In this document: piece after piece, positions 1 to 64,000 of the stretch
Layout: every line of letters starts with the position of its first letter
Numbering within the stretch: the stretch's first letter is position 1
DNA from: an uncultured Pseudomonadota bacterium
Lineage (GTDB): Bacteria; Pseudomonadota; Alphaproteobacteria; JACZXZ01
Assembly (NCBI GenBank): GCA_963749075.1
Contig: CAVVLJ010000021.1
Coordinates: 128,001-192,000 of the forward strand
DNA length: 64,000 bases
Reading direction: 5' to 3'
The notes under the pieces: generated by a model
Database searches by the model: none
What the model was told of the DNA's origin: nothing
Seen by the model: the letters and a program-made list of their open reading frames with translations, nothing else
Made by a program: the position numbers and the translations under genes

Positions 1-191
1 TGGCGGCACCGGACGCCGAGGGGAGAGCGCTCCTCAACCAGGCGGCCGAGCGCATGAAGCTCTCGGCGCGCGGCTATCACCGCGTCCTGCGCGTGGCGCG
101 CACGCTCGCCGACCTCGAGGACGCCGAGCGGGTGCGCCGCCTCCACATCGCCGAGGCGCTCTCCTACCGGCGCATAGCACTCGGGCGCTGA
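1..191 (+). CDS. 3' end of YifB/ComM-family Mg-chelatase-like AAA+ protein (partial)
   Basis: Frame 3 reads ...LSARGYHRVLRVARTLADL...HIAEALSYR, the typical ComM C-terminus; TGA at 189-191. Confidence 0.85.
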   Translation, partial: AAPDAEGRALLNQAAERMKLSARGYHRVLRVARTLADLEDAERVRRLHIAEALSYRRIALGR

Positions 192-235
192 AGGCTACGC
201 GGCCGGCGCGCCACGGCCAGCGCCGCCGGGGTGCC

Positions 236-655
236 TCACTCCGCGGGGCCGGCGAAGCACAGCAGATTGCCGTCCGCATCCCTGACGATGAAGTCCCTGG
301 CACCCCAGGGCTGCTTCTTCAGCGTCTGATGGAAACCGGCGCCCGCCGCCTGAAACTCGAGGAAGAGCTGCTTGATCTCTTCGGCGGTGCCGACGGTGAT
401 CGCCGCGGACAGCAAGCTCTCGCGCTCCCTCACCTCGTTGTCGATCAACGGCGCCGCGACGCAACGGAGATTGAGCCGCGCCGCGTCGCGCGCGACCTGG
501 CCGTAGAAGGGCGGCTCGCCGTAGACGAAGGCGACCCTGAAGCCGAGCTTTTGCGTGAAGAAGTCGCATGACGCCTTGATGCCGGCGACGAACAACTGGG
601 GCTCGGCGCCAGCCAGGACGGGCTTTGCCAACTCTTGCGACGCTTGGTCGGTCAT
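236..655 (-). CDS. VOC/glyoxalase-bleomycin resistance family protein
   Basis: FFTQKLGF near the N-terminus and PWGARDFIVRDADGNLLCF at the C-terminus. Confidence 0.85.
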   Translation of the reverse strand: MTDQASQELAKPVLAGAEPQLFVAGIKASCDFFTQKLGFRVAFVYGEPPFYGQVARDAARLNLRCVAAPLIDNEVRERESLLSAAITVGTAEEIKQLFLEFQAAGAGFHQTLKKQPWGARDFIVRDADGNLLCFAGPAE

Positions 656-740
656 GGTCGCGAGTCCTTCCTTGAGCGCCGGCCAGCTCGCGAGCCTGGA
701 TTGCCGGCAGAGCCCGACGCTGTCAATGCGCCAGCGGCCT

Positions 741-1106
741 TTACGCCTCGGCCGGCCGGATCATGCGTCCGAGGTTCCTGCCGCCGAAGATGTGCACGTG
801 AAAGTGCGGCACCTCCTGGTGGGCGTCGGCGCCGGTGTTGGCGAGGATGCGGTAGCCGCTCTCGGCTAAGCCGGCCTCGCGCGCGAGGCGGCCGACGGCG
901 CGGAAGAGGGCGGCGATCTCGGCGTCCGACGCGCTCGCCGAGAAATCGTCCAGGCTCACGTAAGCGCCCTTGGGGATGACGAGGATGTGGGTGGGGGTCT
1001 GCGGCCGGATGTCGTGGAAGGCCAGCACGTGGGCGTCCTCATAGACCTTCTTGCACGGGATCTCGCCCTTGAGGATGCGCGCGAAGATGTTGTTGCTGTC
1101 GTACAT
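741..1106 (-). CDS. hinT: Histidine triad (HIT) nucleotide-binding protein
   Basis: NIFARILKGEIP and QEVPHFHVH HIT motif; follows hisE. Confidence 0.93.
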   Translation of the reverse strand: MYDSNNIFARILKGEIPCKKVYEDAHVLAFHDIRPQTPTHILVIPKGAYVSLDDFSASASDAEIAALFRAVGRLAREAGLAESGYRILANTGADAHQEVPHFHVHIFGGRNLGRMIRPAEA

Positions 1107-1133
1107 GCCCTCTCCCTCTGCCCCTCCCGAGGC

Positions 1134-1472
1134 TCAGCCTCTGTCGGCGCGCGCGCGCTTCTCCTCGATGCCCGAAGTGCCCTCGCGGCGGGCGAGCTCG
1201 GCATAGACGTCCTCGGGCTTCAAGCCCATGGCCGACCACAGCACGAGGAGATGGTAGAGCACGTCCGCGCTCTCGTTCACCAGTTCGCCGGCCTTGCCCT
1301 CGACCGCCGCGATCACCGCCTCGACCGCCTCCTCGCCGAGCTTCTGGGCGATCTTGGGAATGCCGCGGTGGAAGAGGTGGGCGGTGCGCGAGACCGAGGG
1401 ATCGGCGCCCTTGCGGCTCTCGATGATGGCGAAGAGGCGCGCCAGGATGGCGCTGTCGCCGTCGTTGCTCAT
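1134..1472 (-). CDS. hisE: Phosphoribosyl-ATP pyrophosphatase
   Basis: IAQKLGEEAVE, ESADVLYHLLV. Confidence 0.95.
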   Translation of the reverse strand: MSNDGDSAILARLFAIIESRKGADPSVSRTAHLFHRGIPKIAQKLGEEAVEAVIAAVEGKAGELVNESADVLYHLLVLWSAMGLKPEDVYAELARREGTSGIEEKRARADRG

Positions 1473-1537
1473 GGCTCAGACTCCTTCCGGCCGAGGCCCC
1501 CCGGACGCTTCCTCCCTAGCAGATTTTTGCCGTCGGG

Positions 1538-2308
1538 TCACTGCTCTGGCACCGCGCGCACGGCGATGCCGTGCCGCGCGAGATACGCCTTGGCGGCGGC
1601 GAGCGTCGCCTCGCCGAAATGGAAGATCGAGGCGGCGAGGAGGGCCGAGGCATGGCCTTCCTTGACACCCGCCACCAGGTGATCGAGCGTGCCGACGCCG
1701 CCCGAGGCGATCACCGGCACGCTCACGCCGTCGGCGATGGCGCGCGTGAGCGCCAGATCGAAGCCCTGGCGCGTGCCGTCGCGGTCCATCGAGGTGAGCA
1801 GGATCTCGCCGGCGCCGTACTCGACCATGCGCTGCGCCCAGGCGAGCGCATCGAGGCCGGTCGCCCGCCGGCCGCCGTGGGTGAAGACCTCGAAGCGGCC
1901 GGCGGCCGTGCGCTTGGCGTCGATGGCGACGACGACGCACTGGCTGCCGAACTTCTCCGCCGCCTCGCGCACGAGCTCGGGCCGCTCGACGGCGGCGGTG
2001 TTGATCGAGGCCTTGTCGGCGCCGGCGAGGAGGAGCTTCCTGATATCCTCGGTGCTGCGCACGCCGCCGCCCACGGTGAGCGGCATGAAGCATTGCTCGG
2101 CGGTGGCGCTCACCACGTCGTAGAGCGTGTCGCGGTTCTCGTGGCTCGCGGTGATGTCGAGGAAGCAGAGCTCGTCGGCGCCGCCGCGGTCGTAGAGGCG
2201 CGCCTGCTCGACCGGATCGCCGGCATCGCGCAAGGAGACGAAGTTGATGCCCTTGACGGTGCGGCCGTCCTTCACGTCGAGGCAGGGGATGAGGCGGACC
2301 TTGAGCAT
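1538..2308 (-). CDS. hisF: Imidazole glycerol phosphate synthase cyclase subunit
   Basis: [31 protein letters not shown]. Confidence 0.97.
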
Positions 2309-2325
2309 GGCTTTGGGCGTCCGGT

Positions 2326-3051
2326 CTAGGCGGCGAGCAGCGCCAGCGCCTCGGCAAGGTCGAGGCGGCCGTCGTAGAGCGCGCGGCCGGCTATGACGCC
2401 TGCGATGCCGTCGCTCTCGTGGGCCTTGAGCGCCTTAAGATCGGCGAGCGAGGCGACGCCGCCCGAGGCGATCACCGGCACGCTTGCTGCGCGCGCGAGC
2501 GCCGCCGTCGCCGCCACGTTGGGGCCGGCAAGCGCGCCGTCGCGCTCGATATCCGTATAGACGATCGCGGCGACGCCGGCATCGGCAAAGGCACAAGCGA
2601 GCTCGGCCGCACCCATCTCGGACGTTTCGGCCCAGCCGGCCACCGCCACCTTGCCGCCGCGCGCGTCGATGCCGACCGCGACGCGGCCGGGATAGGACTT
2701 GCAGGCCGCGCGCACGAAGGCCGGATCGCGCACCGCCGCGGTGCCCAGGATGACGCGCGCGACGCCCGCCGCGAGCCAGGCCTCGAGCGTCGCAATCTCG
2801 CGGATGCCGCCGCCGAGCTGGAGCGGGATTTTGACCGCCTGGAGGATGGCGCGCACGGCCTCCGCGTTCTTCGGCCGGCCGGCAAAGGCGCCGTCGAGAT
2901 CGACGACGTGGAGCCAGCGGCTGCCGGCCGCGGCGAAGGTGCTGGCCTGGGCCGCGGGATCGCGGTTGTACACCGTGGCGTCCGCCATGCGCCCCTGGAA
3001 GAGCCGCACGCAGGCGCCGTCCTTGAGATCGATGGCGGGGAAGAGGATCAC
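2326..3051 (-). CDS. hisA: ProFAR isomerase
   Basis: GTG start overlapping the hisH stop; [27 protein letters not shown]. Confidence 0.95.
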
Positions 3052-3692
3052 GGCCGCCAGGTGAGGAAGTTGGCGATGAGCCTGAGGCCCGCCTCCTGGC
3101 TCTTGTCCGGGTGGAACTGGGTGCCGGCCATGTTGTCGCGGCCGATCACCGCCGGAAGCATGCCGCCGTAGTCGGCGCGCGCCAGCACGTCGCCCGCCTC
3201 GGCGCCGGTGATGGCGTAGCTGTGCACGAAATAAACGTCGGTGCCGGTCGCGAGGCCGGCGAGGAGCGGATGCTCGGCGCGGTCGATCACGAGATCGTTC
3301 CACCCCATGTGCGGGATCTTGAGCGAGGGATCGCGGGGCGCCATGCGCGTGACCTCGCCCTTGAGCCAGCCGAAGCCGTCGTGCACGCCGTGCTCGCGCC
3401 CGCGGCTCACCATGAGCTGCATGCCGACGCAGATGCCGAGGAACGGCCGGCCCTTTTGCACCACCGCCTCCTCGAGCGCCTGCCAGAGGCCCGGCACGCG
3501 GCGCACGCCGGCAGCACACTCGCCGAAAGCGCCCTGACCCGGCAGCACGATGCGCGCGGCCGCGAGCACGGCCTCGGCATCGGAGACGACGCGCACGGCG
3601 GGCCGCGGGTTAAGCGCCGACGCCGCGCGCTCGACCGCCTTGGCGGCGGAGCGCAGGTTGCCGGAGCCGTAATCGATGACGGCAACGTCCAT
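3048..3692 (-). CDS. hisH: IGP synthase glutaminase subunit
   Basis: [37 protein letters not shown] (usually FHPEKS). Confidence 0.95.
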
Positions 3693-3700
3693 CGTGCCGG

Positions 3701-4288
3701 CTAGAGCCGCCCCTTGGTCGAGGGCACGGCATCGGCCTGGCGCGGGTCGATGGTCACGGCCTCGCGCAGCGCGCGCGCCAGGCCCTTGAAGCACGACTCG
3801 ACGATGTGATGGCTGTTGTCGCCGTAGAGGTTCTCGATATGGAGGGTGACGCCGGCGTGCTGCGCGAAGGCCTGGAACCACTCCTTGAAGAGCTCGGTGT
3901 CGAAGTCGCCGAGCTTCTGGCGCGTGAAGGCCACCTTCCAGATGAGATAGGGCCGGTTGGAGGCATCGAGCGCCACGCGGGTGAGCGTCTCGTCCATGGG
4001 GATGAGCGCCGAGCCGTAGCGCTTGATGCCCTTGCGCTCGCCGAGCGCCTGGGCCACCGCCTGGCCGATGACGATGCCGGTATCCTCGGTCGTGTGGTGG
4101 TAGTCGATGTGGAGGTCGCCCTTGGCGGCGAGCTTGAGGTCGATCAGGCTGTGGCGGGAGAGCTGCTCGAGCATGTGGTCGAGGAAGCCGATCCCGCTCT
4201 TCACCTCGTAGCGGCCGCTGCCGTCGAGATCGACGGTGACCGCGATCTCGGTCTCGCGCGTCTTGCGCTCGATGGTCGCCTGGCGCAT
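3701..4288 (-). CDS. hisB: Imidazoleglycerol-phosphate dehydratase
   Basis: [34 protein letters not shown]. Confidence 0.97.
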
Positions 4289-4439
4289 GGCCCGCTCCTT
4301 GAGCCCCCTAGCTGGAGATGGGCGCCCTTGTAGCAGGAAGCTCGGCACCATGCCAGCCGCCGTGCTGGCTCACGCCCACGTAAGGTTTGACGCCAGGCCG
4401 CGGAATCGGTTAAGGCAAAAAGGGGCTTTGAAGGGGAGG

Positions 4440-5255
4440 ATGGCCATGGCCGAGCGCCGCTACGCGCCCGGTGACGTGATCTACCAGGAGGGCGACAAGA
4501 GCGATTTCGCCTATTTCATCCGCCGCGGGCGGGTCGAGATCCTCAAGAACGAGGGCGGCCGGCACAACCAGATCACCGTCCTCGGCGAGGGCGAGGTCTT
4601 CGGCGAGATGGGCGTCATCCTCGACCAGCGCCGCTCGGTGACGGCACGGGCGCTCGACCGCGTGGACGTGCGCGCCATCAGCCGCGCGAGCTTCCTCCAT
4701 GCCGTCAACCAGCAGCCCGACATGGCGCGGCCGGTCCTGAAGACGCTGCTCTCGCGCCTCCACGCCGAGGAGGAGGAGCAGGGCGCCACGGTGACGTCTC
4801 TCGCCGGTGCCGAGGACGGCGAGGAGAGCGAGGCGGGCGAGGCGGACGGCGGGGACCCCCCGGCGGCACCGCGCGGCGGCCGCATCCGCCTCCTGCCGGG
4901 GAGCGAATATCTCGAGCAGCTCATGCGCTCGGGTGGCGTCGACGTGACCGAGCTTCCCTTCCGCGTCGGGCGCAACTCGGTCAAGGGCGAGCCGCCGCCG
5001 ACCGAGGACAACGACCTCACCTTCGAGGATTTCAAGCCCTTCAACCTCTCGCGCCGCCACTTCGCCATCGAGCAGAGCCGCCGCGGCCTCATCGTGCGCG
5101 ACTGCGGCAGCCACCTGGGCACGGTGGTGAACGGCGTGCGCATCGGCGGCAAGGCGGGCGTCAACGTCGCCATCCTGCAAGGCGGCGACAACGAGATCGT
5201 CGCCGGCACCGACAAATCGCCCTACCGCTTCATGGTGCAAATCGTGGCCGAGTGA
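4440..5255 (+). CDS. Cyclic-nucleotide-binding domain + acidic linker + FHA domain protein
   Basis: cNMP motifs GEVFGEMG and RSVTARA; FHA motifs VGR, LSRRHF, GTVVNG; GGGGAGG RBS before ATG 4440/4446. Confidence 0.8.
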
Positions 5256-5281
5256 GCCCCGCCGGCGCGCGCGGCCCGGCC

Positions 5282-5310
5282 CTTGACCCGCGGGCCGTGC
5301 TTGCCCAAAT
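5282..5310 (+). promoter_or_regulatory. Putative RpoH (sigma32) promoter for hslVU
   Basis: CTTG-N18-CCCAAAT upstream of the heat-shock protease genes. Confidence 0.45.
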
Positions 5311-5369
5311 GAGAGCGGCTGCCCCGCCGGATCTCCCGCTACCGGCATCCCCTACGCAATCGAGGACCC

Positions 5370-5918
5370 ATGGCCGAAGACACGAACAGCCTATGGCACG
5401 GCACGACCATCCTTTGCGTGCGCAAGGGCGGCCGCGTGGTGATCGCCGGCGACGGCCAGGTGAGCTTCGGCCAGACGGTGATCAAGTCGAACGCGCGCAA
5501 GGTGCGCCGCCTGGGCGATGGCTCGGTGATCGGCGGCTTCGCCGGCGCCACGGCCGACGCCTTCACGCTCTTCGAGCGGCTCGAGGGCAAGCTCGAGAAG
5601 CATCCCAAGCAGCTCACCCGCGCCTGCGTCGAGCTCGCCAAGGACTGGCGCACGGACCGCTACCTGCGCCGGCTCGAGGCCATGATGGCGGTGGCCGACG
5701 CCAACGCCTCGCTCATCCTCTCGGGCAACGGCGACGTGCTCGAGCCCGAGGACGGTCTCATCGGCATCGGCTCGGGCGGGCCCTATGCGCTCGCAGCTGC
5801 CCGCGCGCTGATCGCCCGCGACGACATGGATGCCGAGACCATCGCGCGGCGTTCAATCGAGATCGCCGCCGGCATCTGCATCTACACCAACACCAACATC
5901 GTGATCGAGGCCCTATGA
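5370..5918 (+). CDS. hslV: ATP-dependent protease peptidase subunit
   Basis: [26 protein letters not shown]. Confidence 0.97.
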
Positions 5919-7252
5919 ACCGGCCGCTCCCCGCCTCCCAGAGTGCCAGCCTGACCCCGCGCGAGATCGTCTCCGAGCTCGACCGCTACATCGTGGGCCA
6001 GGGCGATGCCAAACGCGCCGTCGCGATTGCGCTGCGCAACCGCTGGCGCCGCCAGCAGCTCCCCGAAGAGCTGCGCGAGGAGGTGCAGCCCAAGAACATC
6101 CTGATGATCGGGCCGACCGGCTGCGGCAAGACCGAGATCGCGCGGCGCCTGGCGCGCCTCGCCCAGGCGCCCTTCCTCAAGGTCGAGGCGACCAAGTTCA
6201 CCGAGATCGGCTACGTCGGCCGCGACGTGGAATCGATCATGCGCGACCTCGTCGAGATCTCGATCGCCCAGACGCGCGAGCGCAGGCGCAAGGAAGTGGC
6301 GGCGCGCGCCGAGCTCGCCGCCGAGGAGCGCGTGCTCGACGCCCTCGTGGGCCAGACCGCCGGCCAGGACACGCGCCAGAAATTCCGCAAGATGCTGCGC
6401 GAGGGCCAGCTCGACGACAAGGAGATCGAGGTCCAGGTGCAGGGCCAGGCGGGAGGTGCGATGCCGACCTTCGAGATCCCGGGCATGCCGGGCGCGCAGA
6501 TGGGCATGATCAACCTCAACGAGGTGCTCGGCAAGGCGTTCGGCGGGCAGACGCGGCCGCGCCGCATGAAGGTCAGCGAATCCCACGAGGTGCTGATGGC
6601 CGAGGAGAGCGACAAGCTCCTCGACCAGGAGAAGCTGGTGCGCGAGGCGATCCAGGCCGCCGAGCAGAACGGCATCGTCTTCCTCGACGAGATCGACAAG
6701 ATCACCGCGCGCTCCGAGCGCATGGGCGCCGACGTGAGCCGCGAGGGCGTGCAGCGCGACCTCCTGCCCCTCATCGAGGGCACCACGGTCGCGACCAAGC
6801 ACGGTGCCGTGAAGAGCGACCACGTGCTCTTCATCGCGTCCGGCTCCTTCCATCTCGCCAAGCCCTCGGACCTCCTGCCCGAGCTGCAGGGCCGCCTGCC
6901 CATCCGCGTCGAGCTCAAGGCGCTCGACCGCAACGACTTCATCCGCATCCTCACGGAGCCGGAGAACAGCCTCATCAAGCAGTACAAGGCGCTTCTCGCG
7001 ACCGAGGAGGTCACCCTCGACTTCAGCGAGGACGCCATCGCGGCGATCGCCGACCTCGCGGCCGAGGTCAACCGCGGCGTCGAGGACATCGGCGCGCGCC
7101 GTCTCCATACCGTGATGGAGCGCTTGCTCGACGAGATCAGCTTCGCCGCGACCGACCTGCCGGGGCAGGCCATCGCCATCGACGCCGCCTATGTGCAGAA
7201 GCACGTGGGCGATCTCGCCAAGAACGCCGACCTCTCGAAGTTCATCCTTTAG
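5915..7252 (+). CDS. hslU: ATP-dependent protease ATPase subunit
   Basis: [26 protein letters not shown], ends DLSKFIL; ATG overlaps the hslV stop. Confidence 0.97.
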
Positions 7253-7595
7253 GGCGTTTCGCCTTAGGGCGCTTCGCCTTAGGGCGCTTCGCCTCTGGCG
7301 CCGCAGCCGCGAGCGGCCGCGCGCGCGTCACGTCGAGCGGGTGATCGATGAGCGGCTCCACGCGCCCGATGAAGTGCTGCGTATGGGGCAGGCCCGCGTG
7401 AAGCTCGAATGCGGCTTCGCTTTTCCAGCGCGAATGGACGTAGAAGAGCCGCGGGTCCCGGGTCGAGCGGAAAGCTGCGAAGCCGAGGCAGCCGGCTTCC
7501 GCGCCCGTCGGGCCGGCGACATCGCGCAGCGCCGCCTTAAGCGCGCTCTCGGCACCCTCGCGGGCATGAAACCGTCCGAAGATGAAGAGCTCCAC
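7242..7595 (-). CDS. Antibiotic biosynthesis monooxygenase (ABM) family protein with C-terminal (AKRPK)3
   Basis: EAGCLGF, W-x-S-x-x-A-F-x-x-H and PH pattern of the ABM fold. Confidence 0.75.
7249..7293. repeat. 3 x 15-bp tandem repeat TTAGGGCG(C/T)TTCGCC
   Basis: Units at 7249, 7264 and 7279. Confidence 0.95.
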
Positions 7596-7696
7596 CAGTC
7601 CCTCCCTCGCCTCGGCGCCGCAGCGTCTTCCGCCCGTCGGCGCCGCCCATTCTCATCGTCATTGACAAAAATTTCGAGCTATTCGTTGATGTCGCC

Positions 7697-8929
7697 ATGG
7701 CGCAGGCTCGATCGACGGCGGGCGAAGCGGCCCCCTCGCGCATCGCGGCGCTGATTGCGGCGCGGGAGCCCGGACGCGGCCTCGCCGGCGCCTTCTATGA
7801 TGACCCCGAGATCTACGAGCGCGACCTCGCGCGCATCTTCCACCGCCACTGGCTCTGCGCCGGCCATGCCAGCGCTGCCGCGGCACCGGGCGACTATTTC
7901 CTCGCCAACGCCGGCGGCGAGGAGATCATCGTCGCCCGCGGCCGCGACGGCGAGCTCAATGCGCTTCTCAACGTCTGCCGCCACCGCGGCTCGCGCATTT
8001 GCAGCGTGCCGGCCGGTCATGCCGACTTCTTCGTCTGCCCCTACCACGCCTGGAGCTACGCGCTCGACGGCAGCCTCGCGGCGGCGCGGCACATGCCGCA
8101 AGGCTTCGATAGGACCGCGCACGGGCTCAAGCGGCTGCATCTCCGCGTGGCCGAGGGGCTCGTCTTCGTCTCCTTCGCAAGCACGCCGCTCGATTTCACG
8201 CCGGTTGCCGGCGCGCTCAGCGGTTCCTGCGGGCGCTACGGCTGGGCTGCGGCCAAGGTGGCGCACCGCGAGCGCTACGCCATCGCGGCCAACTGGAAGC
8301 TCGCCGTCGAGAACTATGTGGAATGCTACCATTGCAGCCCGGCGCATCCCGAGTATTCGCGCCTGCATGCCCTCGAGCAGCCGCTGCCGCGCATCGCCGC
8401 CCTCAATGCGCGCATGGCCGAGCGCACCGCGGCACTCGGCATCGCGGTGGCGGAGTGCCACCAGTGGCGCACCTCCGAGCGTGGCGCCGAGGCGATCGAC
8501 TGCTTCCGCTATGCGCTCTACGAAGGTGTCGCGACCGGCAGCCCCGACGGCCGGCCGGTGGCACCGCTCATGGGCGATTTCACCGGCTATGACGGGGGTG
8601 TGACCTCCGTGCACGTCGGAGGTGCGAGCTTCCTCCTCGCCTATCCCGATCACGGCGTCGTCTACCGCTTTGCGCCCAAGGGGCCGGATGCCGTTGAGAT
8701 GGAGCTCGTCTGGCTCGTGCGCGGCGATGCCCGGGAAGGCGTCGATTACGACAAGGAGCGCCTCGTCTGGCTCTGGCAGGTGACGAGCGAGGCGGACAAG
8801 CGCATCATCGAGCGCACGGCCGAGGGCGTACGCTCGCGCTTCTTCGAGCCGGGTCCGCTGGCACCCATGGAATACAACGAGCGCCGCTACATCGAGTGGT
8901 ATCTCGCGGAGATTTCCGGTCTTATGTAG
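7697..8929 (+). CDS. Rieske non-heme iron oxygenase alpha subunit (GbcA/choline monooxygenase-like)
   Basis: CRHRG...CPYHAW Rieske motif; ENYVECYHC...H iron ligands; the stop codon lies inside the element's left end. Confidence 0.9.
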   Translation: MAQARSTAGEAAPSRIAALIAAREPGRGLAGAFYDDPEIYERDLARIFHRHWLCAGHASAAAAPGDYFLANAGGEEIIVARGRDGELNALLNVCRHRGSRICSVPAGHADFFVCPYHAWSYALDGSLAAARHMPQGFDRTAHGLKRLHLRVAEGLVFVSFASTPLDFTPVAGALSGSCGRYGWAAAKVAHRERYAIAANWKLAVENYVECYHCSPAHPEYSRLHALEQPLPRIAALNARMAERTAALGIAVAECHQWRTSERGAEAIDCFRYALYEGVATGSPDGRPVAPLMGDFTGYDGGVTSVHVGGASFLLAYPDHGVVYRFAPKGPDAVEMELVWLVRGDAREGVDYDKERLVWLWQVTSEADKRIIERTAEGVRSRFFEPGPLAPMEYNERRYIEWYLAEISGLM

Positions 8930-9069
8930 CTGACGCACCGATTGACGGCTAATTATTGCGTATAACAAGAAAAACCCGCAATAAAACTGATAAATCCTTG
9001 AAGTAGCCAAAATTCGATCCCTTAATAATCCAGTCATCAAGCATTTTCCTTAAGCACAGGAGCGCTTGA

Positions 9070-9261
9070 ATGACTGACCTAGACCCCGATCTGGCATCCG
9101 CCTTCTGCGACGCTCATTTTGAGGGATCGGCAAAGAAGGTGATGCAGGGCGCCCTGCGCACGTTCATCAAGGATCAACTATCTAGGGATTTGGCGACGAA
9201 AGAGCGATCCGACGAGCTTCAGAAAAAGCGGAATGGCGGGAAGCCAGACGGCTCGAATTGA
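9070..9261 (+). CDS. Small hypothetical protein, ribbon-helix-helix-like
   Basis: 63 aa, AGGAG upstream, helical VMQGALRTFI segment; fold call is inference. Confidence 0.5.
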   Translation: MTDLDPDLASAFCDAHFEGSAKKVMQGALRTFIKDQLSRDLATKERSDELQKKRNGGKPDGSN

Positions 9262-9510
9262 CGGTATTCGGGCACAAATGGGACCAATCCCGAGTCGCAA
9301 TCATGCTCCTGTGTGGCAGTGCCACGATCATCGGCGAACGTGTTACGGGCGTCCTGCCTGTGCCAGGCCCTTAGGAAGGCAGCCGCTAAGCGATTCAAAC
9401 GACTCGGTTTTGTTATAGAAGGCGTCTACACTGCATCGAGTCGCTTGCCCGCTTGAGGCAGAGCGCTAATTCCTCTTGCTCCTTTGATTCCGAGAGAGTA
9501 GAGAGTTGTG

Positions 9511-9526
9511 TATCAATATCTTGTGG
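9511..9526. promoter_or_regulatory. NrdR-box-like site upstream of pyrE
   Basis: TATCAATATCTTGTGG versus consensus acaCwAtATaTwGtgt (core CwATATnTwGTG matches). Confidence 0.55.
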
Positions 9527-9608
9527 TTGGGATGGGCTCCACCGCATACCCCTGGGCGACCTCGTCACGATTAGTCAGGCCTTGGGTATAAAACCTAGGG
9601 AAACGCAC

Positions 9609-10190
9609 ATGGCTCAGGTCGCCAGTAAGCCCGCTCGATTCGATCAGGACGGCCGCCGTGAGCGTCTGCGTCATATCATCGCAGATATGTGCTTCACGAC
9701 GGGGCCGACATTCCGGCTCGCCTCGGGAAGGGAAAGCAATTTCTATTTCAATCTTAAAAAGGCGATGCTCGACCCCGAGGGGATTGAGTTGTTGGCTGAT
9801 CTCATATTGGAAGAGACCGCTGGCATTCGTGCCGACTATGTGGGCGGTCTCGCAATGGGGGCAGTCCCGGTCGTCGTCGCGGTAGTTATGAAAAGCCGCG
9901 GAGGAAACCGGCCGCTGAGAGGGTTCTGGGTTCGCAAAGAGGCCAAGGGCCACGGGACTAACGACTTGACGGACGGCCATATCGTTGACGGCTCGCGAGT
10001 TATCATCGTTGATGACGTGACGACCACGGGCGGCTCTATCAAGCAGGCGATAGAGGAGGTCAAAAGGCATAACTGCGAAATCGCCGCTGTCATAACGATC
10101 GTTGATCGATTGGAGGGCGCTAAGGAAGCCCTTGCTAAGGATGGCGTCGAGCTTATTGCGCTGTATGATACGAACGATTTCCTCCCCTAA
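9609..10190 (+). CDS. pyrE: Orotate phosphoribosyltransferase (element-borne)
   Basis: FRLASGRESNFY, VRKEAKGHG loop, PRPP motif IIVDDVTTTGGS. Confidence 0.9.
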   Translation: MAQVASKPARFDQDGRRERLRHIIADMCFTTGPTFRLASGRESNFYFNLKKAMLDPEGIELLADLILEETAGIRADYVGGLAMGAVPVVVAVVMKSRGGNRPLRGFWVRKEAKGHGTNDLTDGHIVDGSRVIIVDDVTTTGGSIKQAIEEVKRHNCEIAAVITIVDRLEGAKEALAKDGVELIALYDTNDFLP

Positions 10191-10244
10191 AGGTTCACCA
10201 GAGTTTGCGGGTTCCCCCTTAAAGGGAAACGGTGACTCGTGGGG

Positions 10245-10508
10245 ATGCATAGCGACGAGATCGCGGCAATAGCAACATTCGCCCTAGAGCACTCCACCGC
10301 TTATCCTGTCCTGTCCCTCGTGCTCCTCACCGTCGTTGATCGTATCGAAAACGAATACGACGGCGGCGCTATAACAGAAGATCGAGCGGCACAGCTTGAT
10401 GAGCTTGAACCGTTGATCCGAGCTGCCATGACAGCGCCCGGTGACTTTGCGAAGTTACAAACGATTTGCAGAAAATTTATGACGGTATTCGATATTGGCG
10501 CGCACTGA
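10245..10508 (+). CDS. Hypothetical helical protein
   Basis: 87-aa ORF directly after pyrE inside the element; no family recognised. Confidence 0.55.
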   Translation: MHSDEIAAIATFALEHSTAYPVLSLVLLTVVDRIENEYDGGAITEDRAAQLDELEPLIRAAMTAPGDFAKLQTICRKFMTVFDIGAH

Positions 10509-10611
10509 GGATCCGATTCTGGACCCCGGCTAGGTGCAAGACACCCACTCCGATGCCAAGGCCGGTCCCAATGAGAAACAGAATAATGGTGAGGTCGTCG
10601 CCTTGTGGCAT
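10477..10611 (-). CDS. 44-aa single-TM small protein or truncated membrane protein
   Basis: MPQGDDLTIILFLIGTGLGIGVGVLHLAGVQNRILSARQYRIPS; AGGGGG RBS-like run upstream; below the ORF-track cutoff. Confidence 0.4.
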   Translation of the reverse strand: MPQGDDLTIILFLIGTGLGIGVGVLHLAGVQNRILSARQYRIPS

Positions 10612-10716
10612 AGCGCTACCCCCTGAGCACGCCCCTTTTGTATAGCAGGAAATGATACCGAGAATGGTGAGTCAGCTACATAAGGCCGGAAATTTCCTGA
10701 GCGCTCCCGCGTCCGC

Positions 10717-11088
10717 TCATCGCCGCTTTTTCCCTCCCGCCGGCTTCAAGTGCCTGACGAGCTCCGCGACCGTCGCCTCGGGGAGCGCGCGGATGCGCTC
10801 GGCGAGGAGATTGGCGAGCTCGGTCTTGGCGGGCGAGAGCCCGGCGGTATCGACCGTGACGCGCGGATGGGAGAGGCGGGCGAGGCCCCTCAGCTCCTCG
10901 GCATCGTCCCAATAGAGGCCGAAATAGTCGCAGATCTGGTGCACCAGGCCGTTGGCCGGCCGCCCGCGCCGGCCGTGCTCGAGGGCGGAGAGGTAGGCGG
11001 CGGAGAGCTCGAGGGAGGCCGCCATGTCGCGGAGCGTGACACCGCGCGCGAGGCGCAGCGCCCGCACCCGCTCGCCGAAGGGCGTCAT
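10717..11088 (-). CDS. XRE-family helix-turn-helix protein
   Basis: LSAAYLSALEHGRRG; typical neighbour of smr in Alphaproteobacteria. Confidence 0.88.
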   Translation of the reverse strand: MTPFGERVRALRLARGVTLRDMAASLELSAAYLSALEHGRRGRPANGLVHQICDYFGLYWDDAEELRGLARLSHPRVTVDTAGLSPAKTELANLLAERIRALPEATVAELVRHLKPAGGKKRR

Positions 11089-11103
11089 GGCTCGCCCACT
11101 ACC

Positions 11104-11670
11104 TCAGCGCTGGCGGCGCAGCAGGAGATAGAGCGCGCCCGACCCGCCGTCCCTGGGCCTGGCGGCGGCAAAGGCGAGGAGGCGGGAGCGCAAGGGGGCA
11201 CCGTTGAGCCAGCGCGGCACCGCCGCGCGCAAGATGCCCTCGCCTTCTCCGCTCCGCCCCTTGCCGGTGATCACGAGAAGGGCGCGGCAGCGCCGCCGCC
11301 AGGCCTCTTCGACGAAGGCGATGAGTGCCCGGTGCGCCTCCTCCTGGGTATGGCCGTGGAGGTCGAGCCGCGCCTCGATGGCGAGCTCGCCCTGCCGCAG
11401 CCGCTCGGCCGTGCGCTTGTCGAGGCCCGGGGCGGCATCGCGGGAGAGCTCGGGCAGCGGCTGGGGCGCCGGCAGCGTGGCCGAGCGCGGTGCCGGCGGC
11501 GCTTGGGCCGGCGCCAGCACCGCCTGGCGCTCGCGGCCGGCCGCGGGCGGGGGCGGCGGCCGCTCCCCGCGCCGGGAGAGCGGCTTGGCGTCGCGCGTGA
11601 CATGGGCCCAGAGGGCGTCGTCGTCGCCCTCGCGGCCGGGCGCGTGCGGCTCAGGCTTCGCCTTGGCCAT
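11104..11670 (-). CDS. Smr/MutS2 domain protein
   Basis: LDLHG, LVITGKG, DGGSGALY. Confidence 0.92.
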   Translation of the reverse strand: MAKAKPEPHAPGREGDDDALWAHVTRDAKPLSRRGERPPPPPAAGRERQAVLAPAQAPPAPRSATLPAPQPLPELSRDAAPGLDKRTAERLRQGELAIEARLDLHGHTQEEAHRALIAFVEEAWRRRCRALLVITGKGRSGEGEGILRAAVPRWLNGAPLRSRLLAFAAARPRDGGSGALYLLLRRQR

Positions 11671-12364
11671 CGCCACCCTCCGCCACCAGGATGATGTGGA
11701 GGCGGCGCGGCCCGTGGGCGCCCATTTGGAGCTGCTGCTCGATGTCGGCGGAGCGCGAGGGCCCGGTGATGAGATTGACGGTGCGCGGCCAGGTGCCGGG
11801 TGCCAGCACCCCGCGCAAGCGGTCCCAGGCGTCCTCGTAAGGGCCGACGATCTGCGCCTCGCGCAAGACGACGAGATGGTTGTCGGGGAGGAAATTGAGC
11901 GTGGTCGGGCTGCCGGCTCCCGAGACGAGCATGAGCGTGCCGGTTTCGGCGATGCCGGCGAAGGCCGGCGTCAGGCTCGCGCTGTCGCTCGCCCGCGCCG
12001 GGCCCGTCTCGCGCTTGAGGAGCGGCCGGCTGGACCAGGGCAGTGCCGCAATTTCCGCGTCCGAAGCCACGCGGAGCGTGGCCGGCAGGTTCTGCGCGGC
12101 GAGGAAATCGGCGACGGCAGCCGGCACGTCCGCAAGCTCACGCACGCGTGCCACCGTGGCGGCGGCCTTCTCGGCCATCTCGACGAAGAGATGCACCTGC
12201 CCGGGGTGGTCGAGCTGTGCGCGCTTGGGCACGAGGTTGCGCGCGTGCCTGCTAAGACGCGCCTCGAGGGCCGCCTTCAGCACCTTATCGCCAGCGTCAT
12301 TGCCGGCGCCCTTGCCGAGGGCGCGGCGCACGCTCGCCAGGATCTGCTCGCGCGCCTCGCTCAC
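11651..12364 (-). CDS. lutC: Lactate utilization protein C (LUD domain)
   Basis: GIAETGTL, ITGPSRSADIEQ...GAHGP; GTG start overlaps the lutB stop. Confidence 0.9.
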   Translation of the reverse strand: MSEAREQILASVRRALGKGAGNDAGDKVLKAALEARLSRHARNLVPKRAQLDHPGQVHLFVEMAEKAAATVARVRELADVPAAVADFLAAQNLPATLRVASDAEIAALPWSSRPLLKRETGPARASDSASLTPAFAGIAETGTLMLVSGAGSPTTLNFLPDNHLVVLREAQIVGPYEDAWDRLRGVLAPGTWPRTVNLITGPSRSADIEQQLQMGAHGPRRLHIILVAEGGDGQGEA

Positions 12365-13782
12365 GCTCCCTCCCCATCGTGATCGGCCGCCCACAAGGCG
12401 TGGAAGGTCGGCCCCTCGGGGCTCGGCATGTCGCGACCGGCGGTCCAGCCGCCCGCGAGCGGCAGGCGCCGGAAGCGCCCCTTGCCGCGGCCCAAGAGGC
12501 CGAGCGCCGCCATGGCCAGGCGGGCGCCCGTGTGGTAGAGGCCGGGGCGGCGGACGAACCAGGACCACAGCCTGAGGCCGAGGCGGAAGCGCTTCGGCAT
12601 GAGCCCCTTCTCGAACTCCCGCTCGCGCCAATGGCGCAGCATCTTGGGCAGCGGGATCTTCATCGGGCAGACGCTCTCGCAGCGCCCGCAGAAGGTGGAG
12701 GCGCCGGGCAGGAGGGCGCTGCTCTCGATGCCGATGATCGCCGGCGTCAAAACCGAGCCCATGGGCCCCGGATAGACCCAGCCGTAGGCGTGGCCGCCGA
12801 TCGAGGTATAGACCGGGCAATGGTTGATGCAGGCGCCGCAGCGGATGCAGCGCAGCATGTCCTGGAACTCGCCGCCGAGGAGCGCCGTGCGGCCGCCGTC
12901 GAGGATGACCACGTGATGCTCGCCCGGCCCGTCGGCGTCCTCGGGCCGGCGCGGCCCGGTCGAGAAGGTGGTGTAGACCGACATCTCCTGGCCGGTCGCC
13001 GAGCGGGCGAGGAGGCGGATGATGGTGCTGGCGTCCTCGAGCGTCGGCACCAGCTTCTCGGGCGTCGCCAGCACGATGTGGGCCTTGGGCAGCGTCTGGG
13101 TGAGGTCGCCGTTGCCCTCGTTGGTGACGATCACCGTGCTCCCCGTCTCGGCGATGAGAAAGTTGGCGCCGGTAATGCCCACGTCCGCGGCGACGAACTT
13201 GGCGCGCAGGATCTCGCGCGCCTCGGCCAGCATCTCGGCGGCGTTCCCGAGGCGGCGGTGCTTGCCGTACTGGGCGTGGTTCTCCTCGAAGCTGTCGGCG
13301 ATCTGCTCCTTGGTCAGGTGGATGGCGGGTGCTATGATGTGGCTCGGCGGCTCGTGGCGGAGCTGGATGATGTATTCGCCGAGATCCGTCTCGATCGGCG
13401 CGATGCCGTTCTTCTCGAGATGCTCGTTGATGGCGATCTCCTCGCCGATCATCGACTTGCCCTTGGTCACGGTCCTGGCACCCAGGCGCTTGCAGATGGC
13501 GAGCACGCAATCGCGCGCCTCGCCCGCCGTGCGGCACCAATGGACTTGCGAGCCGCGCTTCGCCGCCTCGGCCTCGTAGCGCTCGAGGTAGAAATCGAGG
13601 TTCTCGAGCACGTGATCCTTGATCGCGCGCGCGGCCTCGCGCAGTTTGTCGAACTCGGGCAGGCGCTCGACCGCGGCCGCGCGCGTGGCGGCGAAGCCGA
13701 GCTTCGAGATGGCGCGCTGCAGCGTGGCGTCGTTGAGGGCGCGGTGCGCGTTCTCCTTGAAGCTGGCGGTGGTCGACTCCAT
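12361..13782 (-). CDS. lutB: Lactate utilization Fe-S protein B
   Basis: ETDLGEYIIQL, NEGNGDL, CIRCGACINHCP, CGRCESVCP. Confidence 0.93.
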   Translation of the reverse strand: MESTTASFKENAHRALNDATLQRAISKLGFAATRAAAVERLPEFDKLREAARAIKDHVLENLDFYLERYEAEAAKRGSQVHWCRTAGEARDCVLAICKRLGARTVTKGKSMIGEEIAINEHLEKNGIAPIETDLGEYIIQLRHEPPSHIIAPAIHLTKEQIADSFEENHAQYGKHRRLGNAAEMLAEAREILRAKFVAADVGITGANFLIAETGSTVIVTNEGNGDLTQTLPKAHIVLATPEKLVPTLEDASTIIRLLARSATGQEMSVYTTFSTGPRRPEDADGPGEHHVVILDGGRTALLGGEFQDMLRCIRCGACINHCPVYTSIGGHAYGWVYPGPMGSVLTPAIIGIESSALLPGASTFCGRCESVCPMKIPLPKMLRHWREREFEKGLMPKRFRLGLRLWSWFVRRPGLYHTGARLAMAALGLLGRGKGRFRRLPLAGGWTAGRDMPSPEGPTFHALWAADHDGEGA

Positions 13783-13789
13783 GGCGCCC

Positions 13790-14542
13790 TCAGCGCCGCG
13801 GCACGCCGATGGCCGGCACCTCGGTCATGCCGGCGAGCACCTCGGCCACGTGGCGCACCTTGACCGCGGCACCCTCGCGCGAGAGCCGCCCTGCCATGTT
13901 GAGGAGGCAGCCGAGGTCGCCCGAGAGCAGCGTGTCGGCGCCCGTAGCCGTCACGTCCTTGGCCTTGTTCGCGGCCATGCGCGTCGAGATCTCGGGATAT
14001 TTGATGCAGAAGGTGCCGCCGAAGCCGCAGCACACTTCGGAGCCGGGCAGCTCGGCGAGGCTCAAGCCGGCGACGCTCGCGAGCAGCTTGCGCGGCTGCG
14101 CCTTGACGCCGAGCTCGCGCAGCCCCGAGCAGGAATCGTGATAGGTGACCGTGCCCTCGTAATGGGCGTCGACGGCATCGACGCCGCACACGTCGACGAG
14201 GAAGGAGACGAGCTCGTAAGTGCGCCGTGCCAGATCATGGGCGCGCTGCGCCCAGCTCGGCTCGTCGGCGAAGAGCTCGGGATAATGCACCTTGATCATG
14301 CCGGCGCAGGAGCCCGAGGGCGCCACCACGAAATCGTAAGCCTCGAAGGCGGCGATGACCTGGCGCGCGATCGCCTTGGCGTCCGCCTTGTCGCCCGAAT
14401 TGTAGGCCGGCTGGCCGCAGCAGGTCTGGGCGCGCGGCACCGCGATCTCGCAGCCCGCCTCCTCCAAGAGCTTGACCGCCGCGAAACCGACCGTGGGGCG
14501 GAAGAGATCGACGAGACAGGTGACGAAAAGCGCGACTTTCAT
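13790..14542 (-). CDS. lutA: Lactate utilization protein A (CCG domains)
   Basis: QTCCGQP, YHDSC, CCGFGGTF, DLGCL. Confidence 0.92.
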   Translation of the reverse strand: MKVALFVTCLVDLFRPTVGFAAVKLLEEAGCEIAVPRAQTCCGQPAYNSGDKADAKAIARQVIAAFEAYDFVVAPSGSCAGMIKVHYPELFADEPSWAQRAHDLARRTYELVSFLVDVCGVDAVDAHYEGTVTYHDSCSGLRELGVKAQPRKLLASVAGLSLAELPGSEVCCGFGGTFCIKYPEISTRMAANKAKDVTATGADTLLSGDLGCLLNMAGRLSREGAAVKVRHVAEVLAGMTEVPAIGVPRR

Positions 14543-14733
14543 GGCGGGCGTCCCCCGCTCGGATGAGGCCGCGGCCAGCATGAAGGCTCGGGCAAGGGAT
14601 GGCAACCCCTGTCGGGATACCCCGCTGCGGCCACGTGCAGAGCGATCGACACGTCCTGCCGAACCTCCCGGGTGCTCGCCATTAGCGAGCGCCTTTCCTT
14701 GACAGGCTGCCCCCCGATAGGGAGCATACGTCG

Positions 14734-14979
14734 GTGGCGCTGGTCATTCCACCTGACGTCGTCAAGCAATTGAAGGCGCTCTCCAAGGCGGACCGCCGGC
14801 GGTTGCTCGATGCTTTGGAAACGGTTGCGGCGGAGCCGGCCAAGCGTTTCCCTTTCGTTGCCCAGATGGCCGGGCATTCCGGCCTGTGGCGGTTGCGGAA
14901 GGGCCATTGGCGCGCGGTGTTCCGCATTCGCCACGGCGACGTCGTCCTCGACCGCGTGGGACACCGCGGAGAGATTTAG
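14734..14979 (+). CDS. RelE/ParE-family toxin
   Basis: WRLRKGHWRAVF and VGHRGEI; upstream of an HTH antitoxin; TTGACA at 14699. Confidence 0.82.
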   Translation: MALVIPPDVVKQLKALSKADRRRLLDALETVAAEPAKRFPFVAQMAGHSGLWRLRKGHWRAVFRIRHGDVVLDRVGHRGEI

Positions 14980-14981
14980 CG

Positions 14982-15734
14982 ATGAGCTCGATCAAGCCGC
15001 TTGCACAGACGAAGGACACCGTCACGCTCAGGCGGGCGGATTTTCTGGCCCTCCTCGAGACCGCCGGGGAGCGCAAGGATCTTGCGGCCGTTGCCGCGCA
15101 TCGCGCCTACGAGAGCCGCGTCGGATGGGAGCTCGCGCGGCGCAATTACCTGACGCGAAGCCAAGCAGAGCGGCTCCTCGATGGCGAGAGCCCGGTCCGC
15201 ATCTGGCGCCAGAAGCGCGGCTTCTCGCAACGCGCGCTCGCCGCGGCGGCAGGAATCGCGGCGAGCTATCTGGCGGAAATCGAGACCCTGAAGAAACCGG
15301 GCAGCAACGCCGCCCTCGTCAAGATCGCGGCCGCTTTGGAAGTTCCCCTCGAGATCGTCGCTCATTTGCCCGGCATGGCCCCGGAAGCCGGGCTGCGCCC
15401 GGTCACCCGATCTGAGGAAGCCGCGAAGCGGCTGTCGGAGCTCGCCGAGCGCGGTGCCGATCGAACGCGGATTGAGGAGGAGGTGCGTACGATCCTCTCG
15501 GAGTGGCGAGATATCGCGGAGAGGGCGGGAGCCCGCCACCAGCTGAAGGCGGCGATTTCCGCGTTGCGGGCGATTTTGACGGAGCGATCGGGCGGCTCGA
15601 CGCGGCGCGCCGAGGACAAGAAATGCGCCACGCTGCAGGTGGCGATCGAGGTCCTTCAGAACGAGCGCCGCAGCTCGCAGGGACAATTTCGCACACGCGA
15701 CGCCGCTCACTCCGTCCGCGGCAGCAGCAGGTAA
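14982..15734 (+). CDS. HTH (XRE/HigA-like) antitoxin with long C-terminal extension
   Basis: GESPVRIWRQKRGFSQRALAAAAGIAASYLAEIE HTH; 250 aa. Confidence 0.8.
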   Translation: MSSIKPLAQTKDTVTLRRADFLALLETAGERKDLAAVAAHRAYESRVGWELARRNYLTRSQAERLLDGESPVRIWRQKRGFSQRALAAAAGIAASYLAEIETLKKPGSNAALVKIAAALEVPLEIVAHLPGMAPEAGLRPVTRSEEAAKRLSELAERGADRTRIEEEVRTILSEWRDIAERAGARHQLKAAISALRAILTERSGGSTRRAEDKKCATLQVAIEVLQNERRSSQGQFRTRDAAHSVRGSSR

Positions 15735-16885
15735 TAGCTTCCCTTTGAGCGCATGCGGCCGGCCATCGCCTCGGCCTCGGCTCCGTGTCCCCAGAAGAGA
15801 TCGCCGCGCAAGGGGCCCTTGATGGCGGCGCCGATGTCCTGGGCCACGACGAGGCGGCGGATGCGCTGTTGTCCCCCTTGCGGGCTCGCGATGTCGAGCC
15901 AGAGCGGCAGACCCAGGAGGACGAACTTGGGATCGACCGCCAGGCTGCGGCCGGGCGTAAGCGCCACGCCCTCGGCGCCGATCGGCCCGTCGCCCGTAAG
16001 CTCGCGGAAGAAGACATAGGAGGCGTCGGCGTCCATGAGCGCCTTGGCGTCCTCCGGGTGCGCCCTGAGCCAGGCCTTGAGCGACTGCAGGCTCACGTCC
16101 TCGAGGCGCATGGCGCCGCGCTCGACGAGAAGCCTGCCGATCGAGACGTAGCGCCGCCCGTTGGCCCCGGCATAGCCGACATGGACGACCGAGCCGTCCT
16201 CGAGCACCACGCGCCCCGAGCCCTGGATCTGCAGGAAGAAGGCGTCGACGGGATCGGCGAGCCAGAGGAGCTCTGGCGCCTTGCCGTCGAGCCTGCCGGC
16301 CTCGATCTCGGCGCGCGTGGGATAGGGCTCGAGCGCGTGGCCCACGACCCGGCCGGTCACGTGCTTGCCCTTGAGGCTGTCGTCGAAGGCGCCGAGGTTG
16401 ACCGTCACGAGATCGCCCGGCTCGCCGTAGAGCGGCACGCTGAAGCCGGCGCTCTTCTTGCGCGCACCGCCGAGCTCGGGCTCGTAATAGCCGGTGAAGA
16501 GCCCCTCCTGGGTGCTGCCGGCACTCGCCCTGTAGGGCCGGAACCAGCTCTCGAGATAGCGCCGCGCCGCCGCCTCGTCGCCGTCCGGCACGGCGCCGAG
16601 CGCTTCGCAGGCGGGGCGCATGCCGGCGAGCCAGGTTGCCGCCTCGGGCGGGGCCACGGCCGGGCTCTTGCTCTCCGCCGCGAGCTTGGCGCAGGAGCGG
16701 CGGAGCGCCGGCAGCGCCGCGGCCGTATCGTCGTCGCGCCAGCCCGGCAGCTCGGCGAACTCGACGCGGGCGAGGACGAGCTTCTCGGGCGGCTTTGCGG
16801 GTGGAGGAGTGGTCTCGCAGGCGGCGAGTGCTGCCGCCGCGAGGACGAGGCAGAGCCGCAAGGCGAGCGTGGCGCTGCGGCGCAC
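15707..16885 (-). CDS. mltA: Membrane-bound lytic murein transglycosylase A
   Basis: Lipobox LAAC, FTGYYEP, FFLQIQGSG, SLAVD, DLFWG. Confidence 0.92.
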   Translation of the reverse strand: MRRSATLALRLCLVLAAAALAACETTPPPAKPPEKLVLARVEFAELPGWRDDDTAAALPALRRSCAKLAAESKSPAVAPPEAATWLAGMRPACEALGAVPDGDEAAARRYLESWFRPYRASAGSTQEGLFTGYYEPELGGARKKSAGFSVPLYGEPGDLVTVNLGAFDDSLKGKHVTGRVVGHALEPYPTRAEIEAGRLDGKAPELLWLADPVDAFFLQIQGSGRVVLEDGSVVHVGYAGANGRRYVSIGRLLVERGAMRLEDVSLQSLKAWLRAHPEDAKALMDADASYVFFRELTGDGPIGAEGVALTPGRSLAVDPKFVLLGLPLWLDIASPQGGQQRIRRLVVAQDIGAAIKGPLRGDLFWGHGAEAEAMAGRMRSKGSYYLLLPRTE

Positions 16886-16890
16886 CGGCC

Positions 16891-17574
16891 TTACTGGGAG
16901 CTGCGGGTCTCGACGAGCGCCCAGTTGGGATCGCGCGCGCGCGTGTTGCGCGCGAAGGTCCAGATGTCGGTGGTCTCGGTCACGTGGCCCGGGTCGCCGT
17001 CGACCGCCTTGCCGTCCGCGTCGCGCGTGACGTTGATCTGATCGGTGACGAACTTGACGGTCACGAAGGCGCTGCGGCCGTCCATCTGCGCCTCGAGGAT
17101 GCTCGCCTGCTTCACGTCGACGAGCGTCGTCTCGCGCGTCTGCTTGGCATCCTCGCGCGCCTTGATGGCGGCCGAGAAATGCTCGAACACGGCGTCGTTG
17201 AGGAGCGGACGCAGCGCCTGGCGGTCGCCCTTGGCGAAGGCCGCGACGACCATCTCGAAGGCGGCCTTGGCACCCTCGGTGAAATGCTCGGCCGTAAAGC
17301 CCGGGTCGGCCACGGCGATCTGGGTCAAGGCCGCCTCGAGCGGCGTGCCCTTGGCCGCAGGCGGCAGCGCCACGGCCGCCTCGCCCGCCGTCCGCTGGCC
17401 GGGGTCCGCCAGCGGAATGACCTTGTCGCCGGCACCCTCGACCGGCTTCGGGTGGAAGGGGTCGGGCCGCTGGCGCTCCTCGCCGGTGCGCCGGCCCAAG
17501 ACGCTCCTCAAGCGCAGGATGAGGAATGCCGCGACCATGGCGAAGAAGATGATGTCGATGAAGTGCACGTCCAT
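16891..17574 (-). CDS. Tim44/TimA family protein
   Basis: LRSVLGRRTG, GAKAAFEM, DIWTFAR...PNW. Confidence 0.92.
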   Translation of the reverse strand: MDVHFIDIIFFAMVAAFLILRLRSVLGRRTGEERQRPDPFHPKPVEGAGDKVIPLADPGQRTAGEAAVALPPAAKGTPLEAALTQIAVADPGFTAEHFTEGAKAAFEMVVAAFAKGDRQALRPLLNDAVFEHFSAAIKAREDAKQTRETTLVDVKQASILEAQMDGRSAFVTVKFVTDQINVTRDADGKAVDGDPGHVTETTDIWTFARNTRARDPNWALVETRSSQ

Positions 17575-17740
17575 CGCTCTCAAGCCGCCGGTGCAAGCTG
17601 GACCGGGCGGGGCCCTTGGTCTAAAGACAGCCTATGACAATACTCGAACGGAGCCGCCGGGTACAGCGCCCCTGCGGCCGCGGCAACGGCACCCGCAGGC
17701 GCCATCCTCTAGATGGGCAGCAGCACCCCGCCCTGCAAGC

Positions 17741-18214
17741 ATGGCGCTCCTGATTCTCCTGGCGCTGGCAGCCCTGCCTTTCCTCGAGATCGCGGTCTTC
17801 ATCAAGGTGGGCGAGCTGATCGGGGTGGCGCCAACGGTGGCGCTCACGCTCCTCGCCAGCGCCGCCGGCGTCGTCCTCATGCGCGCGCAAGGCCTTGCCA
17901 CGCTGGCGCGGGCGCGCGAGGCGACTGAGCGCAACAAGGCGCCGGTCGCGGAGCTCCTCGACGGCCTCGCCATCCTCCTCGCCGGGGCACTTCTCATCGT
18001 CCCCGGCTTCATCACCGACGCGCTCGGCCTTCTCCTCTTCGTGCCGCCGCTCAGGCGCGCCGTGCGGCGGCGCATCTGGACCGCCTTCGCGCGGCGCGCG
18101 CGGCGCGGCGAGGGCGTCGTCATCGAGACCGACTACACCATCGTCGAGCGCGGGCGGCCGCCGGCGGCCGGCGGCCGGGAGCGCCCCCGCCTCGGCAAGG
18201 GAGACGAGCCGTGA
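17741..18214 (+). CDS. fxsA: FxsA family membrane protein
   Basis: PFLEIAVFIKVG, LLIVPGFITD. Confidence 0.9.
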   Translation: MALLILLALAALPFLEIAVFIKVGELIGVAPTVALTLLASAAGVVLMRAQGLATLARAREATERNKAPVAELLDGLAILLAGALLIVPGFITDALGLLLFVPPLRRAVRRRIWTAFARRARRGEGVVIETDYTIVERGRPPAAGGRERPRLGKGDEP

Positions 18215-18753
18215 TCCTGGTGCGCCACGGGCAGTCCTACTTCAACCTCCACTACGGTGCCACCCGCGTCGATCCGGGCATCCCGGACCCGCGGCTCACC
18301 GAGACCGGGCGGCAGCAGGCGCTCGCCGCGGTCGCACCCCTCGGCGCGCGGCGCCTCAAGCGGCTCATCGCGAGCCCATACCGGCGCGCGCTCGAGACCG
18401 CCGAGATCATCGCCACGGCCCTGGCACTGCCCGTCGCCATCGAGCCCCTGGTGCGCGAGCGCGCCGCCTTCACCTGCGACATCGGCACGCCGGCCTCCGA
18501 GCTGGCGCGCCTGTGGCCGGCGCTCTCCTTCGGCCATCTCGCCGAGCGCTGGTGGGGCCACGGCGAGGAGAGCGAGGCGGCACTCGCGGCGCGCGCGCGA
18601 GCCTTCCGCCAGGCCATGGCCGCGGCACCCGACTGGCCCGAGGTCGCGGTGATCACCCACTGGGGCTTCATCCGCGCGCTCACCGGCGAGACCGTCACCA
18701 ATGGCGCGCACCTCCCCTTCGATCCCACGGCACCCGCGTCTCTGCAAGATTGA
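18211..18753 (+). CDS. Histidine phosphatase family protein
   Basis: LVRHGQS, SPYRRALETA, VITHWG. Confidence 0.9.
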   Translation: MILVRHGQSYFNLHYGATRVDPGIPDPRLTETGRQQALAAVAPLGARRLKRLIASPYRRALETAEIIATALALPVAIEPLVRERAAFTCDIGTPASELARLWPALSFGHLAERWWGHGEESEAALAARARAFRQAMAAAPDWPEVAVITHWGFIRALTGETVTNGAHLPFDPTAPASLQD

Positions 18754-18782
18754 GCGCAATTGCCCGCGAGGGGCAAAGCGTG

Positions 18783-18830
18783 TTAGCCACTGGGCCGCTT
18801 AGCCATTGGGCCGCTTAGCCATTGGGCCGC
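18783..18830. repeat. 3 x 16-bp tandem repeat TTAGCCA(C/T)TGGGCCGC upstream of secB
   Basis: Units at 18783, 18799 and 18815. Confidence 0.95.
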
Positions 18831-18865
18831 AGCCCGCGGCGACCGCCTGCCGGAGGAGCGCTCCC

Positions 18866-19363
18866 ATGTCCGACGTGCCGACCCCCTCGAACAGCAACGC
18901 CGACGGCTCCGGGGCAGCGCCGCCGGCGCAGACCCCGCTCCTCGTCAAGGCGCAATACATCAAGGATCTCTCGTTCGAGAACCCGCGCGCGCCAGCGAGC
19001 TTCCAAGCGCTGCAAAGCCCGCCCGCCATCGAGGTCACGGTCCATGTCGGGGCCGAGCATCTCGCCGAGCAGGATTACGAGGTGACGCTCGTCATCACCG
19101 CCTCGGCCAAGAAGGACGACCAGGCGCTCTTCATGGTCGAGCTCACCTATGGCGGGGTGGTGGCGCTCGGTCCGGTGCCGCAGGAGCACATGCGGCCGCT
19201 CCTCCTCATCGAGGCGCCGCGCCTGCTCTTCCCCTTCGCGCGCAACATCATCGCGGACGCCACGCGCGAGGGCGGCTTCCCGCCGCTCCTCCTCCAGCCG
19301 ATCGACTTCGTCGAGCTCTATCGCCGCGAGATCGCCCAGCCGCAACAGCCGCGCCTGGTCTGA
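18866..19363 (+). CDS. secB: Protein-export chaperone
   Basis: QYIKDLSFENP, PRLLFPFAR, GGFPPL. Confidence 0.95.
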   Translation: MSDVPTPSNSNADGSGAAPPAQTPLLVKAQYIKDLSFENPRAPASFQALQSPPAIEVTVHVGAEHLAEQDYEVTLVITASAKKDDQALFMVELTYGGVVALGPVPQEHMRPLLLIEAPRLLFPFARNIIADATREGGFPPLLLQPIDFVELYRREIAQPQQPRLV

Positions 19364-19382
19364 GCACCTCGCCGCCCGCCGC

Positions 19383-20054
19383 TTAAGCGAGCCAGACCGG
19401 GTCCTTGAGCTTGGCCACGAGCGTTTCGTGGGCGGCGAGCTCATCCTCGCTCGGCGCATGGGCGCGCGGCGGGCGGAACGGCCGCTCGGCAGCGCCGGCG
19501 CCCAAGGAGGCGCCCGCCGCCGCCGCGAGCTCGAGGGTCGCCTGGCGCCCGCCGATGAGCTCGAGATAGACCTGGGAGAGGAGATCGCAGTCGACGAGCG
19601 CTCCGTGGTAGGTGCGGGCGCTGGCATCGATCGCGAAGCGCCGGCAGAGGGCGTCGAGGCTCGCCTGAGCGCCGGGGAACTTGCGCCGCGCCATGGCAAG
19701 CGTATCCACCGCGCGCGCCGCAGCTAAGGCCGGCCGGCCGAGGCGGAGAAGCTCGGCATTGAGGAAGCGCAGATCGAACTCCGCATTGTGGATGACGAGC
19801 GGCGCATCGCCGAGAAAGGCGAGGAGCTCGTCGACGATGTCGGCAAACAGCACCTGGCCGGCGAGAAACTCCGCCGAGAGCCCGTGCACCGCCTTGGCGT
19901 CCTCGGGCACCTCGCGCTCGGGGTTGAGGTAGCGCTGGAAGCTGTTGCCGGTCGGCAGATGGTTCAAGAGCTCGAGGCAGGCGATCTCGACGATGCGGTG
20001 GCCCTCGGCCGGATCGAGGCCCGTCGTCTCGGTATCGAGCACGATCTCGCGCAT
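19383..20054 (-). CDS. dnaQ: DNA polymerase III epsilon subunit
   Basis: LDTETTG, HNAEFD, HGALVD. Confidence 0.96.
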   Translation of the reverse strand: MREIVLDTETTGLDPAEGHRIVEIACLELLNHLPTGNSFQRYLNPEREVPEDAKAVHGLSAEFLAGQVLFADIVDELLAFLGDAPLVIHNAEFDLRFLNAELLRLGRPALAAARAVDTLAMARRKFPGAQASLDALCRRFAIDASARTYHGALVDCDLLSQVYLELIGGRQATLELAAAAGASLGAGAAERPFRPPRAHAPSEDELAAHETLVAKLKDPVWLA

Positions 20055-20067
20055 GGCGGTCCCCGGC

Positions 20068-20697
20068 CTATCCGCACCTTGCGGCCTCGGGCGGCCAATG
20101 CCGCCCGCGCCGCCGCTGCATCACTCTGACGATCTTGGCGATGCGGTGCAAGCTCGCGCGCTTGCCGAGCCCGCTCGGCACCAGGAAGTCGGCGCGGCGG
20201 CGCTTCTCGCGGTCCGGCATCTGCTGGGCGAGGATGGCGGCGAGCCGCTCGCGCGTCATGCCCGGCCGCGCCAGCACGCGCTGGGCCTGGAGAGTGGCCG
20301 GTGCGGAGACCACGACCACCGCGTCGTAGCGGCGTTCCGCGCCCTGCTCGAGAAGCAGCGGAATGTCGAGCACCACGAGCCGCGCGCGCCGTGCCGCCTG
20401 GCGGCGAAGGAAGCGCTCCTGGTCTCGCCGCACGAGGGGATGGACGATGCCCTCGAGCAGCACCAGCGCCGCCGGGTCGTTGAAGACCATGGCGCCGAGG
20501 CTGCTGCGGTCGACGGCGCCCGCCTTCACGGCATCGGGAAAGGCCGCGGCGATGAGCGGCACCGCGGCACCGCCCTTGGCGAAGAGGGCATGCACCGCCG
20601 CATCGGCGTCATGCACCGCGATGCCGAGACGGCGGAAGCCCGCGGCCGCCGTGCTCTTTCCCATCGCGATCGAGCCGGTCAGGCCGAGGATCACCAT
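20068..20697 (-). CDS. coaE: Dephospho-CoA kinase
   Basis: GLTGSIAMGKST, DIPLL. Confidence 0.94.
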   Translation of the reverse strand: MVILGLTGSIAMGKSTAAAGFRRLGIAVHDADAAVHALFAKGGAAVPLIAAAFPDAVKAGAVDRSSLGAMVFNDPAALVLLEGIVHPLVRRDQERFLRRQAARRARLVVLDIPLLLEQGAERRYDAVVVVSAPATLQAQRVLARPGMTRERLAAILAQQMPDREKRRRADFLVPSGLGKRASLHRIAKIVRVMQRRRGRHWPPEAARCG

Positions 20698-20717
20698 GGC
20701 TCGCCCGGTGACGCGCG

Positions 20718-21368
20718 TCAGGCCGGGAGCATGCCGTGCTCGCGCAGAAAGGCGAGGAGCGGCAGGAGCGGCAGCCCGAGCACGGCGAAATAGTCGCCCT
20801 CCACGCGCTCGAAGAGCTGCGCGCCCAGGCCCTCGAGCTGGTAGGCGCCGACCGAGCGGCAGGCGGCCTCGCCGACCGCCGCGAGATAGCTCTCGATGAA
20901 GGCGTCGCTCAAGGGCCGCATGCGGAGGCGCGCGCGCTCGACGTGGTGCCAGAGACGGCTGCCGTCGCGCACCGCGACGACGGCCGAGAGAAGCTCGTGC
21001 TCCTTGCCGCCGAGCGCCTTGAGCTGGTCGCGCGCAGCCCCGAGGTCCGCCGGCTTGTCGTACCAGGTGCCGGCGCATTCCAACATCTGATCGGCGCCGA
21101 TGACGAAGGCGCCGACGTGGCGCAGCGAGAGCTTGCGCGCCTTGAGCTCGGCGAGCGTCAGTGCCGCCTCGGCGCTCGCGGCACCCTCGCTCTTGAGCGC
21201 CCGCTTGATCTCCTCCTCGTCGATGCCGGCGGCCTCGGCGATGCAGGCAACGCCGGCATGGCGGAGAAGTGCCGCACGGGTAGGGCTCGCGGAGGCCAGC
21301 ACCAGGCGCGGCGTCGCCGCCGCCCCTCTAGCCGCGTTCCCGCCCATGGTCATCTCGCCAGCGCTCAC
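20718..21368 (-). CDS. maf: Maf family nucleotide pyrophosphatase
   Basis: LASASPTR, IGADQ, VGAYQLEG, LGLPL. Confidence 0.92.
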   Translation of the reverse strand: MSAGEMTMGGNAARGAAATPRLVLASASPTRAALLRHAGVACIAEAAGIDEEEIKRALKSEGAASAEAALTLAELKARKLSLRHVGAFVIGADQMLECAGTWYDKPADLGAARDQLKALGGKEHELLSAVVAVRDGSRLWHHVERARLRMRPLSDAFIESYLAAVGEAACRSVGAYQLEGLGAQLFERVEGDYFAVLGLPLLPLLAFLREHGMLPA

Positions 21369-22183
21369 TGCATATGTTTCCGCCGGTCGGCATGGAGCTG
21401 CATGATCGCCGCGGCGGTCTCCTCGATCGAGCGCCGCGTCACGTCGATCACCGCCCAGCCGTGCTCGGCGAAGACGCGACGTGCTGCGGCGAGCTCGCGC
21501 TTGACGGTGTCGAGGTCGGTGTAGTCCGTATCCTCGGACTCATTCAGCGTGCGCAGCCGGTTGCGGCGGATCTGCACGAGGCGGACGGGATCCTTGGTCA
21601 GCCCGACGATGAGCGGGTGGCGCGCCTCGAGGAGCTCGTGGGGGACGGCCACGCCGGGAACGATGGGCACGTTCGCCGCCTTGATGCCGCGGTTGGCGAG
21701 ATAGATGCAGGTCGGCGTCTTGGAAGTGCGCGAGACGCCGACCAGCACCACGTCGGCGTGATCGAGGTTCCAAGCCGCCTGGCCGTCGTCATGACTGAGC
21801 ACGAACTGCATGGCATCGATGCGGCTGAAATACTCCGCGTCGAGCTCGTGCTGCCGGCCGGGCAAATTGCGGCTCTCAAGGCCGAGATAGCTCGCAAGCG
21901 CCCCCATGATGGGATCGAGCACCGAGATGTGCGGCACCTTGAGCTTGCGCAAGCCGCCGATGAGCACCGTGTGCAGCGTCTTGTCGACGAGCGTATAGAC
22001 CACGAGGCCGGGCTGCTCGGCGATCTCCGCGAGGACTTTGTCGATCTGGCTCCTCGTGCGCACGAGCGGCCACATGTGCTCGTCCACGTCGATGCCTTCG
22101 AATTGCACGAGGCAGGCGCGCACCACGCTGTGCACCGTCTCGCCGGTCGCGTCGGAGACGAGATGGACGTGCTGCTTCTTCAC
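21365..22183 (-). CDS. ppsR: Pyruvate phosphate dikinase regulatory kinase/pyrophosphorylase (DUF299)
   Basis: HLVSDATGET, HDDG, GVSRTSKTP, SIEETA; GTG start. Confidence 0.92.
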   Translation of the reverse strand: MKKQHVHLVSDATGETVHSVVRACLVQFEGIDVDEHMWPLVRTRSQIDKVLAEIAEQPGLVVYTLVDKTLHTVLIGGLRKLKVPHISVLDPIMGALASYLGLESRNLPGRQHELDAEYFSRIDAMQFVLSHDDGQAAWNLDHADVVLVGVSRTSKTPTCIYLANRGIKAANVPIVPGVAVPHELLEARHPLIVGLTKDPVRLVQIRRNRLRTLNESEDTDYTDLDTVKRELAAARRVFAEHGWAVIDVTRRSIEETAAAIMQLHADRRKHMQ

Positions 22184-22600
22184 GGGTGCGCACCTGCTGT
22201 CATGGTATTCCGCCGGCTGTGGACGACTGGCTCCGAGCGGGCATAACCCGCGGTGCAAGCCGCCTCCTCCCCATTCGACCCCCGACATCGCTCGCGCCCA
22301 GGCCGACTTCTCAACCTGTGGCCGAGGCCGCAAGCGGCCTTGTGAATCCCGCGGCCGAAGAGGACGCACATTTGCGTTATCCCGGCTTTCCCCCTCTTTC
22401 AAATCCCCAAGCGGCCGGCCCATACTGCCACGTCCGCCGCGTTTGTCACAGGCGATCCACGGCCGAGCGGCCAGCATGGGCAAGAGGGGCCGGACAGGGG
22501 AGTAAGATTGGGGGTAGATTTTACTCCCCGTGCTTAACAGGGACCCACTACTACATCTACCTTTCTTAGTTGAAGAGTCTTAAGGAAGAGGGCGAGGGGA
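22184..22600. other. Probable chromosomal replication origin (oriC)
   Basis: Divergent ppsR/hemE intergenic position typical of alphaproteobacterial oriC; degenerate DnaA boxes (TGTGGACGA 22218, CGATCCACG 22453), TCCCCA motifs, DnaA-trio-like ACTACTACATCTAC (22547-22560) followed by an AT-rich run. Confidence 0.75.
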
Positions 22601-23671
22601 GTGAACTCGGCAAGCGAGCAGACAAACCCCGGACCGGCCAGGCAGAAGCCGCTCTTGAGGGCGCTTGGCGGCAAGGGGCCCGGAGCGGTGCCGCTTTGGC
22701 TGATGCGGCAGGCCGGACGCTACCTGCCGGAGTATCGCCGCGTGCGCGAGCGTGCCGGCGGCTTTCTCGAGCTCTGCTTTACTCCCGAGCTCGCCGCCGA
22801 GGTGACGTTGCAGCCGGTGCGCCGCTTCGGCCTCGACGCGGCAATCCTATTTTCCGACATTCTGGTGGTTCCCTTGGCACTCGGGCGAGCCGTGCGCTTC
22901 AGCGAGAAGGAGGGGCCGCAGCTCGATCCTCTCGCCGATCTGGCGGACATCGAGCGCTTGCGCTGTGAGGATCTCGACGAGCGCTTGGCGCCCGTCTATG
23001 AGGCGCTTGCGCGCGTGCGTATGGCATTGGCTCCGGAGGTGGCGCTCATCGGTTTCGCCGGTGCACCATGGACCGTCGCGGCCTACATGGTAGAGGGACG
23101 CACGAGCCGCGACTTCGCCGCCGTCAAGCTCGCCGCCTTCAAGCAGCCGGAGGAGTTCCAGCGGCTCGTCGATCTCATCGCCGAGGCAACGGCGCATCAC
23201 CTCGTCCGTCAGGTCGCCGCCGGCGCCGAGGTGCTGCAGATCTTCGACAGCTGGGCCGGCGTCCTTGCCGAGGCGGAGTTCGAGCGCTGGTGCGTGGCAC
23301 CGATCGAGCGCATCGTGCGCCAAGTCAAGGAGAGCTGTCCGACGGTCCCGATCATCGCGTTCCCGCGCGGCGCCGGCGTCGGCTACAGCCGCTTCGTCGA
23401 ACGCACCGGCGTCGACGGCATTTCGCTCGATCCCACGGTACCGCTCGGCTGGGCCGCGCGCGAGCTGCAGCCGTGGGCGACGCTGCAAGGCAACCTCGAT
23501 CCGCTGCTTCTCGTTGCCGGCGGCGAGGCGATGCGCGCGGCCGCGGAGCGCATTCTGCAGTGCTGGGGCTGGGGTCCGCTCATCTTCAATCTCGGTCATG
23601 GCGTGCTCCAGACGACGCCGCCGGAGCACGTGGCCCAGCTGGTCGAGATCGTGCGCGGCTGGCGGCCGTGA
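22601..23671 (+). CDS. hemE: Uroporphyrinogen decarboxylase
   Basis: WLMRQAGRYLPEY, FSDIL, FNLGHG. Confidence 0.97.
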   Translation: MNSASEQTNPGPARQKPLLRALGGKGPGAVPLWLMRQAGRYLPEYRRVRERAGGFLELCFTPELAAEVTLQPVRRFGLDAAILFSDILVVPLALGRAVRFSEKEGPQLDPLADLADIERLRCEDLDERLAPVYEALARVRMALAPEVALIGFAGAPWTVAAYMVEGRTSRDFAAVKLAAFKQPEEFQRLVDLIAEATAHHLVRQVAAGAEVLQIFDSWAGVLAEAEFERWCVAPIERIVRQVKESCPTVPIIAFPRGAGVGYSRFVERTGVDGISLDPTVPLGWAARELQPWATLQGNLDPLLLVAGGEAMRAAAERILQCWGWGPLIFNLGHGVLQTTPPEHVAQLVEIVRGWRP

Positions 23672-24735
23672 GCGCGCAGGAGCGGATTGCCGTCGTCCTC
23701 TTCAATCTCGGCGGGCCGGACAGCCTCGCCGCCGTCGAGCCGTTTCTCTTCAATCTCTTCAACGACAAGGCGATCATCGGGCTGCCGCCCGTCCTGCGCT
23801 GGCCGCTCGCCAAGCTGATCGCCTGGCGCCGGGCGCCGGTCGCGCGCGAGATCTATCGCCATATCGGCGGCGCTTCGCCGCTCCTGGCCAATACCGAGGC
23901 GCAGGCGCAGGCGCTCGAGGCGGCACTCGCGGAGCTGGGCGAGGTGCGCAGCTTCGTCGCCATGCGCTACTGGTCGCCGTCGAGCGAGAGTGCCGCGGCC
24001 GCGGTCAAGGCCTGGGGCGCCGGGCGCGTCGTCCTGCTGCCGCTTTATCCGCAATTCTCGACCACGACGACGGCGTCCTCGTGGCGCGCCTGGCGCGAGG
24101 CGGCCGCGCGCGCCGGTCTCTCGGCACCGGCCACGCTCGTCTGCTGCTATCCGCGCGAGGCGGGCTTCGTGAAGGCCGTGGCAGCGGCGGTGCGCGAGGG
24201 GCTCGTCGAGGCGGCGGCGGCCGCCCGGGGAGAGCGCCGCGTGCGCGTGCTCTTCTCCGCGCACGGCCTGCCGAAGCGCATCGTCGAGCGCGGCGATCCC
24301 TATCAATGGCAGGTCGAGCAGAGCTGCGCCGCGGCGGTGCTGGCGATCGGGCGGCGCGACCTCGACTGGCGGGTCTGCTATCAAAGCCGCGTCGGTCCGC
24401 TCGAGTGGATCGGTCCGGCGACGGACGAGGAGATCGCGCGCGCGGGACGCGAGGGCATCGCACTCGTCGTGGTGCCGATCGCCTTCGTGTCGGAGCATTC
24501 CGAGACGCTCGAGGAGCTCGACATGAAGTATGGCGAGCTGGCGCGGAGCTCGGGCGTCTCCGCTTACGTGCGCGTGCCCACGGTCTCGCTCGCGGCGCCG
24601 TTCGTGGCGGGCCTTGCCGGGCTGGTGCGGGCGGCGCTCGCGCGGCCGCTCGAGATTTGCCCGGGCGGGGGCTTGCGCATCTGCCCGGCGGCCACGGTGA
24701 ATTGTCCGATGAACGGCAAGGGGAGCGGCGGGTGA
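23668..24735 (+). CDS. hemH: Ferrochelatase
   Basis: [39 protein letters not shown]. Confidence 0.95.
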
Positions 24736-25178
24736 GCTGGCTCGTGCCCATCTACCCTTGGGTCAAGGCGTTCCACGTCATCAGCGTGATCGCCTGGATG
24801 GCGGGGCTTCTCTACCTGCCGCGCCTCTTCGTCTATCACTGCGAGGCGGCGGCCGGCGCGGCCGAGGACAAGCGCTTCCAGACCATGGAACGGCGGCTGC
24901 TGCGCGCCATCATGAACCCGGCGATGGTCGCGGCGTACCTCACGGGCGGGCTGTTGCTGGCGACGCCGGGGTTGGTCGATTGGTCGCAGGGCTGGATTTA
25001 TGTCAAGCTCGCGGGCGTCGCCGTGCTCACCTGGGCCCAGCATGCCATGGGGCGCTGGCGCAACGATTTCGCCGCGGGCGCCAACAGGCATCCCCAGCGC
25101 TTCTACCGCATCATGAACGAGGTTCCCACGGTCGCCATGATCGTGATCGTGATCATGGTGGTCGTGAAACCGTTCTGA
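24732..25178 (+). CDS. hemJ: Protoporphyrinogen oxidase HemJ
   Basis: [27 protein letters not shown], ends KPF. Confidence 0.95.
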
Positions 25179-25441
25179 GGGAAGGGCGCCTGCGCCCGGG
25201 TGCCGCACCTAAGGCGAGGGCGCAATTGAGCTTTCCCGCTGTCATCCGCATTTCGCTTGACGCGAGGGCCGCTTTGCGCGATCAATCTGGCGGATCTCCT
25301 CCAGCGACTCACGGCCTGCGTCCTTCCACGAGCTTGCGCCTGGTAGCTCCGCCTGCTCGGCGGGCATTATCCGATCATCCGGCCCGGCGCAGGGCGTCCG
25401 AGCGCTTCCCCTCCCCCCGATGCGACGCGAATAGGCGCGGC

Positions 25442-26782
25442 ATGAATCTTCAAGAGCTCAAGTCTAAGACCCCGGCGGATCTCCTGACCTACGCCGAGGA
25501 GATGCAGGTCGAGAACGCGAGCAACCTGCGCAAGCAGGAGCTCATGTTCGCCATCCTCAAGGTGCTCGCCGAGCGCGACATCGCCATCTTCGGCGACGGC
25601 GTGCTGGAGATCCTGCAGGACGGCTTCGGCTTCCTGCGCTCGCCCGAGGCCAATTATCTGCCGGGCCCGGACGACATCTACGTGTCGCCGAGCCAGGTGC
25701 GGCGCTTCGGCCTCCGGACCGGCGACACGGTGCAGGGGCAGATCAGGGCGCCCAAGGACGGCGAGCGCTATTTTGCCCTCCTCAAGGTCAACGAGATCAA
25801 CTTCGAGGACCCGGACAAGGTCCGCCACCGCATCAACTTCGACAACCTGACGCCGCTCTATCCCGACGATCGCTTCGTGCTCGAGCTCGAGCCCGATGCG
25901 CCGCCGCCGCCGGGCTCGAGCCCGACCGGCCCGGCGCCGCGCCGCGGCACCGGCTCGCGCGACACGGAGTTGCGCGACGTCTCGCGGCGCGACTTCACGG
26001 CGCGCGTCATCGACCTCATCAGCCCGCTCGGCAAGGGCCAGCGCGGCCTCATCGTGGCACCCCCGCGCACCGGCAAGACGGTGATGCTGCAGAACATCGC
26101 CCATTCGGTCGCGGCCAACCACCCCGAGGCCTACCTCATCGTGCTGCTCATCGACGAGCGGCCCGAGGAGGTCACCGACATGCAGCGCTCGGTCAAGGGC
26201 GAGGTCATCAGCTCGACCTTCGACGAGCCGGCGGTGCGCCACGTCCAGGTCGCCGAGATGGTGATCGAGAAGGCGAAGCGCCTCGTCGAGTACAAGCGCG
26301 ACGTGGTGATCCTCTTGGACTCGATCACGCGGCTCGCGCGCGCCTACAACACGGTGGTGCCGTCCTCGGGCAAGGTCCTGACCGGCGGCGTCGACGCCAA
26401 TGCCCTCCAGCGCCCCAAGCGCTTCTTCGGCGCCGCGCGCAACATCGAGGAGGGCGGCTCGCTCACCATCATCGCGACGGCGCTCGTCGACACCGGCTCG
26501 CGCATGGACGAGGTGATCTTCGAGGAGTTCAAGGGCACCGGCAATTCCGAGATCATCCTCGACCGCAAGCTCTCGGACAAGCGCGTCTTCCCCTCGATCG
26601 ACATCACGCGCTCCGGCACGCGCAAGGAGGAGCTCCTCGTCGAGCGCGACGTGCTCGCCAAGATGTGGGTCTTGCGCCGCATCCTCATGCCCATGGGCAT
26701 GAACGACGCCATGGAGTTCCTCCTCGACAAGCTGCGCCACACCAAGACCAACGCCGAGTTCTTCCAGTCGATGAACCAGTAG
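25442..26782 (+). CDS. rho: Transcription termination factor Rho
   Basis: [40 protein letters not shown]. Confidence 0.98.
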
Positions 26783-26819
26783 GTCCGCGCGAAGCGGGCC
26801 GCACGCGCGGAGGGCGGCG

Positions 26820-28001
26820 ATGACCTCGGCGCAATCCCCCGCAGATGTGGAAGACCACCCGGTCGCCCGGCGCATCCGCCGGCCCGGGCCGAAGTACCTC
26901 CTTGCGCTCGACGGCGGCGGGCTGCGCGGCGTGGTGGCGCTTGCCTTCCTCCAGCGCATCGAGACGCTGCTGCGCGCGCGCTACGGCAACCGGCCGGACT
27001 TTCGCCTGCGCGACCACTTCGACATGATCGGGGGCACCTCGAGCGGCGCCATCATCGCGACCGGCCTGGCGCTCGGGCATTCCGTGGACGACATGCTCGC
27101 CGTCTACCGCGACTTCGGCCGGCAGGTGTTCGTGCGGCACATCTGGCGCCGCGGCCTTTTCGGCCCGCGCTTCTCGCTCAGAGCGCTCGAGGCCAATTTC
27201 CACCGCGAGCTCGGAGAGAGGACGCTCGGCACCCGGGAGATCACTTGCGCCCTCGTCCTCGTGGCCAAGCGGCTCGATACCGGCAGCGTCTGGGTGCTGC
27301 ACAACAATCCGTTCGGGCGCTATTACGGCGCGCCCAAGGACGAGCCCGCGGCGACGCCGAACAAGGATCTTCCGTTGCAGCAAATCCTGCGCGCGAGCAC
27401 CGCGGCGCCGACCTTCTTTCCCCCGGAATTCATCGAGGTGGCCAAAGGCCATTCGGGCTTCTTCGTCGACGGCGGCGCCAGCCCCTACAACAATCCGGCG
27501 CTGCTGCTCTTCCTCGTCGCCACCACGCCGTCCTACGGCTATGGCTGGCAGAGCGGCGAGCAGGCGCTCCACCTAACCTCGGTCGGAACCGGATTGGAAC
27601 GTCCGGCGCACGACGTGCGGGAGCTCCGCCACATGCCTTCCGCCCTGATGGCGACGCATGCACTGCGCTCGATCGTCGCCGATTGCAGCCGGCTGGGCCA
27701 TATGGTGCTGCAGTCCATGGCAGCCGTGCGCACGCCCTGGTCCATCGACCGGGAGGCGGGGGCGCTCGATCACGAGAAGCCGCCCGAGCGGCGGCTTCTG
27801 TCCTACGCGCGCTTCGACGTGCCGCTCGAGAGCGCGTGGATCGAAAGGGAGCTTCGCCGCCATGTGAGTGCTGCCGAGCTCGCGCCCTTGGGCGAGATCG
27901 ACAATGTCGCCGCGATCGAGCCGCTCTATCAGCTCGGTGCCGCGGCGGCCGAGCGCCTGGTGCGGCCCGATCTGCTGAGCTTCGCGGCGCCGCCCGCGTG
28001 A
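26820..28001 (+). CDS. Patatin-like phospholipase
   Basis: DGGGLRG, GTSSG nucleophile elbow, DGG. Confidence 0.9.
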   Translation: MTSAQSPADVEDHPVARRIRRPGPKYLLALDGGGLRGVVALAFLQRIETLLRARYGNRPDFRLRDHFDMIGGTSSGAIIATGLALGHSVDDMLAVYRDFGRQVFVRHIWRRGLFGPRFSLRALEANFHRELGERTLGTREITCALVLVAKRLDTGSVWVLHNNPFGRYYGAPKDEPAATPNKDLPLQQILRASTAAPTFFPPEFIEVAKGHSGFFVDGGASPYNNPALLLFLVATTPSYGYGWQSGEQALHLTSVGTGLERPAHDVRELRHMPSALMATHALRSIVADCSRLGHMVLQSMAAVRTPWSIDREAGALDHEKPPERRLLSYARFDVPLESAWIERELRRHVSAAELAPLGEIDNVAAIEPLYQLGAAAAERLVRPDLLSFAAPPA

Positions 28002-28011
28002 GTGCTGCCGC

Positions 28012-28989
28012 TTATGGGATCAGCACCGTCGAGCCCGTGGTCTTGCGCGCCTCGAGATCGCGGTGGGCCTGTGCTGCGTCGGCGAGCTTGTAGGTCTGGT
28101 TGACGCGGATCTTGACGGCGCCCGAGCGCACGGCGCGGAAGAGATCGCGCGCGGCCGCGAGGAGGTCCGCGTGCTTCGCCGCATAAGTCTGCAGCGACGG
28201 CCTTGTCAAGAAGAGCGAGCCCTTGGCGACCAGCATGCTGAGATCGAAGGGCGGCACCGGGCCCGAGGCGCTGCCGAAGCTCACCATCAGCCCCAAGGGC
28301 CTGAGGCAGTCGAGCGAGCGGACGAAGGTGTCCTTGCCGATCGAATCATAGACCACCGGCACGCCTTCGCCCTTGGTGATCTTCCTCACCGCGGCCACGA
28401 AGTCGTCGCGCGTATAGACGATCGGATGCTTGCAGCCGTTCGCCTTGGCGAGCTTGGCCTTGTCGTCCGAGCCCACCGTGCCGATGACGGTGGCGCCGAG
28501 CGACTTGGCCCATTGGCAGAGGATGAGGCCGACGCCGCCGGCCGCGGCGTGGATGAGGATGGTGTCGCCCTTCTTCACCCGGTAGGTGCGGCGGATGAGA
28601 TACTGCACGGTCATGCCCTGCAGCATCATGGCGGCACCCGTCTTGAAGTCGATCTCCTTGGGCAGCTTGAGCAGGCGCTCGGCCGGCATCACGCGCGCCT
28701 CCGCATAGGCGCCGAGCGGCCCCTGGCCGTAGGCCACGCGGTCGCCGGCCTTGATCTCCTTGACCCTGGGACCGACCTTCTCGACGATGCCGGCACCCTC
28801 GTAGCCGATGCCGCAAGGGTAGGCGGGCTGCTTATAGAGTCCGCTCCGGATATAGCAGTCGACGAAGTTGAGGCCGACCGCGTGGTTGCGCACGAGCGCC
28901 TCGCCCGGGCCCGGCTCCGGCAGCGCGAGGTTCTCCAGCCTGAGCACCTCGGGCCCGCCGGGCTGGCTGATGCGGATGGTCTCGACCAT
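28012..28989 (-). CDS. qor: NADPH:quinone oxidoreductase (MDR family)
   Basis: HAAAGGVG, YDSIGKDT, KGSLFLTRP, TTGSTVL. Confidence 0.9.
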   Translation of the reverse strand: MVETIRISQPGGPEVLRLENLALPEPGPGEALVRNHAVGLNFVDCYIRSGLYKQPAYPCGIGYEGAGIVEKVGPRVKEIKAGDRVAYGQGPLGAYAEARVMPAERLLKLPKEIDFKTGAAMMLQGMTVQYLIRRTYRVKKGDTILIHAAAGGVGLILCQWAKSLGATVIGTVGSDDKAKLAKANGCKHPIVYTRDDFVAAVRKITKGEGVPVVYDSIGKDTFVRSLDCLRPLGLMVSFGSASGPVPPFDLSMLVAKGSLFLTRPSLQTYAAKHADLLAAARDLFRAVRSGAVKIRVNQTYKLADAAQAHRDLEARKTTGSTVLIP

Positions 28990-29029
28990 GGTCTCGCTCC
29001 CTTTCCCGATTGCTATTCGCTCCGGCGCC

Positions 29030-29725
29030 TCAAGCGAGGTGAGCCTTGAAGAAATCCGCGCTGCGCTTGTTGGCGAGCTCGGCCGCCGCCTTGTCGAAGT
29101 GCTGGCCGCCGGGCCGCGCGAAGGCATGCTCCATGCCGTCGTAGACATGGATGGTCACCTTCGCATTGCCGGCGAGGCCGCTCCTGATCTTGGCCTGGGC
29201 CTCGGGCGGGCAATAGGAGTCCTTGGCTGCGATGTGCAGCATGAGCGGCTTCTTGATGTTCCCGGCCTCCTCTAAGGCGCCCTCGATGCCGACGCCGTAG
29301 TAGCCCACGCTGGCGTCGGCGTCGGTGCGCGTGGCCATGAGGTAGGCGAGCTTGCCGCCGAGGCAATAGCCGACCGAGCCGACCTTGCCGCTCGCGCCCG
29401 GGATCGCGCGCGCATAGGCGAGCGTCGCCTTGAGGTCCTCGACGCCCTTGGCCTCGTCGAAGCCCTTGTAGAGGGCGAAGGCCTGCTGCCACTCGGCCTC
29501 GGTGCGGTCGCTGATCTGGATGCCCGGCTCCTGGCGCCAGAAGAGGTCGGGGCAGATGGCGAAGGCGCCGGCGCCGGCCAAGCGGTCGCACACGTCGCGC
29601 ATCACCCGGTTGACGCCGAAGATCTCCTGGCACACGACGATGCCGGGTCCCTTGCCGGAGGCGGGCTTGGCGAGATAGGCGGTGAATTGGCCGCCGTCGC
29701 TGGCGGCGATCGTCACGTCGGGCAT
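29030..29725 (-). CDS. Dienelactone hydrolase family protein
   Basis: QEIFGVN, GYCLGG, HAFAR. Confidence 0.92.
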   Translation of the reverse strand: MPDVTIAASDGGQFTAYLAKPASGKGPGIVVCQEIFGVNRVMRDVCDRLAGAGAFAICPDLFWRQEPGIQISDRTEAEWQQAFALYKGFDEAKGVEDLKATLAYARAIPGASGKVGSVGYCLGGKLAYLMATRTDADASVGYYGVGIEGALEEAGNIKKPLMLHIAAKDSYCPPEAQAKIRSGLAGNAKVTIHVYDGMEHAFARPGGQHFDKAAAELANKRSADFFKAHLA

Positions 29726-29810
29726 GACCCCTCCTGTCGGGCGGGAGCTTTCTACGGAAGTGCGCTTGTCCGTGCTCGCCGCGCGAGAGTAGCGCGGGGA
29801 ATGCCGCTTG

Positions 29811-30249
29811 TCACGGGGACGCCTCCGGCAGATCCGGGTTCTCGAGCTCCAAGAGGCGGCGCTTGATGGCGATCCCGGCGCCGCCTGAATAGCCGCCGAT
29901 GCCGCCCACCGCAACCACCCGGTGGCAGGGGATGATGATGGGGATGGGATTGCGCCCGCAGGCGCCGCCCACGGCGCGCGGCACGCTGCCGATGCGCGCG
30001 GCGAGCTCGCGATAGGTGCTGAGCGTGCCGTAGGGAATGGCGAGGAGGGCCTGCCAGAGGCGGCGCTGGAACGGCGTGCCCTCGGGCTCAAGCCGCAATG
30101 CGAACTCGCGCCTCAGGCCGGCGAAGTAGCCGCCGAGCTGGGCCGCCGCCTCGGCGAGGAGCGGCGTCGCATCCTCGCCGCCGGCGCCGCCGAAGTCGAG
30201 CGCCACGATGGCGCCGCGGCGCTCGCTCACGGTGAGCGGCCCGAGCGGG

Positions 30250-30272
<23 letters not shown>
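29811..30272 (-). CDS. ogt: Methylated-DNA-[protein]-cysteine S-methyltransferase
   Basis: GTPFQ, RAVG, IPCHRV. Confidence 0.93.
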
Positions 30273-32304
<2,032 letters not shown>

Positions 32305-32443
32305 GGTCGCTTGCAAATAGCGCCTCGCCGGGGCCGCGGCAACCGCTGCCGCGCAATTTGCCGCGCGCGCCGCCGCGGCGTAGGCTTGGCCCCGGCGGAA
32401 GGCCGTGGCGCGTCCGGCCGCGGCAGGTGCTTCGGGGGAGCCC

Positions 32444-32695
32444 ATGAAGATCAAGATCGACATCGACTGCACGCCGCTCGAGGCGCGGAGCTTCTTCGGC
32501 CTGCCCAACGTCGGCCCCATCCAGGCAGCACTCCTCGGCGACATGGAGCAGCGCATGCGCTCCGCACTCGCCACCATGGACCCCGAGGCCATGATGAAGA
32601 TGTGGCTGCCCGCGGGCATGCAGGGGCTCGAGCAGCTGCAGAAGTTCTTCTGGTCCCAGGGTGCCGGCGGCGGCCCGGAGCGCAAGGGGAAATAG
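32444..32695 (+). CDS. Small conserved protein (DUF6489-like)
   Basis: MKIKIDIDCTPLEARSFFGLP signature. Confidence 0.8.
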   Translation: MKIKIDIDCTPLEARSFFGLPNVGPIQAALLGDMEQRMRSALATMDPEAMMKMWLPAGMQGLEQLQKFFWSQGAGGGPERKGK

Positions 32696-32732
32696 CGCGC
32701 CAGGGGGGGATAGGCGGCGGGAGCGGGCCCGC

Positions 32733-34076
32733 ATGGCCGAGGAGCGGGATACCATCTTCGCCCTCTCGTCGGCGCCGGGACGCGCTGCGATCGCGGTCGT
32801 GCGGGTGAGCGGCCCGCGGGCCGGGGAGGCGCTGGTCCGCTTGCGCGGCGGCCGCAGCCTGCCCAAGCCGCGCGCGGCGGCCTACGCGCGCTTTCTCGAC
32901 CCCGCGAGCGGTGCGCCACTCGACGACGGCCTGGCCCTCTGGTTTCCGGCCCCTTCGAGCGAGACCGGCGAGGACGTGGCCGAGCTCCAGATCCACGGCG
33001 GCCGGGCGACCGTGGCGGGCGTCCTCGAGGCCCTCGCCAGGCTCCCCGGCTTCCGCCCGGCCGCGGCCGGCGAGTTCACCCGCCGCGCCTTCGAGAACGG
33101 CAAGCTCGACTTGACCGCGGTCGAGGGCCTTGCCGATCTGGTGGCGGCCGAGACCGAGGCTCAGCGCCTCCAGGCCCTGCGCCAGCTCCGCGGCGAGCTC
33201 GGCCGCCTCTACGAGGGCTGGCGCGAGCGGCTGCTCCGCCTCCTGGCCCACGGCGAGGCGGCGATCGATTTTCCCGACGAGAGTGCGGGGGAGGGGCTCG
33301 ATCGCGAGCGCTACGGCAAAGTCGCCCTGCTCGCCGGGGAGATAGCACAGCACCTCGCGGCACCGCGCCGCGGCGAGACCCTGCGCGACGGCCTCTCGCT
33401 CGCCATCCTGGGCGCCCCCAACGTGGGCAAGTCGAGCCTCATGAACGCGCTCGCCCGGCGCGACGTGGCGATCGTCTCGGAGCGCGCCGGCACCACGCGC
33501 GACGTGATCGAGGTGCATCTCGACCTCGCGGGCTACCCCGTGGTGCTGGCCAACACCGCGGGCCTGCGCGAGGCCCGCGACGAGATCGAGATGGAGGGCG
33601 TGCGCCGCGCGCGGGCGCGGGCGGAGCAGGCCAACCTGCGCATCGTCATGCTCGATGCCACGCAGTGGCCGGCGCTGCCGGCCGAGGTGGCGCCGCTCGT
33701 GGGCGAGGGCAGCCTCCTCGTCCTCAACAAGATCGACAAGCTGCGCCCGCCGCCGCCCCTCGAGATCGCGGGCCGCACGGTACTCGCCATCTCGGCGCTC
33801 ACCGGCGAGGGGATCGAGGAGCTGGTGCGGGCACTCGCGACGCTGGCCGCCGAGCGCATGGCGCTTCCCGAGGCACCCGCGCTCACCCGCCTCCGCCACC
33901 GCCAGGCCCTCGAGCGCTGCCGCGAGGCCCTTGAGCGCGCCCTCCGCGCCCCCTTGCCCGAGCTCGCCGTCGAGGACCTCCGCCTCGCCATGCGCGAGCT
34001 CGGCCGCATCACCGGCCGCGTCGACGTGGAGGACCTCCTCGACGTGATCTTTCGGGAGTTTTGTATTGGGAAGTAG
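32733..34076 (+). CDS. mnmE: tRNA modification GTPase
   Basis: TGED, GEFTRRAF, GAPNVGKSS, GTTRD, NKID, FCIGK; G3 motif reads NTAG instead of DTAG. Confidence 0.95.
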   Translation: MAEERDTIFALSSAPGRAAIAVVRVSGPRAGEALVRLRGGRSLPKPRAAAYARFLDPASGAPLDDGLALWFPAPSSETGEDVAELQIHGGRATVAGVLEALARLPGFRPAAAGEFTRRAFENGKLDLTAVEGLADLVAAETEAQRLQALRQLRGELGRLYEGWRERLLRLLAHGEAAIDFPDESAGEGLDRERYGKVALLAGEIAQHLAAPRRGETLRDGLSLAILGAPNVGKSSLMNALARRDVAIVSERAGTTRDVIEVHLDLAGYPVVLANTAGLREARDEIEMEGVRRARARAEQANLRIVMLDATQWPALPAEVAPLVGEGSLLVLNKIDKLRPPPPLEIAGRTVLAISALTGEGIEELVRALATLAAERMALPEAPALTRLRHRQALERCREALERALRAPLPELAVEDLRLAMRELGRITGRVDVEDLLDVIFREFCIGK

Positions 34077-34077
34077 G

Positions 34078-34100
34078 CGGTATTAGGTAGCAAACTCACC
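34078..34100 (+). mobile_element. Solo IS1595-family (ISNha5-like) terminal repeat opening the dcd cassette
   Basis: CGGTATTAGGTAGCAAACTCACC shares CGGnnTTAnGTAGCnnACnCACC with both ends of the 8917-10688 element; sits at the composition boundary; partner end not found. Confidence 0.75.
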
Positions 34101-34131
34101 TATCGTGAAAATTTGACCCTACAATAGAACA

Positions 34132-34686
34132 TTAAGGCGCGGCGGATTGCCCTTGAAACTGTCCGTACCCCTTTTCTGGAGTCCCGAAGGTCTGCTCAAA
34201 AATTAATTGGCAAATTCGCATACCTGGTTTTAGACGCACGGGCCGATGGCCATGGTTGACTATCTCCAGTCTTATTCGCCCTTCAAAGCCAGCATGTATC
34301 GTTGGGGCCGTCATGTGGATAGAAAGACCTATCCGCGCCAATGAGCTTCTCCCTTCAACTCGGGCCGCCAACCGAGATTCCTTTAGGTCGATGTACTCCT
34401 TCGTCCACGCAAGGATCATTGTGTGACGGGTCAATGGATAGCCGGCTTGCGGATCGATCGAAAAACTTGTTGTCAACTCCTTGACGACGACATCGCTTTT
34501 GAAATCAGCGTGTGTCGGGTCAATTATCATGTCGATCCCGGATGCAACCTCCTTGAAAAGGCTGATGTCGGGATCAAGCGTTAAGTCAATGCTCGACGAC
34601 TGGTACGCGACTTGCGGAGGGCGCGGCTCGACGGTTATCAGCCCCCGCTCAATGTAAATCTTGATTTCTCGATCCGTCAGGATCAC
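34132..34686 (-). CDS. dcd: dCTP deaminase (trimeric dUTPase fold)
   Basis: MILTDREI, SIDLTL, EGRSSLARIGL, GFEGRIRLEIVN, RICQLIFE. Confidence 0.9.
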   Translation of the reverse strand: MILTDREIKIYIERGLITVEPRPPQVAYQSSSIDLTLDPDISLFKEVASGIDMIIDPTHADFKSDVVVKELTTSFSIDPQAGYPLTRHTMILAWTKEYIDLKESRLAARVEGRSSLARIGLSIHMTAPTIHAGFEGRIRLEIVNHGHRPVRLKPGMRICQLIFEQTFGTPEKGYGQFQGQSAAP

Positions 34687-34940
34687 GCAGCAGCTTCCTC
34701 GACATCACTCCGGCGAACCCATATTCGCCAGCTTCCCCGAAGACTCTCGCGCGGCAATTCAACGAGAAGTTCGTCCGTTCCGCGAGCGCTGATTGGATAG
34801 CCTATCTTAACGCTATTGTCGGTTATTGACCGCCTGTCAACGATCAATTCTTCCGTTTTGCCATCCGCGGTGGTTACTGCGACCACCGCCTCACTCGGGT
34901 GCTGACCGTTACCAACGGTTCTGATTTTGAGTCGCGCCAT
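34683..34940 (-). CDS. Hypothetical beta-rich protein coupled to dcd
   Basis: 85 aa; GGGAGG upstream; stop overlaps the dcd GTG (GTGA); motifs HPSE, ELPRES, GSWRIWV. Confidence 0.75.
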   Translation of the reverse strand: MARLKIRTVGNGQHPSEAVVAVTTADGKTEELIVDRRSITDNSVKIGYPISARGTDELLVELPRESLRGSWRIWVRRSDVEEAAA

Positions 34941-35038
34941 GAGCTTAGCCCTCCCAGAACTTTTGCCGAACAAATTACCTGCGTTAGCCGAAAAAGGCGA
35001 CTCGGAATCCGATGCCCTTGTGTCTGGTCAACGCCGAT

Positions 35039-35054
35039 ACACTATATTTTGTGT
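35039..35054. promoter_or_regulatory. NrdR-box-like site upstream of the orf85-dcd operon
   Basis: ACACTATATTTTGTGT, 15/16 match to acaCwAtATaTwGtgt. Confidence 0.7.
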
Positions 35055-35139
35055 GCGAGCGCCGCCTATCGTCAACACAATTGTCGCATCGTTTTCACCT
35101 TATTTGTCATGATGACGATCTGCTAATGTCCTCAATGGG

Positions 35140-35415
35140 ATGGCTCGAAAAAATAATCGTATTCCGACAAAAACGACGACAATTACCCTAGCCTGGCCGC
35201 TATATGCGTACCTTGATAGGGCGATTGTTTTGGGGCGATATGGCGCAACACTGACCTCGGCCGCGGAGGTCGCCATTGATAAACACATTGGGTGGCTGAT
35301 CTCGGCTGGCAAAATTACGGAGTTGACCGCAGCCGAATTAGCCGCGCCGCCGTCATCGGATTATGTGCGAAAAAAGCGGAAGCCACGAACCAAGAAAACC
35401 GCCGCTTCCAGTTAG
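35140..35415 (+). CDS. Small hypothetical protein, ribbon-helix-helix-like, basic tail
   Basis: Beta-like TTTITL then helices LYAYLDRAIV and LTSAAEVAI; divergent from orf85-dcd; fold is inference. Confidence 0.6.
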   Translation: MARKNNRIPTKTTTITLAWPLYAYLDRAIVLGRYGATLTSAAEVAIDKHIGWLISAGKITELTAAELAAPPSSDYVRKKRKPRTKKTAASS

Positions 35416-35452
35416 AACGATCTTCCGCGGAGTTTCGTTCGAGACGCGCCGC

Positions 35453-35726
35453 CTATGGTGCCCTTAACCGCCACTTCCCCGGCCACGAGTCGCGGTCATA
35501 CCAGACGATAGGATTTCTCTGCCGCGAGAAACTGCTGCGGATCGTGTCGGCGAGCATCTCCACCGCAACCGGATCGGTATTCCTCTCCACGCTGACTAGG
35601 ATGCGCCTAGCGAACTCCTGGGCTGATAGAGCTTCGCCGCTCTCCCGTAGTATGTCGAAGTATGTCGAGCGCCTTGCGGCTTCCGGTGCCCTTGGGAAGG
35701 CCGGCCGGGTTCTTTCCGAATATCAC
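35453..35726 (-). pseudogene. Frameshifted winged-helix-like ORF
   Basis: Removing one copy of AGTATGTCGA x2 (35649-35668) gives VIFGKNPAGLPKGTGSRKALDILRESGEALSAQEFARRIL...SWPGKWRLRAP*; in-frame TAG at 35733-35735 just upstream. Confidence 0.6.
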
Positions 35727-35791
35727 TTTGGGCTAAATTTCTCGATATTATCGCGCAAACGCCACCAAGCCGAATTCACACTAGATCCCTG

Positions 35792-35965
35792 TCAACGCTC
35801 CTCGCGCCGTTTTTGCGCGGGCGGGGCACGGCCCTGCAACTGCGCTCTGGCCTCTTTTATCAATTCTTTCAGTACCTTGCGAACGCGCGGATCAGGCTGC
35901 TTGCGCAACAGCCTCGCCCAGCGTTGCAGGTCCTTCTGCAACGCGGCCCTATCCTCCTGTCCCAT
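35792..35965 (-). CDS. Small basic helical hypothetical protein
   Basis: 57 aa MGQEDRAALQKDLQRWARLL...; GAGG upstream. Confidence 0.5.
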   Translation of the reverse strand: MGQEDRAALQKDLQRWARLLRKQPDPRVRKVLKELIKEARAQLQGRAPPAQKRREER

Positions 35966-36171
35966 GCGGGCACCTCGCACGATTGGCGGGCGTCTCTGCC
36001 TCGTTGCATACGATCGTATTGGAGCGAGGAGGATTTCTCAAGAGCTTCGGCAGGCGGGGATCAAGCAGCTCCGGGCCCCGCTTCCGAGCTAGGGGATGCA
36101 CACGGATCCAAAGATCACCGGTAAATCATGTATCGCGCTTTGCAAAAGGTGCTTTGGACCGGCTGCGGTGC

Positions 36172-36283
36172 GTCCTTCGAGACGCTCGCTGCGCTCGCTC
36201 CTCAGGATGAGTTAAGGCCTTTCTGCCACGCACGGATTTACCTCGTCCTGAGGAGCGCCCCGAAGGGGCGCGTCTCGAAGGAC
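36172..36283. repeat. REP-like inverted pair (GTCCTTCGAGACGC...CCTCAGGATGAG / CTCGTCCTGAGG...GCGTCTCGAAGGAC)
   Basis: Two ~40-bp inverted units (36172-36211, 36242-36283) with a 30-bp spacer, each with an internal hairpin. Confidence 0.85.
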
Positions 36284-36337
36284 CCAGGGCGGCGGTGCAG
36301 GCGTTCTTGAGATGTGTGAATACCGTAGCGCTTCTGC

Positions 36338-36349
36338 GGGGGGGGGGGG
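36338..36349. repeat. G12 homopolymer
   Basis: 12 consecutive G upstream of the FNR box. Confidence 0.85.
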
Positions 36350-36412
36350 TGACGCGCGAGGCGGTTCGAGCCGATCGAATTACGCTTTAAGGGCCCGGCC
36401 GCAGCGCGACCG

Positions 36413-36426
36413 TTGATGTGAATCAA
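36413..36426. promoter_or_regulatory. FNR/FixK box
   Basis: Perfect TTGAT-GTGA-ATCAA (extends to CGTTGAT...ATCAACG) about 70 nt before nfnA. Confidence 0.9.
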
Positions 36427-36495
36427 CGCGCGATGCGTTTCATAGGGTTAAGAGCAGCGGCAGCCCCAAGGCCCTACGAGATCATGAGGCCCGAC

Positions 36496-37419
36496 ATGGA
36501 TCATGCGGAAGGCGGCAGCGGCGGCTTCGAGATCGTCCGCCGCGAGGACTTCTCGGACGTGACCTACCTCCTCGAGGTTCGCCATCCCTTGATGGCGAAA
36601 GCGGCCAAGCCCGGGCAGTTCGTCATCGTCATGTCGCATGAGGAGGGCGAACGCATCCCTCTCACCATCGCCGACTTCGACCGCGACAAGGGGATGGTCA
36701 CCCTGGTCATCCAGGCGGTCGGCAAGACGACGAGAGAGATGCAGCAGACGTGCAAGGCCGGGACCGCGCTTTACGCCCTCGTGGGTCCCATGGGCGTGCC
36801 GAGCGCCACGGGCGGCGCCAAGAAGGTCCTCTGCGTCGGCGGGGGGCTCGGCGTGGCGCCGGTCTTTCCCCAGGCGCGCGGCTTCAAGGAGAGCGGCGCC
36901 TACGTCATCGGCGTCCTCGGGTTCCGCACCAAGGGGCTCGTCTTCTGGGAGGAGAAATTCGCCGCCTGCTGCGACGAGCTGATCCTCTGCACCGACGACG
37001 GCTCGGCCGGCGTCAAGGGCTTCGTCAGCGACGGCATGCGGCTCGCCATCGCGAAGCATCCCGACATCGACGAGGCGATCGTCATCGGCCCGCCCGTCAT
37101 GATGAGGGCGTGCGTCGAGGTGACGCGTGCCAAAGCGATCAAGACGTTCGTCAGCCTCAATCCCATCATGGTCGACGGAACGGGGATGTGCGGCGGCTGC
37201 CGCGTCAAGGTGGGCGAGCAGGTCAAGTTCGCCTGCGTCGACGGCCCCGACTTCGACGGTCACAAGGTCGATTTCGACGATCTGATGATGCGCCTCAAGC
37301 GCTACGCCGAGGAGGAGAAGGCGGCCATGGAGCGCTGGTCGGAGGCCTGCCGCATGAGGAGCCTGGCCGGTGCGGCCCCGCTCGCGTCGCGGCTGCCCGA
37401 GCCGAGCGCACGGAGCTGA
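36496..37419 (+). CDS. NfnA/SudB-type ferredoxin-NADP reductase small subunit
   Basis: PGQFV, ERIPLT, GGGLGVAP, DGTGMCGGCR, CVDGP. Confidence 0.9.
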   Translation: MDHAEGGSGGFEIVRREDFSDVTYLLEVRHPLMAKAAKPGQFVIVMSHEEGERIPLTIADFDRDKGMVTLVIQAVGKTTREMQQTCKAGTALYALVGPMGVPSATGGAKKVLCVGGGLGVAPVFPQARGFKESGAYVIGVLGFRTKGLVFWEEKFAACCDELILCTDDGSAGVKGFVSDGMRLAIAKHPDIDEAIVIGPPVMMRACVEVTRAKAIKTFVSLNPIMVDGTGMCGGCRVKVGEQVKFACVDGPDFDGHKVDFDDLMMRLKRYAEEEKAAMERWSEACRMRSLAGAAPLASRLPEPSARS

Positions 37420-37463
37420 GCGGGCGAGGTCTTTGGCAGCGTCGGGCATCCCTCGAAAGGTGA

Positions 37464-38975
37464 ATGGCGATGGCGAAGAAAAAGACGATACGGACCATTC
37501 CGCAGAAACGCACCCCCGTCCGCGAGCAGGACGCGCGGGAGCGGGCGGGGAATTTTGCCGAGGTGAATTGCGGCTACAGCCAGGAGGAGGCGCTCCGCGA
37601 GTCCGAGCGTTGCCTGCTTTGCAAGGACCCGGTCTGCGTCGCCGGCTGCCCGGTCAACATCGATATCCCCGGCTTCATCGAAAAGCTCGGTGCCAAGGAT
37701 TTCCGCGGGGCCTATGAGACCATAACCCGGACCAATCTTCTGCCCGCCGTTTGCGGCCGGGTCTGCCCGCAGGAAACCCAGTGCGAGGGCGTCTGCGTGG
37801 TGGGCGAGACGCTGGAGCCGGTTGCCATCGGCCGGCTCGAGCGCTGGCTCGGCGACCGCGCCATCGCGGAGCATTGGGTGAGCGTTCCCTACATCGAGCC
37901 CAACGGCTTCAGGATCGGCATCGTGGGCTCCGGGCCCGCCGGTGCCGCCTGTGCCGCCGATATGGCCAAGGCGGGGTGCGAGGTCACGGTCTACGAAGCG
38001 TTCCATCAGCCGGGCGGCGTGTTGCGCTACGGCATCCCCGATTTCCGTCTGCCCAACGAGGTGATCGATGCCGAGATCGGCAACCTCGGCAAGCTCGGCG
38101 TCAAGTTCGAGTGCAACACGCTGGTCGGACGCCTCTTCACCATCGAGCAGATGATCGGCGAGCTCGGTTTCGACGCCGTCTTCATCGGCACCGGCGCCGG
38201 CTACCCCTCGATGCTCGGGATCCCCGGCGACTCCCTCAACGGCGTGCTCTCGGCCAACGAGCTCTTGACGCGCTGCAATCTGATGCGCGCCAAGGAGTTC
38301 CCCAACTACGACACGCCCCTGCCGCTCGGCCGCCGCGTTGCCGTGGTCGGCGCCGGCAACACGGCGATGGATGCCATGAGGGTCTGCCTGAGGCTGGGTG
38401 CCGAGAAGGTTTTCTGCGTCTACCGCCGCAGCAGGGCGGAGTGCCCCGCGCGCGCGGAGGAAGTCCATCATGCGGAGGAAGAGGGGATCGAATTCCACTG
38501 GCTGACCAATCCCTCAGCCATCCTCGCCGACGACAAGGGGGGCGTGCGCGCCATGCGGTGCCTGCAAATGACGCTCGGCGAGCCCGACGAATCGGGCCGG
38601 CGGCGCCCCGTTCCGCTTGCCGGCAGCGAGCATGAGCTGGAGGTCGATCAGGTCGTCTTCGCGATCGGAACGAACGCGAACCCGATCATCGGCCAGACCG
38701 CGAAACTTCGCCTCAACAAGCGGGGCTACATCGAGACGGACGAGAGCCTGGCTACCTCGATGGCGGGCGTCTTCGCCGGCGGCGACATCGTCACCGGTGC
38801 GGCGACCGTGATCGAGGCGATGGGCGCCGGCCGCAAGGCCGCGCGCAGCATGAAGGCCTATCTCGGGCTGCGCGATTACGGCGAGGAGGCTTCCTCGGAA
38901 GGGGGAGCTCCGGCCGGCACGCTCTTCGGCATCGATCTCAGGGAGCGCAATTTCGCGCGCATTCGCGTGGCTTAG
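37464..38975 (+). CDS. NfnB/SudA-type (GltD-like) large subunit
   Basis: RCLLCKDPVCVAGCP, CGRVCPQETQCE, GSGPAG, GAGNTAMD, YRRS, FAGGD. Confidence 0.9.
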   Translation: MAMAKKKTIRTIPQKRTPVREQDARERAGNFAEVNCGYSQEEALRESERCLLCKDPVCVAGCPVNIDIPGFIEKLGAKDFRGAYETITRTNLLPAVCGRVCPQETQCEGVCVVGETLEPVAIGRLERWLGDRAIAEHWVSVPYIEPNGFRIGIVGSGPAGAACAADMAKAGCEVTVYEAFHQPGGVLRYGIPDFRLPNEVIDAEIGNLGKLGVKFECNTLVGRLFTIEQMIGELGFDAVFIGTGAGYPSMLGIPGDSLNGVLSANELLTRCNLMRAKEFPNYDTPLPLGRRVAVVGAGNTAMDAMRVCLRLGAEKVFCVYRRSRAECPARAEEVHHAEEEGIEFHWLTNPSAILADDKGGVRAMRCLQMTLGEPDESGRRRPVPLAGSEHELEVDQVVFAIGTNANPIIGQTAKLRLNKRGYIETDESLATSMAGVFAGGDIVTGAATVIEAMGAGRKAARSMKAYLGLRDYGEEASSEGGAPAGTLFGIDLRERNFARIRVA

Positions 38976-39038
38976 GCTGTCGGTACCCAAACGAGCGCCG
39001 CGCGGCGGCGCAGGAACTCAAAAGGCTGTGGCACGACC

Positions 39039-40952
39039 ATGAACGAAACCTCCCTAATGCAGCCCCTTCGCAACACGGCTCCGCCGGTCTCGCTGCCCGC
39101 CGGCCGGAAGGCGATCGCCACCTTGAGCGAGCACATCGTCGAGGTGATCAGCGATTCCGGCGAGGGCGCGCAACGATGCGGCCAGTCCCTGGGCGCCATC
39201 GCGGCGCGGATGGGGAATGGCGTCTGGACGGTCGAGATCATCCCCGCCGAAATCCGGCCGCCGGCGCGGAGCGTCGCCGGCGCCAGCGGAAACCGCATTC
39301 GCCTCGGCTCCCGCCGCGTCACCAACGGCGGCAACGAGACGGACCTCGTGGTGGCCTTCAACGAGCAGGTGCTTCTCGGGCGGGTGCGGGCAGGCGCGCT
39401 CAAGCCCGGCTGCATCGTGCTTCTCGAAAGCAAGTGGCGCGAGGATGCGGATCCGGCAATCGCGGCATCCTACGTGGATATCCACGACCAGCTCGTGACG
39501 GGCGGGTACAAGGTGCACGAGATCCCGATGGAGCGCGAGTGCCGGCTCATCGTCGGCGACGCGCGGCGCGGCAAGAACATGTTCGCGCTCGGCATGCTTT
39601 GCAGCCTCTACAGCCTGGAGCTGCAGCTGGCGCGCGAGCAGATCGCCCTCACCTTCGGCAAGAAGGACGAGAGCGTGATCAAGTCGAACGTCAAGCTCAT
39701 GGAGGCGGGCCACGAGTGGGCGGAGCGCAACCTCGACTTCAAGTTCCGCATCCCGGCGGAGCGGGTGAACGAACCGCAGATCGTGATCAACGGGAACACA
39801 GCACTGGCGCTCGGCATCCTCGCCTCGGGCATGGAAGTCTGCGCCATGTATCCCATCACGCCGGCGACCTCGGCGTCGCATTATCTGAGCGACGTCTTCG
39901 AGAAGGTGGGCGGCGTGGTGCATCAGGCGGAGGACGAGATCGCGGCCTGCGCTTTCGCGATCGGCGCCTCGTACGCCGGCAAATGCACGGTCACGATCAC
40001 CTCCGGCCCGGGCTACTCGCTCAAGCAGGAGGCGATCGGGCTTGCCGTGATGGGCGAGATTCCGCTGGTCGTCGTGAATGTGCAGCGCGGCGGTCCCTCG
40101 ACCGGCCAGCCGACGAAGGCGGAGCAGGGCGACCTCCTCACGGCCATGTTCGGCAGTCACGGCGATGCCCCCAAGGTGGTCATGGCGGCCAGCACGATCG
40201 AGGACTGCTTCTATTCCATCATCACCGCGCGCAAGATCGCCGAGACCTTCAACATGGTCGTCGTCGTGCTGTCCGACGCCAATCTGGCCACCTCCCAGCA
40301 GCCCTTCCCGCGGCCGCAATTCAGCGAGGCGTGGGTGGCGCCGCCGGTCGATCAGAGCAGAGTCCCCGCCGGTGCCAAGCCCTACGACTGGGATGCCTCC
40401 ATCGGCCTCGCGCGCCGCTTCATACCGGGTCAGCCCGACGGCATGCATACCCTGACCGGGCTCGCCCATGACAGGCTGAGCCACGTCGCGTACGACGCGG
40501 AGATCAACGAGGAGGGCATCCGCGCCCGCAGCCTCAAGCTGGCGGCGCTGCAGAAGACGCTGAAAGCGCCGCCGCTGTTCGGCGGCCAGACGGGCGAGCT
40601 TCTGGTCGTCGGCTGGGGCAGCACCAAGGGCGCCATCGAGGAGGCCGTGGAAAGCCTGCGCGAGGAGGGCCGCAAGGTGTCCTCCTTGCACCTCACGTTC
40701 CTCCAGCCCATGCCGCCTGGGATCAAGGAGATCATGCAGGGCTTCGAGAAGGTCGTGACGATCGAGAGCAACTGGTGCGACCGGCCGGAGGACGAGATCA
40801 TCGACGAGAGCAACCGGCGCTACTCGGCCCTCGCGATGCTGCTGCGCTCGCGCTACCTGATCGACGTCGATTGCTGGAGCGAGGTGCGGGGCGAGCCCAT
40901 CAAGCCCAATACGATCCGCCGCGTGATCCTCGAGCGGTTAGCTCGGCATTGA
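39039..40952 (+). CDS. 2-oxoacid:ferredoxin oxidoreductase alpha subunit (gamma-alpha fusion)
   Basis: DSGEG, YPITPA, QAEDE, TSGPG, QRGGPSTG, GWGST. Confidence 0.92.
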   Translation: MNETSLMQPLRNTAPPVSLPAGRKAIATLSEHIVEVISDSGEGAQRCGQSLGAIAARMGNGVWTVEIIPAEIRPPARSVAGASGNRIRLGSRRVTNGGNETDLVVAFNEQVLLGRVRAGALKPGCIVLLESKWREDADPAIAASYVDIHDQLVTGGYKVHEIPMERECRLIVGDARRGKNMFALGMLCSLYSLELQLAREQIALTFGKKDESVIKSNVKLMEAGHEWAERNLDFKFRIPAERVNEPQIVINGNTALALGILASGMEVCAMYPITPATSASHYLSDVFEKVGGVVHQAEDEIAACAFAIGASYAGKCTVTITSGPGYSLKQEAIGLAVMGEIPLVVVNVQRGGPSTGQPTKAEQGDLLTAMFGSHGDAPKVVMAASTIEDCFYSIITARKIAETFNMVVVVLSDANLATSQQPFPRPQFSEAWVAPPVDQSRVPAGAKPYDWDASIGLARRFIPGQPDGMHTLTGLAHDRLSHVAYDAEINEEGIRARSLKLAALQKTLKAPPLFGGQTGELLVVGWGSTKGAIEEAVESLREEGRKVSSLHLTFLQPMPPGIKEIMQGFEKVVTIESNWCDRPEDEIIDESNRRYSALAMLLRSRYLIDVDCWSEVRGEPIKPNTIRRVILERLARH

Positions 40953-40964
40953 GAGGACGCCGCC

Positions 40965-41957
40965 ATGACGATTGCCGCCAGCGAATGCCTGCTTCGCATG
41001 TACGACGAGCATCACGAGCTCGAGGACTACCAGAGCGGCGTGCCGCGCTGGTGCACCGGCTGCGGGGACAATGCCATTCTTACGGCCGTGCAGCGGCTCT
41101 GCCGCGACGAGGATCTGCGGCCGGAGAAGACCGTGTTCGTGTCGGGGATCGGCTGCTCGAGCCGCTTTCCCCATTACATGAGGACCTACGGGTTCCACGG
41201 CATCCACGGCCGCGCGCTGCCGGTCGCCGAAGGCATCAAGATGGCGCGGCCGGATCTGCACGTCTTCGTCAACACCGGCGACGGGGATTGCTGCAGCATC
41301 GGCGCCGCCCACTGGATCCACGCCATCCGCTACAACATGAACATGACGGTCATGCTGCACGACAACCAGATCTACGGCCTGACCAAGATGCAGGCTTCGC
41401 CGACCTCGCCGAAGGGGCTCAAGAGCAATACCACGCCGAGAGGCGCCTATCTGGAGGCGCTGCACCCGCTGAGCGTGACGCTCGGCGTCCAGAACGTCTC
41501 CTTCGTGGCGCAGGCGGTCGATTGGATACCGGAGGTGCTTTACGACATCATCTCGGCCGCCTTCCACCACAAGGGGCTCTCCTTCGTGCGCATCGTCCAG
41601 CGCTGCCCGGAATGGTTGCCTAAGCTGCTCGATCCCTGGCTTCACGATCCGCAGCGGGTCCTGCTCCTCAACCATGAGCGGGGTCTCCGCATCAGCCCGG
41701 CCTTAGCCAAGGTCTACAAGAATCAAGAGGAGCACGACCCCGCGAATCTCAACCGGGCGCGGGAGATCTCCTCGATCGACGATCCCATCCCGGTGGGCAT
41801 CCTTTATCGCAATGCCGACGTGCCCTGCTACGAGGAGCTGAGGAACGCCGGGCAGCTGCGTTCGAGCGGGCTCATCAAGGCGGGGCTCGAGAAGGAGTTC
41901 GACAAGTTCACGGTCTGGCCGCAGAGAACGGAAGAGCCGATCGAGGCCAATGCTTGA
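40965..41957 (+). CDS. 2-oxoacid:ferredoxin oxidoreductase beta subunit
   Basis: WCTGCGD, SGIGCSSR, HGRALP, GDGD...N TPP motif, YGLTK. Confidence 0.92.
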   Translation: MTIAASECLLRMYDEHHELEDYQSGVPRWCTGCGDNAILTAVQRLCRDEDLRPEKTVFVSGIGCSSRFPHYMRTYGFHGIHGRALPVAEGIKMARPDLHVFVNTGDGDCCSIGAAHWIHAIRYNMNMTVMLHDNQIYGLTKMQASPTSPKGLKSNTTPRGAYLEALHPLSVTLGVQNVSFVAQAVDWIPEVLYDIISAAFHHKGLSFVRIVQRCPEWLPKLLDPWLHDPQRVLLLNHERGLRISPALAKVYKNQEEHDPANLNRAREISSIDDPIPVGILYRNADVPCYEELRNAGQLRSSGLIKAGLEKEFDKFTVWPQRTEEPIEANA

Positions 41958-44247
41958 CGCGTTGACGCGTCGTGAAGACGCAATCGGCAGACGGACTTTG
42001 CCGGCTGGCTTGGAAATGAAAGGCGACATCGGCATGCATGGCGGACCTCAGGCGTATGCCGCTTTTTATCTGGCGGGGAAGCGACCGGCCGGCGATCCGG
42101 ACGCCATCGACGAGCTCGGCTTGCGTCCAGCGCTCTTCGCCGGATACCGGGATCTCACCAAGCTTCGCTACGACTTTCCGCTGGTGCTTGTGGGCGCCGG
42201 CGCAGGCGAAGCGTCGCTGCAATCCCTCTCGGGCCTCTTCGACAGAGCGCTTCACGAGATCGCCCAGGGCGCCGACGGCGAGCGGCTGAGGAGGCACGCC
42301 CTGCGGATGGAGCAGGAAATCCGCACGCTCGCGGCGCGGGGCGGCGGCCAATCGCTGTCGGCACTGTGGGACGCGGCCGCAAGCCGGCTCGCGACGAAGA
42401 AGGACGATCTCTTCCGCGACAGCCTGGCCCGCGTCCGCGCCGCCCTCAAGCCCGAGGGAGAGGTCGTCGATTGCGACCAGGCGATGCCGGTGCTGGTCTT
42501 GAGCCACGTCTGGCGGACGGTGCAGCAGAAGAAATCGCGGAGATTGCGCGAAGACGTGGACAGGCTCGCCCTCAAGCTTTCCGACATCCTCAAGGCCGAT
42601 TTCGTCCGCTCGGAGGAAGGCCGTAGCGCCAAGAGCCTCAAGGCCTCCATCGGGCCGGCGCAAGAGGGGGCCTTCGATTTCGACGCGATGTCGCGTCTGC
42701 TCGGCAAGGCGGCGCCCAAGGCCTCGCTCTCCGAGGCCCGCCGCCAACGCATCCGCTGGCTGCTCTCGGTGCTGCGCTCGCAGAGGCTCTTCTCGGTGTC
42801 CGGTGCGGCCGAGAAACCGGCCGACGCTGGAGCGCCTTACGCTTTTGTCTTCGAGAGCTGCACCAGCGCCGTCGACGCCTACCGCGAGCGGCTGCCCAAG
42901 ATGATCGAGCTCGCCAAGGCCATCGCAATGGCCGGGCTCGAGATCGAGGGAGAATACCGGGAGGCGAGGCACGATGCGTTCTTCGAGGAGTTCGGCAGCA
43001 ACGGCCTCGATCCGAGGGATGCCGCCTTGTTCCCGGACTATCTGGTTTGCCTCAACGTCGCCGACATGCCGCCGGTTGAGATGACCAGGCTCGTGGAAGT
43101 TCTCTCCGCAGGCTTGCCGATGAAGATCCTGGTCCAGACCGACGATATCCTCGAGCCATCGCCGATCGGCAACGGACGCCCCGCCCTCGGCTCGCGCGGC
43201 AAGCTCATCGCGGGCTCGATGATCGCATCGGGCGAGATCTACGTTTTGCAGTCGAGCGGCTCGAACTTGCTCCGCTGCCGGGACGGCATCTTCAACGGAC
43301 TGGCCTACGCGGGGCCCGCCCTCTTCAGCATCTTCTCCGGCGCCACCGGACATGCCGGCGACCTGCCGCCCTATCTGGTCGCCGCGGCGGCGATGGAGTC
43401 GCGCGCCTTTGCCGCCTTCGTTTACGACCCGTCGGCAGGGCCCGACTGGGCGTCGCGCTTCCGCCTCGAGGACAATCCCCAGGTAGCGCTCGACTGGCCG
43501 GTCCATAGCCTCGCCTTCGAGGACGAGGCGCACCAGCGGATTCCCGAGAGCCTGGCTTTTACGCTCGTCGATTTCCTCGCCTGCGATCGGCGCCTTGCCA
43601 AGGATTTTGCCAAGGTGCCGCGCGCCGAGTGGAACGGGCGCATGGTGCCGGTGACCGAGTGTCTGGCGCATGAGCCGGAGGGCGTACCCGAGAAGCTGCC
43701 CTCTCTCTGCATGGTCGATCGCGACAACGTGCTCCAGAAGGTGATCGTCGACAATGCGCTGGTCCGCGAGGCGCGCCGCTGCGCGGAAATGTGGCGCAGC
43801 CTTCAGGAGCTCGGCGGCATCCGTAACTCGCATGCCCTGAGGCTTCTCGCGCGCGAGCGCACGGCATGGCAAGAGCAGCTGCAGCGCGAAATCGAGGTGC
43901 GCGGAAGCGGAGCAGTGCCGGCGAAAGACGCGCCGGCTCCAGCGCCGGCCGCGGCGGCGGCGGCTCCCCAGCAGGCCGAAGCGGAGACGGAACGGCCGTC
44001 CGACGAGCCCTACATCGAGACGCCGCGCTGCAATAGTTGCAACGAGTGCACGCAGATCAACAACAAGATGTTCGGCTATAACAAGGACAAGCAGGCGCTC
44101 ATCGTGGATCCGGCGGCCGGAACCTATCGTCAGCTCGTGGAAGCCGCCGAGAGCTGCCAGGTGTCCATCATTCATCCCGGCAAGCCGCGCAATCCGAATG
44201 AGGCCGGGCTCGAGGAGTTGATGGCGCGGGCCGCAGCTTTCCTGTAA
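41950..44247 (+). CDS. Large protein with degenerate PFOR-like C-terminal region and terminal ferredoxin domain (start uncertain; alternative ATGs at 42016/42034)
   Basis: AMESRAF..FVYDP, NPQ..DWP, FTLVDF resemble PFOR C-terminal segments; Ala/Pro linker then CNSCNEC...C. Confidence 0.7.
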   Translation: MLDALTRREDAIGRRTLPAGLEMKGDIGMHGGPQAYAAFYLAGKRPAGDPDAIDELGLRPALFAGYRDLTKLRYDFPLVLVGAGAGEASLQSLSGLFDRALHEIAQGADGERLRRHALRMEQEIRTLAARGGGQSLSALWDAAASRLATKKDDLFRDSLARVRAALKPEGEVVDCDQAMPVLVLSHVWRTVQQKKSRRLREDVDRLALKLSDILKADFVRSEEGRSAKSLKASIGPAQEGAFDFDAMSRLLGKAAPKASLSEARRQRIRWLLSVLRSQRLFSVSGAAEKPADAGAPYAFVFESCTSAVDAYRERLPKMIELAKAIAMAGLEIEGEYREARHDAFFEEFGSNGLDPRDAALFPDYLVCLNVADMPPVEMTRLVEVLSAGLPMKILVQTDDILEPSPIGNGRPALGSRGKLIAGSMIASGEIYVLQSSGSNLLRCRDGIFNGLAYAGPALFSIFSGATGHAGDLPPYLVAAAAMESRAFAAFVYDPSAGPDWASRFRLEDNPQVALDWPVHSLAFEDEAHQRIPESLAFTLVDFLACDRRLAKDFAKVPRAEWNGRMVPVTECLAHEPEGVPEKLPSLCMVDRDNVLQKVIVDNALVREARRCAEMWRSLQELGGIRNSHALRLLARERTAWQEQLQREIEVRGSGAVPAKDAPAPAPAAAAAAPQQAEAETERPSDEPYIETPRCNSCNECTQINNKMFGYNKDKQALIVDPAAGTYRQLVEAAESCQVSIIHPGKPRNPNEAGLEELMARAAAFL

Positions 44248-44303
44248 TCGGCGAGAAATACCCTCTCCGTTGCACGCAATGCGTGTGGTCAAGGCGGACG
44301 AAG

Positions 44304-44600
44304 TTATCCGAGCGAGCCGAGGCGGAGCGTCCAAGGGATCAGCTGGGTAATCTCGAGGAGAGCCATGCGGGTCCATGGATTTTCGGAGAGGCGCGCCCTG
44401 ATCTCTTGCGCATCTTTCGCTCGAATGACCAGCAAGGCGTCTCGCGTGCCCTCGAGCGGCCCTCCTATGAGCACGAAGCCCTCGGCCTGAAGAGCGTTCA
44501 TGAACAGAGCATGAGCCTTCCACGCCTCCTGCTCTTCCATCGGCAGCGAGTCGTTCCAAGCACTACCCCGCGAGCGCGTGACGGCGAAAAGTCGTGCCAT
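44304..44600 (-). CDS. YciI-like protein
   Basis: AHALFM, IGGPL, PW pattern; GGAGG upstream. Confidence 0.7.
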   Translation of the reverse strand: MARLFAVTRSRGSAWNDSLPMEEQEAWKAHALFMNALQAEGFVLIGGPLEGTRDALLVIRAKDAQEIRARLSENPWTRMALLEITQLIPWTLRLGSLG

Positions 44601-44702
44601 GGATTGATCCTCCGAGCCGCGGTGCGGCCGCCGGCTATCTTGTTGCCTGCGCAGCCGTCGGCGCAACTGCTCTGCCATCTGCCGGCGCGGCCAGCCGCAC
44701 CC

Positions 44703-44718
44703 CGTTTCACGTGAAACA
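44703..44718. promoter_or_regulatory. parS centromere site
   Basis: CGTTTCACGTGAAACA upstream of mnmG. Confidence 0.92.
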
Positions 44719-44768
44719 TCCCGCGCGCCGCTTTGACTTGCCGCCGCTCCGCCCGTAAATTCCGCGCC

Positions 44769-46658
44769 ATGGCGGAGAGCGGGCGGCGTTACGACGTCAT
44801 CGTGGTGGGCGGCGGGCATGCGGGCTGCGAGGCGGCGGCGGCGGCGGCGCGCTTTGGCGCGCGCACGCTCCTCCTGAGCCATAGGCTCGACACCATCGGG
44901 GAGATGTCCTGCAACCCGGCCATCGGCGGGCTCGCCAAGGGCCAGCTCGTGCGCGAGGTCGACGCCCTCGACGGGGCGATGGCGCGCTCGATCGACCGCG
45001 CCGGCATCCAGTTCCGCATGCTCAACCGCAGCAAGGGCCCGGCGGTGCGCGGGCCCCGCGCCCAGGCCAACCGCAAGCTCTACAAGGCGGCCATGCAGGC
45101 GATCCTCGCCGAGGTGGCGGGTCTCGAGTTGCGCGCGGCCGCGGTCGAGGACCTGCTGCTCGAAGGCGAGGGGCGGGTGGCGGGCGTCGTCACCGCGGAA
45201 GGGGAGGCCATCCGCGCCGGCGCCGTGGTGCTCACCACCGGCACCTTCCTCCGCGGCCTCATCCATATCGGCGAGGAGCAGCGCCCCGCAGGCCGCGTTG
45301 GCGAGGCGCCCTCCCTCGGCCTCTCGGCGACCCTCGAGCGCTGCGGCTTTGCGCTCGGCCGGCTCAAGACCGGCACGCCGCCGCGCCTCGACGGCCGCAC
45401 CATCGACTGGGCCGGCCTCGAGGTGCAGCACGGCGACGAGCCGCCGCAGCCCTTCTCCTTCCTAACCGACCGCATCGCGGTACCCCAGACCGTCTGCCAC
45501 ATCACCTATACGACCCCCGCGGCCCATGCGCTCATCCGCGCCAACCTCCACCGCGCGCCGATGTATTCGGGCCAGATCGCCAGCACCGGCCCGCGCTATT
45601 GCCCCTCGATCGAGGACAAGGTTGTGCGCTTCGCCGGCAAGGAGCGCCACCAGATCTTCCTCGAGCCGGAGGGGCTGGACGACCCGACCGTCTACCCCAA
45701 CGGCATCTCGACCTCGCTGCCGCGCGAGGTGCAGGAGGCCCTGCTCGCGGCCATTCCCGGGCTCGAGCGCGCGCGCATGCTGCGGCCGGGCTATGCCATC
45801 GAGTACGACTTCGTCGATCCGCGCGAGCTTTGGCCGAGCCTCGAGACGCGGCGCGTAGCCGGGCTCTATTTCGCGGGCCAGATCAACGGCACCACGGGCT
45901 ATGAGGAGGCGGCGGCCCAGGGCCTCTTGGCCGGCCTCAATGCCGCGCGCGCCGCGGGCGGGCTCGAGCCGCTCGTCCTCGGCCGCGCCGATGCCTATAT
46001 CGGCGTGCTCATCGACGATCTGGTGACACTCGGCACCACCGAGCCCTACCGCATGTTCACCTCGCGGGCCGAGTACCGGCTCACCCTGCGCGCCGACAAT
46101 GCCGATCTGCGCTTGACGCCGCAGGGGATCGCCGCCGGCTGCGTCTCGGCGGCGCGCGCGGCGGCCTTTGCCGCCAAGTGCGCGGCGCTCGAGGCCGGGC
46201 GCGCGCTCGTGCGCCGGCTCGGCGATACGCCGAGCGCCCTGCGGCGCCGCGGCCTCGCCGTCAATCTCGACGGCGCCCGGCGCAGCGCCGCCGATCTCTT
46301 GCGCGACCCCAACCTCGGCTTCCCGGAGCTCGCCGTCATCTGGCCCGAGCTCGCGGCGCTCGGGCCCGAGGTCCGCGAGCAGATCGAGATCGACGCGCGC
46401 TACGCGGGCTATCTCGAGCGCCAGGAGGCCAACATCCGCGCCTTCCGGCGGGACGAGCAGCTCGATCTGCCGGCGGACCTCGACTACACAAGGATTGGTG
46501 GGCTCTCTGCCGAAGCCTACCAGAAGTTGAGCGCCGTGCGGCCCCGTACCCTGGGCCAGGCCGCCCGCATCCCGGGCATCACGCCGGCCGCCCTGACGGC
46601 TCTCTTGCGCCACGTGCGCCGCGGCGTTGCGGCCGAGCCGGCGCTCCGTTCGGCGTGA
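44769..46658 (+). CDS. mnmG: tRNA uridine-5-carboxymethylaminomethyl modification enzyme
   Basis: [43 protein letters not shown]. Confidence 0.97.
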
Positions 46659-47290
46659 CTGCCGCACGGCCGCTCTCGCCCGAGGAATTCGCGGCGGCCC
46701 TCAATGTTTCACGTGAAACATTGGCGCGTTTCGAGCGCTACGCGGCGCTCTTGCTGCGCTGGCAGAAGGCGATCAACCTCGTTGCGGCGGGCACGTTGCC
46801 GGACCTGTGGCGCCGGCACATGCTCGATTCCGCCCAGCTCCTGCGCTACATCCCGCAGCTCCCCTGCCGCCTTGCCGACCTCGGCAGCGGCGCCGGCTTT
46901 CCCGGCCTGGTGCTGGCACTCCTCGGCGCCGGCGAGGTCGAGCTCGTCGAGGCGGACGCGCGCAAGTGCGCCTTCCTCCGCGAGGCCATCCGGGTGACCG
47001 GTGCCGCCGCGAGCGTGCGGCAATGCCGCATCGCGGAGCTCGCTCCCGCCGCCTATCAGGTGGTGACGGCGCGCGCACTGGCGCCGCTCGAGGAGCTCCT
47101 CGGCTATGCGGCAGCGCTCCTCGCCCCCGGCGGCGCCGCCCTCCTGCTCAAGGGCCGCCGGGTCGAGGAAGAATTGACCGCGGCGCGCAAAGCGTGGAAG
47201 ATGCAGCTCGAGCGTTTTCCAAGCGAAGCCGAACCGGGCGGGCGGGTACTTCGCGTGAAGGAGATTACCCGTGTTCCATCAGATAGATAG
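46655..47290 (+). CDS. rsmG: 16S rRNA m7G527 methyltransferase
   Basis: [35 protein letters not shown]. Confidence 0.93.
46705..46720. promoter_or_regulatory. parS site inside rsmG
   Basis: TGTTTCACGTGAAACA within the 22-bp perfect palindrome 46702-46723. Confidence 0.95.
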
Positions 47291-48116
47291 CCCGGACGAC
47301 CGCGACGCTCCCCGGCACCCGCGTATCATTGCGGTGGCGAATCAGAAGGGCGGAGTCGGCAAGACCACGACGGCGATCAACCTCGGCACCGCCCTCGCGG
47401 CCGTGGGGCAGCGCGTCCTCCTCATCGATTTCGATCCCCAGGGCAATGCCTCGACCGGCCTCGGCATCGATCGCGAGCGCCGCCGCTTCAGCTCCTACGA
47501 GATGCTCGTCGACCGCCTGCCGGTCGCCCAGGCCGTCGTCGCGACGGGCATCCCCGGCCTCTCGCTGATCCCGGCGTCGCTCGAGCTCACCGGCGCCGAG
47601 CTCGAGCTCGTTGCCACCCCGCGCCGCGAGTACCAGCTCCGCGACGCTTTGGCCACCATGCCCGTCGCCTTCGACTATATCCTCATCGATTGCCCGCCGG
47701 CGCTCGGCCTCCTCACTCTCAACGCTCTTGTCGCGGCCGACGCGGTGCTGGTGCCGCTGCAGGTCGAGTTCTATGCGTTGGAAGGGCTCAGCCATCTCAT
47801 CGGTACGATCGAACGCGTCAAACGTACGCTCAATCCTAAGCTTGCTATACAAGGGATAGTATTGACTATGTACGATAAACGCAATGGATTGAGCGAACTC
47901 ATCGCTAGAGACGTACGCGAACACCTCGCCGACAAGGTCTATCAGACCGTCATACCACGCAACGTACGTGTCTCGGAGGCGCCTTCGCACGGCAAGCCGG
48001 TGCTGCTCTACGACCTGCGCTGCGCCGGCGCCCAGGCCTACTTGCAACTGGCGAGCGAGGTGCTGCGTCAGGAAGGGCTGGCCTCCGACGCCGCAGCGGA
48101 TGGGGTGCCGGCGTGA
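47271..48116 (+). CDS. parA: Chromosome partitioning ATPase
   Basis: NQKGGVGKTTT, DPQGNAST, IDCPP, IPRNVRVSEAPSHG. Confidence 0.96.
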   Translation: MFHQIDSPDDRDAPRHPRIIAVANQKGGVGKTTTAINLGTALAAVGQRVLLIDFDPQGNASTGLGIDRERRRFSSYEMLVDRLPVAQAVVATGIPGLSLIPASLELTGAELELVATPRREYQLRDALATMPVAFDYILIDCPPALGLLTLNALVAADAVLVPLQVEFYALEGLSHLIGTIERVKRTLNPKLAIQGIVLTMYDKRNGLSELIARDVREHLADKVYQTVIPRNVRVSEAPSHGKPVLLYDLRCAGAQAYLQLASEVLRQEGLASDAAADGVPA

Positions 48117-48985
48117 CGGCCCAGGACACCAAGCGGCGCGGCCTCGGCCGCGGCCTCTCGGCGCTGCTCGGGGCCGAGCGCGAGGACGCTCGCGCAGCGG
48201 AGGGCGGGCGAGCGCTCCACAGCCTGCCGACGAGCGCGCTCCGGCCCGGGCGCTTCCAGCCGCGCCGCAGCTTCGATGCCGAGGAGATGGCCTCGCTCGT
48301 GCGCTCGATCGAAGCCCAGGGCATCCTGCAGCCCATCCTGGTGCGCCGCGCACCGGACGAGCCGGGCATCTACGAGATCATTGCCGGCGAGCGGCGCTGG
48401 CGCGCGGCGCAGCAGATCCCGCTCCACGAGGTGCCGGTCAGCGTCCGCGAGCTCAGCGACGGCGAGGCGCTCGAGATCGCCCTCGTCGAGAACATCCAGC
48501 GCCAGGACCTGAGCCCGCTCGAGGAGGCCGAGGGCTATCGCCGGCTCATGGAGGAATTCGCCCACAGCCAGGACGGCCTCGCCAAGGTGGTGGGCAAGAG
48601 CCGCAGCCACGTTGCCAACACGCTGCGCCTCCTGGCACTTCCGCCGCCGGTCAAGGAGCTCCTTGCCAAGGGCGCGCTGAGCGCAGGCCATGCCCGCGCC
48701 CTTCTCAACGCAAGCGATGCTGTGGCCCTCGCCGAGACGGTCGTCGCGCGCGGCCTGAACGTGCGGCAGACCGAGCGTCTGGCGCAGAAGACCGGGCGGC
48801 GCCGTGCCATGCTGCCGCGCGCCGGCAAGGACGCGGACACGCTGGCCCTCGAGCGCGATCTCGCCCTCAAGCTCGGCCTCGCGGTCACGATCAGGAGCAA
48901 GAAGCGGGGCGGCGAGCTGGTCTTACGCTACGCCACGCTCGAGCAGCTCGACGACCTCATCGCGCGCCTCGCGCGCGCGCTATAG
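48113..48985 (+). CDS. parB: Chromosome partitioning protein
   Basis: [36 protein letters not shown]. Confidence 0.96.
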
Positions 48986-48992
48986 ACGCCCC

Positions 48993-50030
48993 TCAGCGCG
49001 CGCGCCGCTGGCGCGCGGCCCAGCCCGCGAGCTCGAGGAGGGCGCGCGCGGCCACGGCCTCGTCCGGCATGCCGGTCGACTTGCAGGCGATCTCCGCGGC
49101 GGTGAGCCGCTGAAGGGCATCCGCCACGCGGGCCGCGGGCCACATCCTGAGCTGGCTAATGAAACGGCCGCGCACCTTCCAGAAGAGCCTGGGCTTGAGG
49201 CCATCGGCCGCGCGCTCGGCCGTCTCGCCGCCCTCGACGCGGCCGGCCGCGAGATGCAGGCGCTGGAAATAGCGCTCGGCCGCGCGCAGCGCCCCTACCG
49301 GCGTCTCGCCCTCGGCGAAGGCGCGCGCGAGCGCTTGGCCGACGGCACGGCCGTCGCCCTCCGCCGCCGCCAGCACCGCGTCGTCGAGCGAATGCCCGGC
49401 GCTGTCGCCGATCGAGGCCTCGACGTCCTCGAGGCGCACCTCGCCGCCGCCTTCGCCCATGTAGAGCACGAGCTTCTCGAGCTCGCTGCGCGTCACCAGC
49501 CGGTCGCCGCCGAGGTGGCCGAGGAGATAATCGAGCGCCTCGGGCGTGACACTGAGGCGCCCCTGGCGCAAGGCCTCGCGCACGAGGGTGGCCAAGCTGT
49601 CCTCATTGTCGGCGTAGCAGGCGACCGCCGCGGCGTTCGCCGTCTCCTCGCAAAGGAGGCGCAGCTTCGAGCGCGCGGCAAGCTCGCCCGCCTCGACGAC
49701 GACGAGCGCATCGCCGGCGCCCGAGGCAAGAAAGGTCTCGAGCGGGGCCGCCGCGGCGTCGCCCGCGTCGCGCAGGCGGACCACGCGGCGGCCGCCCGTG
49801 AGGGCGATCTGCGCCGCCTCGTCGAGAAGGCGCGCCGGATCGTCGCGCAAGGCGGCGGGCAGGAGCTCGACGACGCGGAAGGGATCGCCGAGATCCGCGA
49901 CGACGGTACGGCAGAGCCGGTCCGCACGCTCGCGCACGAGGCCGGCGTCCGGACCGTAGAGCAGCACCGCGCGCACCGCGGGATCGGGCTTGGCCACGAA
50001 GGCGTCGCTGCGCGGATTCGCGATCTTCAT
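48993..50030 (-). CDS. holA: DNA polymerase III delta subunit
   Basis: LLYGPDAGLV, SKLR, ELEKLVLY; ATG overlaps the leuS stop. Confidence 0.9.
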   Translation of the reverse strand: MKIANPRSDAFVAKPDPAVRAVLLYGPDAGLVRERADRLCRTVVADLGDPFRVVELLPAALRDDPARLLDEAAQIALTGGRRVVRLRDAGDAAAAPLETFLASGAGDALVVVEAGELAARSKLRLLCEETANAAAVACYADNEDSLATLVREALRQGRLSVTPEALDYLLGHLGGDRLVTRSELEKLVLYMGEGGGEVRLEDVEASIGDSAGHSLDDAVLAAAEGDGRAVGQALARAFAEGETPVGALRAAERYFQRLHLAAGRVEGGETAERAADGLKPRLFWKVRGRFISQLRMWPAARVADALQRLTAAEIACKSTGMPDEAVAARALLELAGWAARQRRAR

Positions 50031-52615
50031 CAGACCACGACGTTGATGACGCGGTTGGGCACCAGGATGACGCGGCGCAGCGCCCGTCCCTCGAGCGCCT
50101 TGGCCACGGCGGGGAGCGCCAGTGCTGCCTCCTCGGCGGCCGCCCCGGCCGCGTCGCGCGGCAGCTCGAGGGTGCCGCGCAGCTTGCCGTTCACCTGCAC
50201 TGCTATGGTCACCAGATCGTCGACGAGGAGCCGCGCCTCGGCCTCCGGCCACGGCTCGTCGACGAGAAGCGTGACATGGCCAAGCGCCTGCCAGAGCTCC
50301 TCCGCCAGATGCGGCATCATGGGGGCGATGAGATGGGCGAGCGTCTCATAGCCCTCGCGCAGCGCCCAGGTCTCGCCGGCGCCGTCTCCTGCTAAATCGG
50401 CAAGCGTGTTGCTCAGCTCGTGCACGCGCGCCACGGCGCGGTTGAAGCGGAACTGCTCGAGGTCTTGCGTGACGCCGTCGATCGTCTTGTGGACGGCGCG
50501 CCGCGCCGCCGCGGCGGCGGCACTGAGGGCGGGCGGCAGCGGGCTCCCGGGCGGCGCCAGGCCTTGGGCGATCTGGCTCACGTTGCGCCACAGCCGGTTG
50601 ACGTAGCGCCAGGCGCCCTCGACGCCTTGCGCCGTCCATTCCATGTCGCGCTCGGGGGGCGAGTCCGAGAGCATGAACCAGCGCGCCGTGTCGGCGCCGT
50701 AGGTCTCGATGATCTCGTTGGGATCCACGGTGTTCTTGCGCGACTTGCTCATCTTCTCCGAGCGCCCGACGCCGGCCGGCTTGCCGCTCGCGCTCTCGAT
50801 CACGGCGCCGCTCGCATCGCGCTCGACCTCGGACGGCGCCAGCCAGCGCCCGTCCTCGCTGCGGTAGGTCTCGTGACAGACCATGCCCTGGGTGAAGAGG
50901 CCGGTGAAGGGCTCGTCGATGCCGACATAACCCGCGCCACGCATGGCGCGCATGTAGAAGCGCGAGTAGAGGAGGTGAAGGATGGCGTGCTCCACCCCGC
51001 CGATGTACTGGTCGACCGGCAGCCAATAGTCGACCGCGGCGCGGGCCACCGGCTCATCCGCCGCGGGCGAGCAGAAGCGCGCGAAATACCACGAGGACTC
51101 GACGAAGGTGTCGAAGGTGTCGGTCTCGCGCACGGCGGCACCGCCGCAGCGCGGGCACTTTACGTGCTTCCACGTCGGGTGATGGTCGAGCGGATTGCCC
51201 GGCTTGTCGAAGCGCGCATCTTCGGGCAGCGTCACCGGGAGGTCGTTCACGGGCACCGGCACCATGCCGCAGGCGGCGCAGTGGATGACCGGCACCGGGC
51301 AGCCCCAATAGCGCTGGCGCGAGATGCCCCAGTCGCGCAGGCGGAAGTTGACCTCGCCGCGGCCGCGGCCGAGCGCCTCGAGACGCGCGATGACCCGCTC
51401 CTTCGCCGCCTCTACGGAAAGCCCGTCGAGGAAATCCGAGTTGATGATCGTGCCCTCGCCCACGTAGGCCTCGGCCGCCACTGCGAAGGTCTTGGCGTCC
51501 TCGCCCGGCGGCAGCACGACTGGCACCACGCGGAGGCCGTATTTGCGCGCGAAATCGAGGTCGCGCTGGTCGTGCGCCGGGCAGCCGAAGATGGCGCCGG
51601 TGCCGTACTCGATGAGCACGAAGTTGGCGATATAGAGCGGCAGCTCCCAGCCCTCCACGAGCGGGTGGAGCGCCTTGAGCGTCGTGAGATAGCCCTTCTT
51701 CTCGGCCGTCTCGATGCTCGCCTCGCTGGTGCCGAGGCGGCGGCACTCCTCGACGAAGGCGGCGGCGCGCGGGTCGGCAGCGGCGATGCGCTCGGCCAGC
51801 GGGTGGTCGGCCGAGATGGCGGCGAAGCTCGCACCGAAGAGCGTATCCGGCCGGGTGGTGTAGATCTCGAGCGTCTCGGGCTCCCCTTTAAGGGCGAAGG
51901 CCACGCGCGCGCCCGTCGAGCGGCCGATCCAGTTCTGCTGCATGAGCCGCACCTTGTCGGGCCAGCGCGGCAGGCGGCCGAGCTCGTCGAGGAGCGCCTC
52001 GGCAAAGGCGGTGATGCGGAAGCACCACTGGCCGAGCTTGCGCCGCTCGACGGGGGCACCCGAGCGCCAACCCCGCCCGTCGATCACCTGCTCGTTGGCC
52101 AGCACGGTCTGGTCGACCGGATCCCAATTGACCCAGGACTCCTTGCGGTAGGCGAGCCCCGCCGCGAGAAAGTCGAGGAACATGCGCTGCTCGTGCCGGT
52201 AGTAGGAGGGATCGCAGGTCGCCAGCTCCCGGCTCCAGTCGAGCGAGAGGCCCATGAGCTTGAGCTGAGCGCGCATCTGCGCGATGTTGGCGTAGGTCCA
52301 CTCGCGCGGGGGCACCTTGGCCTCGATCGCCGCGTTCTCCGCCGGCAGGCCGAAGGCGTCCCAGCCCATGGGATGCAGCACGTTGTAGCCGCGCGCGCGC
52401 TTGTAGCGGGCCACCACGTCGCCCATGGTGTAGTTGCGCACGTGGCCCATGTGGATGCGGCCGGAGGGGTAGGGGAACATCTCGAGAACATAGTATTTCG
52501 GCCGGCTCGCATCCTCGCGGCTCTCGAAGGAGCGGCGCTCGGCCCAGGCCGCCTGCCACTTGGCCTCGGTCTCCCGGTGGTTGTAGCGCGACGCAGCCTT
52601 GCCTTGGGCGCTCAC
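50030..52615 (-). CDS. leuS: Leucine--tRNA ligase
   Basis: [32 protein letters not shown]. Confidence 0.97.
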
Positions 52616-52650
52616 CTGATCCCCCACGCCGCAATGAGGAGTGCTGCCGC

Positions 52651-53229
52651 TCAGCTGCCGCCGGTGGTGCCGAGGGCCTGGCTGCGCAAGCGCTCCGCGC
52701 GCGACAGGATGGTGTCCTCGAGCTCGGTCGCCGTGTGCTGCTCGGAGGCCACGTCCTGCCACTGCCCGTCGGTCTGCTTCTGGTGGAAGACGGTGACGCG
52801 CAGCGCCTCGGCGCGCAGGTCCTTGCCGAGGATGTAGATGTTGAGCTTGAAGCGCTCCTGCGGCGTCTCGGGCGGCGCATACCAATCGGTGATGATGACG
52901 CCGCCGAAGGGGTCGGCCGAGACGAGCGGCATGAAGGAGACCGTGTCGAGCGCGCCGCGCCAGAGGAAGGTGTTGACGCCGATGCTCTGGCCGACGCTGG
53001 ACTCGGTGCCCTTGGAGAAGGCCGGGAGGATCGGCGTTGCCTGCCTGTCGGCGGTCCCGCCCGGAGGCTCGCTCACCGTACCACCCGGCATCTCCGCTGG
53101 CGTGGTCCCTTTGGGAAGCTGCTTATCGCCGAAGAGGCCGCAGCCGCCGAGCGCCAGCGCCAGGAGCGCGCCGGCAAGGGCGATGCGCCGGCGGGGGTGG
53201 GACTGGGGGCTGCTCAAAGCTGACGACAT
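52651..53229 (-). CDS. DUF3576-like lipoprotein
   Basis: Lipobox LGGC; [26 protein letters not shown]. Confidence 0.88.
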
Positions 53230-53419
53230 CCTGACTTGCTCCTTGATGCTCGCGACACCGGCCGCCTCCCCCCTTCGTGCGGCACTATAGCCATGCGAAG
53301 AGCCACATTGATAGCAAGGGATTCCGGGAGATCAAGCACTTCCGCAATAGCGCCGCGGACCCGCAAGGGTGCCGGGCATGCCGGGCAGAGCCCGCGAGGG
53401 CGCGGCGCGGCGTCCCCGC

Positions 53420-53644
53420 TTACTCCTTCATCAGATGGGACGCAGCACTCTGCCCTGTCCTCTCGTTTACGTACTTTTCGCCGTAGAGCACGATGAACAA
53501 AAGCAGCCAGCCGGCCGCCACGAACCACCAGGACAGCATGCCCCAAAACGTCACGAGGACCGAAAGTGTGAGGACGTAGAAATACAGCATGGCGACGGCA
53601 AAGGTGCCGACGCCGATGAACATGTTCATGTCCGATGCACGCAT
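53420..53644 (-). CDS. Small two-TM hypothetical membrane protein
   Basis: AAGGAG upstream; two hydrophobic stretches; AT-richer than neighbours. Confidence 0.55.
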   Translation of the reverse strand: MRASDMNMFIGVGTFAVAMLYFYVLTLSVLVTFWGMLSWWFVAAGWLLLFIVLYGEKYVNERTGQSAASHLMKE

Positions 53645-53781
53645 GACGGACTCCTTGCATCGAGAATATTCGATGGATTGTAGCGCATAAAGCACGCCTG
53701 CCAAGGGTAGGAAAATCCGCCGCCCCGGCAGGGCGCCGCCGGGCGCTTCCGCCCGGGCGCCTGCCCGGCTATAAGCTGCCC

Positions 53782-54771
53782 ATGACCCGGCTCTTGGCCC
53801 TTCTCGCCGTCTTCCTCGCGAGCCTCGGCGCCACGCGCCTCGTGCTCGCCTATCTCGAGCGCCACGCCATTCTCGACCACCCCAACGAGCGCTCGAGCCA
53901 TGCGGTGCCGACGCCGCGCGGCGGCGGCCTCGCCCTCATGGCCGTGCTGCTGCCGGCGTGGCTGCTCATAGCCCTCCTCGTGCCGGGGGCGGATCGCGCG
54001 GTCCTGTGGCCGCTCGCCGCGGCGGCACTCCTCGCGGCGGTGAGCTGGCGCGACGACCTGGCGCCGCTCGCGGTCCATCTCCGCCTCCTCGCCCAGGCGG
54101 CGGCCGTCGCCTTAGGCCTCGTCGCCTTTGCCGGCAAGGGGCTGTTCCTGCATGGCCTTCTCCCGTTCTGGCTCGATCGCCTTGCCGGCGGCGTCCTCTG
54201 GCTCTGGTTCCTAAACCTCTTCAACTTCATGGACGGCATCGACGGCATCGCCGGGGCGGAAGCCGCGGCCCTCGGCGGCGGGGTTGCGCTCGTCGCAGCC
54301 CTCGGCGGCTGGGGCGGTGCCATGCCGCTCTACGGCCTGACCGTGGCCGCGGCGGCGCTCGGCTTTCTCGCTTGGAACTGGCCGCCGGCGCGCATTTTCA
54401 TGGGCGACGTGGGCAGCGTGCCGCTCGGCTATCTCCTCGCCTGGCTGCTCCTCGAGCTCGCGACCCGCGGCCTCTGGGCGGCGGCACTCCTGCTGCCGCT
54501 CTACTACCTCGCCGACGCCTCGCTCACCCTGCTGCGCCGGCTCTTGCGCGGCGAGCGCGTCTGGCGCGCCCACCGCGAGCATTTCTACCAGAAGGCCGTG
54601 GCGGCCGGCCTGAGCCACGCCCAGGTGGTGGCGGCGGTGCTCGGCGCCGACGCCGCACTCCTCGCGCTCGCGCTGTGGGCCACCTTGGCGAGACCGTGGC
54701 TCCCGCTGGCGCTCGGGGCGCTCGCCACAGCCCTCCTCCTCGCCTACCTCGGCACCCGCAAGCGCGCCTGA
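53782..54771 (+). CDS. Polyprenyl-phosphate HexNAc-1-P transferase (WbpL/WecA/MraY family)
   Basis: PNERSSH..PTPRGGG, DD, FNFMDGIDG, FMGDVGS, HREHFYQ. Confidence 0.9.
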   Translation: MTRLLALLAVFLASLGATRLVLAYLERHAILDHPNERSSHAVPTPRGGGLALMAVLLPAWLLIALLVPGADRAVLWPLAAAALLAAVSWRDDLAPLAVHLRLLAQAAAVALGLVAFAGKGLFLHGLLPFWLDRLAGGVLWLWFLNLFNFMDGIDGIAGAEAAALGGGVALVAALGGWGGAMPLYGLTVAAAALGFLAWNWPPARIFMGDVGSVPLGYLLAWLLLELATRGLWAAALLLPLYYLADASLTLLRRLLRGERVWRAHREHFYQKAVAAGLSHAQVVAAVLGADAALLALALWATLARPWLPLALGALATALLLAYLGTRKRA

Positions 54772-54793
54772 GCGCGCGGCGCTCGCGGAGCTA

Positions 54794-56845
54794 TTGAGCA
54801 GCGGCCGCCTATGCTATTGTCCCGCCCGCCCAACCGGCGGAATCGCAGCGCTATGTCGTGGCTGCGACGCGGTGGCCGGAGAGCGCACGCAGATACCACG
54901 GCACGAGGACGACCGGACGCGCCACTTGAGCCGCATTCTGACCCCAGCCCGCCTCGCCTTCCTCCATGACGTGATCATGGCGGCGCTCTCCTTCGTCGTT
55001 TCGCTCTATCTCCGGGTGGGCGACCTCACTTGGTGGTATCTCGCGAACTACCTGTGGCCCGCCCTGCTCCTCTTCGTGGCGGTCGCGGCGGTGGTCTTTC
55101 TCTGGATGCGCACGGGTCGCGGCGTGTGGCGCTTCATCGCCATGGTCGACCTCCTGACCCTCGCCCAGGCGGTCACCCTCGTCATCCTCCTCTTCCTCCC
55201 GCTGCTTTTCTTCTTCACCCGGCTCGATCAGCTGCCGCGCTCCATGCTGATCATCAACTGGTTCGTGCTCATGGCGCTCCTGGGCGGCCCGCGCATCCTC
55301 TATCGCCTGGCCAAGGACCGCCGCCTCGGCCTCACCCTTGCCAAGACCGGGCACCGCCGCGTGCCCGTGCTCCTGGTCGGCGCCGGCGACGGCGCCGAGA
55401 TGTTCATCCGCGCCATGCAGTACGAGCCCCAGGCGCACTACCGGGTGGTCGGCATCCTCGACGAGAAGGGCACGCGGGTGGGACGCGACATCCATGGCGT
55501 GCCGGTGCTGGGCACCGACCAGGAGCTCGCCGCGGTCGTGGCGCGCTGCGCCGCGCGGGGGCGGCGGCCGGAGCGCCTGATCGTCACCAAGGACAATCTC
55601 GCGGCGAGCGGCCTCAGGGAGCTCTTCGAGGCAGCCGACGCTCTCGGCCTCACCCTCGCGCGCGCGCCGCGCATGAGCGATCTGCGCGCCGGCCTCGCCG
55701 ATACGCTCGAGACGCGGCCGATCGCCATCGAGGATTTGCTCGGCCGGCCGCAGACGGTGCTCGACCGCGCCGGCATGAAGGCGATGATCGCCGGCCGCCG
55801 CGTGCTGGTCACGGGCGCCGGCGGCACCATCGGCGGCGAGCTCGTGCGCCAGATCGCCGAGCTGGCGCCCGCCCGCTTGGCCCTCCTCGACAACGGCGAG
55901 TACAACCTCTACCGCATCGCCCAGGAGCTCGCCGAGCTGGCGCCGGAGCTGGCGCAAGTCGTCCTGCTCGCCGACGTGCGCGAGGGCGCGCACATGGCAG
56001 CGCTTTTCGCGGCCGAGAAGCCGGAGCTGGTGTTCCACGCGGCGGCCCTCAAGCATGTGCCGATGGTCGAGCACAACGCGCGCGAGGGCGTGCTCACCAA
56101 TCTCGTCGGCACGCGCAACGTGGCGGATGCCTGCCACGCGGCCGGCGTCGCCGCCATGGTGCTCATCTCGACCGACAAGGCCGTCAATCCGGCGAGCGTC
56201 ATGGGCGCCACCAAGCGCGCTGCCGAGAGCTACTGCCAGGCGCGCGACATCCTCGCCGCCGCCGGCCGCGGACGCACGCGCTACATCACGGTGCGCTTCG
56301 GCAACGTGCTGGGCTCGACCGGCTCGGTGGTGCCGCTCTTCCAGCGCCAGATCGAGCGCGGCGGCCCGGTGACCGTCACCCATCGAGACATCAAGCGCTA
56401 CTTCATGACCGTGCGCGAGGCGGTCGAGCTCGTGCTCCAGGCAGCCGCCCTCGGCGCCAGCGCCGGCGTCGAGGCCGGCAAGATCTTCGTGCTCGACATG
56501 GGCGAGCCGGTGCGCATCCTCGATCTCGCGCGCCAGATGATCCGCCTGGCCGGGCTCAGGCCCGAGGTCGACATCGCGATCGTCTTCACCGGCTTGCGGC
56601 CGGGCGAGAAGCTCAACGAGGAGCTGCTCCATGCGACCGAGCAGCTCCTGCCCACGCGCTGCCAGGGCATCCTCCTCGCCGCCCCCCGCGCGGCCGATCT
56701 GGCGCTCATCGGCCGCGCCATCGACGAGGCCGAGGAGGCCGTGCTGCGCGGGCGGGACGAGCAGCTCTTGACCCTTCTCGAGCGCATGGTGCCGGAGTAC
56801 CGTCCGGCGGCCGACGGCGCAGAGCGGGCGACCGCCGCGCGATGA
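54794..56845 (+). CDS. Membrane-bound UDP-GlcNAc 4,6-dehydratase (WbpM/PglF/CapD); start probably near 54926
   Basis: TM N-terminus; [41 protein letters not shown]. Confidence 0.9.
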
Positions 56846-58425
56846 GCGGGACGGCGCTGCCGATCCGCCGGGCGCTGGTCTCGGTCTCGGACAAGACGGG
56901 CCTCGTCGAGCTAGGCCGCTTCCTCGCCGCGCGTGGCGTCGAGATCCTCTCGACCGGCGGCTCGGCCAAGGCGCTCGCCGGGGCCGGCGTTGCCGCCACC
57001 GAGGTGGCCCAGGCGACCGGCTTCCCCGAGATCATGGACGGCCGGGTCAAGACCCTCCACCCCAAGATCCACGGCGGCATCCTCGCGCGCCGCGACGTGG
57101 CCGACGATCGGAAGGCGATGCGCGAGCTCGGCATCGAGCCCATCGACCTGGTGGTGATCAACCTCTATCCCTTCGAGGCCACGGTGGCGCGGGGTGCCGA
57201 TTTCGCGGACGCCATCGAGAACATCGACATCGGCGGGCCGGCCCTCATCCGGGCTGCCGCCAAGAACCACGAGTTCGTAGCTGTGGTGACCGAGCCCGGC
57301 GACTATGAGGCGCTCATCGCCGAGATGGGCGCCGAGGGAGGCGCCACCACGCTCGCCCTCAGGCGCCGGCTCGCGGCCAAGGCCTACGCGCGGACCGCCG
57401 CCTATGACGCGGCGATCGGCGGCTGGTTCGCGGGTGAGCTGGGCGAGACTTTTCCCGAGCGCCTCGTCCTGGCCGGCACCCTCAAGGAGCGCCTGCGCTA
57501 CGGCGAGAATCCGCACCAGAAGGCGGCGTTCTACGTGGGTGGTGCGCCGCGCCCGGGTGTCGCCACCGCGCGCCAGCTCCAAGGCAAGGAGCTCAGCTAC
57601 AACAACCTCAACGACACGGATGCGGCCTTCGAGCTGGTCGCCGAATTCGCCGAGCCCGCCGTCGCCATCATCAAGCACGCCAATCCCTGCGGCGTCGCCA
57701 CCGGCACCGGTCCCGCCGAGGCCTATGCCAAGGCGCTCGCCTGCGATCCCATGAGCGCTTTCGGCGGCATCGTGGCGCTCAACCGCCCGCTCGACGCGGC
57801 CACGGCCGGCGAGATCGGCAAGCTCTTGATCGAGGTGGTGATCGCACCCGCGGCCGAGGCGGCGGCGGAGGCGGCACTCGCGGCCAAGAAGAACCTGCGC
57901 CTCCTCGTCACGGGCGGCTTGCCAGACCCGGCCGGGCCGGGCCTGAGTGTGCGCTCGCTCGCGGGCGGCTATCTGGCCGAGACGCGCGACGACGGACGGG
58001 TTCGGCGCGAGGACCTCAAGCTCGTGACGCGGCGGGCGCCGAGCGAGGCCGAGCTCTTGGACCTCCTCTTCGCCTTCCGCGTGGCCAAGCACGTCAAGTC
58101 GAACGCCATCGTCTATGCCAAGGGCGGTGCCACCGTCGGCATCGGCGCCGGCCAGATGAGCCGCGTCGATTCCTCGCGCATCGCCGCCTGGAAGGCCGAG
58201 GAGGCGGGCAAGGCCGCGGGCGAGGCGGCGCTCCGCACCAAAGGTGCGGTCGTCGCCTCCGACGCCTTCTTCCCCTTCGCCGACGGGCTCCTTGCCGCCG
58301 TGGCCGCCGGTGCCACCGCCGTCATCCAGCCGGGCGGCTCGCTGCGCGACGAGGAGGTCATCAAGGCCGCGGACGAGGCCGGCATCGCCATGGTCTTCAC
58401 AGGCATGCGGCACTTCAGGCATTGA
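56842..58425 (+). CDS. purH: Bifunctional AICAR transformylase/IMP cyclohydrolase
   Basis: [30 protein letters not shown]. Confidence 0.97.
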
Positions 58426-58515
58426 GGGGAACGGGGATGGGATAGTGCAGTGGCGGAGCAGGCTTCGCGCGCATTCCAGCCTTCATCGCTCTTCCATTGC
58501 ACGGAGGGGGCGTCG

Positions 58516-59100
58516 ATGCAGAAAAAGCAGAACACCCCGCCGAAAGTGGGCACGGTCATCCACCGCGCAAGAAAGGCGCATGGCTGGACCTTGGAGGAGC
58601 TGGCCAAAAGGTCGGGCGTGTCCCGCTCGATGCTGTCGCAGATCGAGCGCGATCTTACGAATCCGACGTTCGCAACGGTATGGCGCATCACCTCGGCGCT
58701 CGGCCTCGGACTCGAGGGCGTGCTGCCGAGCCCGCAGTCGATTAGAGAGATGAGTCTGTTGCCCGACCATGCGACGCCCGCGCTCGGAAGCGCCGACAGA
58801 AAATGTACCTTGCGCATCCTCGGGCCGATGGAACTGGCGGCCTACGTCGAGTGGTACGATTTCCAGGCCGCGAAGGGAGGCGCACTGATCTCCGAGCCGC
58901 ACGAGGCGGGAACGACCGAGCATCTCACCGTTTTGGACGGCAAGTTCCAGGTGCAGAGCGGCGAGCAGGTGGCGACAGTCGCCGCGGGCGAGACCATCCG
59001 CTACCGCGGCGACCTCCCGCATGCGATCCGCAACCTGCGCGATGCGCCGTCGCGCGGGCTCATCGTGGTCACCCACGCTCCCGCGCAGAACCCGCGGTAG
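58516..59100 (+). CDS. XRE-family regulator with cupin sensor domain
   Basis: [19 protein letters not shown]; H..GTTEH and PHAIRN cupin motifs. Confidence 0.9.
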
Positions 59101-59126
59101 CGGCGCCGCCCGCAGCTCAAATCCGA

Positions 59127-59156
59127 TTGACAGGAAATTTCTCCTATATACTGTAA
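59127..59156 (+). promoter_or_regulatory. Putative promoter with degenerate operator
   Basis: TTGACA at 59127; CTCCTATATACTGTAA (59141-59156) is 11/16 identical to the 60308 palindrome. Confidence 0.5.
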
Positions 59157-59252
59157 ATGCGGCGCGGCCGCGGGGCGGGGCGGCTTCCGCTTTGTGGCGC
59201 AGCGTCCGGCGAGCGGGCCGGCGATGCCGGTCGGGAATGGGGAACCAAAATC

Positions 59253-60140
59253 ATGAAAGTCACGCTTCTCGGAACGGGAACCCCCACGCCGTCGCTCGTT
59301 CGCGCAAGCTCCGGATATCTCTTCGAGATCGGCGAGGACGTGATCGTCATCGATCACGGGCCGGGCGCCCACCACCGCCTTTTGCAGGCGGGCAAGCGTG
59401 CGGTCGATGTCACGCACCTCCTCTTCAGCCATCTCCATTACGACCACTGCTGCGACTATGCGCGGCTCTTGCTCACGCGGTGGGATATGGGCGCCGACCG
59501 CATCCCCGAGCTCAAGGTCTACGGTCCGGCTCATACGCGGCGGATGACGGAGCTACTCTTCGAGGAGGACGGCGTCTTCGGGCCCGACATCAACGCGCGC
59601 ATCAAGCATCAGGGCAGCATCGACATCTTCGAGAAGCGCGGCGGCAAGCCGCCGCGCAAGTGGCCGAAGCCGGAGGTCGCCGTCGTCAAGCCCGGCTCAG
59701 TCATCGAAGGCGGCGAGTGGCGCATCACCGTGGGCGAAGCGTCGCACGTGCAGCCCTATCTCGAATGCTTCGCCTACCGCATCGACACGAACGACGGGTC
59801 CGTCTGCTATTCCGGCGACAGCGGCGGGGTCTGCAGAAGCGTGATCAAGCTCGCGCAAGGCTGCGACATGCTTATTCACATGAACCACTACTTCAGTGGC
59901 ACCGAACCCACGCCGATCTATCGCGCGGTTTGCGGCAACCATATCGACACCGCCCATGTGGCGAAGGAGGCCGGGGTGAAGACGCTGGTGCTCACGCACA
60001 TGCTGGAGCAGATCGACCGGCCGGGGGTGCGGGAGCAGATCCTGCGCGAGATGATGCAGATCTACGCGGGCAGCATCATCTGGGGCGCCGACCTCATGGA
60101 ATTGACGCTCGCGGCGCCGCGGATGGCGAAAATGGAATAG
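59253..60140 (+). CDS. MBL-fold metallo-hydrolase (RNase Z/arylsulfatase-like)
   Basis: LLGTGTP, SHLHYDH, YSGD, LVLTH. Confidence 0.88.
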   Translation: MKVTLLGTGTPTPSLVRASSGYLFEIGEDVIVIDHGPGAHHRLLQAGKRAVDVTHLLFSHLHYDHCCDYARLLLTRWDMGADRIPELKVYGPAHTRRMTELLFEEDGVFGPDINARIKHQGSIDIFEKRGGKPPRKWPKPEVAVVKPGSVIEGGEWRITVGEASHVQPYLECFAYRIDTNDGSVCYSGDSGGVCRSVIKLAQGCDMLIHMNHYFSGTEPTPIYRAVCGNHIDTAHVAKEAGVKTLVLTHMLEQIDRPGVREQILREMMQIYAGSIIWGADLMELTLAAPRMAKME

Positions 60141-60271
60141 CCCGCCGGCGCTCGGGCCTTTTGCCCCGCCCCGCGCGATGGCGCGAGCGAATTTGGTTGA
60201 CCGCGCCAGGAAGAGCGGGAAAAGTGGCCGTCGCGCGCGTCCGGCGGCGCCCCGGCCTTGGCCGGCCTGCG

Positions 60272-60324
60272 TTGACAGGACGGCGCGGGTTCGGTATCGT
60301 GAACACCTTCCGATATATCGGAAG
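60272..60324 (+). promoter_or_regulatory. Sigma70-type promoter followed by an 18-bp operator palindrome
   Basis: TTGACA(60272)-N17-TATCGT(60295); CTTCCGATATATCGGAAG at 60307-60324. Confidence 0.8.
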
Positions 60325-60389
60325 ATAAAAATCGCGGCCCGCCGAACGGCTCGAAAGAGGCGTGGACGGAGCGGGGGACGGGGAACTGC

Positions 60390-61310
60390 GTGGCGCAAAT
60401 CGCCTTCATCGGGCTTGGCACGATGGGCGCGCCCATGGCGCGCAATCTCCTGAAGCACGGGCATTCCGTGGCGGCGTTCGATTGCTCCGAGGCGGCGCTC
60501 GTCCGCTTCGGCGAGACTCGCGCGCGCATTGCCGCCTCGCCGCTCGATGCGGCGAAGGGGGCGCAGTTCGTCATCACCATGCTGCCCACGTCCGCGGACG
60601 TGCGCGAGGCGATGGCGGGGCCGGAGGGCGCCATCCCGTCGATGGCGCCCGGCTGCATGCTCATCGATTCGACCACGGCGTCGCCGCGCGAATCCATGTC
60701 GCTCGCGCGGCTGCTGGGCGAGCGTGGCTGCAGGATGATCGATGCGGCGGTGGGCCGGCCGCCTTGGGACGCCGAGCAGGGGACATTGCTCTTCCTCGTC
60801 GGCGCGGATGAGGGGGACCTCGCCCACGCGGCGCCGATCCTGCGCTGCATGGGCAACGAGATCATTCACTGCGGGCCGCAGGGGAACGGTGCGAAGGTCA
60901 AGGCGATCAACAATTATATGAGCGTCCTCGGCATGGTGGTGGCGGCCGAGACGCTGGCCTTCGGCAAGACGGCCGGCATCGACCGCGATCTCCTCGTCTC
61001 GGTGCTGCAGAAGACCGTCGCCGGCCGGGGCGCCATCAACGTTCTCTATCCGAAGAAGGTTCTCGCAGGCGACGTGACGCCGCTCTTCGCGATGCGGCTC
61101 GCGCACAAGGATCTCGGCCTTGCCGTCGAATTCGGCGCGGAGCTCGGCGTGCCGCTGGCAACGGGCTCGGCGGCTCGGGCGGTGCTGACCTTGGGCGAGC
61201 CACTGGGAAGGATGGACCAGGACGTGACCAGCCTCCTGCTCGTTCTCGAGGAGATTCTCGGGTCTAGGACGGCGGCTCGCGCGGCGCCGGCCGGGTCGCC
61301 GCCATCATAA
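60390..61310 (+). CDS. Beta-hydroxyacid dehydrogenase, YihU/sulfolactaldehyde-reductase-like
   Basis: AFIGLGTMG, DAAVGR, KAINNYMS, PKKVLAGD, LAHKDLG. Confidence 0.8.
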   Translation: MAQIAFIGLGTMGAPMARNLLKHGHSVAAFDCSEAALVRFGETRARIAASPLDAAKGAQFVITMLPTSADVREAMAGPEGAIPSMAPGCMLIDSTTASPRESMSLARLLGERGCRMIDAAVGRPPWDAEQGTLLFLVGADEGDLAHAAPILRCMGNEIIHCGPQGNGAKVKAINNYMSVLGMVVAAETLAFGKTAGIDRDLLVSVLQKTVAGRGAINVLYPKKVLAGDVTPLFAMRLAHKDLGLAVEFGAELGVPLATGSAARAVLTLGEPLGRMDQDVTSLLLVLEEILGSRTAARAAPAGSPPS

Positions 61311-61327
61311 GGAAGCGGAGGAGCGTC

Positions 61328-62347
61328 ATGGCACAAGCGGCAGCTCGTTTCGGATCGACCTCGCTCGCGGCTCTATGTTTCGCCTGCGCGGTCATGTTCG
61401 CCTTTTCTTCTGCCGACGCCAAGACCGTCATGACGCTCGCCTACAGCCTGCCGGAAGGCTCGACCTACGACGTGGGCGCCAAGAAGTTCAAGGAGCTGGT
61501 CGAGAGCCGCACCAACGGCGAGGTCGAGCTGCGCATCATCTGCTGCGGGCGGCTGGGAAGCGACGAGGACGAATTCCGCCGCATCGAGGAGGGAAGCCTC
61601 GACGGCGCCATCCTGGGGCTCAACCTGGTCGGGCCGTTCGTCGCCGACGTCGATACCTTCTTCCTGCCGTACATGTTCAAGGACCTGAAGCACCTCGAGC
61701 ACGTGATGCTGGGTCCGATCGGCGCGAAGCTGCACGCGGAGATCCGCGAGAAGACCGGCGTGGAAGTCATCGGCTATACAGACTTCCTCTTCCGCAACCT
61801 CTATAACAGCAAGCGCGACATCAACAGCCTCAAGGACGTGGCCGGCCTCAAATACAGGGTCCCGCGCAACGAGGTCATGATCCAGACCTACCAGGCGTTC
61901 GGTGCCGAGGCGACGCCGCTCGGCTTCGCCGAGACCTTCAGCGCGACGCAGACCGGCATCGTCGACGGCGGCGACCTCGCCGCGATCCACCTCTATCAGT
62001 CCAAAATCTACGAGGTGGCCAAGCACATGGCCGTGACCGAGCATTTCGTCCTGATTTCGGGCTTCTTCGTCGGCGACAAGTTCTTGAGCAAGCTGCCGGC
62101 GAAAACCGCGGACATCATCCGCGCCGCCGGACCCGAGGCCGGGGCCGTCGCGCGGGCGTTCGGCTACAGTACCGAGCGCGACGCGGTCGAGAAGCTCAAA
62201 GCGGCGGGCGTGGTCTTCACCCACCCGGACAAGGCGGAATTCATTGCTGCCGTGAAACCGGTCTGGGACCGCTTCGTCAAGGAGCGCGGCCCGAAGGCCG
62301 CGGAGGTCATCAAGGAGATCGAGGCGACCGCGTCATCGTCGAACTAG
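61328..62347 (+). CDS. TRAP transporter substrate-binding protein (DctP family)
   Basis: Signal peptide; GLKYRV, QTGIVDG, YEVAKH. Confidence 0.9.
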   Translation: MAQAAARFGSTSLAALCFACAVMFAFSSADAKTVMTLAYSLPEGSTYDVGAKKFKELVESRTNGEVELRIICCGRLGSDEDEFRRIEEGSLDGAILGLNLVGPFVADVDTFFLPYMFKDLKHLEHVMLGPIGAKLHAEIREKTGVEVIGYTDFLFRNLYNSKRDINSLKDVAGLKYRVPRNEVMIQTYQAFGAEATPLGFAETFSATQTGIVDGGDLAAIHLYQSKIYEVAKHMAVTEHFVLISGFFVGDKFLSKLPAKTADIIRAAGPEAGAVARAFGYSTERDAVEKLKAAGVVFTHPDKAEFIAAVKPVWDRFVKERGPKAAEVIKEIEATASSSN

Positions 62348-62454
62348 GCTCCGGTCTCGAGGGCCGGCGCAGGCTCTTCTTCCGCGCGCGCGGTAATTCA
62401 GGGCGCGCGCCCGGCGAGAGCCCCGCAATCGACCACGACGCCGGACGGTGGAGA

Positions 62455-62991
62455 GTGCGCATTCGAAGGATGCTCAGCCGGGCGCTTGAAGTGATCCGCC
62501 GGAGGGCCGAGGACGTCTTGTGCTCGCTCCTGCTCGTCTTCATCACGGCGATCATCTTCCTCCAGGTCGTGATGCGGTACGTCTTCCACGCGCCGCTCTC
62601 CTGGGTGGACGAGGCGAGCGTCTTCGCCTTCGTGTGGTTCGTCTATCTCGGTGCCTCCCTGGCGACGCGGGAGCGTTCGCACATCCGCGTGCTCAACTTC
62701 ATCCACCTTCTGCCGCCTCGGGCGGCGCTCGCCGCGGTGATGGCGAGCGACCTCCTGTGGCTGGCCTTCAACGCGCTCATGGTCTGGCAGGGTGCCGCGC
62801 TCTTCCGCGACCTCTCCGTGCACCCCTATCTCTCGAGCGCGCTCGGCATCTCCGAGAAATGGCCGTTCCTCGCGGTCCCCGTCGGGTTCCTCTTCGTGGC
62901 GCTCAGGATGGCCGAGGTCTACGTCGATTGGTGGCGGACCGGCCGGCCGCTGACGAGCCCGCTCGAGGGCGGCGAGGCCGCCATTGACTGA
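62455..62991 (+). CDS. TRAP transporter small permease (DctQ)
   Basis: QVVMRYVF..PLSWVDE, HIRV, four TM segments. Confidence 0.9.
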   Translation: MRIRRMLSRALEVIRRRAEDVLCSLLLVFITAIIFLQVVMRYVFHAPLSWVDEASVFAFVWFVYLGASLATRERSHIRVLNFIHLLPPRAALAAVMASDLLWLAFNALMVWQGAALFRDLSVHPYLSSALGISEKWPFLAVPVGFLFVALRMAEVYVDWWRTGRPLTSPLEGGEAAID

Positions 62992-64000
62992 CCTTGCCGT
63001 CGTCTTCGCCGTGCTCTTCGGCGCGGTTGCGTTGGGCCTGCCGGTGCCCGCCTGCATCGGCGTCGCCACGGTGGTCGGCACCTGGCTGACCGGCCTCCCC
63101 CTGATCGGCATCGCCCAGAACGCCTTCGACGGGCTCCAGAGCACAGCGCTCATCACCATCCCGCTCTTCATCCTGGCCGGGGCGCTCATGGAGCGGGGCG
63201 GCATCACGAGCCATATCGTCGCCGTCGCCAAGACGCTGGTGGGCAACTACTACGGCAGCCTGGCGATCGTCGCGATCGTCGGCTGCACCTTCTTCGCGGC
63301 GATTTCCGGATCGGGCCCCGCGACAACCGCCGCGATCGGCGCCGTGACGATCCCGACCATGCTGCGGGAGAACTACCGGCCGGCGTTCGCGGGCGCCGTC
63401 AGCGCATCGGGCGGCGCGCTCGGCAGCCTCATCCCGCCGAGCACGCTCATGATCATCTACGGCATCATCACCAATACCTCGATTCCGAGGCTCTTCCTTG
63501 CGGGGATCGTCCCCGGCCTGATCACGAGCCTGATGCTGGGCTGGACGGCCTGGCTCATCGCCAAGCGCCACGGCTATCGCAGCTCCGAGGAGGCCCTCTC
63601 GCTCGCGCGCTTCCTCGGCGCGCTCCGTCAAGGCAAGTGGGCGGTCGCCGCCCCCGCGGTGATTCTCGGCGGCATATATCTCGGCGTCTTCACCGTGACC
63701 GAGGCCGCCGCCGTCTCGGTCGTCTATGCGCTCGTGGTCGGCGCCTTCGTCTACCGCAGCCTGAGCCGGCGCGGCGTCGCGGAATCCTTGCGCTTCACCG
63801 CCGCGGTGTCGGGGCCGATCCTGGTTCTCTTGGGCCTCGCGCGCGCCTTCGGCGAGGTGATGACCTTGATGGACGCGCCGGACCTCGTCGGCAAGCTCTT
63901 CCTCGGCGCCACGGGCAGCGGCTTCCTCGCCCTGATGGTCGTCGCGGCCGTGCTGATCTTCACGGGCACCTTCATGGAGTCCGCGGCGCAAATCCTGCTC
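62984..64000 (+). CDS. TRAP transporter large permease (DctM), partial
   Basis: TTG start; IPLFILAG, FAAISGS, LIPPS, GVFTVTEAA; runs off the window. Confidence 0.88.
   Translation, partial: MTDLAVVFAVLFGAVALGLPVPACIGVATVVGTWLTGLPLIGIAQNAFDGLQSTALITIPLFILAGALMERGGITSHIVAVAKTLVGNYYGSLAIVAIVGCTFFAAISGSGPATTAAIGAVTIPTMLRENYRPAFAGAVSASGGALGSLIPPSTLMIIYGIITNTSIPRLFLAGIVPGLITSLMLGWTAWLIAKRHGYRSSEEALSLARFLGALRQGKWAVAAPAVILGGIYLGVFTVTEAAAVSVVYALVVGAFVYRSLSRRGVAESLRFTAAVSGPILVLLGLARAFGEVMTLMDAPDLVGKLFLGATGSGFLALMVVAAVLIFTGTFMESAAQILL

Follow-up and report, generated by a model that had tools for sequence, protein, structure and literature searches.

Two islets of low GC content in one alphaproteobacterial genome raise the question of what a pair of spare pyrimidine-nucleotide enzymes is doing there, and what controls them. 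The window, which is the whole 64,000-nucleotide stretch that was analysed, has a GC content of 0.686, whereas islet 1 (positions 8917-10688) and islet 2 (34078-35742) have values of 0.538 and 0.532, respectively. The first-pass annotation had described these AT-richer islands as interchangeable mobile cassettes wired into the host regulator NrdR. [quoted passage not shown]

The shared end motif that had been noted was recovered. The motif CGGnnTTAnGTAGCnnACnCACC is found at 8917 on the plus strand, at 10666-10688 on the minus strand, and at 34078 on the plus strand, with 0 matches in 100 shuffles. In the 5.49-Mb assembly a 23-nt form of the pattern occurs at these three places only (control, 0), and an 18-nt form with one mismatch allowed returned the same three sites along with two control matches. 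The same type of inverted repeat (IR) is present in 11 of 401 genomes of the class, with 17 matches outside the own genome and 3 control matches. Complete elements with this 23-bp IR type and perfect 8-bp target site duplications (TSDs) were obtained at L033, L106, L107, and L114; the transposase of L106 scores 140 bits against PF12762 and also matches PF12760, which bears out the earlier assignment of the ends to IS1595. The end consensus of ISNha5 resembles the islet ends (CGGnnTT). An 8-bp TSD, a zinc finger, and the passenger-carrying ISNha5 are described for the IS1595 family in passages of PMC8101967 and PMC11891212. Both islets are remnants of a single type of mobile element. This is a "transporter IS" of the IS1595 family, whose 23-bp inverted repeats begin CGGnnTTA and whose target duplications are 8 bp long; the assignment was made at the family level from the IRs, TSD, and transposase domains and not to a named IS. 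The nearest described elements (ISNha5/ISNwi1+ type; Siguier, Gagnevin and Chandler 2009) likewise have IRs starting CGGnnTT and an 8-bp TSD, and the same-ended relatives of the islets encode a zinc-ribbon and DDE_Tnp_IS1595 transposase with variable passenger genes. Unlike these systems, the copies in the window have no transposase, islet 2 is one-ended, and the cargo consists of pyrimidine-nucleotide enzymes; in addition, the intact relatives carry a conserved accessory ORF of ~145 amino acids and a DUF6471 gene beside the transposase. The assembly as a whole has no close transposase gene, only IS1595-type genes that are 30-32% identical.

Islet 1 is a complete cassette without a transposase that interrupts a Rieske oxygenase gene in its final codons. 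Mobile insertion cassettes (MICs) are transposase-less, and this is the closest term for it. The left TSD copy, GAGATTTC (8909..8916), lies within those codons and is followed by the 23-bp left terminal repeat, CGGTCTTATGTAGCTGACGCACC (8917..8939, plus strand). The right terminal repeat is CGGCCTTATGTAGCTGACTCACC on the minus strand (10666..10688), followed by the right TSD copy, GAAATTTC (10689..10696). The ends were detected as a longer, 32-nt inverted repeat (91%) because a nearly palindromic 8-bp TSD (GAGATTTC/GAAATTTC) adjoins each 23-bp IR. Four relatives have an empty site at this position; the uninterrupted Rieske gene ends there in GAAAT(T/C)GC(C/T)TGA, and the right flank in the window resumes as GAAATTTC-CTGAGCG. 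The cargo is a spare phosphoribosyltransferase (PRTase) of the orotate (OPRT) type together with small orphan ORFs.

Islet 2 is an insertion that has mnmE on one side and, on the other, an older relic of such an end. The single terminal repeat of the islet, CGGTATTAGGTAGCAAACTCACC (34078..34100, plus strand), starts 1 nt past the mnmE stop codon and is identical at 22 of 23 positions to the most frequent IR form of the class-wide sample; there is no target duplication. The right border is formed by the IR-like relic CGATATTATCGCGCAAACGCCAC (35743..35765, plus strand), which sits directly after mnmE in relatives from the same genus. The functional core of this islet is a self-contained two-gene operon, B2-dcd.

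Both enzymes have intact motifs, as had been claimed. The islet 1 PRTase (9609..10190, plus strand; 193 amino acids) scores 140.9 bits against TIGR00336 (pyrE; cut-off, 106.8), and all those of its 2417 homologs that bear a source name are called OPRT. The islet 2 dCTP deaminase, Dcd (34132..34686, minus strand; 184 amino acids), scores 131.6 bits against TIGR02274 (cut-off, 92.8), and its GRSSLAR motif and catalytic Glu align with those of the E. coli enzyme (1xs1). Dcd shares family, similar length, and catalytic motifs with housekeeping deaminases (E. coli 1xs1 and the bifunctional Dcd-Dut of M. jannaschii, 1ogh). Unlike these enzymes, it comes with an SOS box and with a small partner gene upstream that is obligatory, and it is an extra copy: the genome encodes a two-domain DCD and a second dcd paralog with its own B2 (C23:72674-73204), and another pyrE is located at C20:683010. 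The islet genes are therefore not the sole copies. As to how common such cargo is, the L114 element carries a PRTase homolog (48% identity) and the L033 element carries the same B2-dcd module. Since L033 is the only one of 42 B2 loci inside an IR-bounded element, and no PRTase, Dcd, or B2 was found within 1.5 kb of the IR ends sampled in 10 other genomes of the class, nucleotide enzymes are an occasional cargo of these elements and not the rule.

B2 (34683..34940, minus strand) is an all-beta protein of 85 amino acids from an unannotated family, and homolog, linkage, and structure-prediction data make it a predicted partner of Dcd. Its stop codon overlaps the dcd start codon (GTGA), and dcd follows B2 at 39 of the 42 loci, around which no other conserved neighbours were found. 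Across 21 aligned sequences 22 columns are invariant, and the structure model has a pLDDT of 92.6. The B2-Dcd complex was predicted with a score of 0.63, whereas the best control gave 0.00. Among solved complexes 58 of 80 attain that mark, and among mismatched pairs 2 of 110 do. Prediction runs had at least 83% of their contacts in common, with a partner pLDDT of at least 88. In the models B2 would bind beside the active-site loop and C-terminal lid of Dcd, with the invariant motif GQHPSE (residues 12-17) within the interface; the complex was modelled 1:1, although dCTP deaminases form trimers, and the predicted interface could overlap with a contact between subunits of the trimer. One protein joins a B2 domain to an NT5C deoxynucleotidase; the best 150 of 395 representatives include no fusion of B2 to Dcd.

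The alphaproteobacterial LexA operator is given as GTTC-N7-GTTC in parts of PMC9578287 and PMC12700426 (da Rocha et al. 2008, cited in Table 1 of PMC9578287). An exact copy, GTTCGGCAAAAGTTC (34957..34971, minus strand), lies 17-31 nt before the B2 ATG and adjoins the GGGAGGG ribosome-binding site. Within 250 nt upstream of B2, an exact box is present at 25 of 41 homologous loci and a box with at most one mismatch at 37 of 41, relative to backgrounds in the same loci of 0.0088 and 0.12 per 250 nt, although these loci are kin and the counts are not independent. Nine loci have only GTTT-N7-GTTC, and four have no box within one mismatch. The position of the box ranges from -29 to -212, and its orientation also varies, across subgroups whose upstream regions are otherwise unalignable. 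The genome has 53 exact boxes in 5.49 Mb, including those upstream of lexA and of both B2-dcd copies, and recA is also preceded by an exact box. Judged by sequence conservation, the control element of the dcd cassette is this predicted LexA (SOS) box and not an NrdR box. The module thereby resembles the alphaproteobacterial LexA regulon, from which it differs in being accessory and mobile and not core. The main texts that were searched name neither a dCTP deaminase nor a B2-like gene as part of the SOS response. In the window, the scan found a single sigma-70-like promoter, and the box beside the ribosome-binding site follows it at a distance of ~75 nt, within the 5′ leader; the geometry of the proposed repression is therefore unclear.

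We propose that LexA would hold the B2-dcd operon off until DNA damage leads to RecA-stimulated cleavage of LexA and the operon is expressed. Dcd would then deaminate dCTP to dUTP, so that dCTP falls and the branch to dUMP and dTTP is fed. Translational coupling would cause B2 to be made in step with Dcd, and B2 bound beside the active-site loop and lid may modulate, and probably restrain, the enzyme.

The wiring originally suggested, in which the ATP/dATP-sensing repressor NrdR binds at 9511 and 35039 and disturbed dNTP pools release pyrE and dcd, is very unlikely. The two 16-mers exist, TATCAATATCTTGTGG (9511..9526) at 98 nt before the PRTase start and ACACTATATTTTGTGT (35039..35054) in the divergent B2/B3 intergenic region; both match all six key positions (C4, A6, A8, T9, T11, and G13), and an nrdR gene is present. 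There are 718 such 16-mers in the genome, and the site at 9511 is therefore at chance level, though it is similar to box 1 of a tandem pair at C20:4483 that looks genuine. The site at 35039 is the best match in the genome, with one mismatch, to the NrdR consensus used for this ranking, but it overlaps a predicted minus-strand -10 hexamer. A comparable sequence, ACACTATAGGTAGTGG, precedes the other B2-dcd copy (C23), and the nine closest loci carry GCACTATGCGTTGTGT, which is preceded at 15-17 nt by a second CAC..TTGCG element. The paired elements at L016-L024 score only 3-4 of 6 each, however, versus 5-6 of 6 at ribonucleotide reductase (RNR) genes in the same genomes. NrdR sites consist of two boxes 15-16 bp apart with correct spacing crucial, according to a portion of PMC13584703, whereas each islet has a single box. 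No partner with at least 5 of 6 key positions occurs within 60 nt of either site, the top candidates, with linkers of 4, 19, or 40 nt, are no more frequent than background, and neither islet is among the 40 box pairs in the genome. The boxes are also away from RNR genes, where the tandem boxes of the NrdR regulon are found, and they are not conserved: at most three mismatches to the 35039 box are seen at 1 of 41 homologous dcd cassettes, and the closest PRTase homologs, L111 and L112, have no upstream box (best, 7 mismatches). No part for NrdR can be demonstrated, and a search for a regulator site for the PRTase cassette found none.

The most substantial competitor to SOS-controlled cargo, which we nonetheless consider doubtful, is that B2-Dcd works like a toxin-antitoxin pair or as an abortive anti-phage module. 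Dcd would be the effector, which drains dCTP, floods the cell with dUTP, and arrests growth, and B2 would be a stoichiometric inhibitor or sensor, with SOS induction or loss of B2, as in phage attack or prophage induction, firing Dcd. A self-contained overlapping pair with the small gene first, the absence of conserved neighbours, the tight predicted interface at the loop and lid, and the fusion of B2 to another dNMP/dNTP-catabolic enzyme are consistent with this, as is the patchy horizontal spread (B2 in 0 of 30 relatives searched, two copies here, and once on a transposon). Known defensive dCTP deaminases are far longer, fused proteins, while Dcd is short and single-domain, with a housekeeping size and an intact housekeeping-like sequence. 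It has no match in PADLOC, no defence genes were recognised beside B2-dcd, and no DNA-binding or antitoxin family signature was found in B2. The part of PMC13276650 that cites Tal et al. 2022 presents dCTP deaminases as established anti-phage effectors, with the same chemistry in accessory, horizontally moving genes. The module here differs in its pairing with B2 and in having a LexA box in place of an unknown infection trigger.

Stranded phage or prophage cargo, in which a phage Dcd and accessory protein are LexA-switched with the lytic cycle and supply dUMP/dTTP for phage DNA synthesis, is highly improbable. A viral contig collection does contain five B2 loci, of which three include a full dcd and two an exact LexA box; both Dcd and the PRTase have matches among PHROG families, and Uroviricota is listed in one Atlas cluster among the few members bearing a record. 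Those contigs may, however, be prophage calls that include host DNA; no integrase gene or phage structural gene lies in either islet, B2 is without a PHROG match, and the 42 genome loci have no common phage-like neighbours. If the islets were transposon cargo in decay, now neither functional nor regulated, and the boxes were leftovers, this would account for the missing transposase, the truncation of islet 2, the orphan A3, and seven dcd homologs at other loci that look frameshifted. However, long-read metagenome bins, in which indel errors are presumably common, are the source of many of these frameshifted copies, and full-length enzymes with catalytic motifs and scores above curated cut-offs, the invariant columns of B2, and a LexA box kept at varying positions across lineages make inert debris an unlikely explanation. 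For the SOS-controlled cargo that we favor, the module may serve either pool rebalancing or a defence/toxin-like function.

The remaining ORFs bear on the claim that each islet pairs its enzyme with a small RHH-like gene and a partner of 85-87 amino acids. Small ORFs do exist at both islets, but the two pairs share no similarity and there is no common small-gene pair; none matches Pfam, NCBIfam, or PHROGs. B2 is a conserved family, whereas its supposed islet 1 counterpart, A3 (10239..10508, plus strand; 87-89 amino acids), was its own only match among 5.8 billion sequences. The RHH character is not supported: B3 (35140..35415, plus strand; 91 amino acids), divergent from B2-dcd, is possibly a small DNA-binding protein on a weak Atlas lead, its single-sequence model has a pLDDT of 56, and it is not conserved beside other B2-dcd modules. 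In islet 1, A1 (9070..9261, plus strand; 63 amino acids) has no assigned function, a sole and negligible PADLOC match (E 0.022), and one weak paralog-like match elsewhere on the contig; a hydrophobic ORF of 44 amino acids without a family match (10477..10611, minus strand) is possibly a small membrane peptide of uncertain status. In islet 2, a startless open frame (35456..35722, minus strand; 88-89 amino acids) has a faint, nonsignificant likeness to the C-terminal half of the ~145-residue accessory protein (E 0.067 and 0.024, single comparisons). B4 (35792..35980, minus strand; 62 amino acids) is shared with relatives downstream of mnmE and is therefore resident, outside the insert.

The two low-GC inserts of the window were delimited at 8917-10688 (islet 1, 1772 bp) and 34078-35742 (islet 2, 1665 bp), and the AT-richer islands of the first-pass annotation were borne out by GC contents of 0.538 and 0.532, respectively, against ~69% for the window. 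The pyrimidine-nucleotide enzyme that had been assigned to each island was also recovered. The ORF at 9609-10190 in islet 1, an OPRT-type phosphoribosyltransferase (PRTase), scored 140.9 bits against TIGR00336, the pyrE model (cut-off 106.8), and the ORF at 34132-34686 on the minus strand of islet 2 scored 131.6 bits against TIGR02274, the dcd model (cut-off 92.8). The product of the latter, Dcd (dCTP deaminase; TIGR02274/PF22769), has the expected motifs intact, with GRSSLAR and the catalytic glutamate of RLEIVN aligned with those of E. coli Dcd (1xs1). Neither gene is the only vertically inherited copy. The 5.49-Mb assembly carries another pyrE at C20:683010, a second small dcd on contig C23, a two-domain DCD on contig C17 and a dut, and both islet enzymes are thus extra copies.

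The dcd gene of islet 2 is preceded by an ORF of 85 aa, B2 (34683-34940, minus strand), which overlaps the dcd start (GTGA). Relatives of B2 were found in 46 clusters by a word-indexed search, and 395 representatives at E ≤ 0.001 (194 at E ≤ 1e-10) were retrieved among 1.84 billion proteins. An alignment of 21 sequences contains 22 invariant columns, and no match to B2 was found in Pfam, NCBIfam, PADLOC or PHROGs. At 39 of 42 genome loci, B2 is followed on the same strand by a dcd homolog, which is directly adjacent in 36 cases (7 with apparent frameshifts), reduced to a 35-residue fragment in one and interrupted by other IS1595-type transposase genes in two. Of the remaining three loci, one is cut off by the contig end, and dcd is missing from the other two. 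No other neighbor of B2-dcd is conserved across the 42 loci. Cultured bacteria that carry the module include Rhodopseudomonas palustris BisB18 (L048), Blastochloris sulfoviridis DSM 729 (L041) and Methylobacterium isbiliense DSM 17168 (L053). B2 was not found in any of the 30 relatives searched (5 from the same genus, a further 5 from the family and 20 from the class), and there are two copies of B2-dcd in the genome itself, the second of which lies at C23:72414-73204 beside an IS.

The structure predicted for B2 is all-beta (pLDDT 92.6), and a fold search against the PDB returned nothing at E ≤ 0.001, with a best E value of 0.056 and TM scores of 0.2-0.36. When B2 and Dcd were modeled together with alignments for both chains, the complex score was 0.63, compared with 0.00 for the best of three controls. 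The mark set for this score was attained for 58 of 80 solved complexes and for 2 of 110 mismatched pairs. The contacts agreed to at least 83% between runs, with a partner pLDDT of at least 88. In the model, the invariant GQHPSE of B2 touches Dcd at residues 38-42, 92-98, 133-137 (just before the catalytic glutamate) and 171-175, a C-terminal segment that acts as a lid over the active site in Dcd structures. The prediction supports a putative binding of B2 to Dcd, modeled as a 1:1 pair, whereas the enzyme is a trimer. Considered as a possible type II toxin-antitoxin pair, B2-dcd has overlapping genes, and its products are predicted to bind each other. No B2-Dcd fusion protein was present among the long matches checked (the best 150 of the 395 representatives). 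In one protein of that set, a B2 domain is joined to an NT5C deoxynucleotidase domain (PF06941, E 3.3e-10), which links the B2 domain to the catabolism of deoxynucleotides in a broader sense; in another, it is joined to HEAT repeats. Tandem copies of B2-like domains are found in P0168 and P0170 (181-186 aa), and P0307 (1972 aa) contains 16 B2-like repeats in addition to matches to HycA_repressor-like segments.

It had been proposed that both islets are wired to the nucleotide sensor NrdR. According to PMC13584703, an NrdR site consists of paired 16-bp boxes with a spacing of 15-16 bp, and the key positions of a box are C4, A6, A8, T9, T11 and G13. The 16-mers at 9511 and 35039 do match all six key positions, but 718 such 16-mers are found in the genome. 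The wiring itself was not supported by the surroundings of these boxes: neither has a partner box with at least 5/6 key positions within 60 nt, and the islets are absent from the 40 box pairs of the genome, which include a convincing pair upstream of nrdJ (C4:494775-494822). Conservation of the box upstream of homologous cassettes was likewise not seen, since it occurs within 3 mismatches at only 1 of 41 B2 loci. Even so, no other single site in the genome matches the NrdR consensus as well as the box at 35039, which overlaps the predicted -10 hexamer of a minus-strand promoter; a near-perfect single NrdR box is thus insufficient to infer NrdR control. The nine closest loci (L016-L024) carry GCACTATGCGTTGTGT with a second CAC...TTGCG element 15-17 nt upstream, a weak pair confined to this subgroup. 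These paired elements score 3-4 of the 6 key positions, compared with 5-6 of 6 for the sites at the RNR genes in those genomes, and control by NrdR is unlikely here as well. No link from NrdR to the control of dcd was found by title among the open-access papers searched. Two further NrdR-type sites were observed in the genome. A third, single box at C4:494503, about 270 nt nearer nrdJ than the pair, has a core and flank, TCAATATCTAGCGGTTGG, that resemble the islet 1 box at 9511, and a near-perfect tandem site at C20:4483-4528 (TATCAATATATTGTGT, 14 nt, CGACAATATGTTGTGT) lies far from both of the RNR genes found with PF02867.

A different operator recurs upstream of B2. The sequence GTTC-N7-GTTC is given as the Caulobacter SOS operator in Table 1 of PMC9578287 and in PMC12700426, both citing da Rocha 2008. 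An exact copy is found in the window at 34957-34971, 17-31 nt before the ATG of B2 and abutting the ribosome-binding site, and the element is visible almost everywhere when the B2 upstream regions are placed side by side. It was found in exact form within 250 nt upstream of B2 at 25 of the 41 loci with usable sequence and within one mismatch at 37 of 41 (nine of them as GTTT-N7-GTTC at -29 to -33), compared with 0.0088 exact and 0.12 one-mismatch occurrences per 250 nt in the rest of the same loci, these counts coming from kindred loci that are not independent. The distance and orientation of the box differ between subgroups whose leaders otherwise do not align, a pattern that speaks for selection and not simply for common ancestry. 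The 5.49-Mb genome contains 53 exact boxes, including that of the window, one upstream of the C23 copy of B2-dcd and one 60 nt upstream of lexA; recA of this genome also has an exact LexA box upstream. Putative control by LexA, not by NrdR, is therefore the most likely arrangement for B2-dcd. We found no description of an SOS- or LexA-controlled dCTP deaminase among the open-access papers searched. In a subgroup of five other loci (L025, L027, L031, L032 and L034), TGTGGATAA, a perfect DnaA-box complement, is located some 90-110 nt before B2, with the LexA box on one side and a GTTGAC -35-like element on the other; this hints at a further, replication-linked level of control there.

The 23-nt end motif noted in the first-pass annotation was confirmed at 8917(+), 10666-10688(-) and 34078(+), with no occurrence in 100 shuffles. 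An assembly-wide pattern search returned only these three copies, and a shorter version of the pattern returned the same three sites and 2 control matches. In 401 sampled genomes of the class, an exact search with the degenerate 23-nt pattern was positive in 11, with 17 matches outside the genome under study versus 3 when the pattern was reversed as a control; within the family, the motif is present in 2 of 11 genomes. Four complete elements with perfect 8-bp target-site duplications were recovered: 3737 bp in genome G173 (L106; ACATATCC), one in genome G164 (L107; CAAATCTG), 4363 bp within a comM-like gene of an Acetobacteraceae MAG (L033; AACGCTTC) and about 4.1 kb on a metagenome contig (L114; CCTCGCGG). 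They have in common a DUF6471 gene and an accessory ORF of ~145 aa beside one end. The L106 protein matches the PF12762 profile (DDE_Tnp_IS1595) at 140 bits together with a PF12760 zinc ribbon. Judged by these shared termini, the islet ends are those of an IS1595-family transporter element; the ends of ISNha5, a member of that family, presumably read CGGnnTT. Duplications of 8 bp and a zinc finger are attributed to the IS1595 family, and ISNha5 is described as a passenger-carrying "transporter IS", in PMC8101967 and PMC11891212, the latter citing Siguier 2009.

No transposase is encoded among the ORFs of either islet, whereas relatives with the same ends encode one, and the copies in the window are on this comparison non-autonomous derivatives. 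The assembly (96% complete) contains only distant IS1595-type transposases (30-32% identical). Compared with the family pattern, islet 1 retains the terminal inverted repeats and the 8-bp duplication; islet 2 has one inverted repeat and no duplication. The notion of IS1595-ended cassettes with interchangeable nucleotide cargo gains real support from two of the intact elements, since that on L114 carries a PRTase homolog (48% identity to the PRTase of the window) and that on L033 carries B2-dcd. Such cargo is only occasional, however: of the 42 B2 loci, just 1 is situated inside an element bounded by these repeats, and neither PRTase, Dcd nor B2 was found within 1.5 kb of the repeat ends in ten other genomes sampled. 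A group of IS1595-type transporter elements by which metabolic genes move among Alphaproteobacteria of soils is now documented, together with a derivative that lacks the transposase. The window stretch itself is contained in four public soil-metagenome DNA runs, all from one study, and no RNA run is listed as containing it.

Several other arrangements of this kind were noted. The translated flanks of L033 (1-1019 and 5391-5555) read, by eye, as a comM/YifB-like Mg-chelatase gene interrupted by the transposon carrying B2-dcd. On the viral-collection contig L146, IS1595-type transposase fragments (5357-5802, 41-51% identity) lie directly upstream of B2-dcd, an order also seen in L033; matching inverted repeats were not found. 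At L056 and L057, another IS1595-type transposase gene, with 27-29% identity to that of L106, splits or displaces the dcd beside B2. In G005, a genome of the same genus, a solo repeat at C317:1530-1552, 21/23 identical to the end of islet 1 and about 120 nt from a tRNA-Pro gene, has a degenerate inverted partner about 690 nt away, as in a decayed miniature element without cargo.

How B2-dcd would work can be outlined from these properties. LexA would repress the pair, and DNA damage would derepress it. Dcd would then turn dCTP into dUTP, or into dUMP should the enzyme be bifunctional, so that dCTP falls and the synthesis of dTTP is fed, while B2, made in step with the enzyme, would bind and tune it. 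An SOS-linked B2-dcd would provide a direct and testable link between DNA-damage signalling and the dCTP/dTTP balance, and the alphaproteobacterial SOS response would gain a candidate nucleotide-pool enzyme together with a dedicated and previously unannotated partner. The outcome could be a rebalancing of the pools for repair or a defence- or toxin-like drain of dCTP. For the drain speaks the mobile, patchy and self-contained two-gene architecture, and an anti-phage use of dCTP deaminases is reported in PMC13276650, citing Tal 2022. The enzyme is nonetheless housekeeping-like, and Dcd matched none of the families in the PADLOC defence models. As an accessory module of patchy distribution that is sometimes carried by a transposon, it may be regarded as a candidate for defence- or toxin-like dNTP depletion whose trigger would be known; the anti-phage dCTP deaminases described so far have no known trigger, whereas putative LexA/SOS control would supply one for B2-dcd. 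No two-gene dCTP-deaminase defence was found described among the open-access papers searched.

Our broadest reading, to which we assign a probability of only about one in five, is that B2 represents a new family of small all-beta regulators or sensors that gate deoxynucleotide-catabolic enzymes, and that B2-Dcd is a LexA-controlled, horizontally mobile "dNTP-pool switch", collapsing dCTP and raising dUTP upon DNA damage or phage/prophage activity, with IS1595-type transporters as one of its vehicles. If this is true, the replication of an invader would be aborted, or repair and mutagenesis would be reshaped. An SOS-linked B2-dcd would provide a direct and testable link between DNA-damage signalling and the dCTP/dTTP balance, and the alphaproteobacterial SOS response would gain a candidate nucleotide-pool enzyme together with a dedicated and previously unannotated partner.

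The left end of islet 2, CGGTATTAGGTAGCAAACTCACC, begins one base past the mnmE stop codon, and a decayed version of the motif occupies the same mnmE-adjacent place in 5 of 5 same-genus relatives, with different sequence behind it. This older relic is also present in the window at 35743-35765, from which point the window aligns with the sequence directly after mnmE in G005; together these place the insert at 34078-35742. Neither a right-hand inverted repeat nor a target duplication was found for islet 2 (the best inverted candidate matches at 13/23), and insertion beside an older end and recombination with such an end are both possible origins. An 88-aa frame at 35459-35722 was compared with the accessory protein of the transposon, and the matches (E 0.067 and 0.024) were not significant. 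Twelve consecutive G residues at 36338-36349, located between the region of the older relic and the following gene, may be prone to slippage or may stem from the assembly.

At the left junction of islet 1, the Rieske oxygenase gene reads into GAGATTTC|CGGTCTTATGTAG..., and the right junction reads ...CATAAGGCCG|GAAATTTC-CTGAGCG. In four relatives with an empty site, the same gene ends ...YL(S/R/K/G)EIA-stop (GAAAT(T/C)GC(C/T)TGA) without an insert. The junctions and empty sites define islet 1 as a cassette that has 23-bp inverted repeats at its borders (21/23 identical) and is flanked by an 8-bp target-site duplication (GAGATTTC/GAAATTTC, 7/8 identical), and the insertion has given the oxygenase a new tail, EISGLM. 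The 32-nt repeat reported by an inverted-repeat scan arises because the target duplication is near-palindromic. An XRE-type regulator gene (10717-11088, minus strand) abuts the islet, and in G002 (L062) ~1.3 kb of other sequence lies between the Rieske gene and this regulator gene, so that the intergenic spot varies within the genus.

The cassette contains a 63-aa ORF (A1), the PRTase, an 87-89-aa ORF (A3) and, on the opposite strand, a 44-aa hydrophobic ORF. The small-gene pair said to be common to both islands was not recovered, as the small ORFs of islet 1 showed no similarity to those of islet 2. Neither A1 nor B3, the 91-aa ORF divergent from B2-dcd, matched Pfam or NCBIfam, RHH profiles included. 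The model of B3 is of low confidence (pLDDT 56), with helices at 19-34 and 41-55, and a weak lead is given by one Atlas cluster in which 11% of the members carry RHH_1. No PADLOC or PHROG match was obtained for A3 or B3, and A1 had no PHROG match and a negligible PADLOC match (E 0.022). A3 has no relatives among 5.8 billion sequences, and no Rfam model reached its gathering score in the window between 8500 and 36800.

The PRTase gave only weak PADLOC matches (E 7.8e-5 to PRTase_III-A over 68 residues), and neither LexA boxes (within 1 mismatch) nor DnaA boxes were found in islet 1. The PRTase cassette has no recognisable control site, and this type of enzyme recurs as mobile cargo on L114 and on the metagenome contigs L111 and L112. 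The latter two encode the closest homologs of the PRTase (66% identity), again in a low-GC islet. By eye, the start of this islet, which lies upstream of the PRTase homolog, comes right after an apparent tRNA-gene 3' end, as would be expected if another kind of vehicle, of the integrase type, had been at work.

Follow-up and report, generated by a model that had tools for sequence, protein, structure and literature searches.

We identified a 1.8-kb stretch of compositionally foreign DNA in a core region of the chromosome, at the end of an oxygenase gene, that is very probably a mobile insertion cassette (MIC), a non-autonomous derivative of the IS1595 family of insertion sequences. The cassette spans positions 8917 to 10688 of the window, by which we mean the whole 64-kb stretch of DNA that was analysed. 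Its 1772 bp include both terminal repeats, and are not the length of the interior alone, as had been given in the initial annotation. The cassette has IS1595-family ends that are akin to those of genuine IS1595-family elements, an 8-bp target-site duplication, passenger genes of atypical base composition, and no transposase. The initial annotation had arrived at a mobile cassette from the same combination of features, and our analysis leads to the same reading.

The cassette is bounded by 23-nt terminal inverted repeats, IRL (8917 to 8939, forward strand, beginning with the CGG tip) and IRR (10666 to 10688, reverse strand), which are identical at 21 of 23 positions, exactly as first described. 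A repeat search of positions 8500 to 11100 recovered 38 inverted pairs, the longest of which has 32-nt arms at 8908 to 8939 and 10666 to 10697 that are 91% complementary. When a 24-nt pattern of the left end was searched for with up to three mismatches, it matched the 64-kb window twice, in both cases at the ends of the cassette, and two matches were obtained in 0 of 100 shuffled sequences. We could not find any tRNA gene in a dedicated scan, any credible Rfam match (gathering threshold over the window, E ≤ 1 over the cassette), or any promoter or terminator in a scan of the cassette.

Outside the repeats lie two octamers, GAGATTTC at 8909 to 8916, within the final codons of the oxygenase coding sequence, and GAAATTTC at 10689 to 10696, which match at 7 of 8 positions and form an 8-bp target-site duplication, the length given for the IS1595 family in a passage of PMC8101967. 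As the flanking octamer is nearly palindromic, the same bases could equally be a continuation of the repeats on their outer side (29 of 32 positions); the two readings are inseparable from the window alone, and it is the 8-bp duplications of related elements, described below, that settle the question. Both the duplication and the two ends had been called intact, a term that is slightly generous, as the copies of the duplication differ at one position and the repeats at two. To judge by these mismatches, the insertion would not be a very recent one.

We investigated the distribution of related ends among plasmids. A blastn search with the left end of the cassette returned six records, and the three alphaproteobacterial matches among them begin no more than 3 nt from the repeat tip (query positions 3 to 5, the tip being position 5). 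The matches in the two Skermanella plasmids are each placed approximately 170 bp upstream of a gene annotated as an IS1595-family transposase, and the products of these genes carry PF12762 (2e-35), PF12760 (zinc ribbon) and NF033547. The same terminal sequence is therefore found beside transposases of this family, which bears out the earlier assignment of the ends, and the termini of the cassette resemble those of elements with a DDE_Tnp_IS1595 transposase gene. IRL and the right end of the IS1595-family element of Skermanella sp. TT6 show no difference over their first 20 nt; over the first 16 nt, IRL has 14 to 16 positions in common with Skermanella, Limimaricola and Mesorhizobium ends, and 12 to 13 with the Rhodovastum RHOApa ends.

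Definition of element ends was attempted in seven autonomous loci, and succeeded in five. Perfect 8-bp duplications (ggaagaac, caaacccg, gatcgatc and cagcagct) were identified directly outside the CGG tips in four of these five autonomous copies, the remaining one, from Skermanella sp. TT6 (L003), having no duplication. Inverted-repeat searches of the Methylobacterium (L008) and Microvirga (L010) loci gave no convincing ends (best 15 to 16 of 22 positions), and a second copy from TT6 (L011) could be resolved only by half. The autonomous relatives are 1543 to 1699 bp in length and contain one accessory gene each, and the Skermanella rosea copy splits a DUF2254 gene. We additionally identified a 631-bp transposase-less element on a Mesorhizobium plasmid, with the same tips, a duplication matching at 7 of 8 positions, and an unrelated interior, indicating that IS1595-type elements of this kind do form non-autonomous derivatives. 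A possible solo end was observed on a replicon of Rhizobium jaguaris.

No transposase had been noted in the cassette, and searches by two routes agree with this: Pfam returned no transposase domain in the cassette ORFs tested, and tblastn with four transposases of related elements found none in the whole 64-kb window (best E 0.21). We also could not find any transposase remnant within the cassette. Among the 120 best homologues of the related transposases, none came from a contig as long as the one that holds the window, a weak test that covers one contig at most. An IS1595-family insertion sequence has its own DDE_Tnp_IS1595 transposase, usually with a zinc ribbon, and the cassette, lacking one, is thus a derivative of the family and not an insertion sequence itself. 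No second copy was recovered when plasmids were searched by blastn with the complete cassette, and an exact scan for the repeat pattern in representative genomes found neither a second cassette nor a second repeat pair. Two Bacteroidales contigs each contained one match of the same 23-mer, unpaired and with no partner in the locus, and were set aside as unrelated; the right end, when used as a blastn query on plasmids, gave a single 18-nt internal Haloferax match, which was taken as chance.

These results allow a first alternative to be weighed, in which a full IS1595-family element inserted here and duplicated its target, and had its interior replaced at a later date, the cassette never having moved as a unit. 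Decay in situ of this kind would be consistent with a total length near that of the autonomous relatives, and with the lack of a second cassette in plasmids and representative genomes. It is nonetheless improbable, as no fragment of either the transposase or the conserved accessory gene is left, as the replacement would need two exchanges located just inside the 23-nt repeats, and as the 631-bp relative demonstrates a capacity of this element type to generate non-autonomous derivatives.

The target of the insertion is a gene for the alpha subunit of a Rieske/ring-hydroxylating oxygenase (7697 to 8929, forward strand; PF00355 and PF00848). The insertion has replaced the stop codon of this gene, and IRL now supplies both the stop and the last three codons (GLM), giving a C-terminus of YLAEISGLM, compared with YLxEIA in homologues; none of the 119 homologues ends in GLM. 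With the element and one copy of the duplication removed, the oxygenase would read YLAEIS and then meet an in-frame TGA at 10697 to 10699 (forward strand), a placement based on the reading frame and on the C-termini of homologues. The predicted end is matched exactly in 30 of the 119 homologues, including 13 of the best 20; a further 64 continue for two residues beyond it, and 25 end differently. As the closest oxygenase homologue is just 80% identical, the empty site is deduced from protein ends and not from DNA; so reconstructed, it would make sense, the C-terminus of the oxygenase being cleanly rebuilt.

The cassette is AT-richer than its surroundings, as initially noted, with a G+C content of 0.538, where the 5-kb flanks have 0.691 and 0.706. 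At third codon positions, G+C is likewise lower, at 0.55 to 0.66 in the cassette versus 0.86 to 0.91 in the flanking genes, and to judge by these two measures the interior is foreign DNA. The change in G+C falls at the repeats at both ends of the cassette.

This coincidence on both sides, together with a 7/8 octamer match outside both tips and a clean oxygenase C-terminus, which point to one insertion of one unit, argues against a second alternative: that the repeats are the solo ends of separate insertions or deletions, and that the DNA between them arrived otherwise, for example by homologous or illegitimate recombination. The two differences between the 23-nt repeats, the related TT6 copy that lacks a duplication, and the possible solo end in Rhizobium jaguaris could all be cited in its favour, but we consider such a double origin very improbable. 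Finally, a chance or structural palindrome around an islet acquired by non-transpositional means, with a merely coincidental likeness to IS1595 ends, might be proposed from the palindromic flanking octamer and the lack of a transposase in the window, but is barely credible when the repeat pair is reproduced in 0 of 100 shuffles, shares 20 nt with the end of an element encoding an IS1595 transposase, has 3 of 3 alphaproteobacterial matches starting at its tip, and has near it neither an integrase gene, nor a tRNA gene, nor direct repeats of the attachment type.

We therefore favour a mobile insertion cassette that would have been transposed in trans, for which the following series of events may be envisaged. 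Repeats of 23 nt, of the type recognised by an alphaproteobacterial clade of IS1595-family transposases, enclose approximately 1.7 kb of foreign DNA, with the PyrE-type gene and small ORFs, two or three in number, as its cargo. An autonomous relative at another location may have supplied a DDE transposase, equipped with a zinc ribbon at its N-terminus, that attached to the two ends and transferred the cassette in one piece. Insertion would have taken place where GARATTTC, among the final codons of the Rieske oxygenase gene, was cut with an 8-bp stagger, and repair of this cut would leave the 8-bp duplication. The cassette would accordingly have travelled as a unit, and may or may not still be able to move.

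The ORFs of the cassette correspond to those first listed, i.e. ORFs of 63, 87 and 44 aa alongside pyrE, and at least three of these ORFs are plausible genes. The passenger gene lies at 9609 to 10190 (forward strand), and encodes a PyrE-type orotate phosphoribosyltransferase (OPRT) of 193 aa. Its product scores 140.9 bits against TIGR00336 (cut-off 106.8) and 7e-14 against PF00156, and its best solved relatives are the OPRTs 5hkf and 2p1z (approximately 1e-26). The motifs SGRE..Y, VRKxAKxHG and VDDxxTTGGS, which we take to be the type I PRTase motifs (PRPP-binding and flexible loop), align to 5hkf, and its nearest homologue in the databases shares 82% identity. By family membership, this product is a PyrE-type orotate phosphoribosyltransferase, with a predicted enzyme activity to match. 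Searching plasmids by tblastn gave 39 records, none of which reached 60% identity (the best had 40%), and we could not find a cassette-like context around any of these matches. We considered whether the protein might be an anti-phage PRTase effector of the retron type III-A or Shosta systems, and rejected this, since PADLOC gave weak partial matches only (PRTase_III-A, 7.8e-5; ShosT, 1.6e-3) against a full-length pyrE match above cut-off, and since no reverse transcriptase or partner gene is present in the cassette.

The remaining ORFs are small. ORF1 (63 aa; 9070 to 9261, forward strand) has an AGGAG 7 nt upstream, and had been described as ribbon-helix-helix-like. This description is not upheld: no Pfam or NCBIfam family was found, a fold search against the PDB returned no match at E ≤ 10, and protein-atlas scores reached at most 0.89, to unnamed clusters only. 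The AlphaFold2 model (pLDDT 82) predicts two helices, at residues 6 to 16 and 20 to 55, and no strand; a strand formed by the dimer would be invisible in this monomer model, such that a ribbon-helix-helix fold is not strictly excluded by it.

ORF3 (87 aa; 10245 to 10508, forward strand) appears to encode a rare but conserved small protein. A search of 1.84 billion representatives recovered five proteins at E ≤ 0.001, two of which are small homologues that align end to end (61% and 42% identity), and the other three large proteins of 1827 to 2359 aa with many short stretches; the alignment contains 26 invariant columns. AlphaFold2 predicts a four-helix bundle (pLDDT 69), for which the matches of a fold search were all helical bundles of a generic kind (best E 0.43), with no specific PDB match. 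ORF3 gave no Pfam, NCBIfam or PADLOC family, no tblastn match in plasmids, and no usable match in the protein atlas. ORF4 (44 aa; 10477 to 10611, reverse strand), which comes from the ORF list, contains one hydrophobic stretch and shares sequence with ORF3 at the 3’ end of the latter. It likewise matches no family in Pfam, NCBIfam or PADLOC, and we regard it as a doubtful gene.

One might go further, and suppose that the cargo is not a random one, and that the cassette belongs to a population of IS1595-family cassettes carrying compact modules of nucleotide metabolism from one alphaproteobacterial chromosome to another, the PyrE-type, 87-aa and 63-aa proteins acting jointly as a self-contained unit that alters the pyrimidine pool. 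We think this unlikely; if it were true, the unit might, for example, confer resistance to a pyrimidine analogue, or counter interference by a phage or competitor with the nucleotide supply. A second islet of low G+C in the window contains a dCTP-deaminase-like gene, and would be a parallel case under the same supposition. On the evidence presented here, the cassette is a tidy, fairly ordinary hitch-hiking mobile cassette, and not a new kind of mechanism. Automatic annotation would report no more of this locus than an orotate phosphoribosyltransferase and hypothetical proteins, and would miss that the gene is foreign, that it sits in a mobile frame, and that its arrival rewrote the C-terminus of the oxygenase. 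More broadly, these data document an alphaproteobacterial clade of the IS1595 family in which the ends have CGG tips and a CGGTCTTATGTAGC core, the target duplication is 8 bp long, and a convergent accessory gene is conserved, with both MITE-like and gene-carrying non-autonomous derivatives, which may be of use for the annotation of insertion sequences and for understanding the spread of housekeeping-type genes.

The original description of MICs is reportedly that of De Palmenaer et al. in 2004. MIC231, reported with IS231 from Bacillus cereus, was the first to be described, and MICs are presumed to be moved in trans by the cognate insertion sequence, according to PMC3129680 and PMC3281130. 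The cassette shares with them the defining arrangement of IS-type inverted repeats around genes that are not for transposition, in the absence of a transposase. It differs from MIC231 in belonging to IS1595 and not to IS4/IS231, in residing in a host of another phylum, and in its pyrE-type cargo, and mobilisation in trans is presumed for it. We found no description of an IS1595-family MIC in the set of papers searched, although an earlier one may exist in Siguier et al. 2009 or in the 2014 FEMS review.

Elements of the ISNha5 group have a CGGnnTT end motif, carry several kilobases of passenger genes, and encode a transposase that clusters with that of ISNha5. The cassette, compared with this group in the initial annotation, is a candidate member at most: its tips, CGGTCTT and CGGCCTT, fit the motif, but its autonomous relatives measure only 1.5 to 1.7 kb. 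ISNha5 itself is presented, in a section of PMC11891212, as an IS1595-family transporter IS (tIS) with a transcription regulator as its passenger. The cassette is like a tIS in having passenger genes between IS1595-family ends, and unlike it in the lack of a transposase.

The closest comparison is with the autonomous alphaproteobacterial elements of Skermanella rosea pSR-1 (NZ_CP086112.1), Skermanella sp. TT6 pTT6-1 (NZ_CP067421.1), the Rhodovastum atsumiense plasmids and a Limimaricola variabilis plasmid. These elements and the cassette share the CGG tip, the CGGTCTTATGTAGC core, the 8-bp duplication, and a length of 1.5 to 1.8 kb. In contrast, the autonomous elements encode a 320- to 339-aa transposase (DDE_Tnp_IS1595 with a zinc ribbon) and a conserved convergent accessory ORF of approximately 140 to 155 aa, both of which are missing from the cassette, and have a G+C content of 0.64 to 0.66, versus 0.54; only the terminal 23 to 28 nt are held in common. 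The MITE-like element of Mesorhizobium sp. B1-1-8 plasmid pB1-1-8 (positions 9001 to 9631, 631 bp) resembles the cassette in its tips, in its 7/8 8-bp duplication, in the lack of a transposase, and in an interior unrelated to that of the autonomous elements. It is a third of the length, however, and no gene is annotated within it, where the cassette carries at least three plausible genes.

A repeat search of 8500-11100 returned a single outstanding inverted pair, with 32-nt arms at 8908-8939 and 10666-10697 that are 91% complementary. Across the 64-kb window, a 24-nt left-arm pattern allowing up to three mismatches matched only at both cassette ends, and two such matches occurred in none of 100 dinucleotide-preserving shuffles. 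The element proper (8917-10688, 1772 bp) has terminal repeats of 23 nt, identical at 21 of 23 positions, and is flanked by octamers that agree at 7 of 8. At the left junction the octamer side GAGATTTC is followed by the element side CGGTCTTATGTAGCTGACGCACC, and at the right junction the reverse complement of CGGCCTTATGTAGCTGACTCACC is followed by GAAATTTC. G+C content is 0.538 within the cassette versus 0.69-0.71 in the flanks, and third-codon-position G+C is 0.55-0.66 in the cassette genes versus 0.86-0.91 in the flanking genes. Both the repeats with their flanking duplication and the AT-richer insert, as proposed in the initial annotation, are borne out.

At the DNA level, the whole cassette had no match in the plasmid collection. 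A 36-nt left-end query, run against plasmids with a permissive E-value, matched six records, of which three were internal 18-nt matches in Bacteroides plasmids, taken as chance. The other three were in alphaproteobacterial plasmids, starting 1-3 nt from the repeat tip. The Skermanella rosea pSR-1 and Skermanella sp. TT6 pTT6-1 matches are each followed, some 170 bp downstream, by a gene with the annotation "IS1595 family transposase", and both transposases carry the DDE_Tnp_IS1595 (PF12762, 2e-35) and IS1595 zinc ribbon (PF12760) domains and score above the cut-off of NCBIfam NF033547. Over the first 20 nt, the cassette left repeat and the TT6 right end have the same sequence. The S. rosea transposase matched 19 plasmid records at E <=1e-30 (tblastn), and the genera among the matches listed were all alphaproteobacterial.

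Five further loci were fetched after this search, and ends could be defined in five of the seven autonomous loci covered. All five elements have CGG at both termini, then a TCTTATGTAGC-like core; the rule for ISNha5-type ends is "CGGnnTT". A perfect 8-bp duplication lies directly outside the CGG tip in four of them: S. rosea (L005, 1691 bp, ggaagaac, splitting a DUF2254 gene), Rhodovastum RHOApa (L006, 1594 bp, caaacccg), Rhodovastum RHOApc (L007, 1596 bp, gatcgatc) and a Limimaricola plasmid (L009, 1543 bp, cagcagct). The TT6 element (L003, 1699 bp) is without duplication. The end search yielded no convincing repeat pair in the Methylobacterium (L008) and Microvirga (L010) loci, and the ends of a second TT6 copy (L011) were resolved only in part. 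From the window alone, the near-palindromic cassette octamers could also be taken for repeat sequence, lengthening the arms by 9 nt outward (29/32). This reading is ruled out by the four relatives whose duplication abuts CGG, placing the element limits at 8917 and 10688 and identifying the octamers as a target duplication. Thus, with ends that match transposase-encoding IS1595 elements and 8-bp duplications common to four of five relatives, the IS1595 interpretation first offered is supported at the family level.

In this IS1595 clade, all annotated autonomous elements have a convergent ORF just downstream of the transposase gene, a hypothetical ORF of about 140-155 aa in all four annotated further loci, as in Skermanella (locus coordinates L003 10179-10610; L005 10170-10601; L006 3957-4406; L007 3981-4406; L009 3920-4387; L010 4017-4463). 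The Skermanella and Rhodovastum proteins are 43% identical, and Pfam returned no family beyond a weak HARE-HTH match (0.0022). The ORF is probably an accessory gene conserved across the clade.

Comparison (blastn, tblastn) with the five autonomous elements and a Mesorhizobium element argues against the cassette being a decayed IS: only the terminal 23-28 nt are in common, and neither a transposase nor an accessory gene has left a remnant inside it. Tblastn queries with four transposases and with two accessory proteins gave only chance-level matches in the whole window (best E 0.21), in agreement with the initial annotation that the cassette has no transposase, and the cognate transposase was not found within these 64 kb. 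The Mesorhizobium sp. B1-1-8 plasmid pB1-1-8 (L004 9001-9631) contains a 631-bp MITE-like element with cassette-type CGG-tipped ends, a 7/8 duplication (cgaaaagg / cgaagagg), no transposase and an interior unrelated to the autonomous elements, indicating that this IS clade does produce non-autonomous derivatives. An annotated Phd/VapC pair lies outside the element, about 250 bp downstream. A single cassette-type end (CGGTCTTATGTAGCAAATGCCACC...) was found in Rhizobium jaguaris pRCCGE525c (L012 5001-5028), followed by TetR-like and F1-ATPase-alpha-like ORFs; a motif search found no partner within 5 kb, and the end may either stand alone or belong to a larger element. A cassette-end pattern scan of representative genomes returned only two Bacteroidales MAG contigs (L001 6268-6290, L002 10001-10023), each with a single unpaired copy of an identical 23-mer bearing three mismatches to the repeat. 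These copies were treated as unrelated to the element, and the shared 23-mer is probably locally conserved sequence.

On its left side the cassette adjoins the 3' end of a gene for a Rieske/ring-hydroxylating oxygenase alpha subunit (7697-8929; PF00355 and PF00848) that resembles GbcA, with a score far below the GbcA model cut-off; on its right side lies the 3' end of an XRE-type HTH gene (10717-11088) in convergent orientation. The oxygenase now ends ...YLAEISGLM, with the GLM codons and stop codon within the left repeat. Removing the element and one octamer in silico gives ...YLAEIS followed directly by TGA at 10697-10699. Among the matches listed, 30 of 119 homologues have their C-terminus exactly at this position, including 13 of the top 20 by score; another 64 extend two residues further, the remaining 25 stop elsewhere, and no homologue has a GLM ending. 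The comparison is at protein level, the nearest homologue is 80% identical and no near relative of the source genome is included. The homologue C-termini lend indirect support to a simple insertion into the oxygenase gene.

The cargo gene at 9609-10190 encodes a 193-aa type I phosphoribosyltransferase of PyrE type, which scores 140.9 bits on TIGR00336 (cut-off 106.8) and aligns to the solved orotate phosphoribosyltransferases 5hkf and 2p1z (~1e-26) with the SGRE..Y, VRKxAKxHG and VDDxxTTGGS motifs kept. It had 2417 database matches at E <=0.001, the top one 82% identical; the few named matches are from Stellaceae and other alphaproteobacterial MAGs (50-66% identity). ORF3 (10245-10508, 87 aa) is probably a real, rare gene: among 1.84 billion representatives, two small homologues aligned end to end (at 61% and 42% identity) and three large proteins matched in multiple stretches. 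Its alignment has 26 invariant columns, and its predicted four-helix bundle (pLDDT 69) had no informative neighbour in the PDB. ORF1 (9070-9261, 63 aa) has a good ribosome-binding site and a predicted two-helix structure (pLDDT 82); with no match to a family (Pfam, NCBIfam), fold (PDB) or protein atlas, the earlier "RHH-like" label lacks support. ORF4 (44 aa, minus strand, overlapping ORF3) is doubtful as a gene. Scans of the cassette for Rfam families, promoter-like sites and terminator-like sites found none. All plausible cassette genes are oriented like the oxygenase gene, so read-through transcription from that side is possible.

The whole window belongs to the core chromosome, close to the replication origin, and contains hisF/hisB, hslVU, rho, mnmE, mnmG, parB, leuS and dnaQ. 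The Rho ORF (24758-26782) has a listed length of 674 aa, with two stretches matching the Rho model (the best at residues 410-672); this suggests an extended N-terminal region, an insertion, or a start called too far upstream. A second low-G+C islet (34100-36200; 0.50-0.60 versus the window mean of 0.69) directly follows mnmE (32661-34076). It holds a dCTP-deaminase-like gene (34132-34686, minus strand, 184 aa; PF22769, 5.7e-36) alongside several small ORFs of no known family, and showed no bounding inverted repeats, PADLOC match or likeness to the pyrE cassette. Both foreign islets of the window carry pyrimidine-nucleotide enzyme genes. Within 32661-46658, about 10.6 kb separate mnmE from mnmG; this gap contains the second islet, two kinds of oxidoreductase gene (GltD-like and dihydroorotate-dehydrogenase-B-like) and an alpha/beta pair for a 2-oxoacid:acceptor oxidoreductase.

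The best reading of the cassette is a mobile insertion cassette (MIC). Both cassette ends would have been recognised by a DDE transposase from this IS1595 clade, encoded by an autonomous copy, and the whole unit inserted at an 8-bp staggered cut. The structural features are observed directly, and we infer the trans-acting step by analogy with MICs and MITEs, following the definitions in PMC3129680 and PMC3281130. Mismatches at two repeat positions and one duplication position point to a cassette of some age, and its unameliorated composition suggests that it is not ancient.

IS1595-family members usually have 8-bp flanking duplications, with Zn-ribbon and DDE domains (PMC8101967), and include transporter ISs with passenger genes such as ISNha5 (PMC11891212). 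No IS1595-family MIC was described in the literature searched; one may already be in print. The cassette is a well-formed MIC, from an IS family for which we found none described, with a housekeeping-type gene as cargo. It resembles the IS1595 family in its 8-bp type of duplication, and the autonomous relatives in their CGG-tipped ends, differs from the family's ISs in having no transposase, and shares with ISNha5 the carriage of passenger genes.

Follow-up and report, generated by a model that had tools for sequence, protein, structure and literature searches.

A right-truncated IS1595-family transporter insertion sequence behind mnmE carries an orf85-dcd operon preceded by an NrdR-type box

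In a stretch of 64,000 nucleotides from an uncultured alphaproteobacterium (the window), a low-GC insert at 34079-~35740, directly 3′ of the mnmE stop codon, is the left 1.66 kb of a right-truncated transporter insertion sequence (IS) of the IS1595 family and a sister of the pyrE cassette found in the same window. We make this assignment because its left end matches that of an intact element from the same genus (G003:C177), a wHTH-type accessory gene family is shared with that element, and the right end and a cognate transposase are missing. The account that we consider probable as a whole combines this truncated IS behind mnmE with an old mobile orf85-dcd module as its passenger and with a Dcd that would be gated by NrdR and partnered by orf85. 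A sequence-only reading had named the parts of the region beforehand, and all of them were found where it had placed them. The features are as follows.

8918..10687, unstranded: pyrE cassette, a two-ended sister element without transposase (ends at 8918-8939 and 10666-10687)
32661..34076, plus strand: mnmE (tRNA modification GTPase), native left flank (Pfam MnmE_helical 169.5 bits, TrmE_N 123.3 bits)
34079..34100, unstranded: left terminal inverted repeat of the IS1595 lineage (GGTATTAGGTAGCAAACTCACC), 22 bp, 19/22 to the left repeat of G003:C177
34132..34686, minus strand: dcd, predicted short-form dCTP deaminase of 184 aa, intact, 3′ end towards the left repeat (TIGR02274, Pfam PF22769)
34683..34940, minus strand: orf85, 85 aa, predicted SH3-like small beta-barrel of an unannotated family (135 homologues; AlphaFold2)
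35039..35054, unstranded: NrdR-type 16-bp box ACACTATATTTTGTGT, ~100 nt upstream of orf85
35046..35075, minus strand: promoter-like site (TTGACG, 18-nt spacer, CAAAAT) directed towards orf85-dcd, from a consensus scan
35140..35415, plus strand: orf91, small divergent gene, intact, at the position of a 73-aa ORF of G003:C177
35453..~35745, minus strand: remnant of a wHTH-type accessory gene, frame shifted, ~50-55 N-terminal codons missing
35650..35669, unstranded: 10-bp tandem duplication (35650-35659, GTATGTCGAA; 35660-35669, GTATGTCGAG) that shifts the wHTH frame, read from the sequence
35744..35766, unstranded: motif GATATTATCGCGCAAACGCCACC, where the native flank resumes, orthologous to the motif directly after the mnmE stop in congeners
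35792..35980, minus strand: orf62, native flank outside the element, whose homologue in G005 directly follows mnmE (tblastn E 4.6e-7, 36% over 55 aa)

The insert stands out by composition, with a GC content of 0.52-0.54 over 34001-35500 against 0.75 before and 0.67 after it. The 3′ end of mnmE is conserved among genomes of the genus; the first base of the element is 3 nt past the stop codon. None of the matches listed from 30 related genomes fell within 34096-36053, and Rfam over 33900-36500 gave nothing at E≤0.1.

The left repeat GGTATTAGGTAGCAAACTCACC occurs once in the window and agrees with each end of the pyrE island (8918-8939 on the plus strand, 10666-10687 on the minus strand) at 17/22 positions, in keeping with the earlier description of a solo end related to, and not identical with, the pyrE-element ends. 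The element that it matches at 19/22 (G003:C177:4153-8895) is intact, belongs to the IS1595 family and is inserted inside a membrane-protein gene, with inverted ends, a 9-bp flanking direct repeat GCTTTTGCA and a transposase that scores 129 bits with NF033547 (cut-off 75), 116.7 bits with PF12762 and 43.5 bits with PF12760. Having nearly the same ends together with an IS1595 transposase, this relative bears out the proposed IS1595 assignment. Its repeat differs by its 9 bp from the target duplication of the family, typically 8 bp. Decayed transposases of the same lineage were present downstream of mnmE in G001, G003 and G005.

The right side of the island gave a different result from the left. 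When five known ends were compared in inverted orientation with 34101-36600, the best match was 13/22, a chance-level value that was reached or passed by the best match in 199/200 shuffles. No ORF for a DDE transposase with an N-terminal zinc ribbon (PF12762 plus PF12760; NF033547) was present in 34079-35745, and tblastn of the genome with the transposase of G003:C177 matched only C2 and C17, at ~30% identity. That right end and transposase are missing had already been read from the sequence, and it holds. Because the transposase gene and the right repeat have been lost and the genome is without a cognate transposase, the element is presumably immobile. Other sources of the left end were considered and set aside: the IS1595 copies native to the genome (C2, C17) have ends that do not match those of the island; the IS1-like carriers of orf85-dcd share with it only a core GTAG..TGACTCA, with indels, and the IS1595 relative fits far better; and inspection by eye found neither the CATAA-N6-TTATG core of Xer/dif-like ends nor an attC-type structure as in integrons.

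The accessory genes point to the same lineage. Intact wHTH homologues (P0122 and P0123) have 144 aa and are 58-59% identical to the remnant; P0122 matches over its full length a 155-aa ORF directly downstream of the transposase gene of G003:C177 (E 2e-17). The frames on the two sides of the 10-bp duplication each align to wHTH homologues. By these alignments the island keeps the remnant of a lineage-specific accessory gene that sits beside the transposase gene. The frameshifted gene of the sequence-only reading is present, and its view that mobility functions have eroded is supported: neither the transposase nor the right end is left, and the wHTH gene is both truncated and frameshifted. The alignment of this gene seemed to extend N-terminally into 35750-35881; that stretch has two stops and lies across the native orf62, the similarity is weak, and we judged it a BLAST extension artefact. 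The divergent small gene orf91 is likewise present. Pfam, NCBIfam, PHROGs and PADLOC contained nothing that matches it, and 5.8 billion proteins yielded a single homologue, at 84% identity; its similarity to the correspondingly placed 73-aa ORF of G003:C177 is weak (E 0.003, 29% over 38 aa). The gene itself stands as described, its label as RHH-like depends on that weak match, and orf91 may be an accessory, RHH-like gene of this lineage.

Transporter ISs are IS1595-family insertion sequences with passenger genes (Siguier, Gagnevin & Chandler 2009, via an excerpt of PMC3129680). The island shares with them a terminal repeat near-identical to that of an IS1595 relative, a transposase-adjacent accessory gene family, and passengers placed between the end and the core genes; it differs in having no transposase, one end only, and a nucleotide-metabolism operon as its passenger.

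The pyrE island is a separate case. Its ends are 20/22 alike and agree at 19/22 and 21/22 with the right repeat of G003:C177, and its pyrE-like gene scores 139.9 bits with TIGR00336 (cut-off 106.8). The flanking repeat GGAGATTTCC/GGAAATTTCC restores the native gene end of congeners; it measures 8-10 bp, the length being ambiguous on account of a palindrome. The left end of the dcd island is alike to either pyrE end at 17/22, and both cargo and site differ, which agrees with the proposal of an independent insertion of a sister element. MIC231 is an example of a mobile insertion cassette. Such cassettes hold passenger genes between two IS ends and no transposase (PMC3129680, as excerpted). The pyrE island (8918-10687), with two inverted ends, flanking direct repeats and no transposase, corresponds to this definition, as do the 1.04-1.08-kb orf85-dcd cassettes in L018 and L020. 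The dcd island had been called a second cassette, a description that we revise: unlike the pyrE island it is truncated and has one end only, not two, and so belongs with truncated transporter ISs, not with mobile insertion cassettes.

An intact dcd operon directed at the inverted repeat was confirmed. Dcd scores 131.6 bits with TIGR02274 (cut-off 92.8) over model positions 1-172 of 180 and 124.4 bits with Pfam DCD (PF22769), and its residues 2-176 align with E. coli Dcd 1xs1 at E 6.9e-20. Its GRSSLAR and LE motifs line up with 1xs1 in every column and are invariant in 7/7 cassette Dcds; we take them to hold the catalytic Ser, Arg and Glu (111/115/138 in E. coli numbering). Judged from its sequence, the passenger dcd encodes a canonical short dCTP deaminase whose predicted catalytic motifs are intact. 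Compared with homotrimeric Dcd (E. coli 1xs1; TIGR02274) and with the bifunctional dCTP deaminase-dUTPase (1ogh, 2qxx), the cassette enzyme shares full-length alignment, a score above the cut-off and the two motifs; in contrast to them, its gene always follows a small beta-barrel gene and lies on mobile DNA of low GC relative to its hosts. A check for another dcd, suggested beforehand, was positive, and because the host genome has its own long-form dcd-like gene the orf85-dcd module is accessory.

Directly upstream, the stop codon of orf85 overlaps the GTG start of dcd by 4 nt (GTGA), and the two genes form a translationally coupled operon. None of the 135 orf85 homologues has a Pfam family, and the family counts 462 representatives at E≤1e-3. 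Pfam on eight longer members revealed no informative fusion, comparison with 50,697 phage records gave no match, and the ESM Atlas returned 'hypothetical protein' clusters only. The AlphaFold2 model (pLDDT 95, pTM 0.81) found nothing in Foldseek at E≤0.001; in VIA-align its best hit was a chromodomain at Z 4.9 (53 residues, rmsd 3.1), below which came many SH3/Tudor/KOW/PsaE rows at Z ~4. On this model orf85 is predicted to be an SH3-like small beta-barrel, and neither Pfam nor structural comparison recognised a DNA-binding domain in it. Prediction of an orf85-Dcd complex, with our own alignments, gave a score of 0.57 against 0.01 for the best control, in a score range in which a pass is wrong in most cases unless binding was likely beforehand. 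The mark was reached by 116/157 solved complexes and 2/215 mismatched pairs, and passes at ≤0.60 comprised only 18/157 solved complexes plus both passing mismatches. The runs agreed in at least 82% of contacts, with a partner pLDDT of at least 88. The modelling thus gives weak support, and binding of orf85 to Dcd is plausible.

Fifteen loci around orf85 homologues were examined. Fourteen hold the pair, with orf85 directly upstream of dcd (14/15); in the remaining one an orf85 homologue without dcd lies between infC and rpmI. The sequence-only reading had tied orf85-dcd to IS1595 ends or mobile regions, and an association was indeed found: IS1595 or IS1-like ends or transposase remnants lie beside the pair in 7 of the 14 pair loci. 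Four of the 14 are complete IS1-like elements or cassettes, all four with inverted repeats and 6-bp target duplications (L018 CGATTC, L020 CGAACC, L022 GCAGGC, L024 GCCCTT). L021 has an IS1-like transposase fragment and an end, and in L019 and L023, two loci beyond the seven, a degenerate end-like sequence adjoins dcd. One pair is on a contig of the IMG/VR viral collection; the IS1595 transposase remnant next to it shares 56%/45% identity with the transposase of G003:C177. The two rhizobial plasmid copies showed no IS end, transposase remnant or good box. No IS1-like or IS1595-type end or transposase remnant was seen at the C23, L025 and L053 copies, the search in L025 and L053 covering these two kinds of inverted repeat only. 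The C23 copy, a second, diverged and intact one in the same genome, adjoins an IS5-like fragment and has no convincing inverted repeats around it; a 15-nt inverted pair seen in L026, within a host gene of high GC, was judged a chance match. All in all, orf85-dcd is an old, horizontally moving module that has repeatedly been picked up by IS1-like and IS1595 elements and by their transposase-less derivatives, and mobile elements of numerous soil bacteria contain it.

Upstream of orf85, the box ACACTATATTTTGTGT has 6/6 of the positions C4, A6, A8, T9, T11 and G13 that are highly conserved in NrdR operators, which consist of two 16-bp boxes 15-16 bp apart (PMC13584703, excerpt). Across the 5.49-Mb genome, no other 16-mer exceeds 13/16 to the consensus applied here. 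At the canonical spacing, 31-32 bp further on, a partner box retains 2/6 key positions; of the earlier label 'NrdR box', then, the single good box stands and a good partner is absent. The paralogous C23 copy carries two boxes, 5/6 each and 32 bp apart start to start, and a box lies at -46 to -50 in 7/8 related loci. The genome has an nrdR gene (178 bits, cut-off 124.65). Upstream of the host's two ribonucleotide reductase genes no good boxes were found (best 11/16 at one, none reaching 11/16 at the other), and the host NrdR motif is therefore uncalibrated. Tandem NrdR-like boxes at C20:4483/4513 were rejected for calibration, as they precede a low-complexity protein with a hydrophobic N-terminal stretch and not a ribonucleotide reductase gene. 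The -10 hexamer of the promoter-like site falls inside the box; the scan returned two sites where 1.1 were expected, and we treat this as a consistent detail and not as evidence. The arrangement resembles NrdR operators of ribonucleotide reductase operons (PMC13584703, in part) in its partly palindromic 16-bp box, the six conserved positions, the overlapped promoter-like -10 element and the paired boxes of the C23 copy, whereas it differs in preceding a dcd operon carried by a mobile element, not a ribonucleotide reductase operon, and in the degeneracy of the island's second box. These sequence features make NrdR control of orf85-dcd plausible. Among the papers listed by the literature searches, none on NrdR mentions dCTP deaminase, none describes a protein partner of Dcd, and none describes, by title or abstract, such a pair in connection with anti-phage defence, insertion sequences or toxin-antitoxin systems.

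On the account that we favour, an IS1595-family element inserted immediately after the mnmE stop codon. It keeps its left repeat, the orf85-dcd passenger operon and small accessory genes; the transposase gene and right repeat have been lost, and the wHTH gene has lost its 5′ part and its frame. The operon would be transcribed from the promoter overlapped by the NrdR-type box, with the host's dNTP-sensing repressor gating it alongside ribonucleotide reductase. Dcd would turn dCTP into dUTP (or dUMP) and feed dTTP synthesis, and orf85 may bind it as a regulatory or stabilising partner.

Another account concerns how the island arrived. The right junction is not a clean IS end, and the island copy has no readable target duplication, its right end being missing. 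The native motif GATATTATCGCGCAAACGCCACC, whose orthology was read from alignment with G005, G003 and G002, resembles the element end in direct orientation, at 14/22 to the island's own end, which alone is not above chance; simple transposition plus deletion does not require such a likeness. The island could be seen as an integrase-less one that entered site-specifically after mnmE, with the ~24-nt imperfect direct repeats at 34077-34100 and 35742-35766 as attL and attR. Direct copies of the motif that follows the mnmE stop in all four congeners resolved do bound it, G003 has a second, diverged mnmE tail and motif after its insert, and in other bacteria integrative elements classically use the mnmE/trmE 3′ end for attachment. 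With elements of the SGI1 type the island shares this landing place and a content that varies in every congener. However, the left copy agrees at 19/22 positions with the terminal repeat of a bona fide IS1595 element found elsewhere with a 9-bp target duplication, the right copy is within chance for the scan made here, and a truncated accessory gene of the IS lineage runs into the right junction. Moreover, no tyrosine or serine recombinase gene is among the island's ORFs, and both its ends and its accessory gene are those of a DDE-transposase element, unlike SGI1-type elements. Site-specific entry is in our view highly improbable.

Two further accounts concern the cargo. The pair might be a conflict module, not a metabolic helper, in which Dcd depletes dCTP as a toxin or an abortive-infection effector, with orf85 as its protein antidote or sensor, stabilising the element or guarding the host from phage. 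A small upstream gene overlapping an enzyme gene by 4 nt is an antitoxin-toxin layout, the two genes are strictly adjacent in 14/15 loci and travel on IS elements and megaplasmids, orf85 is very patchily distributed (3/401 genomes of the class), and a contact between the products is predicted, with weak support; nucleotide depletion by dCTP deaminases, reportedly set out by Tal et al. in 2022, is a known defence principle. Yet no PADLOC family matched dcd, orf85 or orf91 at E≤0.1, no defence genes adjoin the pair in the loci read, and Dcd passes a housekeeping equivalog cut-off. The known defence dCTP deaminases belong to a different fold. An NrdR-type box also suits the logic of dNTP supply more than infection sensing, and orf85 lacks a recognisable DNA-binding domain; we regard this role as unlikely. 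It is rather doubtful, too, that the cargo is a neutral hitch-hiker, intact only from the short time since insertion and without function for host or element. The earlier suggestion of selection on the cargo cannot be read from the island copy, whose damage amounts to a single disabling lesion inside it and a deletion at one end: by target size, about one in five random single lesions would fall on the wHTH remnant and not on any of the three intact genes, and for this reason the sparing of dcd and orf85 is unremarkable. Neutrality would also agree with the host's other dcd-like gene and with a dcd that looks interrupted in L019, L021 and L023, metagenome-assembled genomes in which this may be decay or assembly error. 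What speaks against it is family-wide: dN/dS is well below 1 wherever computable (0.05-0.21 for dcd, in 4/28 pairs; 0.09-0.60 for orf85, in 14/21 pairs), gene order, overlap and upstream box are kept across lineages 42-65% identical in protein, and the diverged second copy in the same genome is intact. A quite improbable extension would make orf85-Dcd a so far unrecognised two-protein nucleotide-pool device that IS1 and IS1595 elements carry for their own benefit, with an SH3-like brake or sensor wired to NrdR, the universal dNTP repressor of the host; it might be an addiction or abortive-infection module draining dCTP when the brake is lost, or a means by which AT-richer mobile DNA shifts the dCTP/dTTP balance of high-GC hosts.

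For the genus, the truncated transporter IS marks the space behind mnmE as a recurrent landing pad for one IS1595 lineage, and for annotation it means that the region is a decayed mobile element and not a native operon. More widely, it brings to light a conserved pair, an unannotated 85-residue beta-barrel with a short dCTP deaminase, spread by two related IS families and by rhizobial megaplasmids. If orf85 regulates Dcd and NrdR gates the operon, this would be the first protein partner of Dcd known to us and a case of mobile DNA plugging into host dNTP control; otherwise the island would be an ordinary IS remnant.

GC content is ~69% window-wide and falls to 0.52-0.54 across 34001-35500; the values are 0.75 immediately to the left and 0.67 to the right. 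A further low-GC patch lies at 8500-10700. The low-GC insert behind mnmE, referred to here as the dcd island, begins 3 bases past the mnmE stop codon. Reading of the sequence and its open reading frames, together with profile scores, recovered all the items named by the sequence-only reading (inverted repeat, dcd, orf85, NrdR box, RHH-like gene and wHTH pseudogene) where it had placed them:

32661-34076, mnmE (Pfam MnmE_helical, 169.5 bits)
34079-34100, 22-nt island end, GGTATTAGGTAGCAAACTCACC
34132-34686, minus strand, dcd (TIGR02274, 131.6 bits; cut-off 92.8)
34686-34940, minus strand, orf85, encoding an 85-aa protein
35039-35054, NrdR-type box, 16-mer ACACTATATTTTGTGT
35140-35415, plus strand, orf91, a small divergent gene
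35722 down to 35456, minus strand, start-less reading frame (the wHTH remnant)

The orf85 stop codon overlaps the GTG start of dcd (GTGA), and a GGGAGGG ribosome-binding site precedes it. A dispersed ~290-bp repeat, part of whose interior is palindromic, occupies 36054-36370; it has at least nine further copies in the source genome, G000, and many copies across five same-genus genomes at 80-87% identity.

The pyrE island is bounded by ends at 8918-8939 and 10666-10687 that match each other at 20/22; the dcd-island 22-mer is identical to either one at 17/22 positions. A degenerate pattern derived from the three ends, scanned with up to 3 mismatches over 11 genomes of the order, matched only in G000 (the three known sites) and in two same-genus genomes, G003 (five) and G005 (one). 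Positions 4153-4174 and 8874-8895 of G003:C177 form an inverted pair of ends 4.7 kb apart. The element between them interrupts a membrane-protein gene, is flanked on both sides by the direct repeat GCTTTTGCA and encodes a 333-aa transposase that passes IS1595 models (NF033547, 129.1 bits, cut-off 75; PF12762, 116.7 bits; PF12760, 43.5 bits). Against the left repeat of this element the dcd island end has 19/22 identities; against the right repeat, the two pyrE-island ends have 19/22 and 21/22. Because a full-length same-genus element has such ends and such a transposase, the initial guess of an IS1595 family membership is confirmed, and the core of that interpretation, a sister element whose mobility functions eroded while the cargo stayed intact, stands.

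Two homologues, P0122 and P0123 (144 aa each), share 58-59% identity with the frame at 35456-35722. Alignment with them showed that the remnant lacks ~50-55 N-terminal codons, that a second frame, from a GTG at 35726, encodes the preceding 22 residues, and that homology ends at ~35733-35745, the point where the native flank resumes. The frame switch falls at a 10-bp tandem duplication (35650-35659, GTATGTCGAA; 35660-35669, GTATGTCGAG). P0122 shows full-length homology (E 2e-17) to a 155-aa ORF located downstream of, and overlapping, the transposase gene of the G003:C177 element; another remnant of this accessory family adjoins the decayed transposase behind mnmE in G003. The wHTH pseudogene thereby links the dcd island with the G003:C177 lineage and reveals that it is truncated. 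The divergent gene orf91 is the positional counterpart of a 73-aa ORF in the same element. Since that match is weak (E 0.003), only a single other homologue was found among 5.8 billion proteins and family searches returned no match, the label 'RHH-like' remains a guess.

Within 34101-36600, the best inverted match to five known ends was 13/22, a value reached or exceeded in 199/200 shuffles of this stretch. The IS1595 transposases of G000 itself, on contigs C2 and C17, are 30% identical to the G003:C177 enzyme, and none of the island-type ends was seen in their surroundings. With neither a right end nor a cognate transposase, the dcd island is a transporter IS that is truncated on the right and has a single end, unlike the pyrE island, which is a two-ended cassette. 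The proposed 'IS1595-type cassette' was thus right as to the type of end and the missing right end and transposase, but not as to a cassette like that of pyrE. Transporter ISs, MICs (mobile insertion cassettes) and solo IRs are defined in PMC3129680.

In a listing that covered all but five weak matches from 30 related genomes, none falls in 34096-36053. The four congeners resolved by the pattern, G002-G005 (not G001), have a motif of type GCGGTATTATGGCGCAAGCGCC directly behind the mnmE stop. Its G000 orthologue lies at 35744-35766, and from there on G000 aligns with the G005 flank, small gene orf62 included. In direct orientation, the motif matches the element end at 16/22 in G005 (manual count) and at 14/22 in G000, the latter by itself no better than chance. 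Behind mnmE, G003 carries a 2-kb decayed element of the same IS1595 lineage with a good right repeat, past which the mnmE tail and motif recur in a second, diverged copy; transposase remnants of the lineage also occur there in G001 and G005. We infer that one IS1595 lineage has repeatedly hit the same spot behind mnmE and left older ends, the rival explanation being a site-specific route into the post-mnmE site. With repeated hits as the preferred reading, the right junction in G000 would be a deletion that took the transposase, right repeat and target duplication.

Each congener has different DNA behind mnmE: G004 (L005) has a perfect 30-nt hairpin and, after it, a PIN/AbrB-type toxin-antitoxin-like pair (judged by eye), and G005 (L011) and G002 (L006) have Flp-pilin-like small genes. 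An mnmG-like gene lies 1.8 kb further on in G005 and is not adjacent in G000. The gap between a Rieske-type oxygenase gene and an HTH gene at 8930-10690 is also variable, and G002, G003 and G005 (L037-L039) have 1.3-2.7 kb of other DNA at this site instead of the pyrE cassette. Congener oxygenase genes terminate in ...EIA-stop; the G000 gene now terminates within the pyrE cassette end.

Neighbourhoods of orf85 were read at 15 loci: two in G000, eight in a species-genome collection, one on an IMG/VR viral contig, two in further genomes of the class and two on rhizobial megaplasmids (of five matching). dcd directly followed orf85 in 14, the sole exception being a lone homologue without dcd between infC and rpmI/rplT (L054, G300:C168, 1486-1764; neighbours named by eye from translations). 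Only 3 of 401 sampled genomes of the class had orf85. At L018 and L020 the pair makes up low-GC cassettes of 1.04-1.08 kb, bounded by inverted repeats of type GGGTAGTGACTCAGTTTGAAAT and with 6-bp direct repeats; at L022 and L024 the same repeats enclose 3.4-4.0-kb elements including a transposase. In all, 6-bp duplications were found in 4/4 complete elements. The L022/L024 transposase is IS1-like (PF03400, 29.7 bits, cut-off 24.1; NF033558, 71 bits, below the cut-off of 100), and L021 retains part of this same transposase plus an end. The IMG/VR contig has, directly upstream of orf85, the remnant of an IS1595 transposase with 56%/45% identity to the G003:C177 enzyme. IS1-like and IS1595-type ends share the core GTAG..TGACTCA, and the two families are regarded as related, going by the title of Siguier et al. 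2009 in the reference list of PMC3129680. C23 (a G000 contig), L025, L053 and the two plasmids showed neither an end nor a transposase remnant of IS1-like or IS1595 type; a search for flanking inverted repeats of any kind, made at C23 alone, found none. The suspected association with mobile elements was thus borne out at L018, L020, L021, L022, L024 and the IMG/VR contig: the orf85-dcd cargo travels on IS elements.

Other passengers inside the IS1-like elements (L021, L022, L024) are P63C-domain proteins (82.9 and 94.7 bits), a protein combining HTH and IrrE/M78 peptidase, and, encoded divergently from orf85, a conserved protein of 77-79 aa (MPKGPQGQKRPAD...). G000 has low-GC elements with IS1-like ends of GGTAGTGGGT.AGTTTGA type at C20:239493-243500, C4:460914-462898 and C17:1151575. 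The transposase of the one on C20 is IS1-like, apparently intact and shares 56% identity with that of the L022 orf85-dcd carrier; the C4 element (1,985 bp, two-ended) retains a transposase fragment only.

Alignment of the island Dcd with E. coli Dcd (1xs1; E 6.9e-20) spans residues 2-176 and shows GRSSLAR and LE conserved, columns that are invariant across seven cassette Dcds. Elsewhere in G000 are a two-lobed dcd-like gene (463-aa frame, C17) and a second orf85-dcd pair, 50% and 42% identical to the island pair (G000:C23:72414-73204; L015 1238-2031), adjoining an IS5-like transposase fragment and a methyltransferase-like fragment (by eye); a dut-like match is also present. The 135 homologues of orf85 (46-149 aa) all lack a name and a Pfam family; a 50%-clustered library holds 462 family representatives at E<=1e-3. 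Its confident structure model (pLDDT 95, pTM 0.81) is predicted to be an all-beta small barrel; Foldseek gave no match at E<=0.001, and a wide structure search gave only generic chromo/SH3/Tudor/KOW-type rows (Z up to 4.9). P0241 (1,972 aa) has 16 stretches matching the orf85 profile and P0124 and P0126 two each, with no useful Pfam match; the barrel may also serve as a repeat unit.

Synonymous sites were saturated in most pairs compared. Where computable, dN/dS was 0.05-0.21 for dcd (4/28 pairs) and 0.09-0.60 for orf85 (14/21 pairs), which establishes long-term constraint for the family but not for the dcd-island copy. As the island has a single internal lesion, it is statistically not telling that the cargo was spared; selection on this copy, as suggested from its intact dcd, was not borne out. 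Complex prediction for orf85 and Dcd scored 0.57 (best control 0.01), with contact agreement of at least 82% and partner pLDDT of at least 88. The score mark was passed by 116/157 solved complexes and 2/215 mismatches; passes at 0.60 or under comprise only 18 of the 157 solved complexes, plus both passing mismatches. The prediction weakly supports a putative binding of orf85 to Dcd.

According to PMC13584703, six NrdR-box positions are highly conserved and functional sites consist of two boxes 15-16 bp apart. The box at 35039-35054 has all six. It matches the consensus at 15/16 and is the sole G000 16-mer above 13/16; nine reach at least 13/16 genome-wide, and 718 carry the six key positions. 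A promoter-like site facing orf85, itself not above chance, has its -10 hexamer overlapped by the box. nrdR, for the host dNTP-sensing repressor, is present in G000. A box lies at -46 to -50 in 7/8 related loci, and upstream of the C23 copy two boxes with 5/6 each start 32 bp apart. In the island the partner box is poor (2/6 key positions). As no good box was found upstream of the host's two ribonucleotide reductase (RNR) genes, NrdR control of orf85-dcd is only plausible. Two NrdR-like 16-mers (13/16 each, 30 bp apart) at G000:C20:4483-4528 precede no RNR gene but the gene of a low-complexity protein of 545 aa whose N-terminal part includes a hydrophobic stretch.

As an IS remnant, the dcd island is of a kind already known; the orf85-dcd module is the part worth following up.
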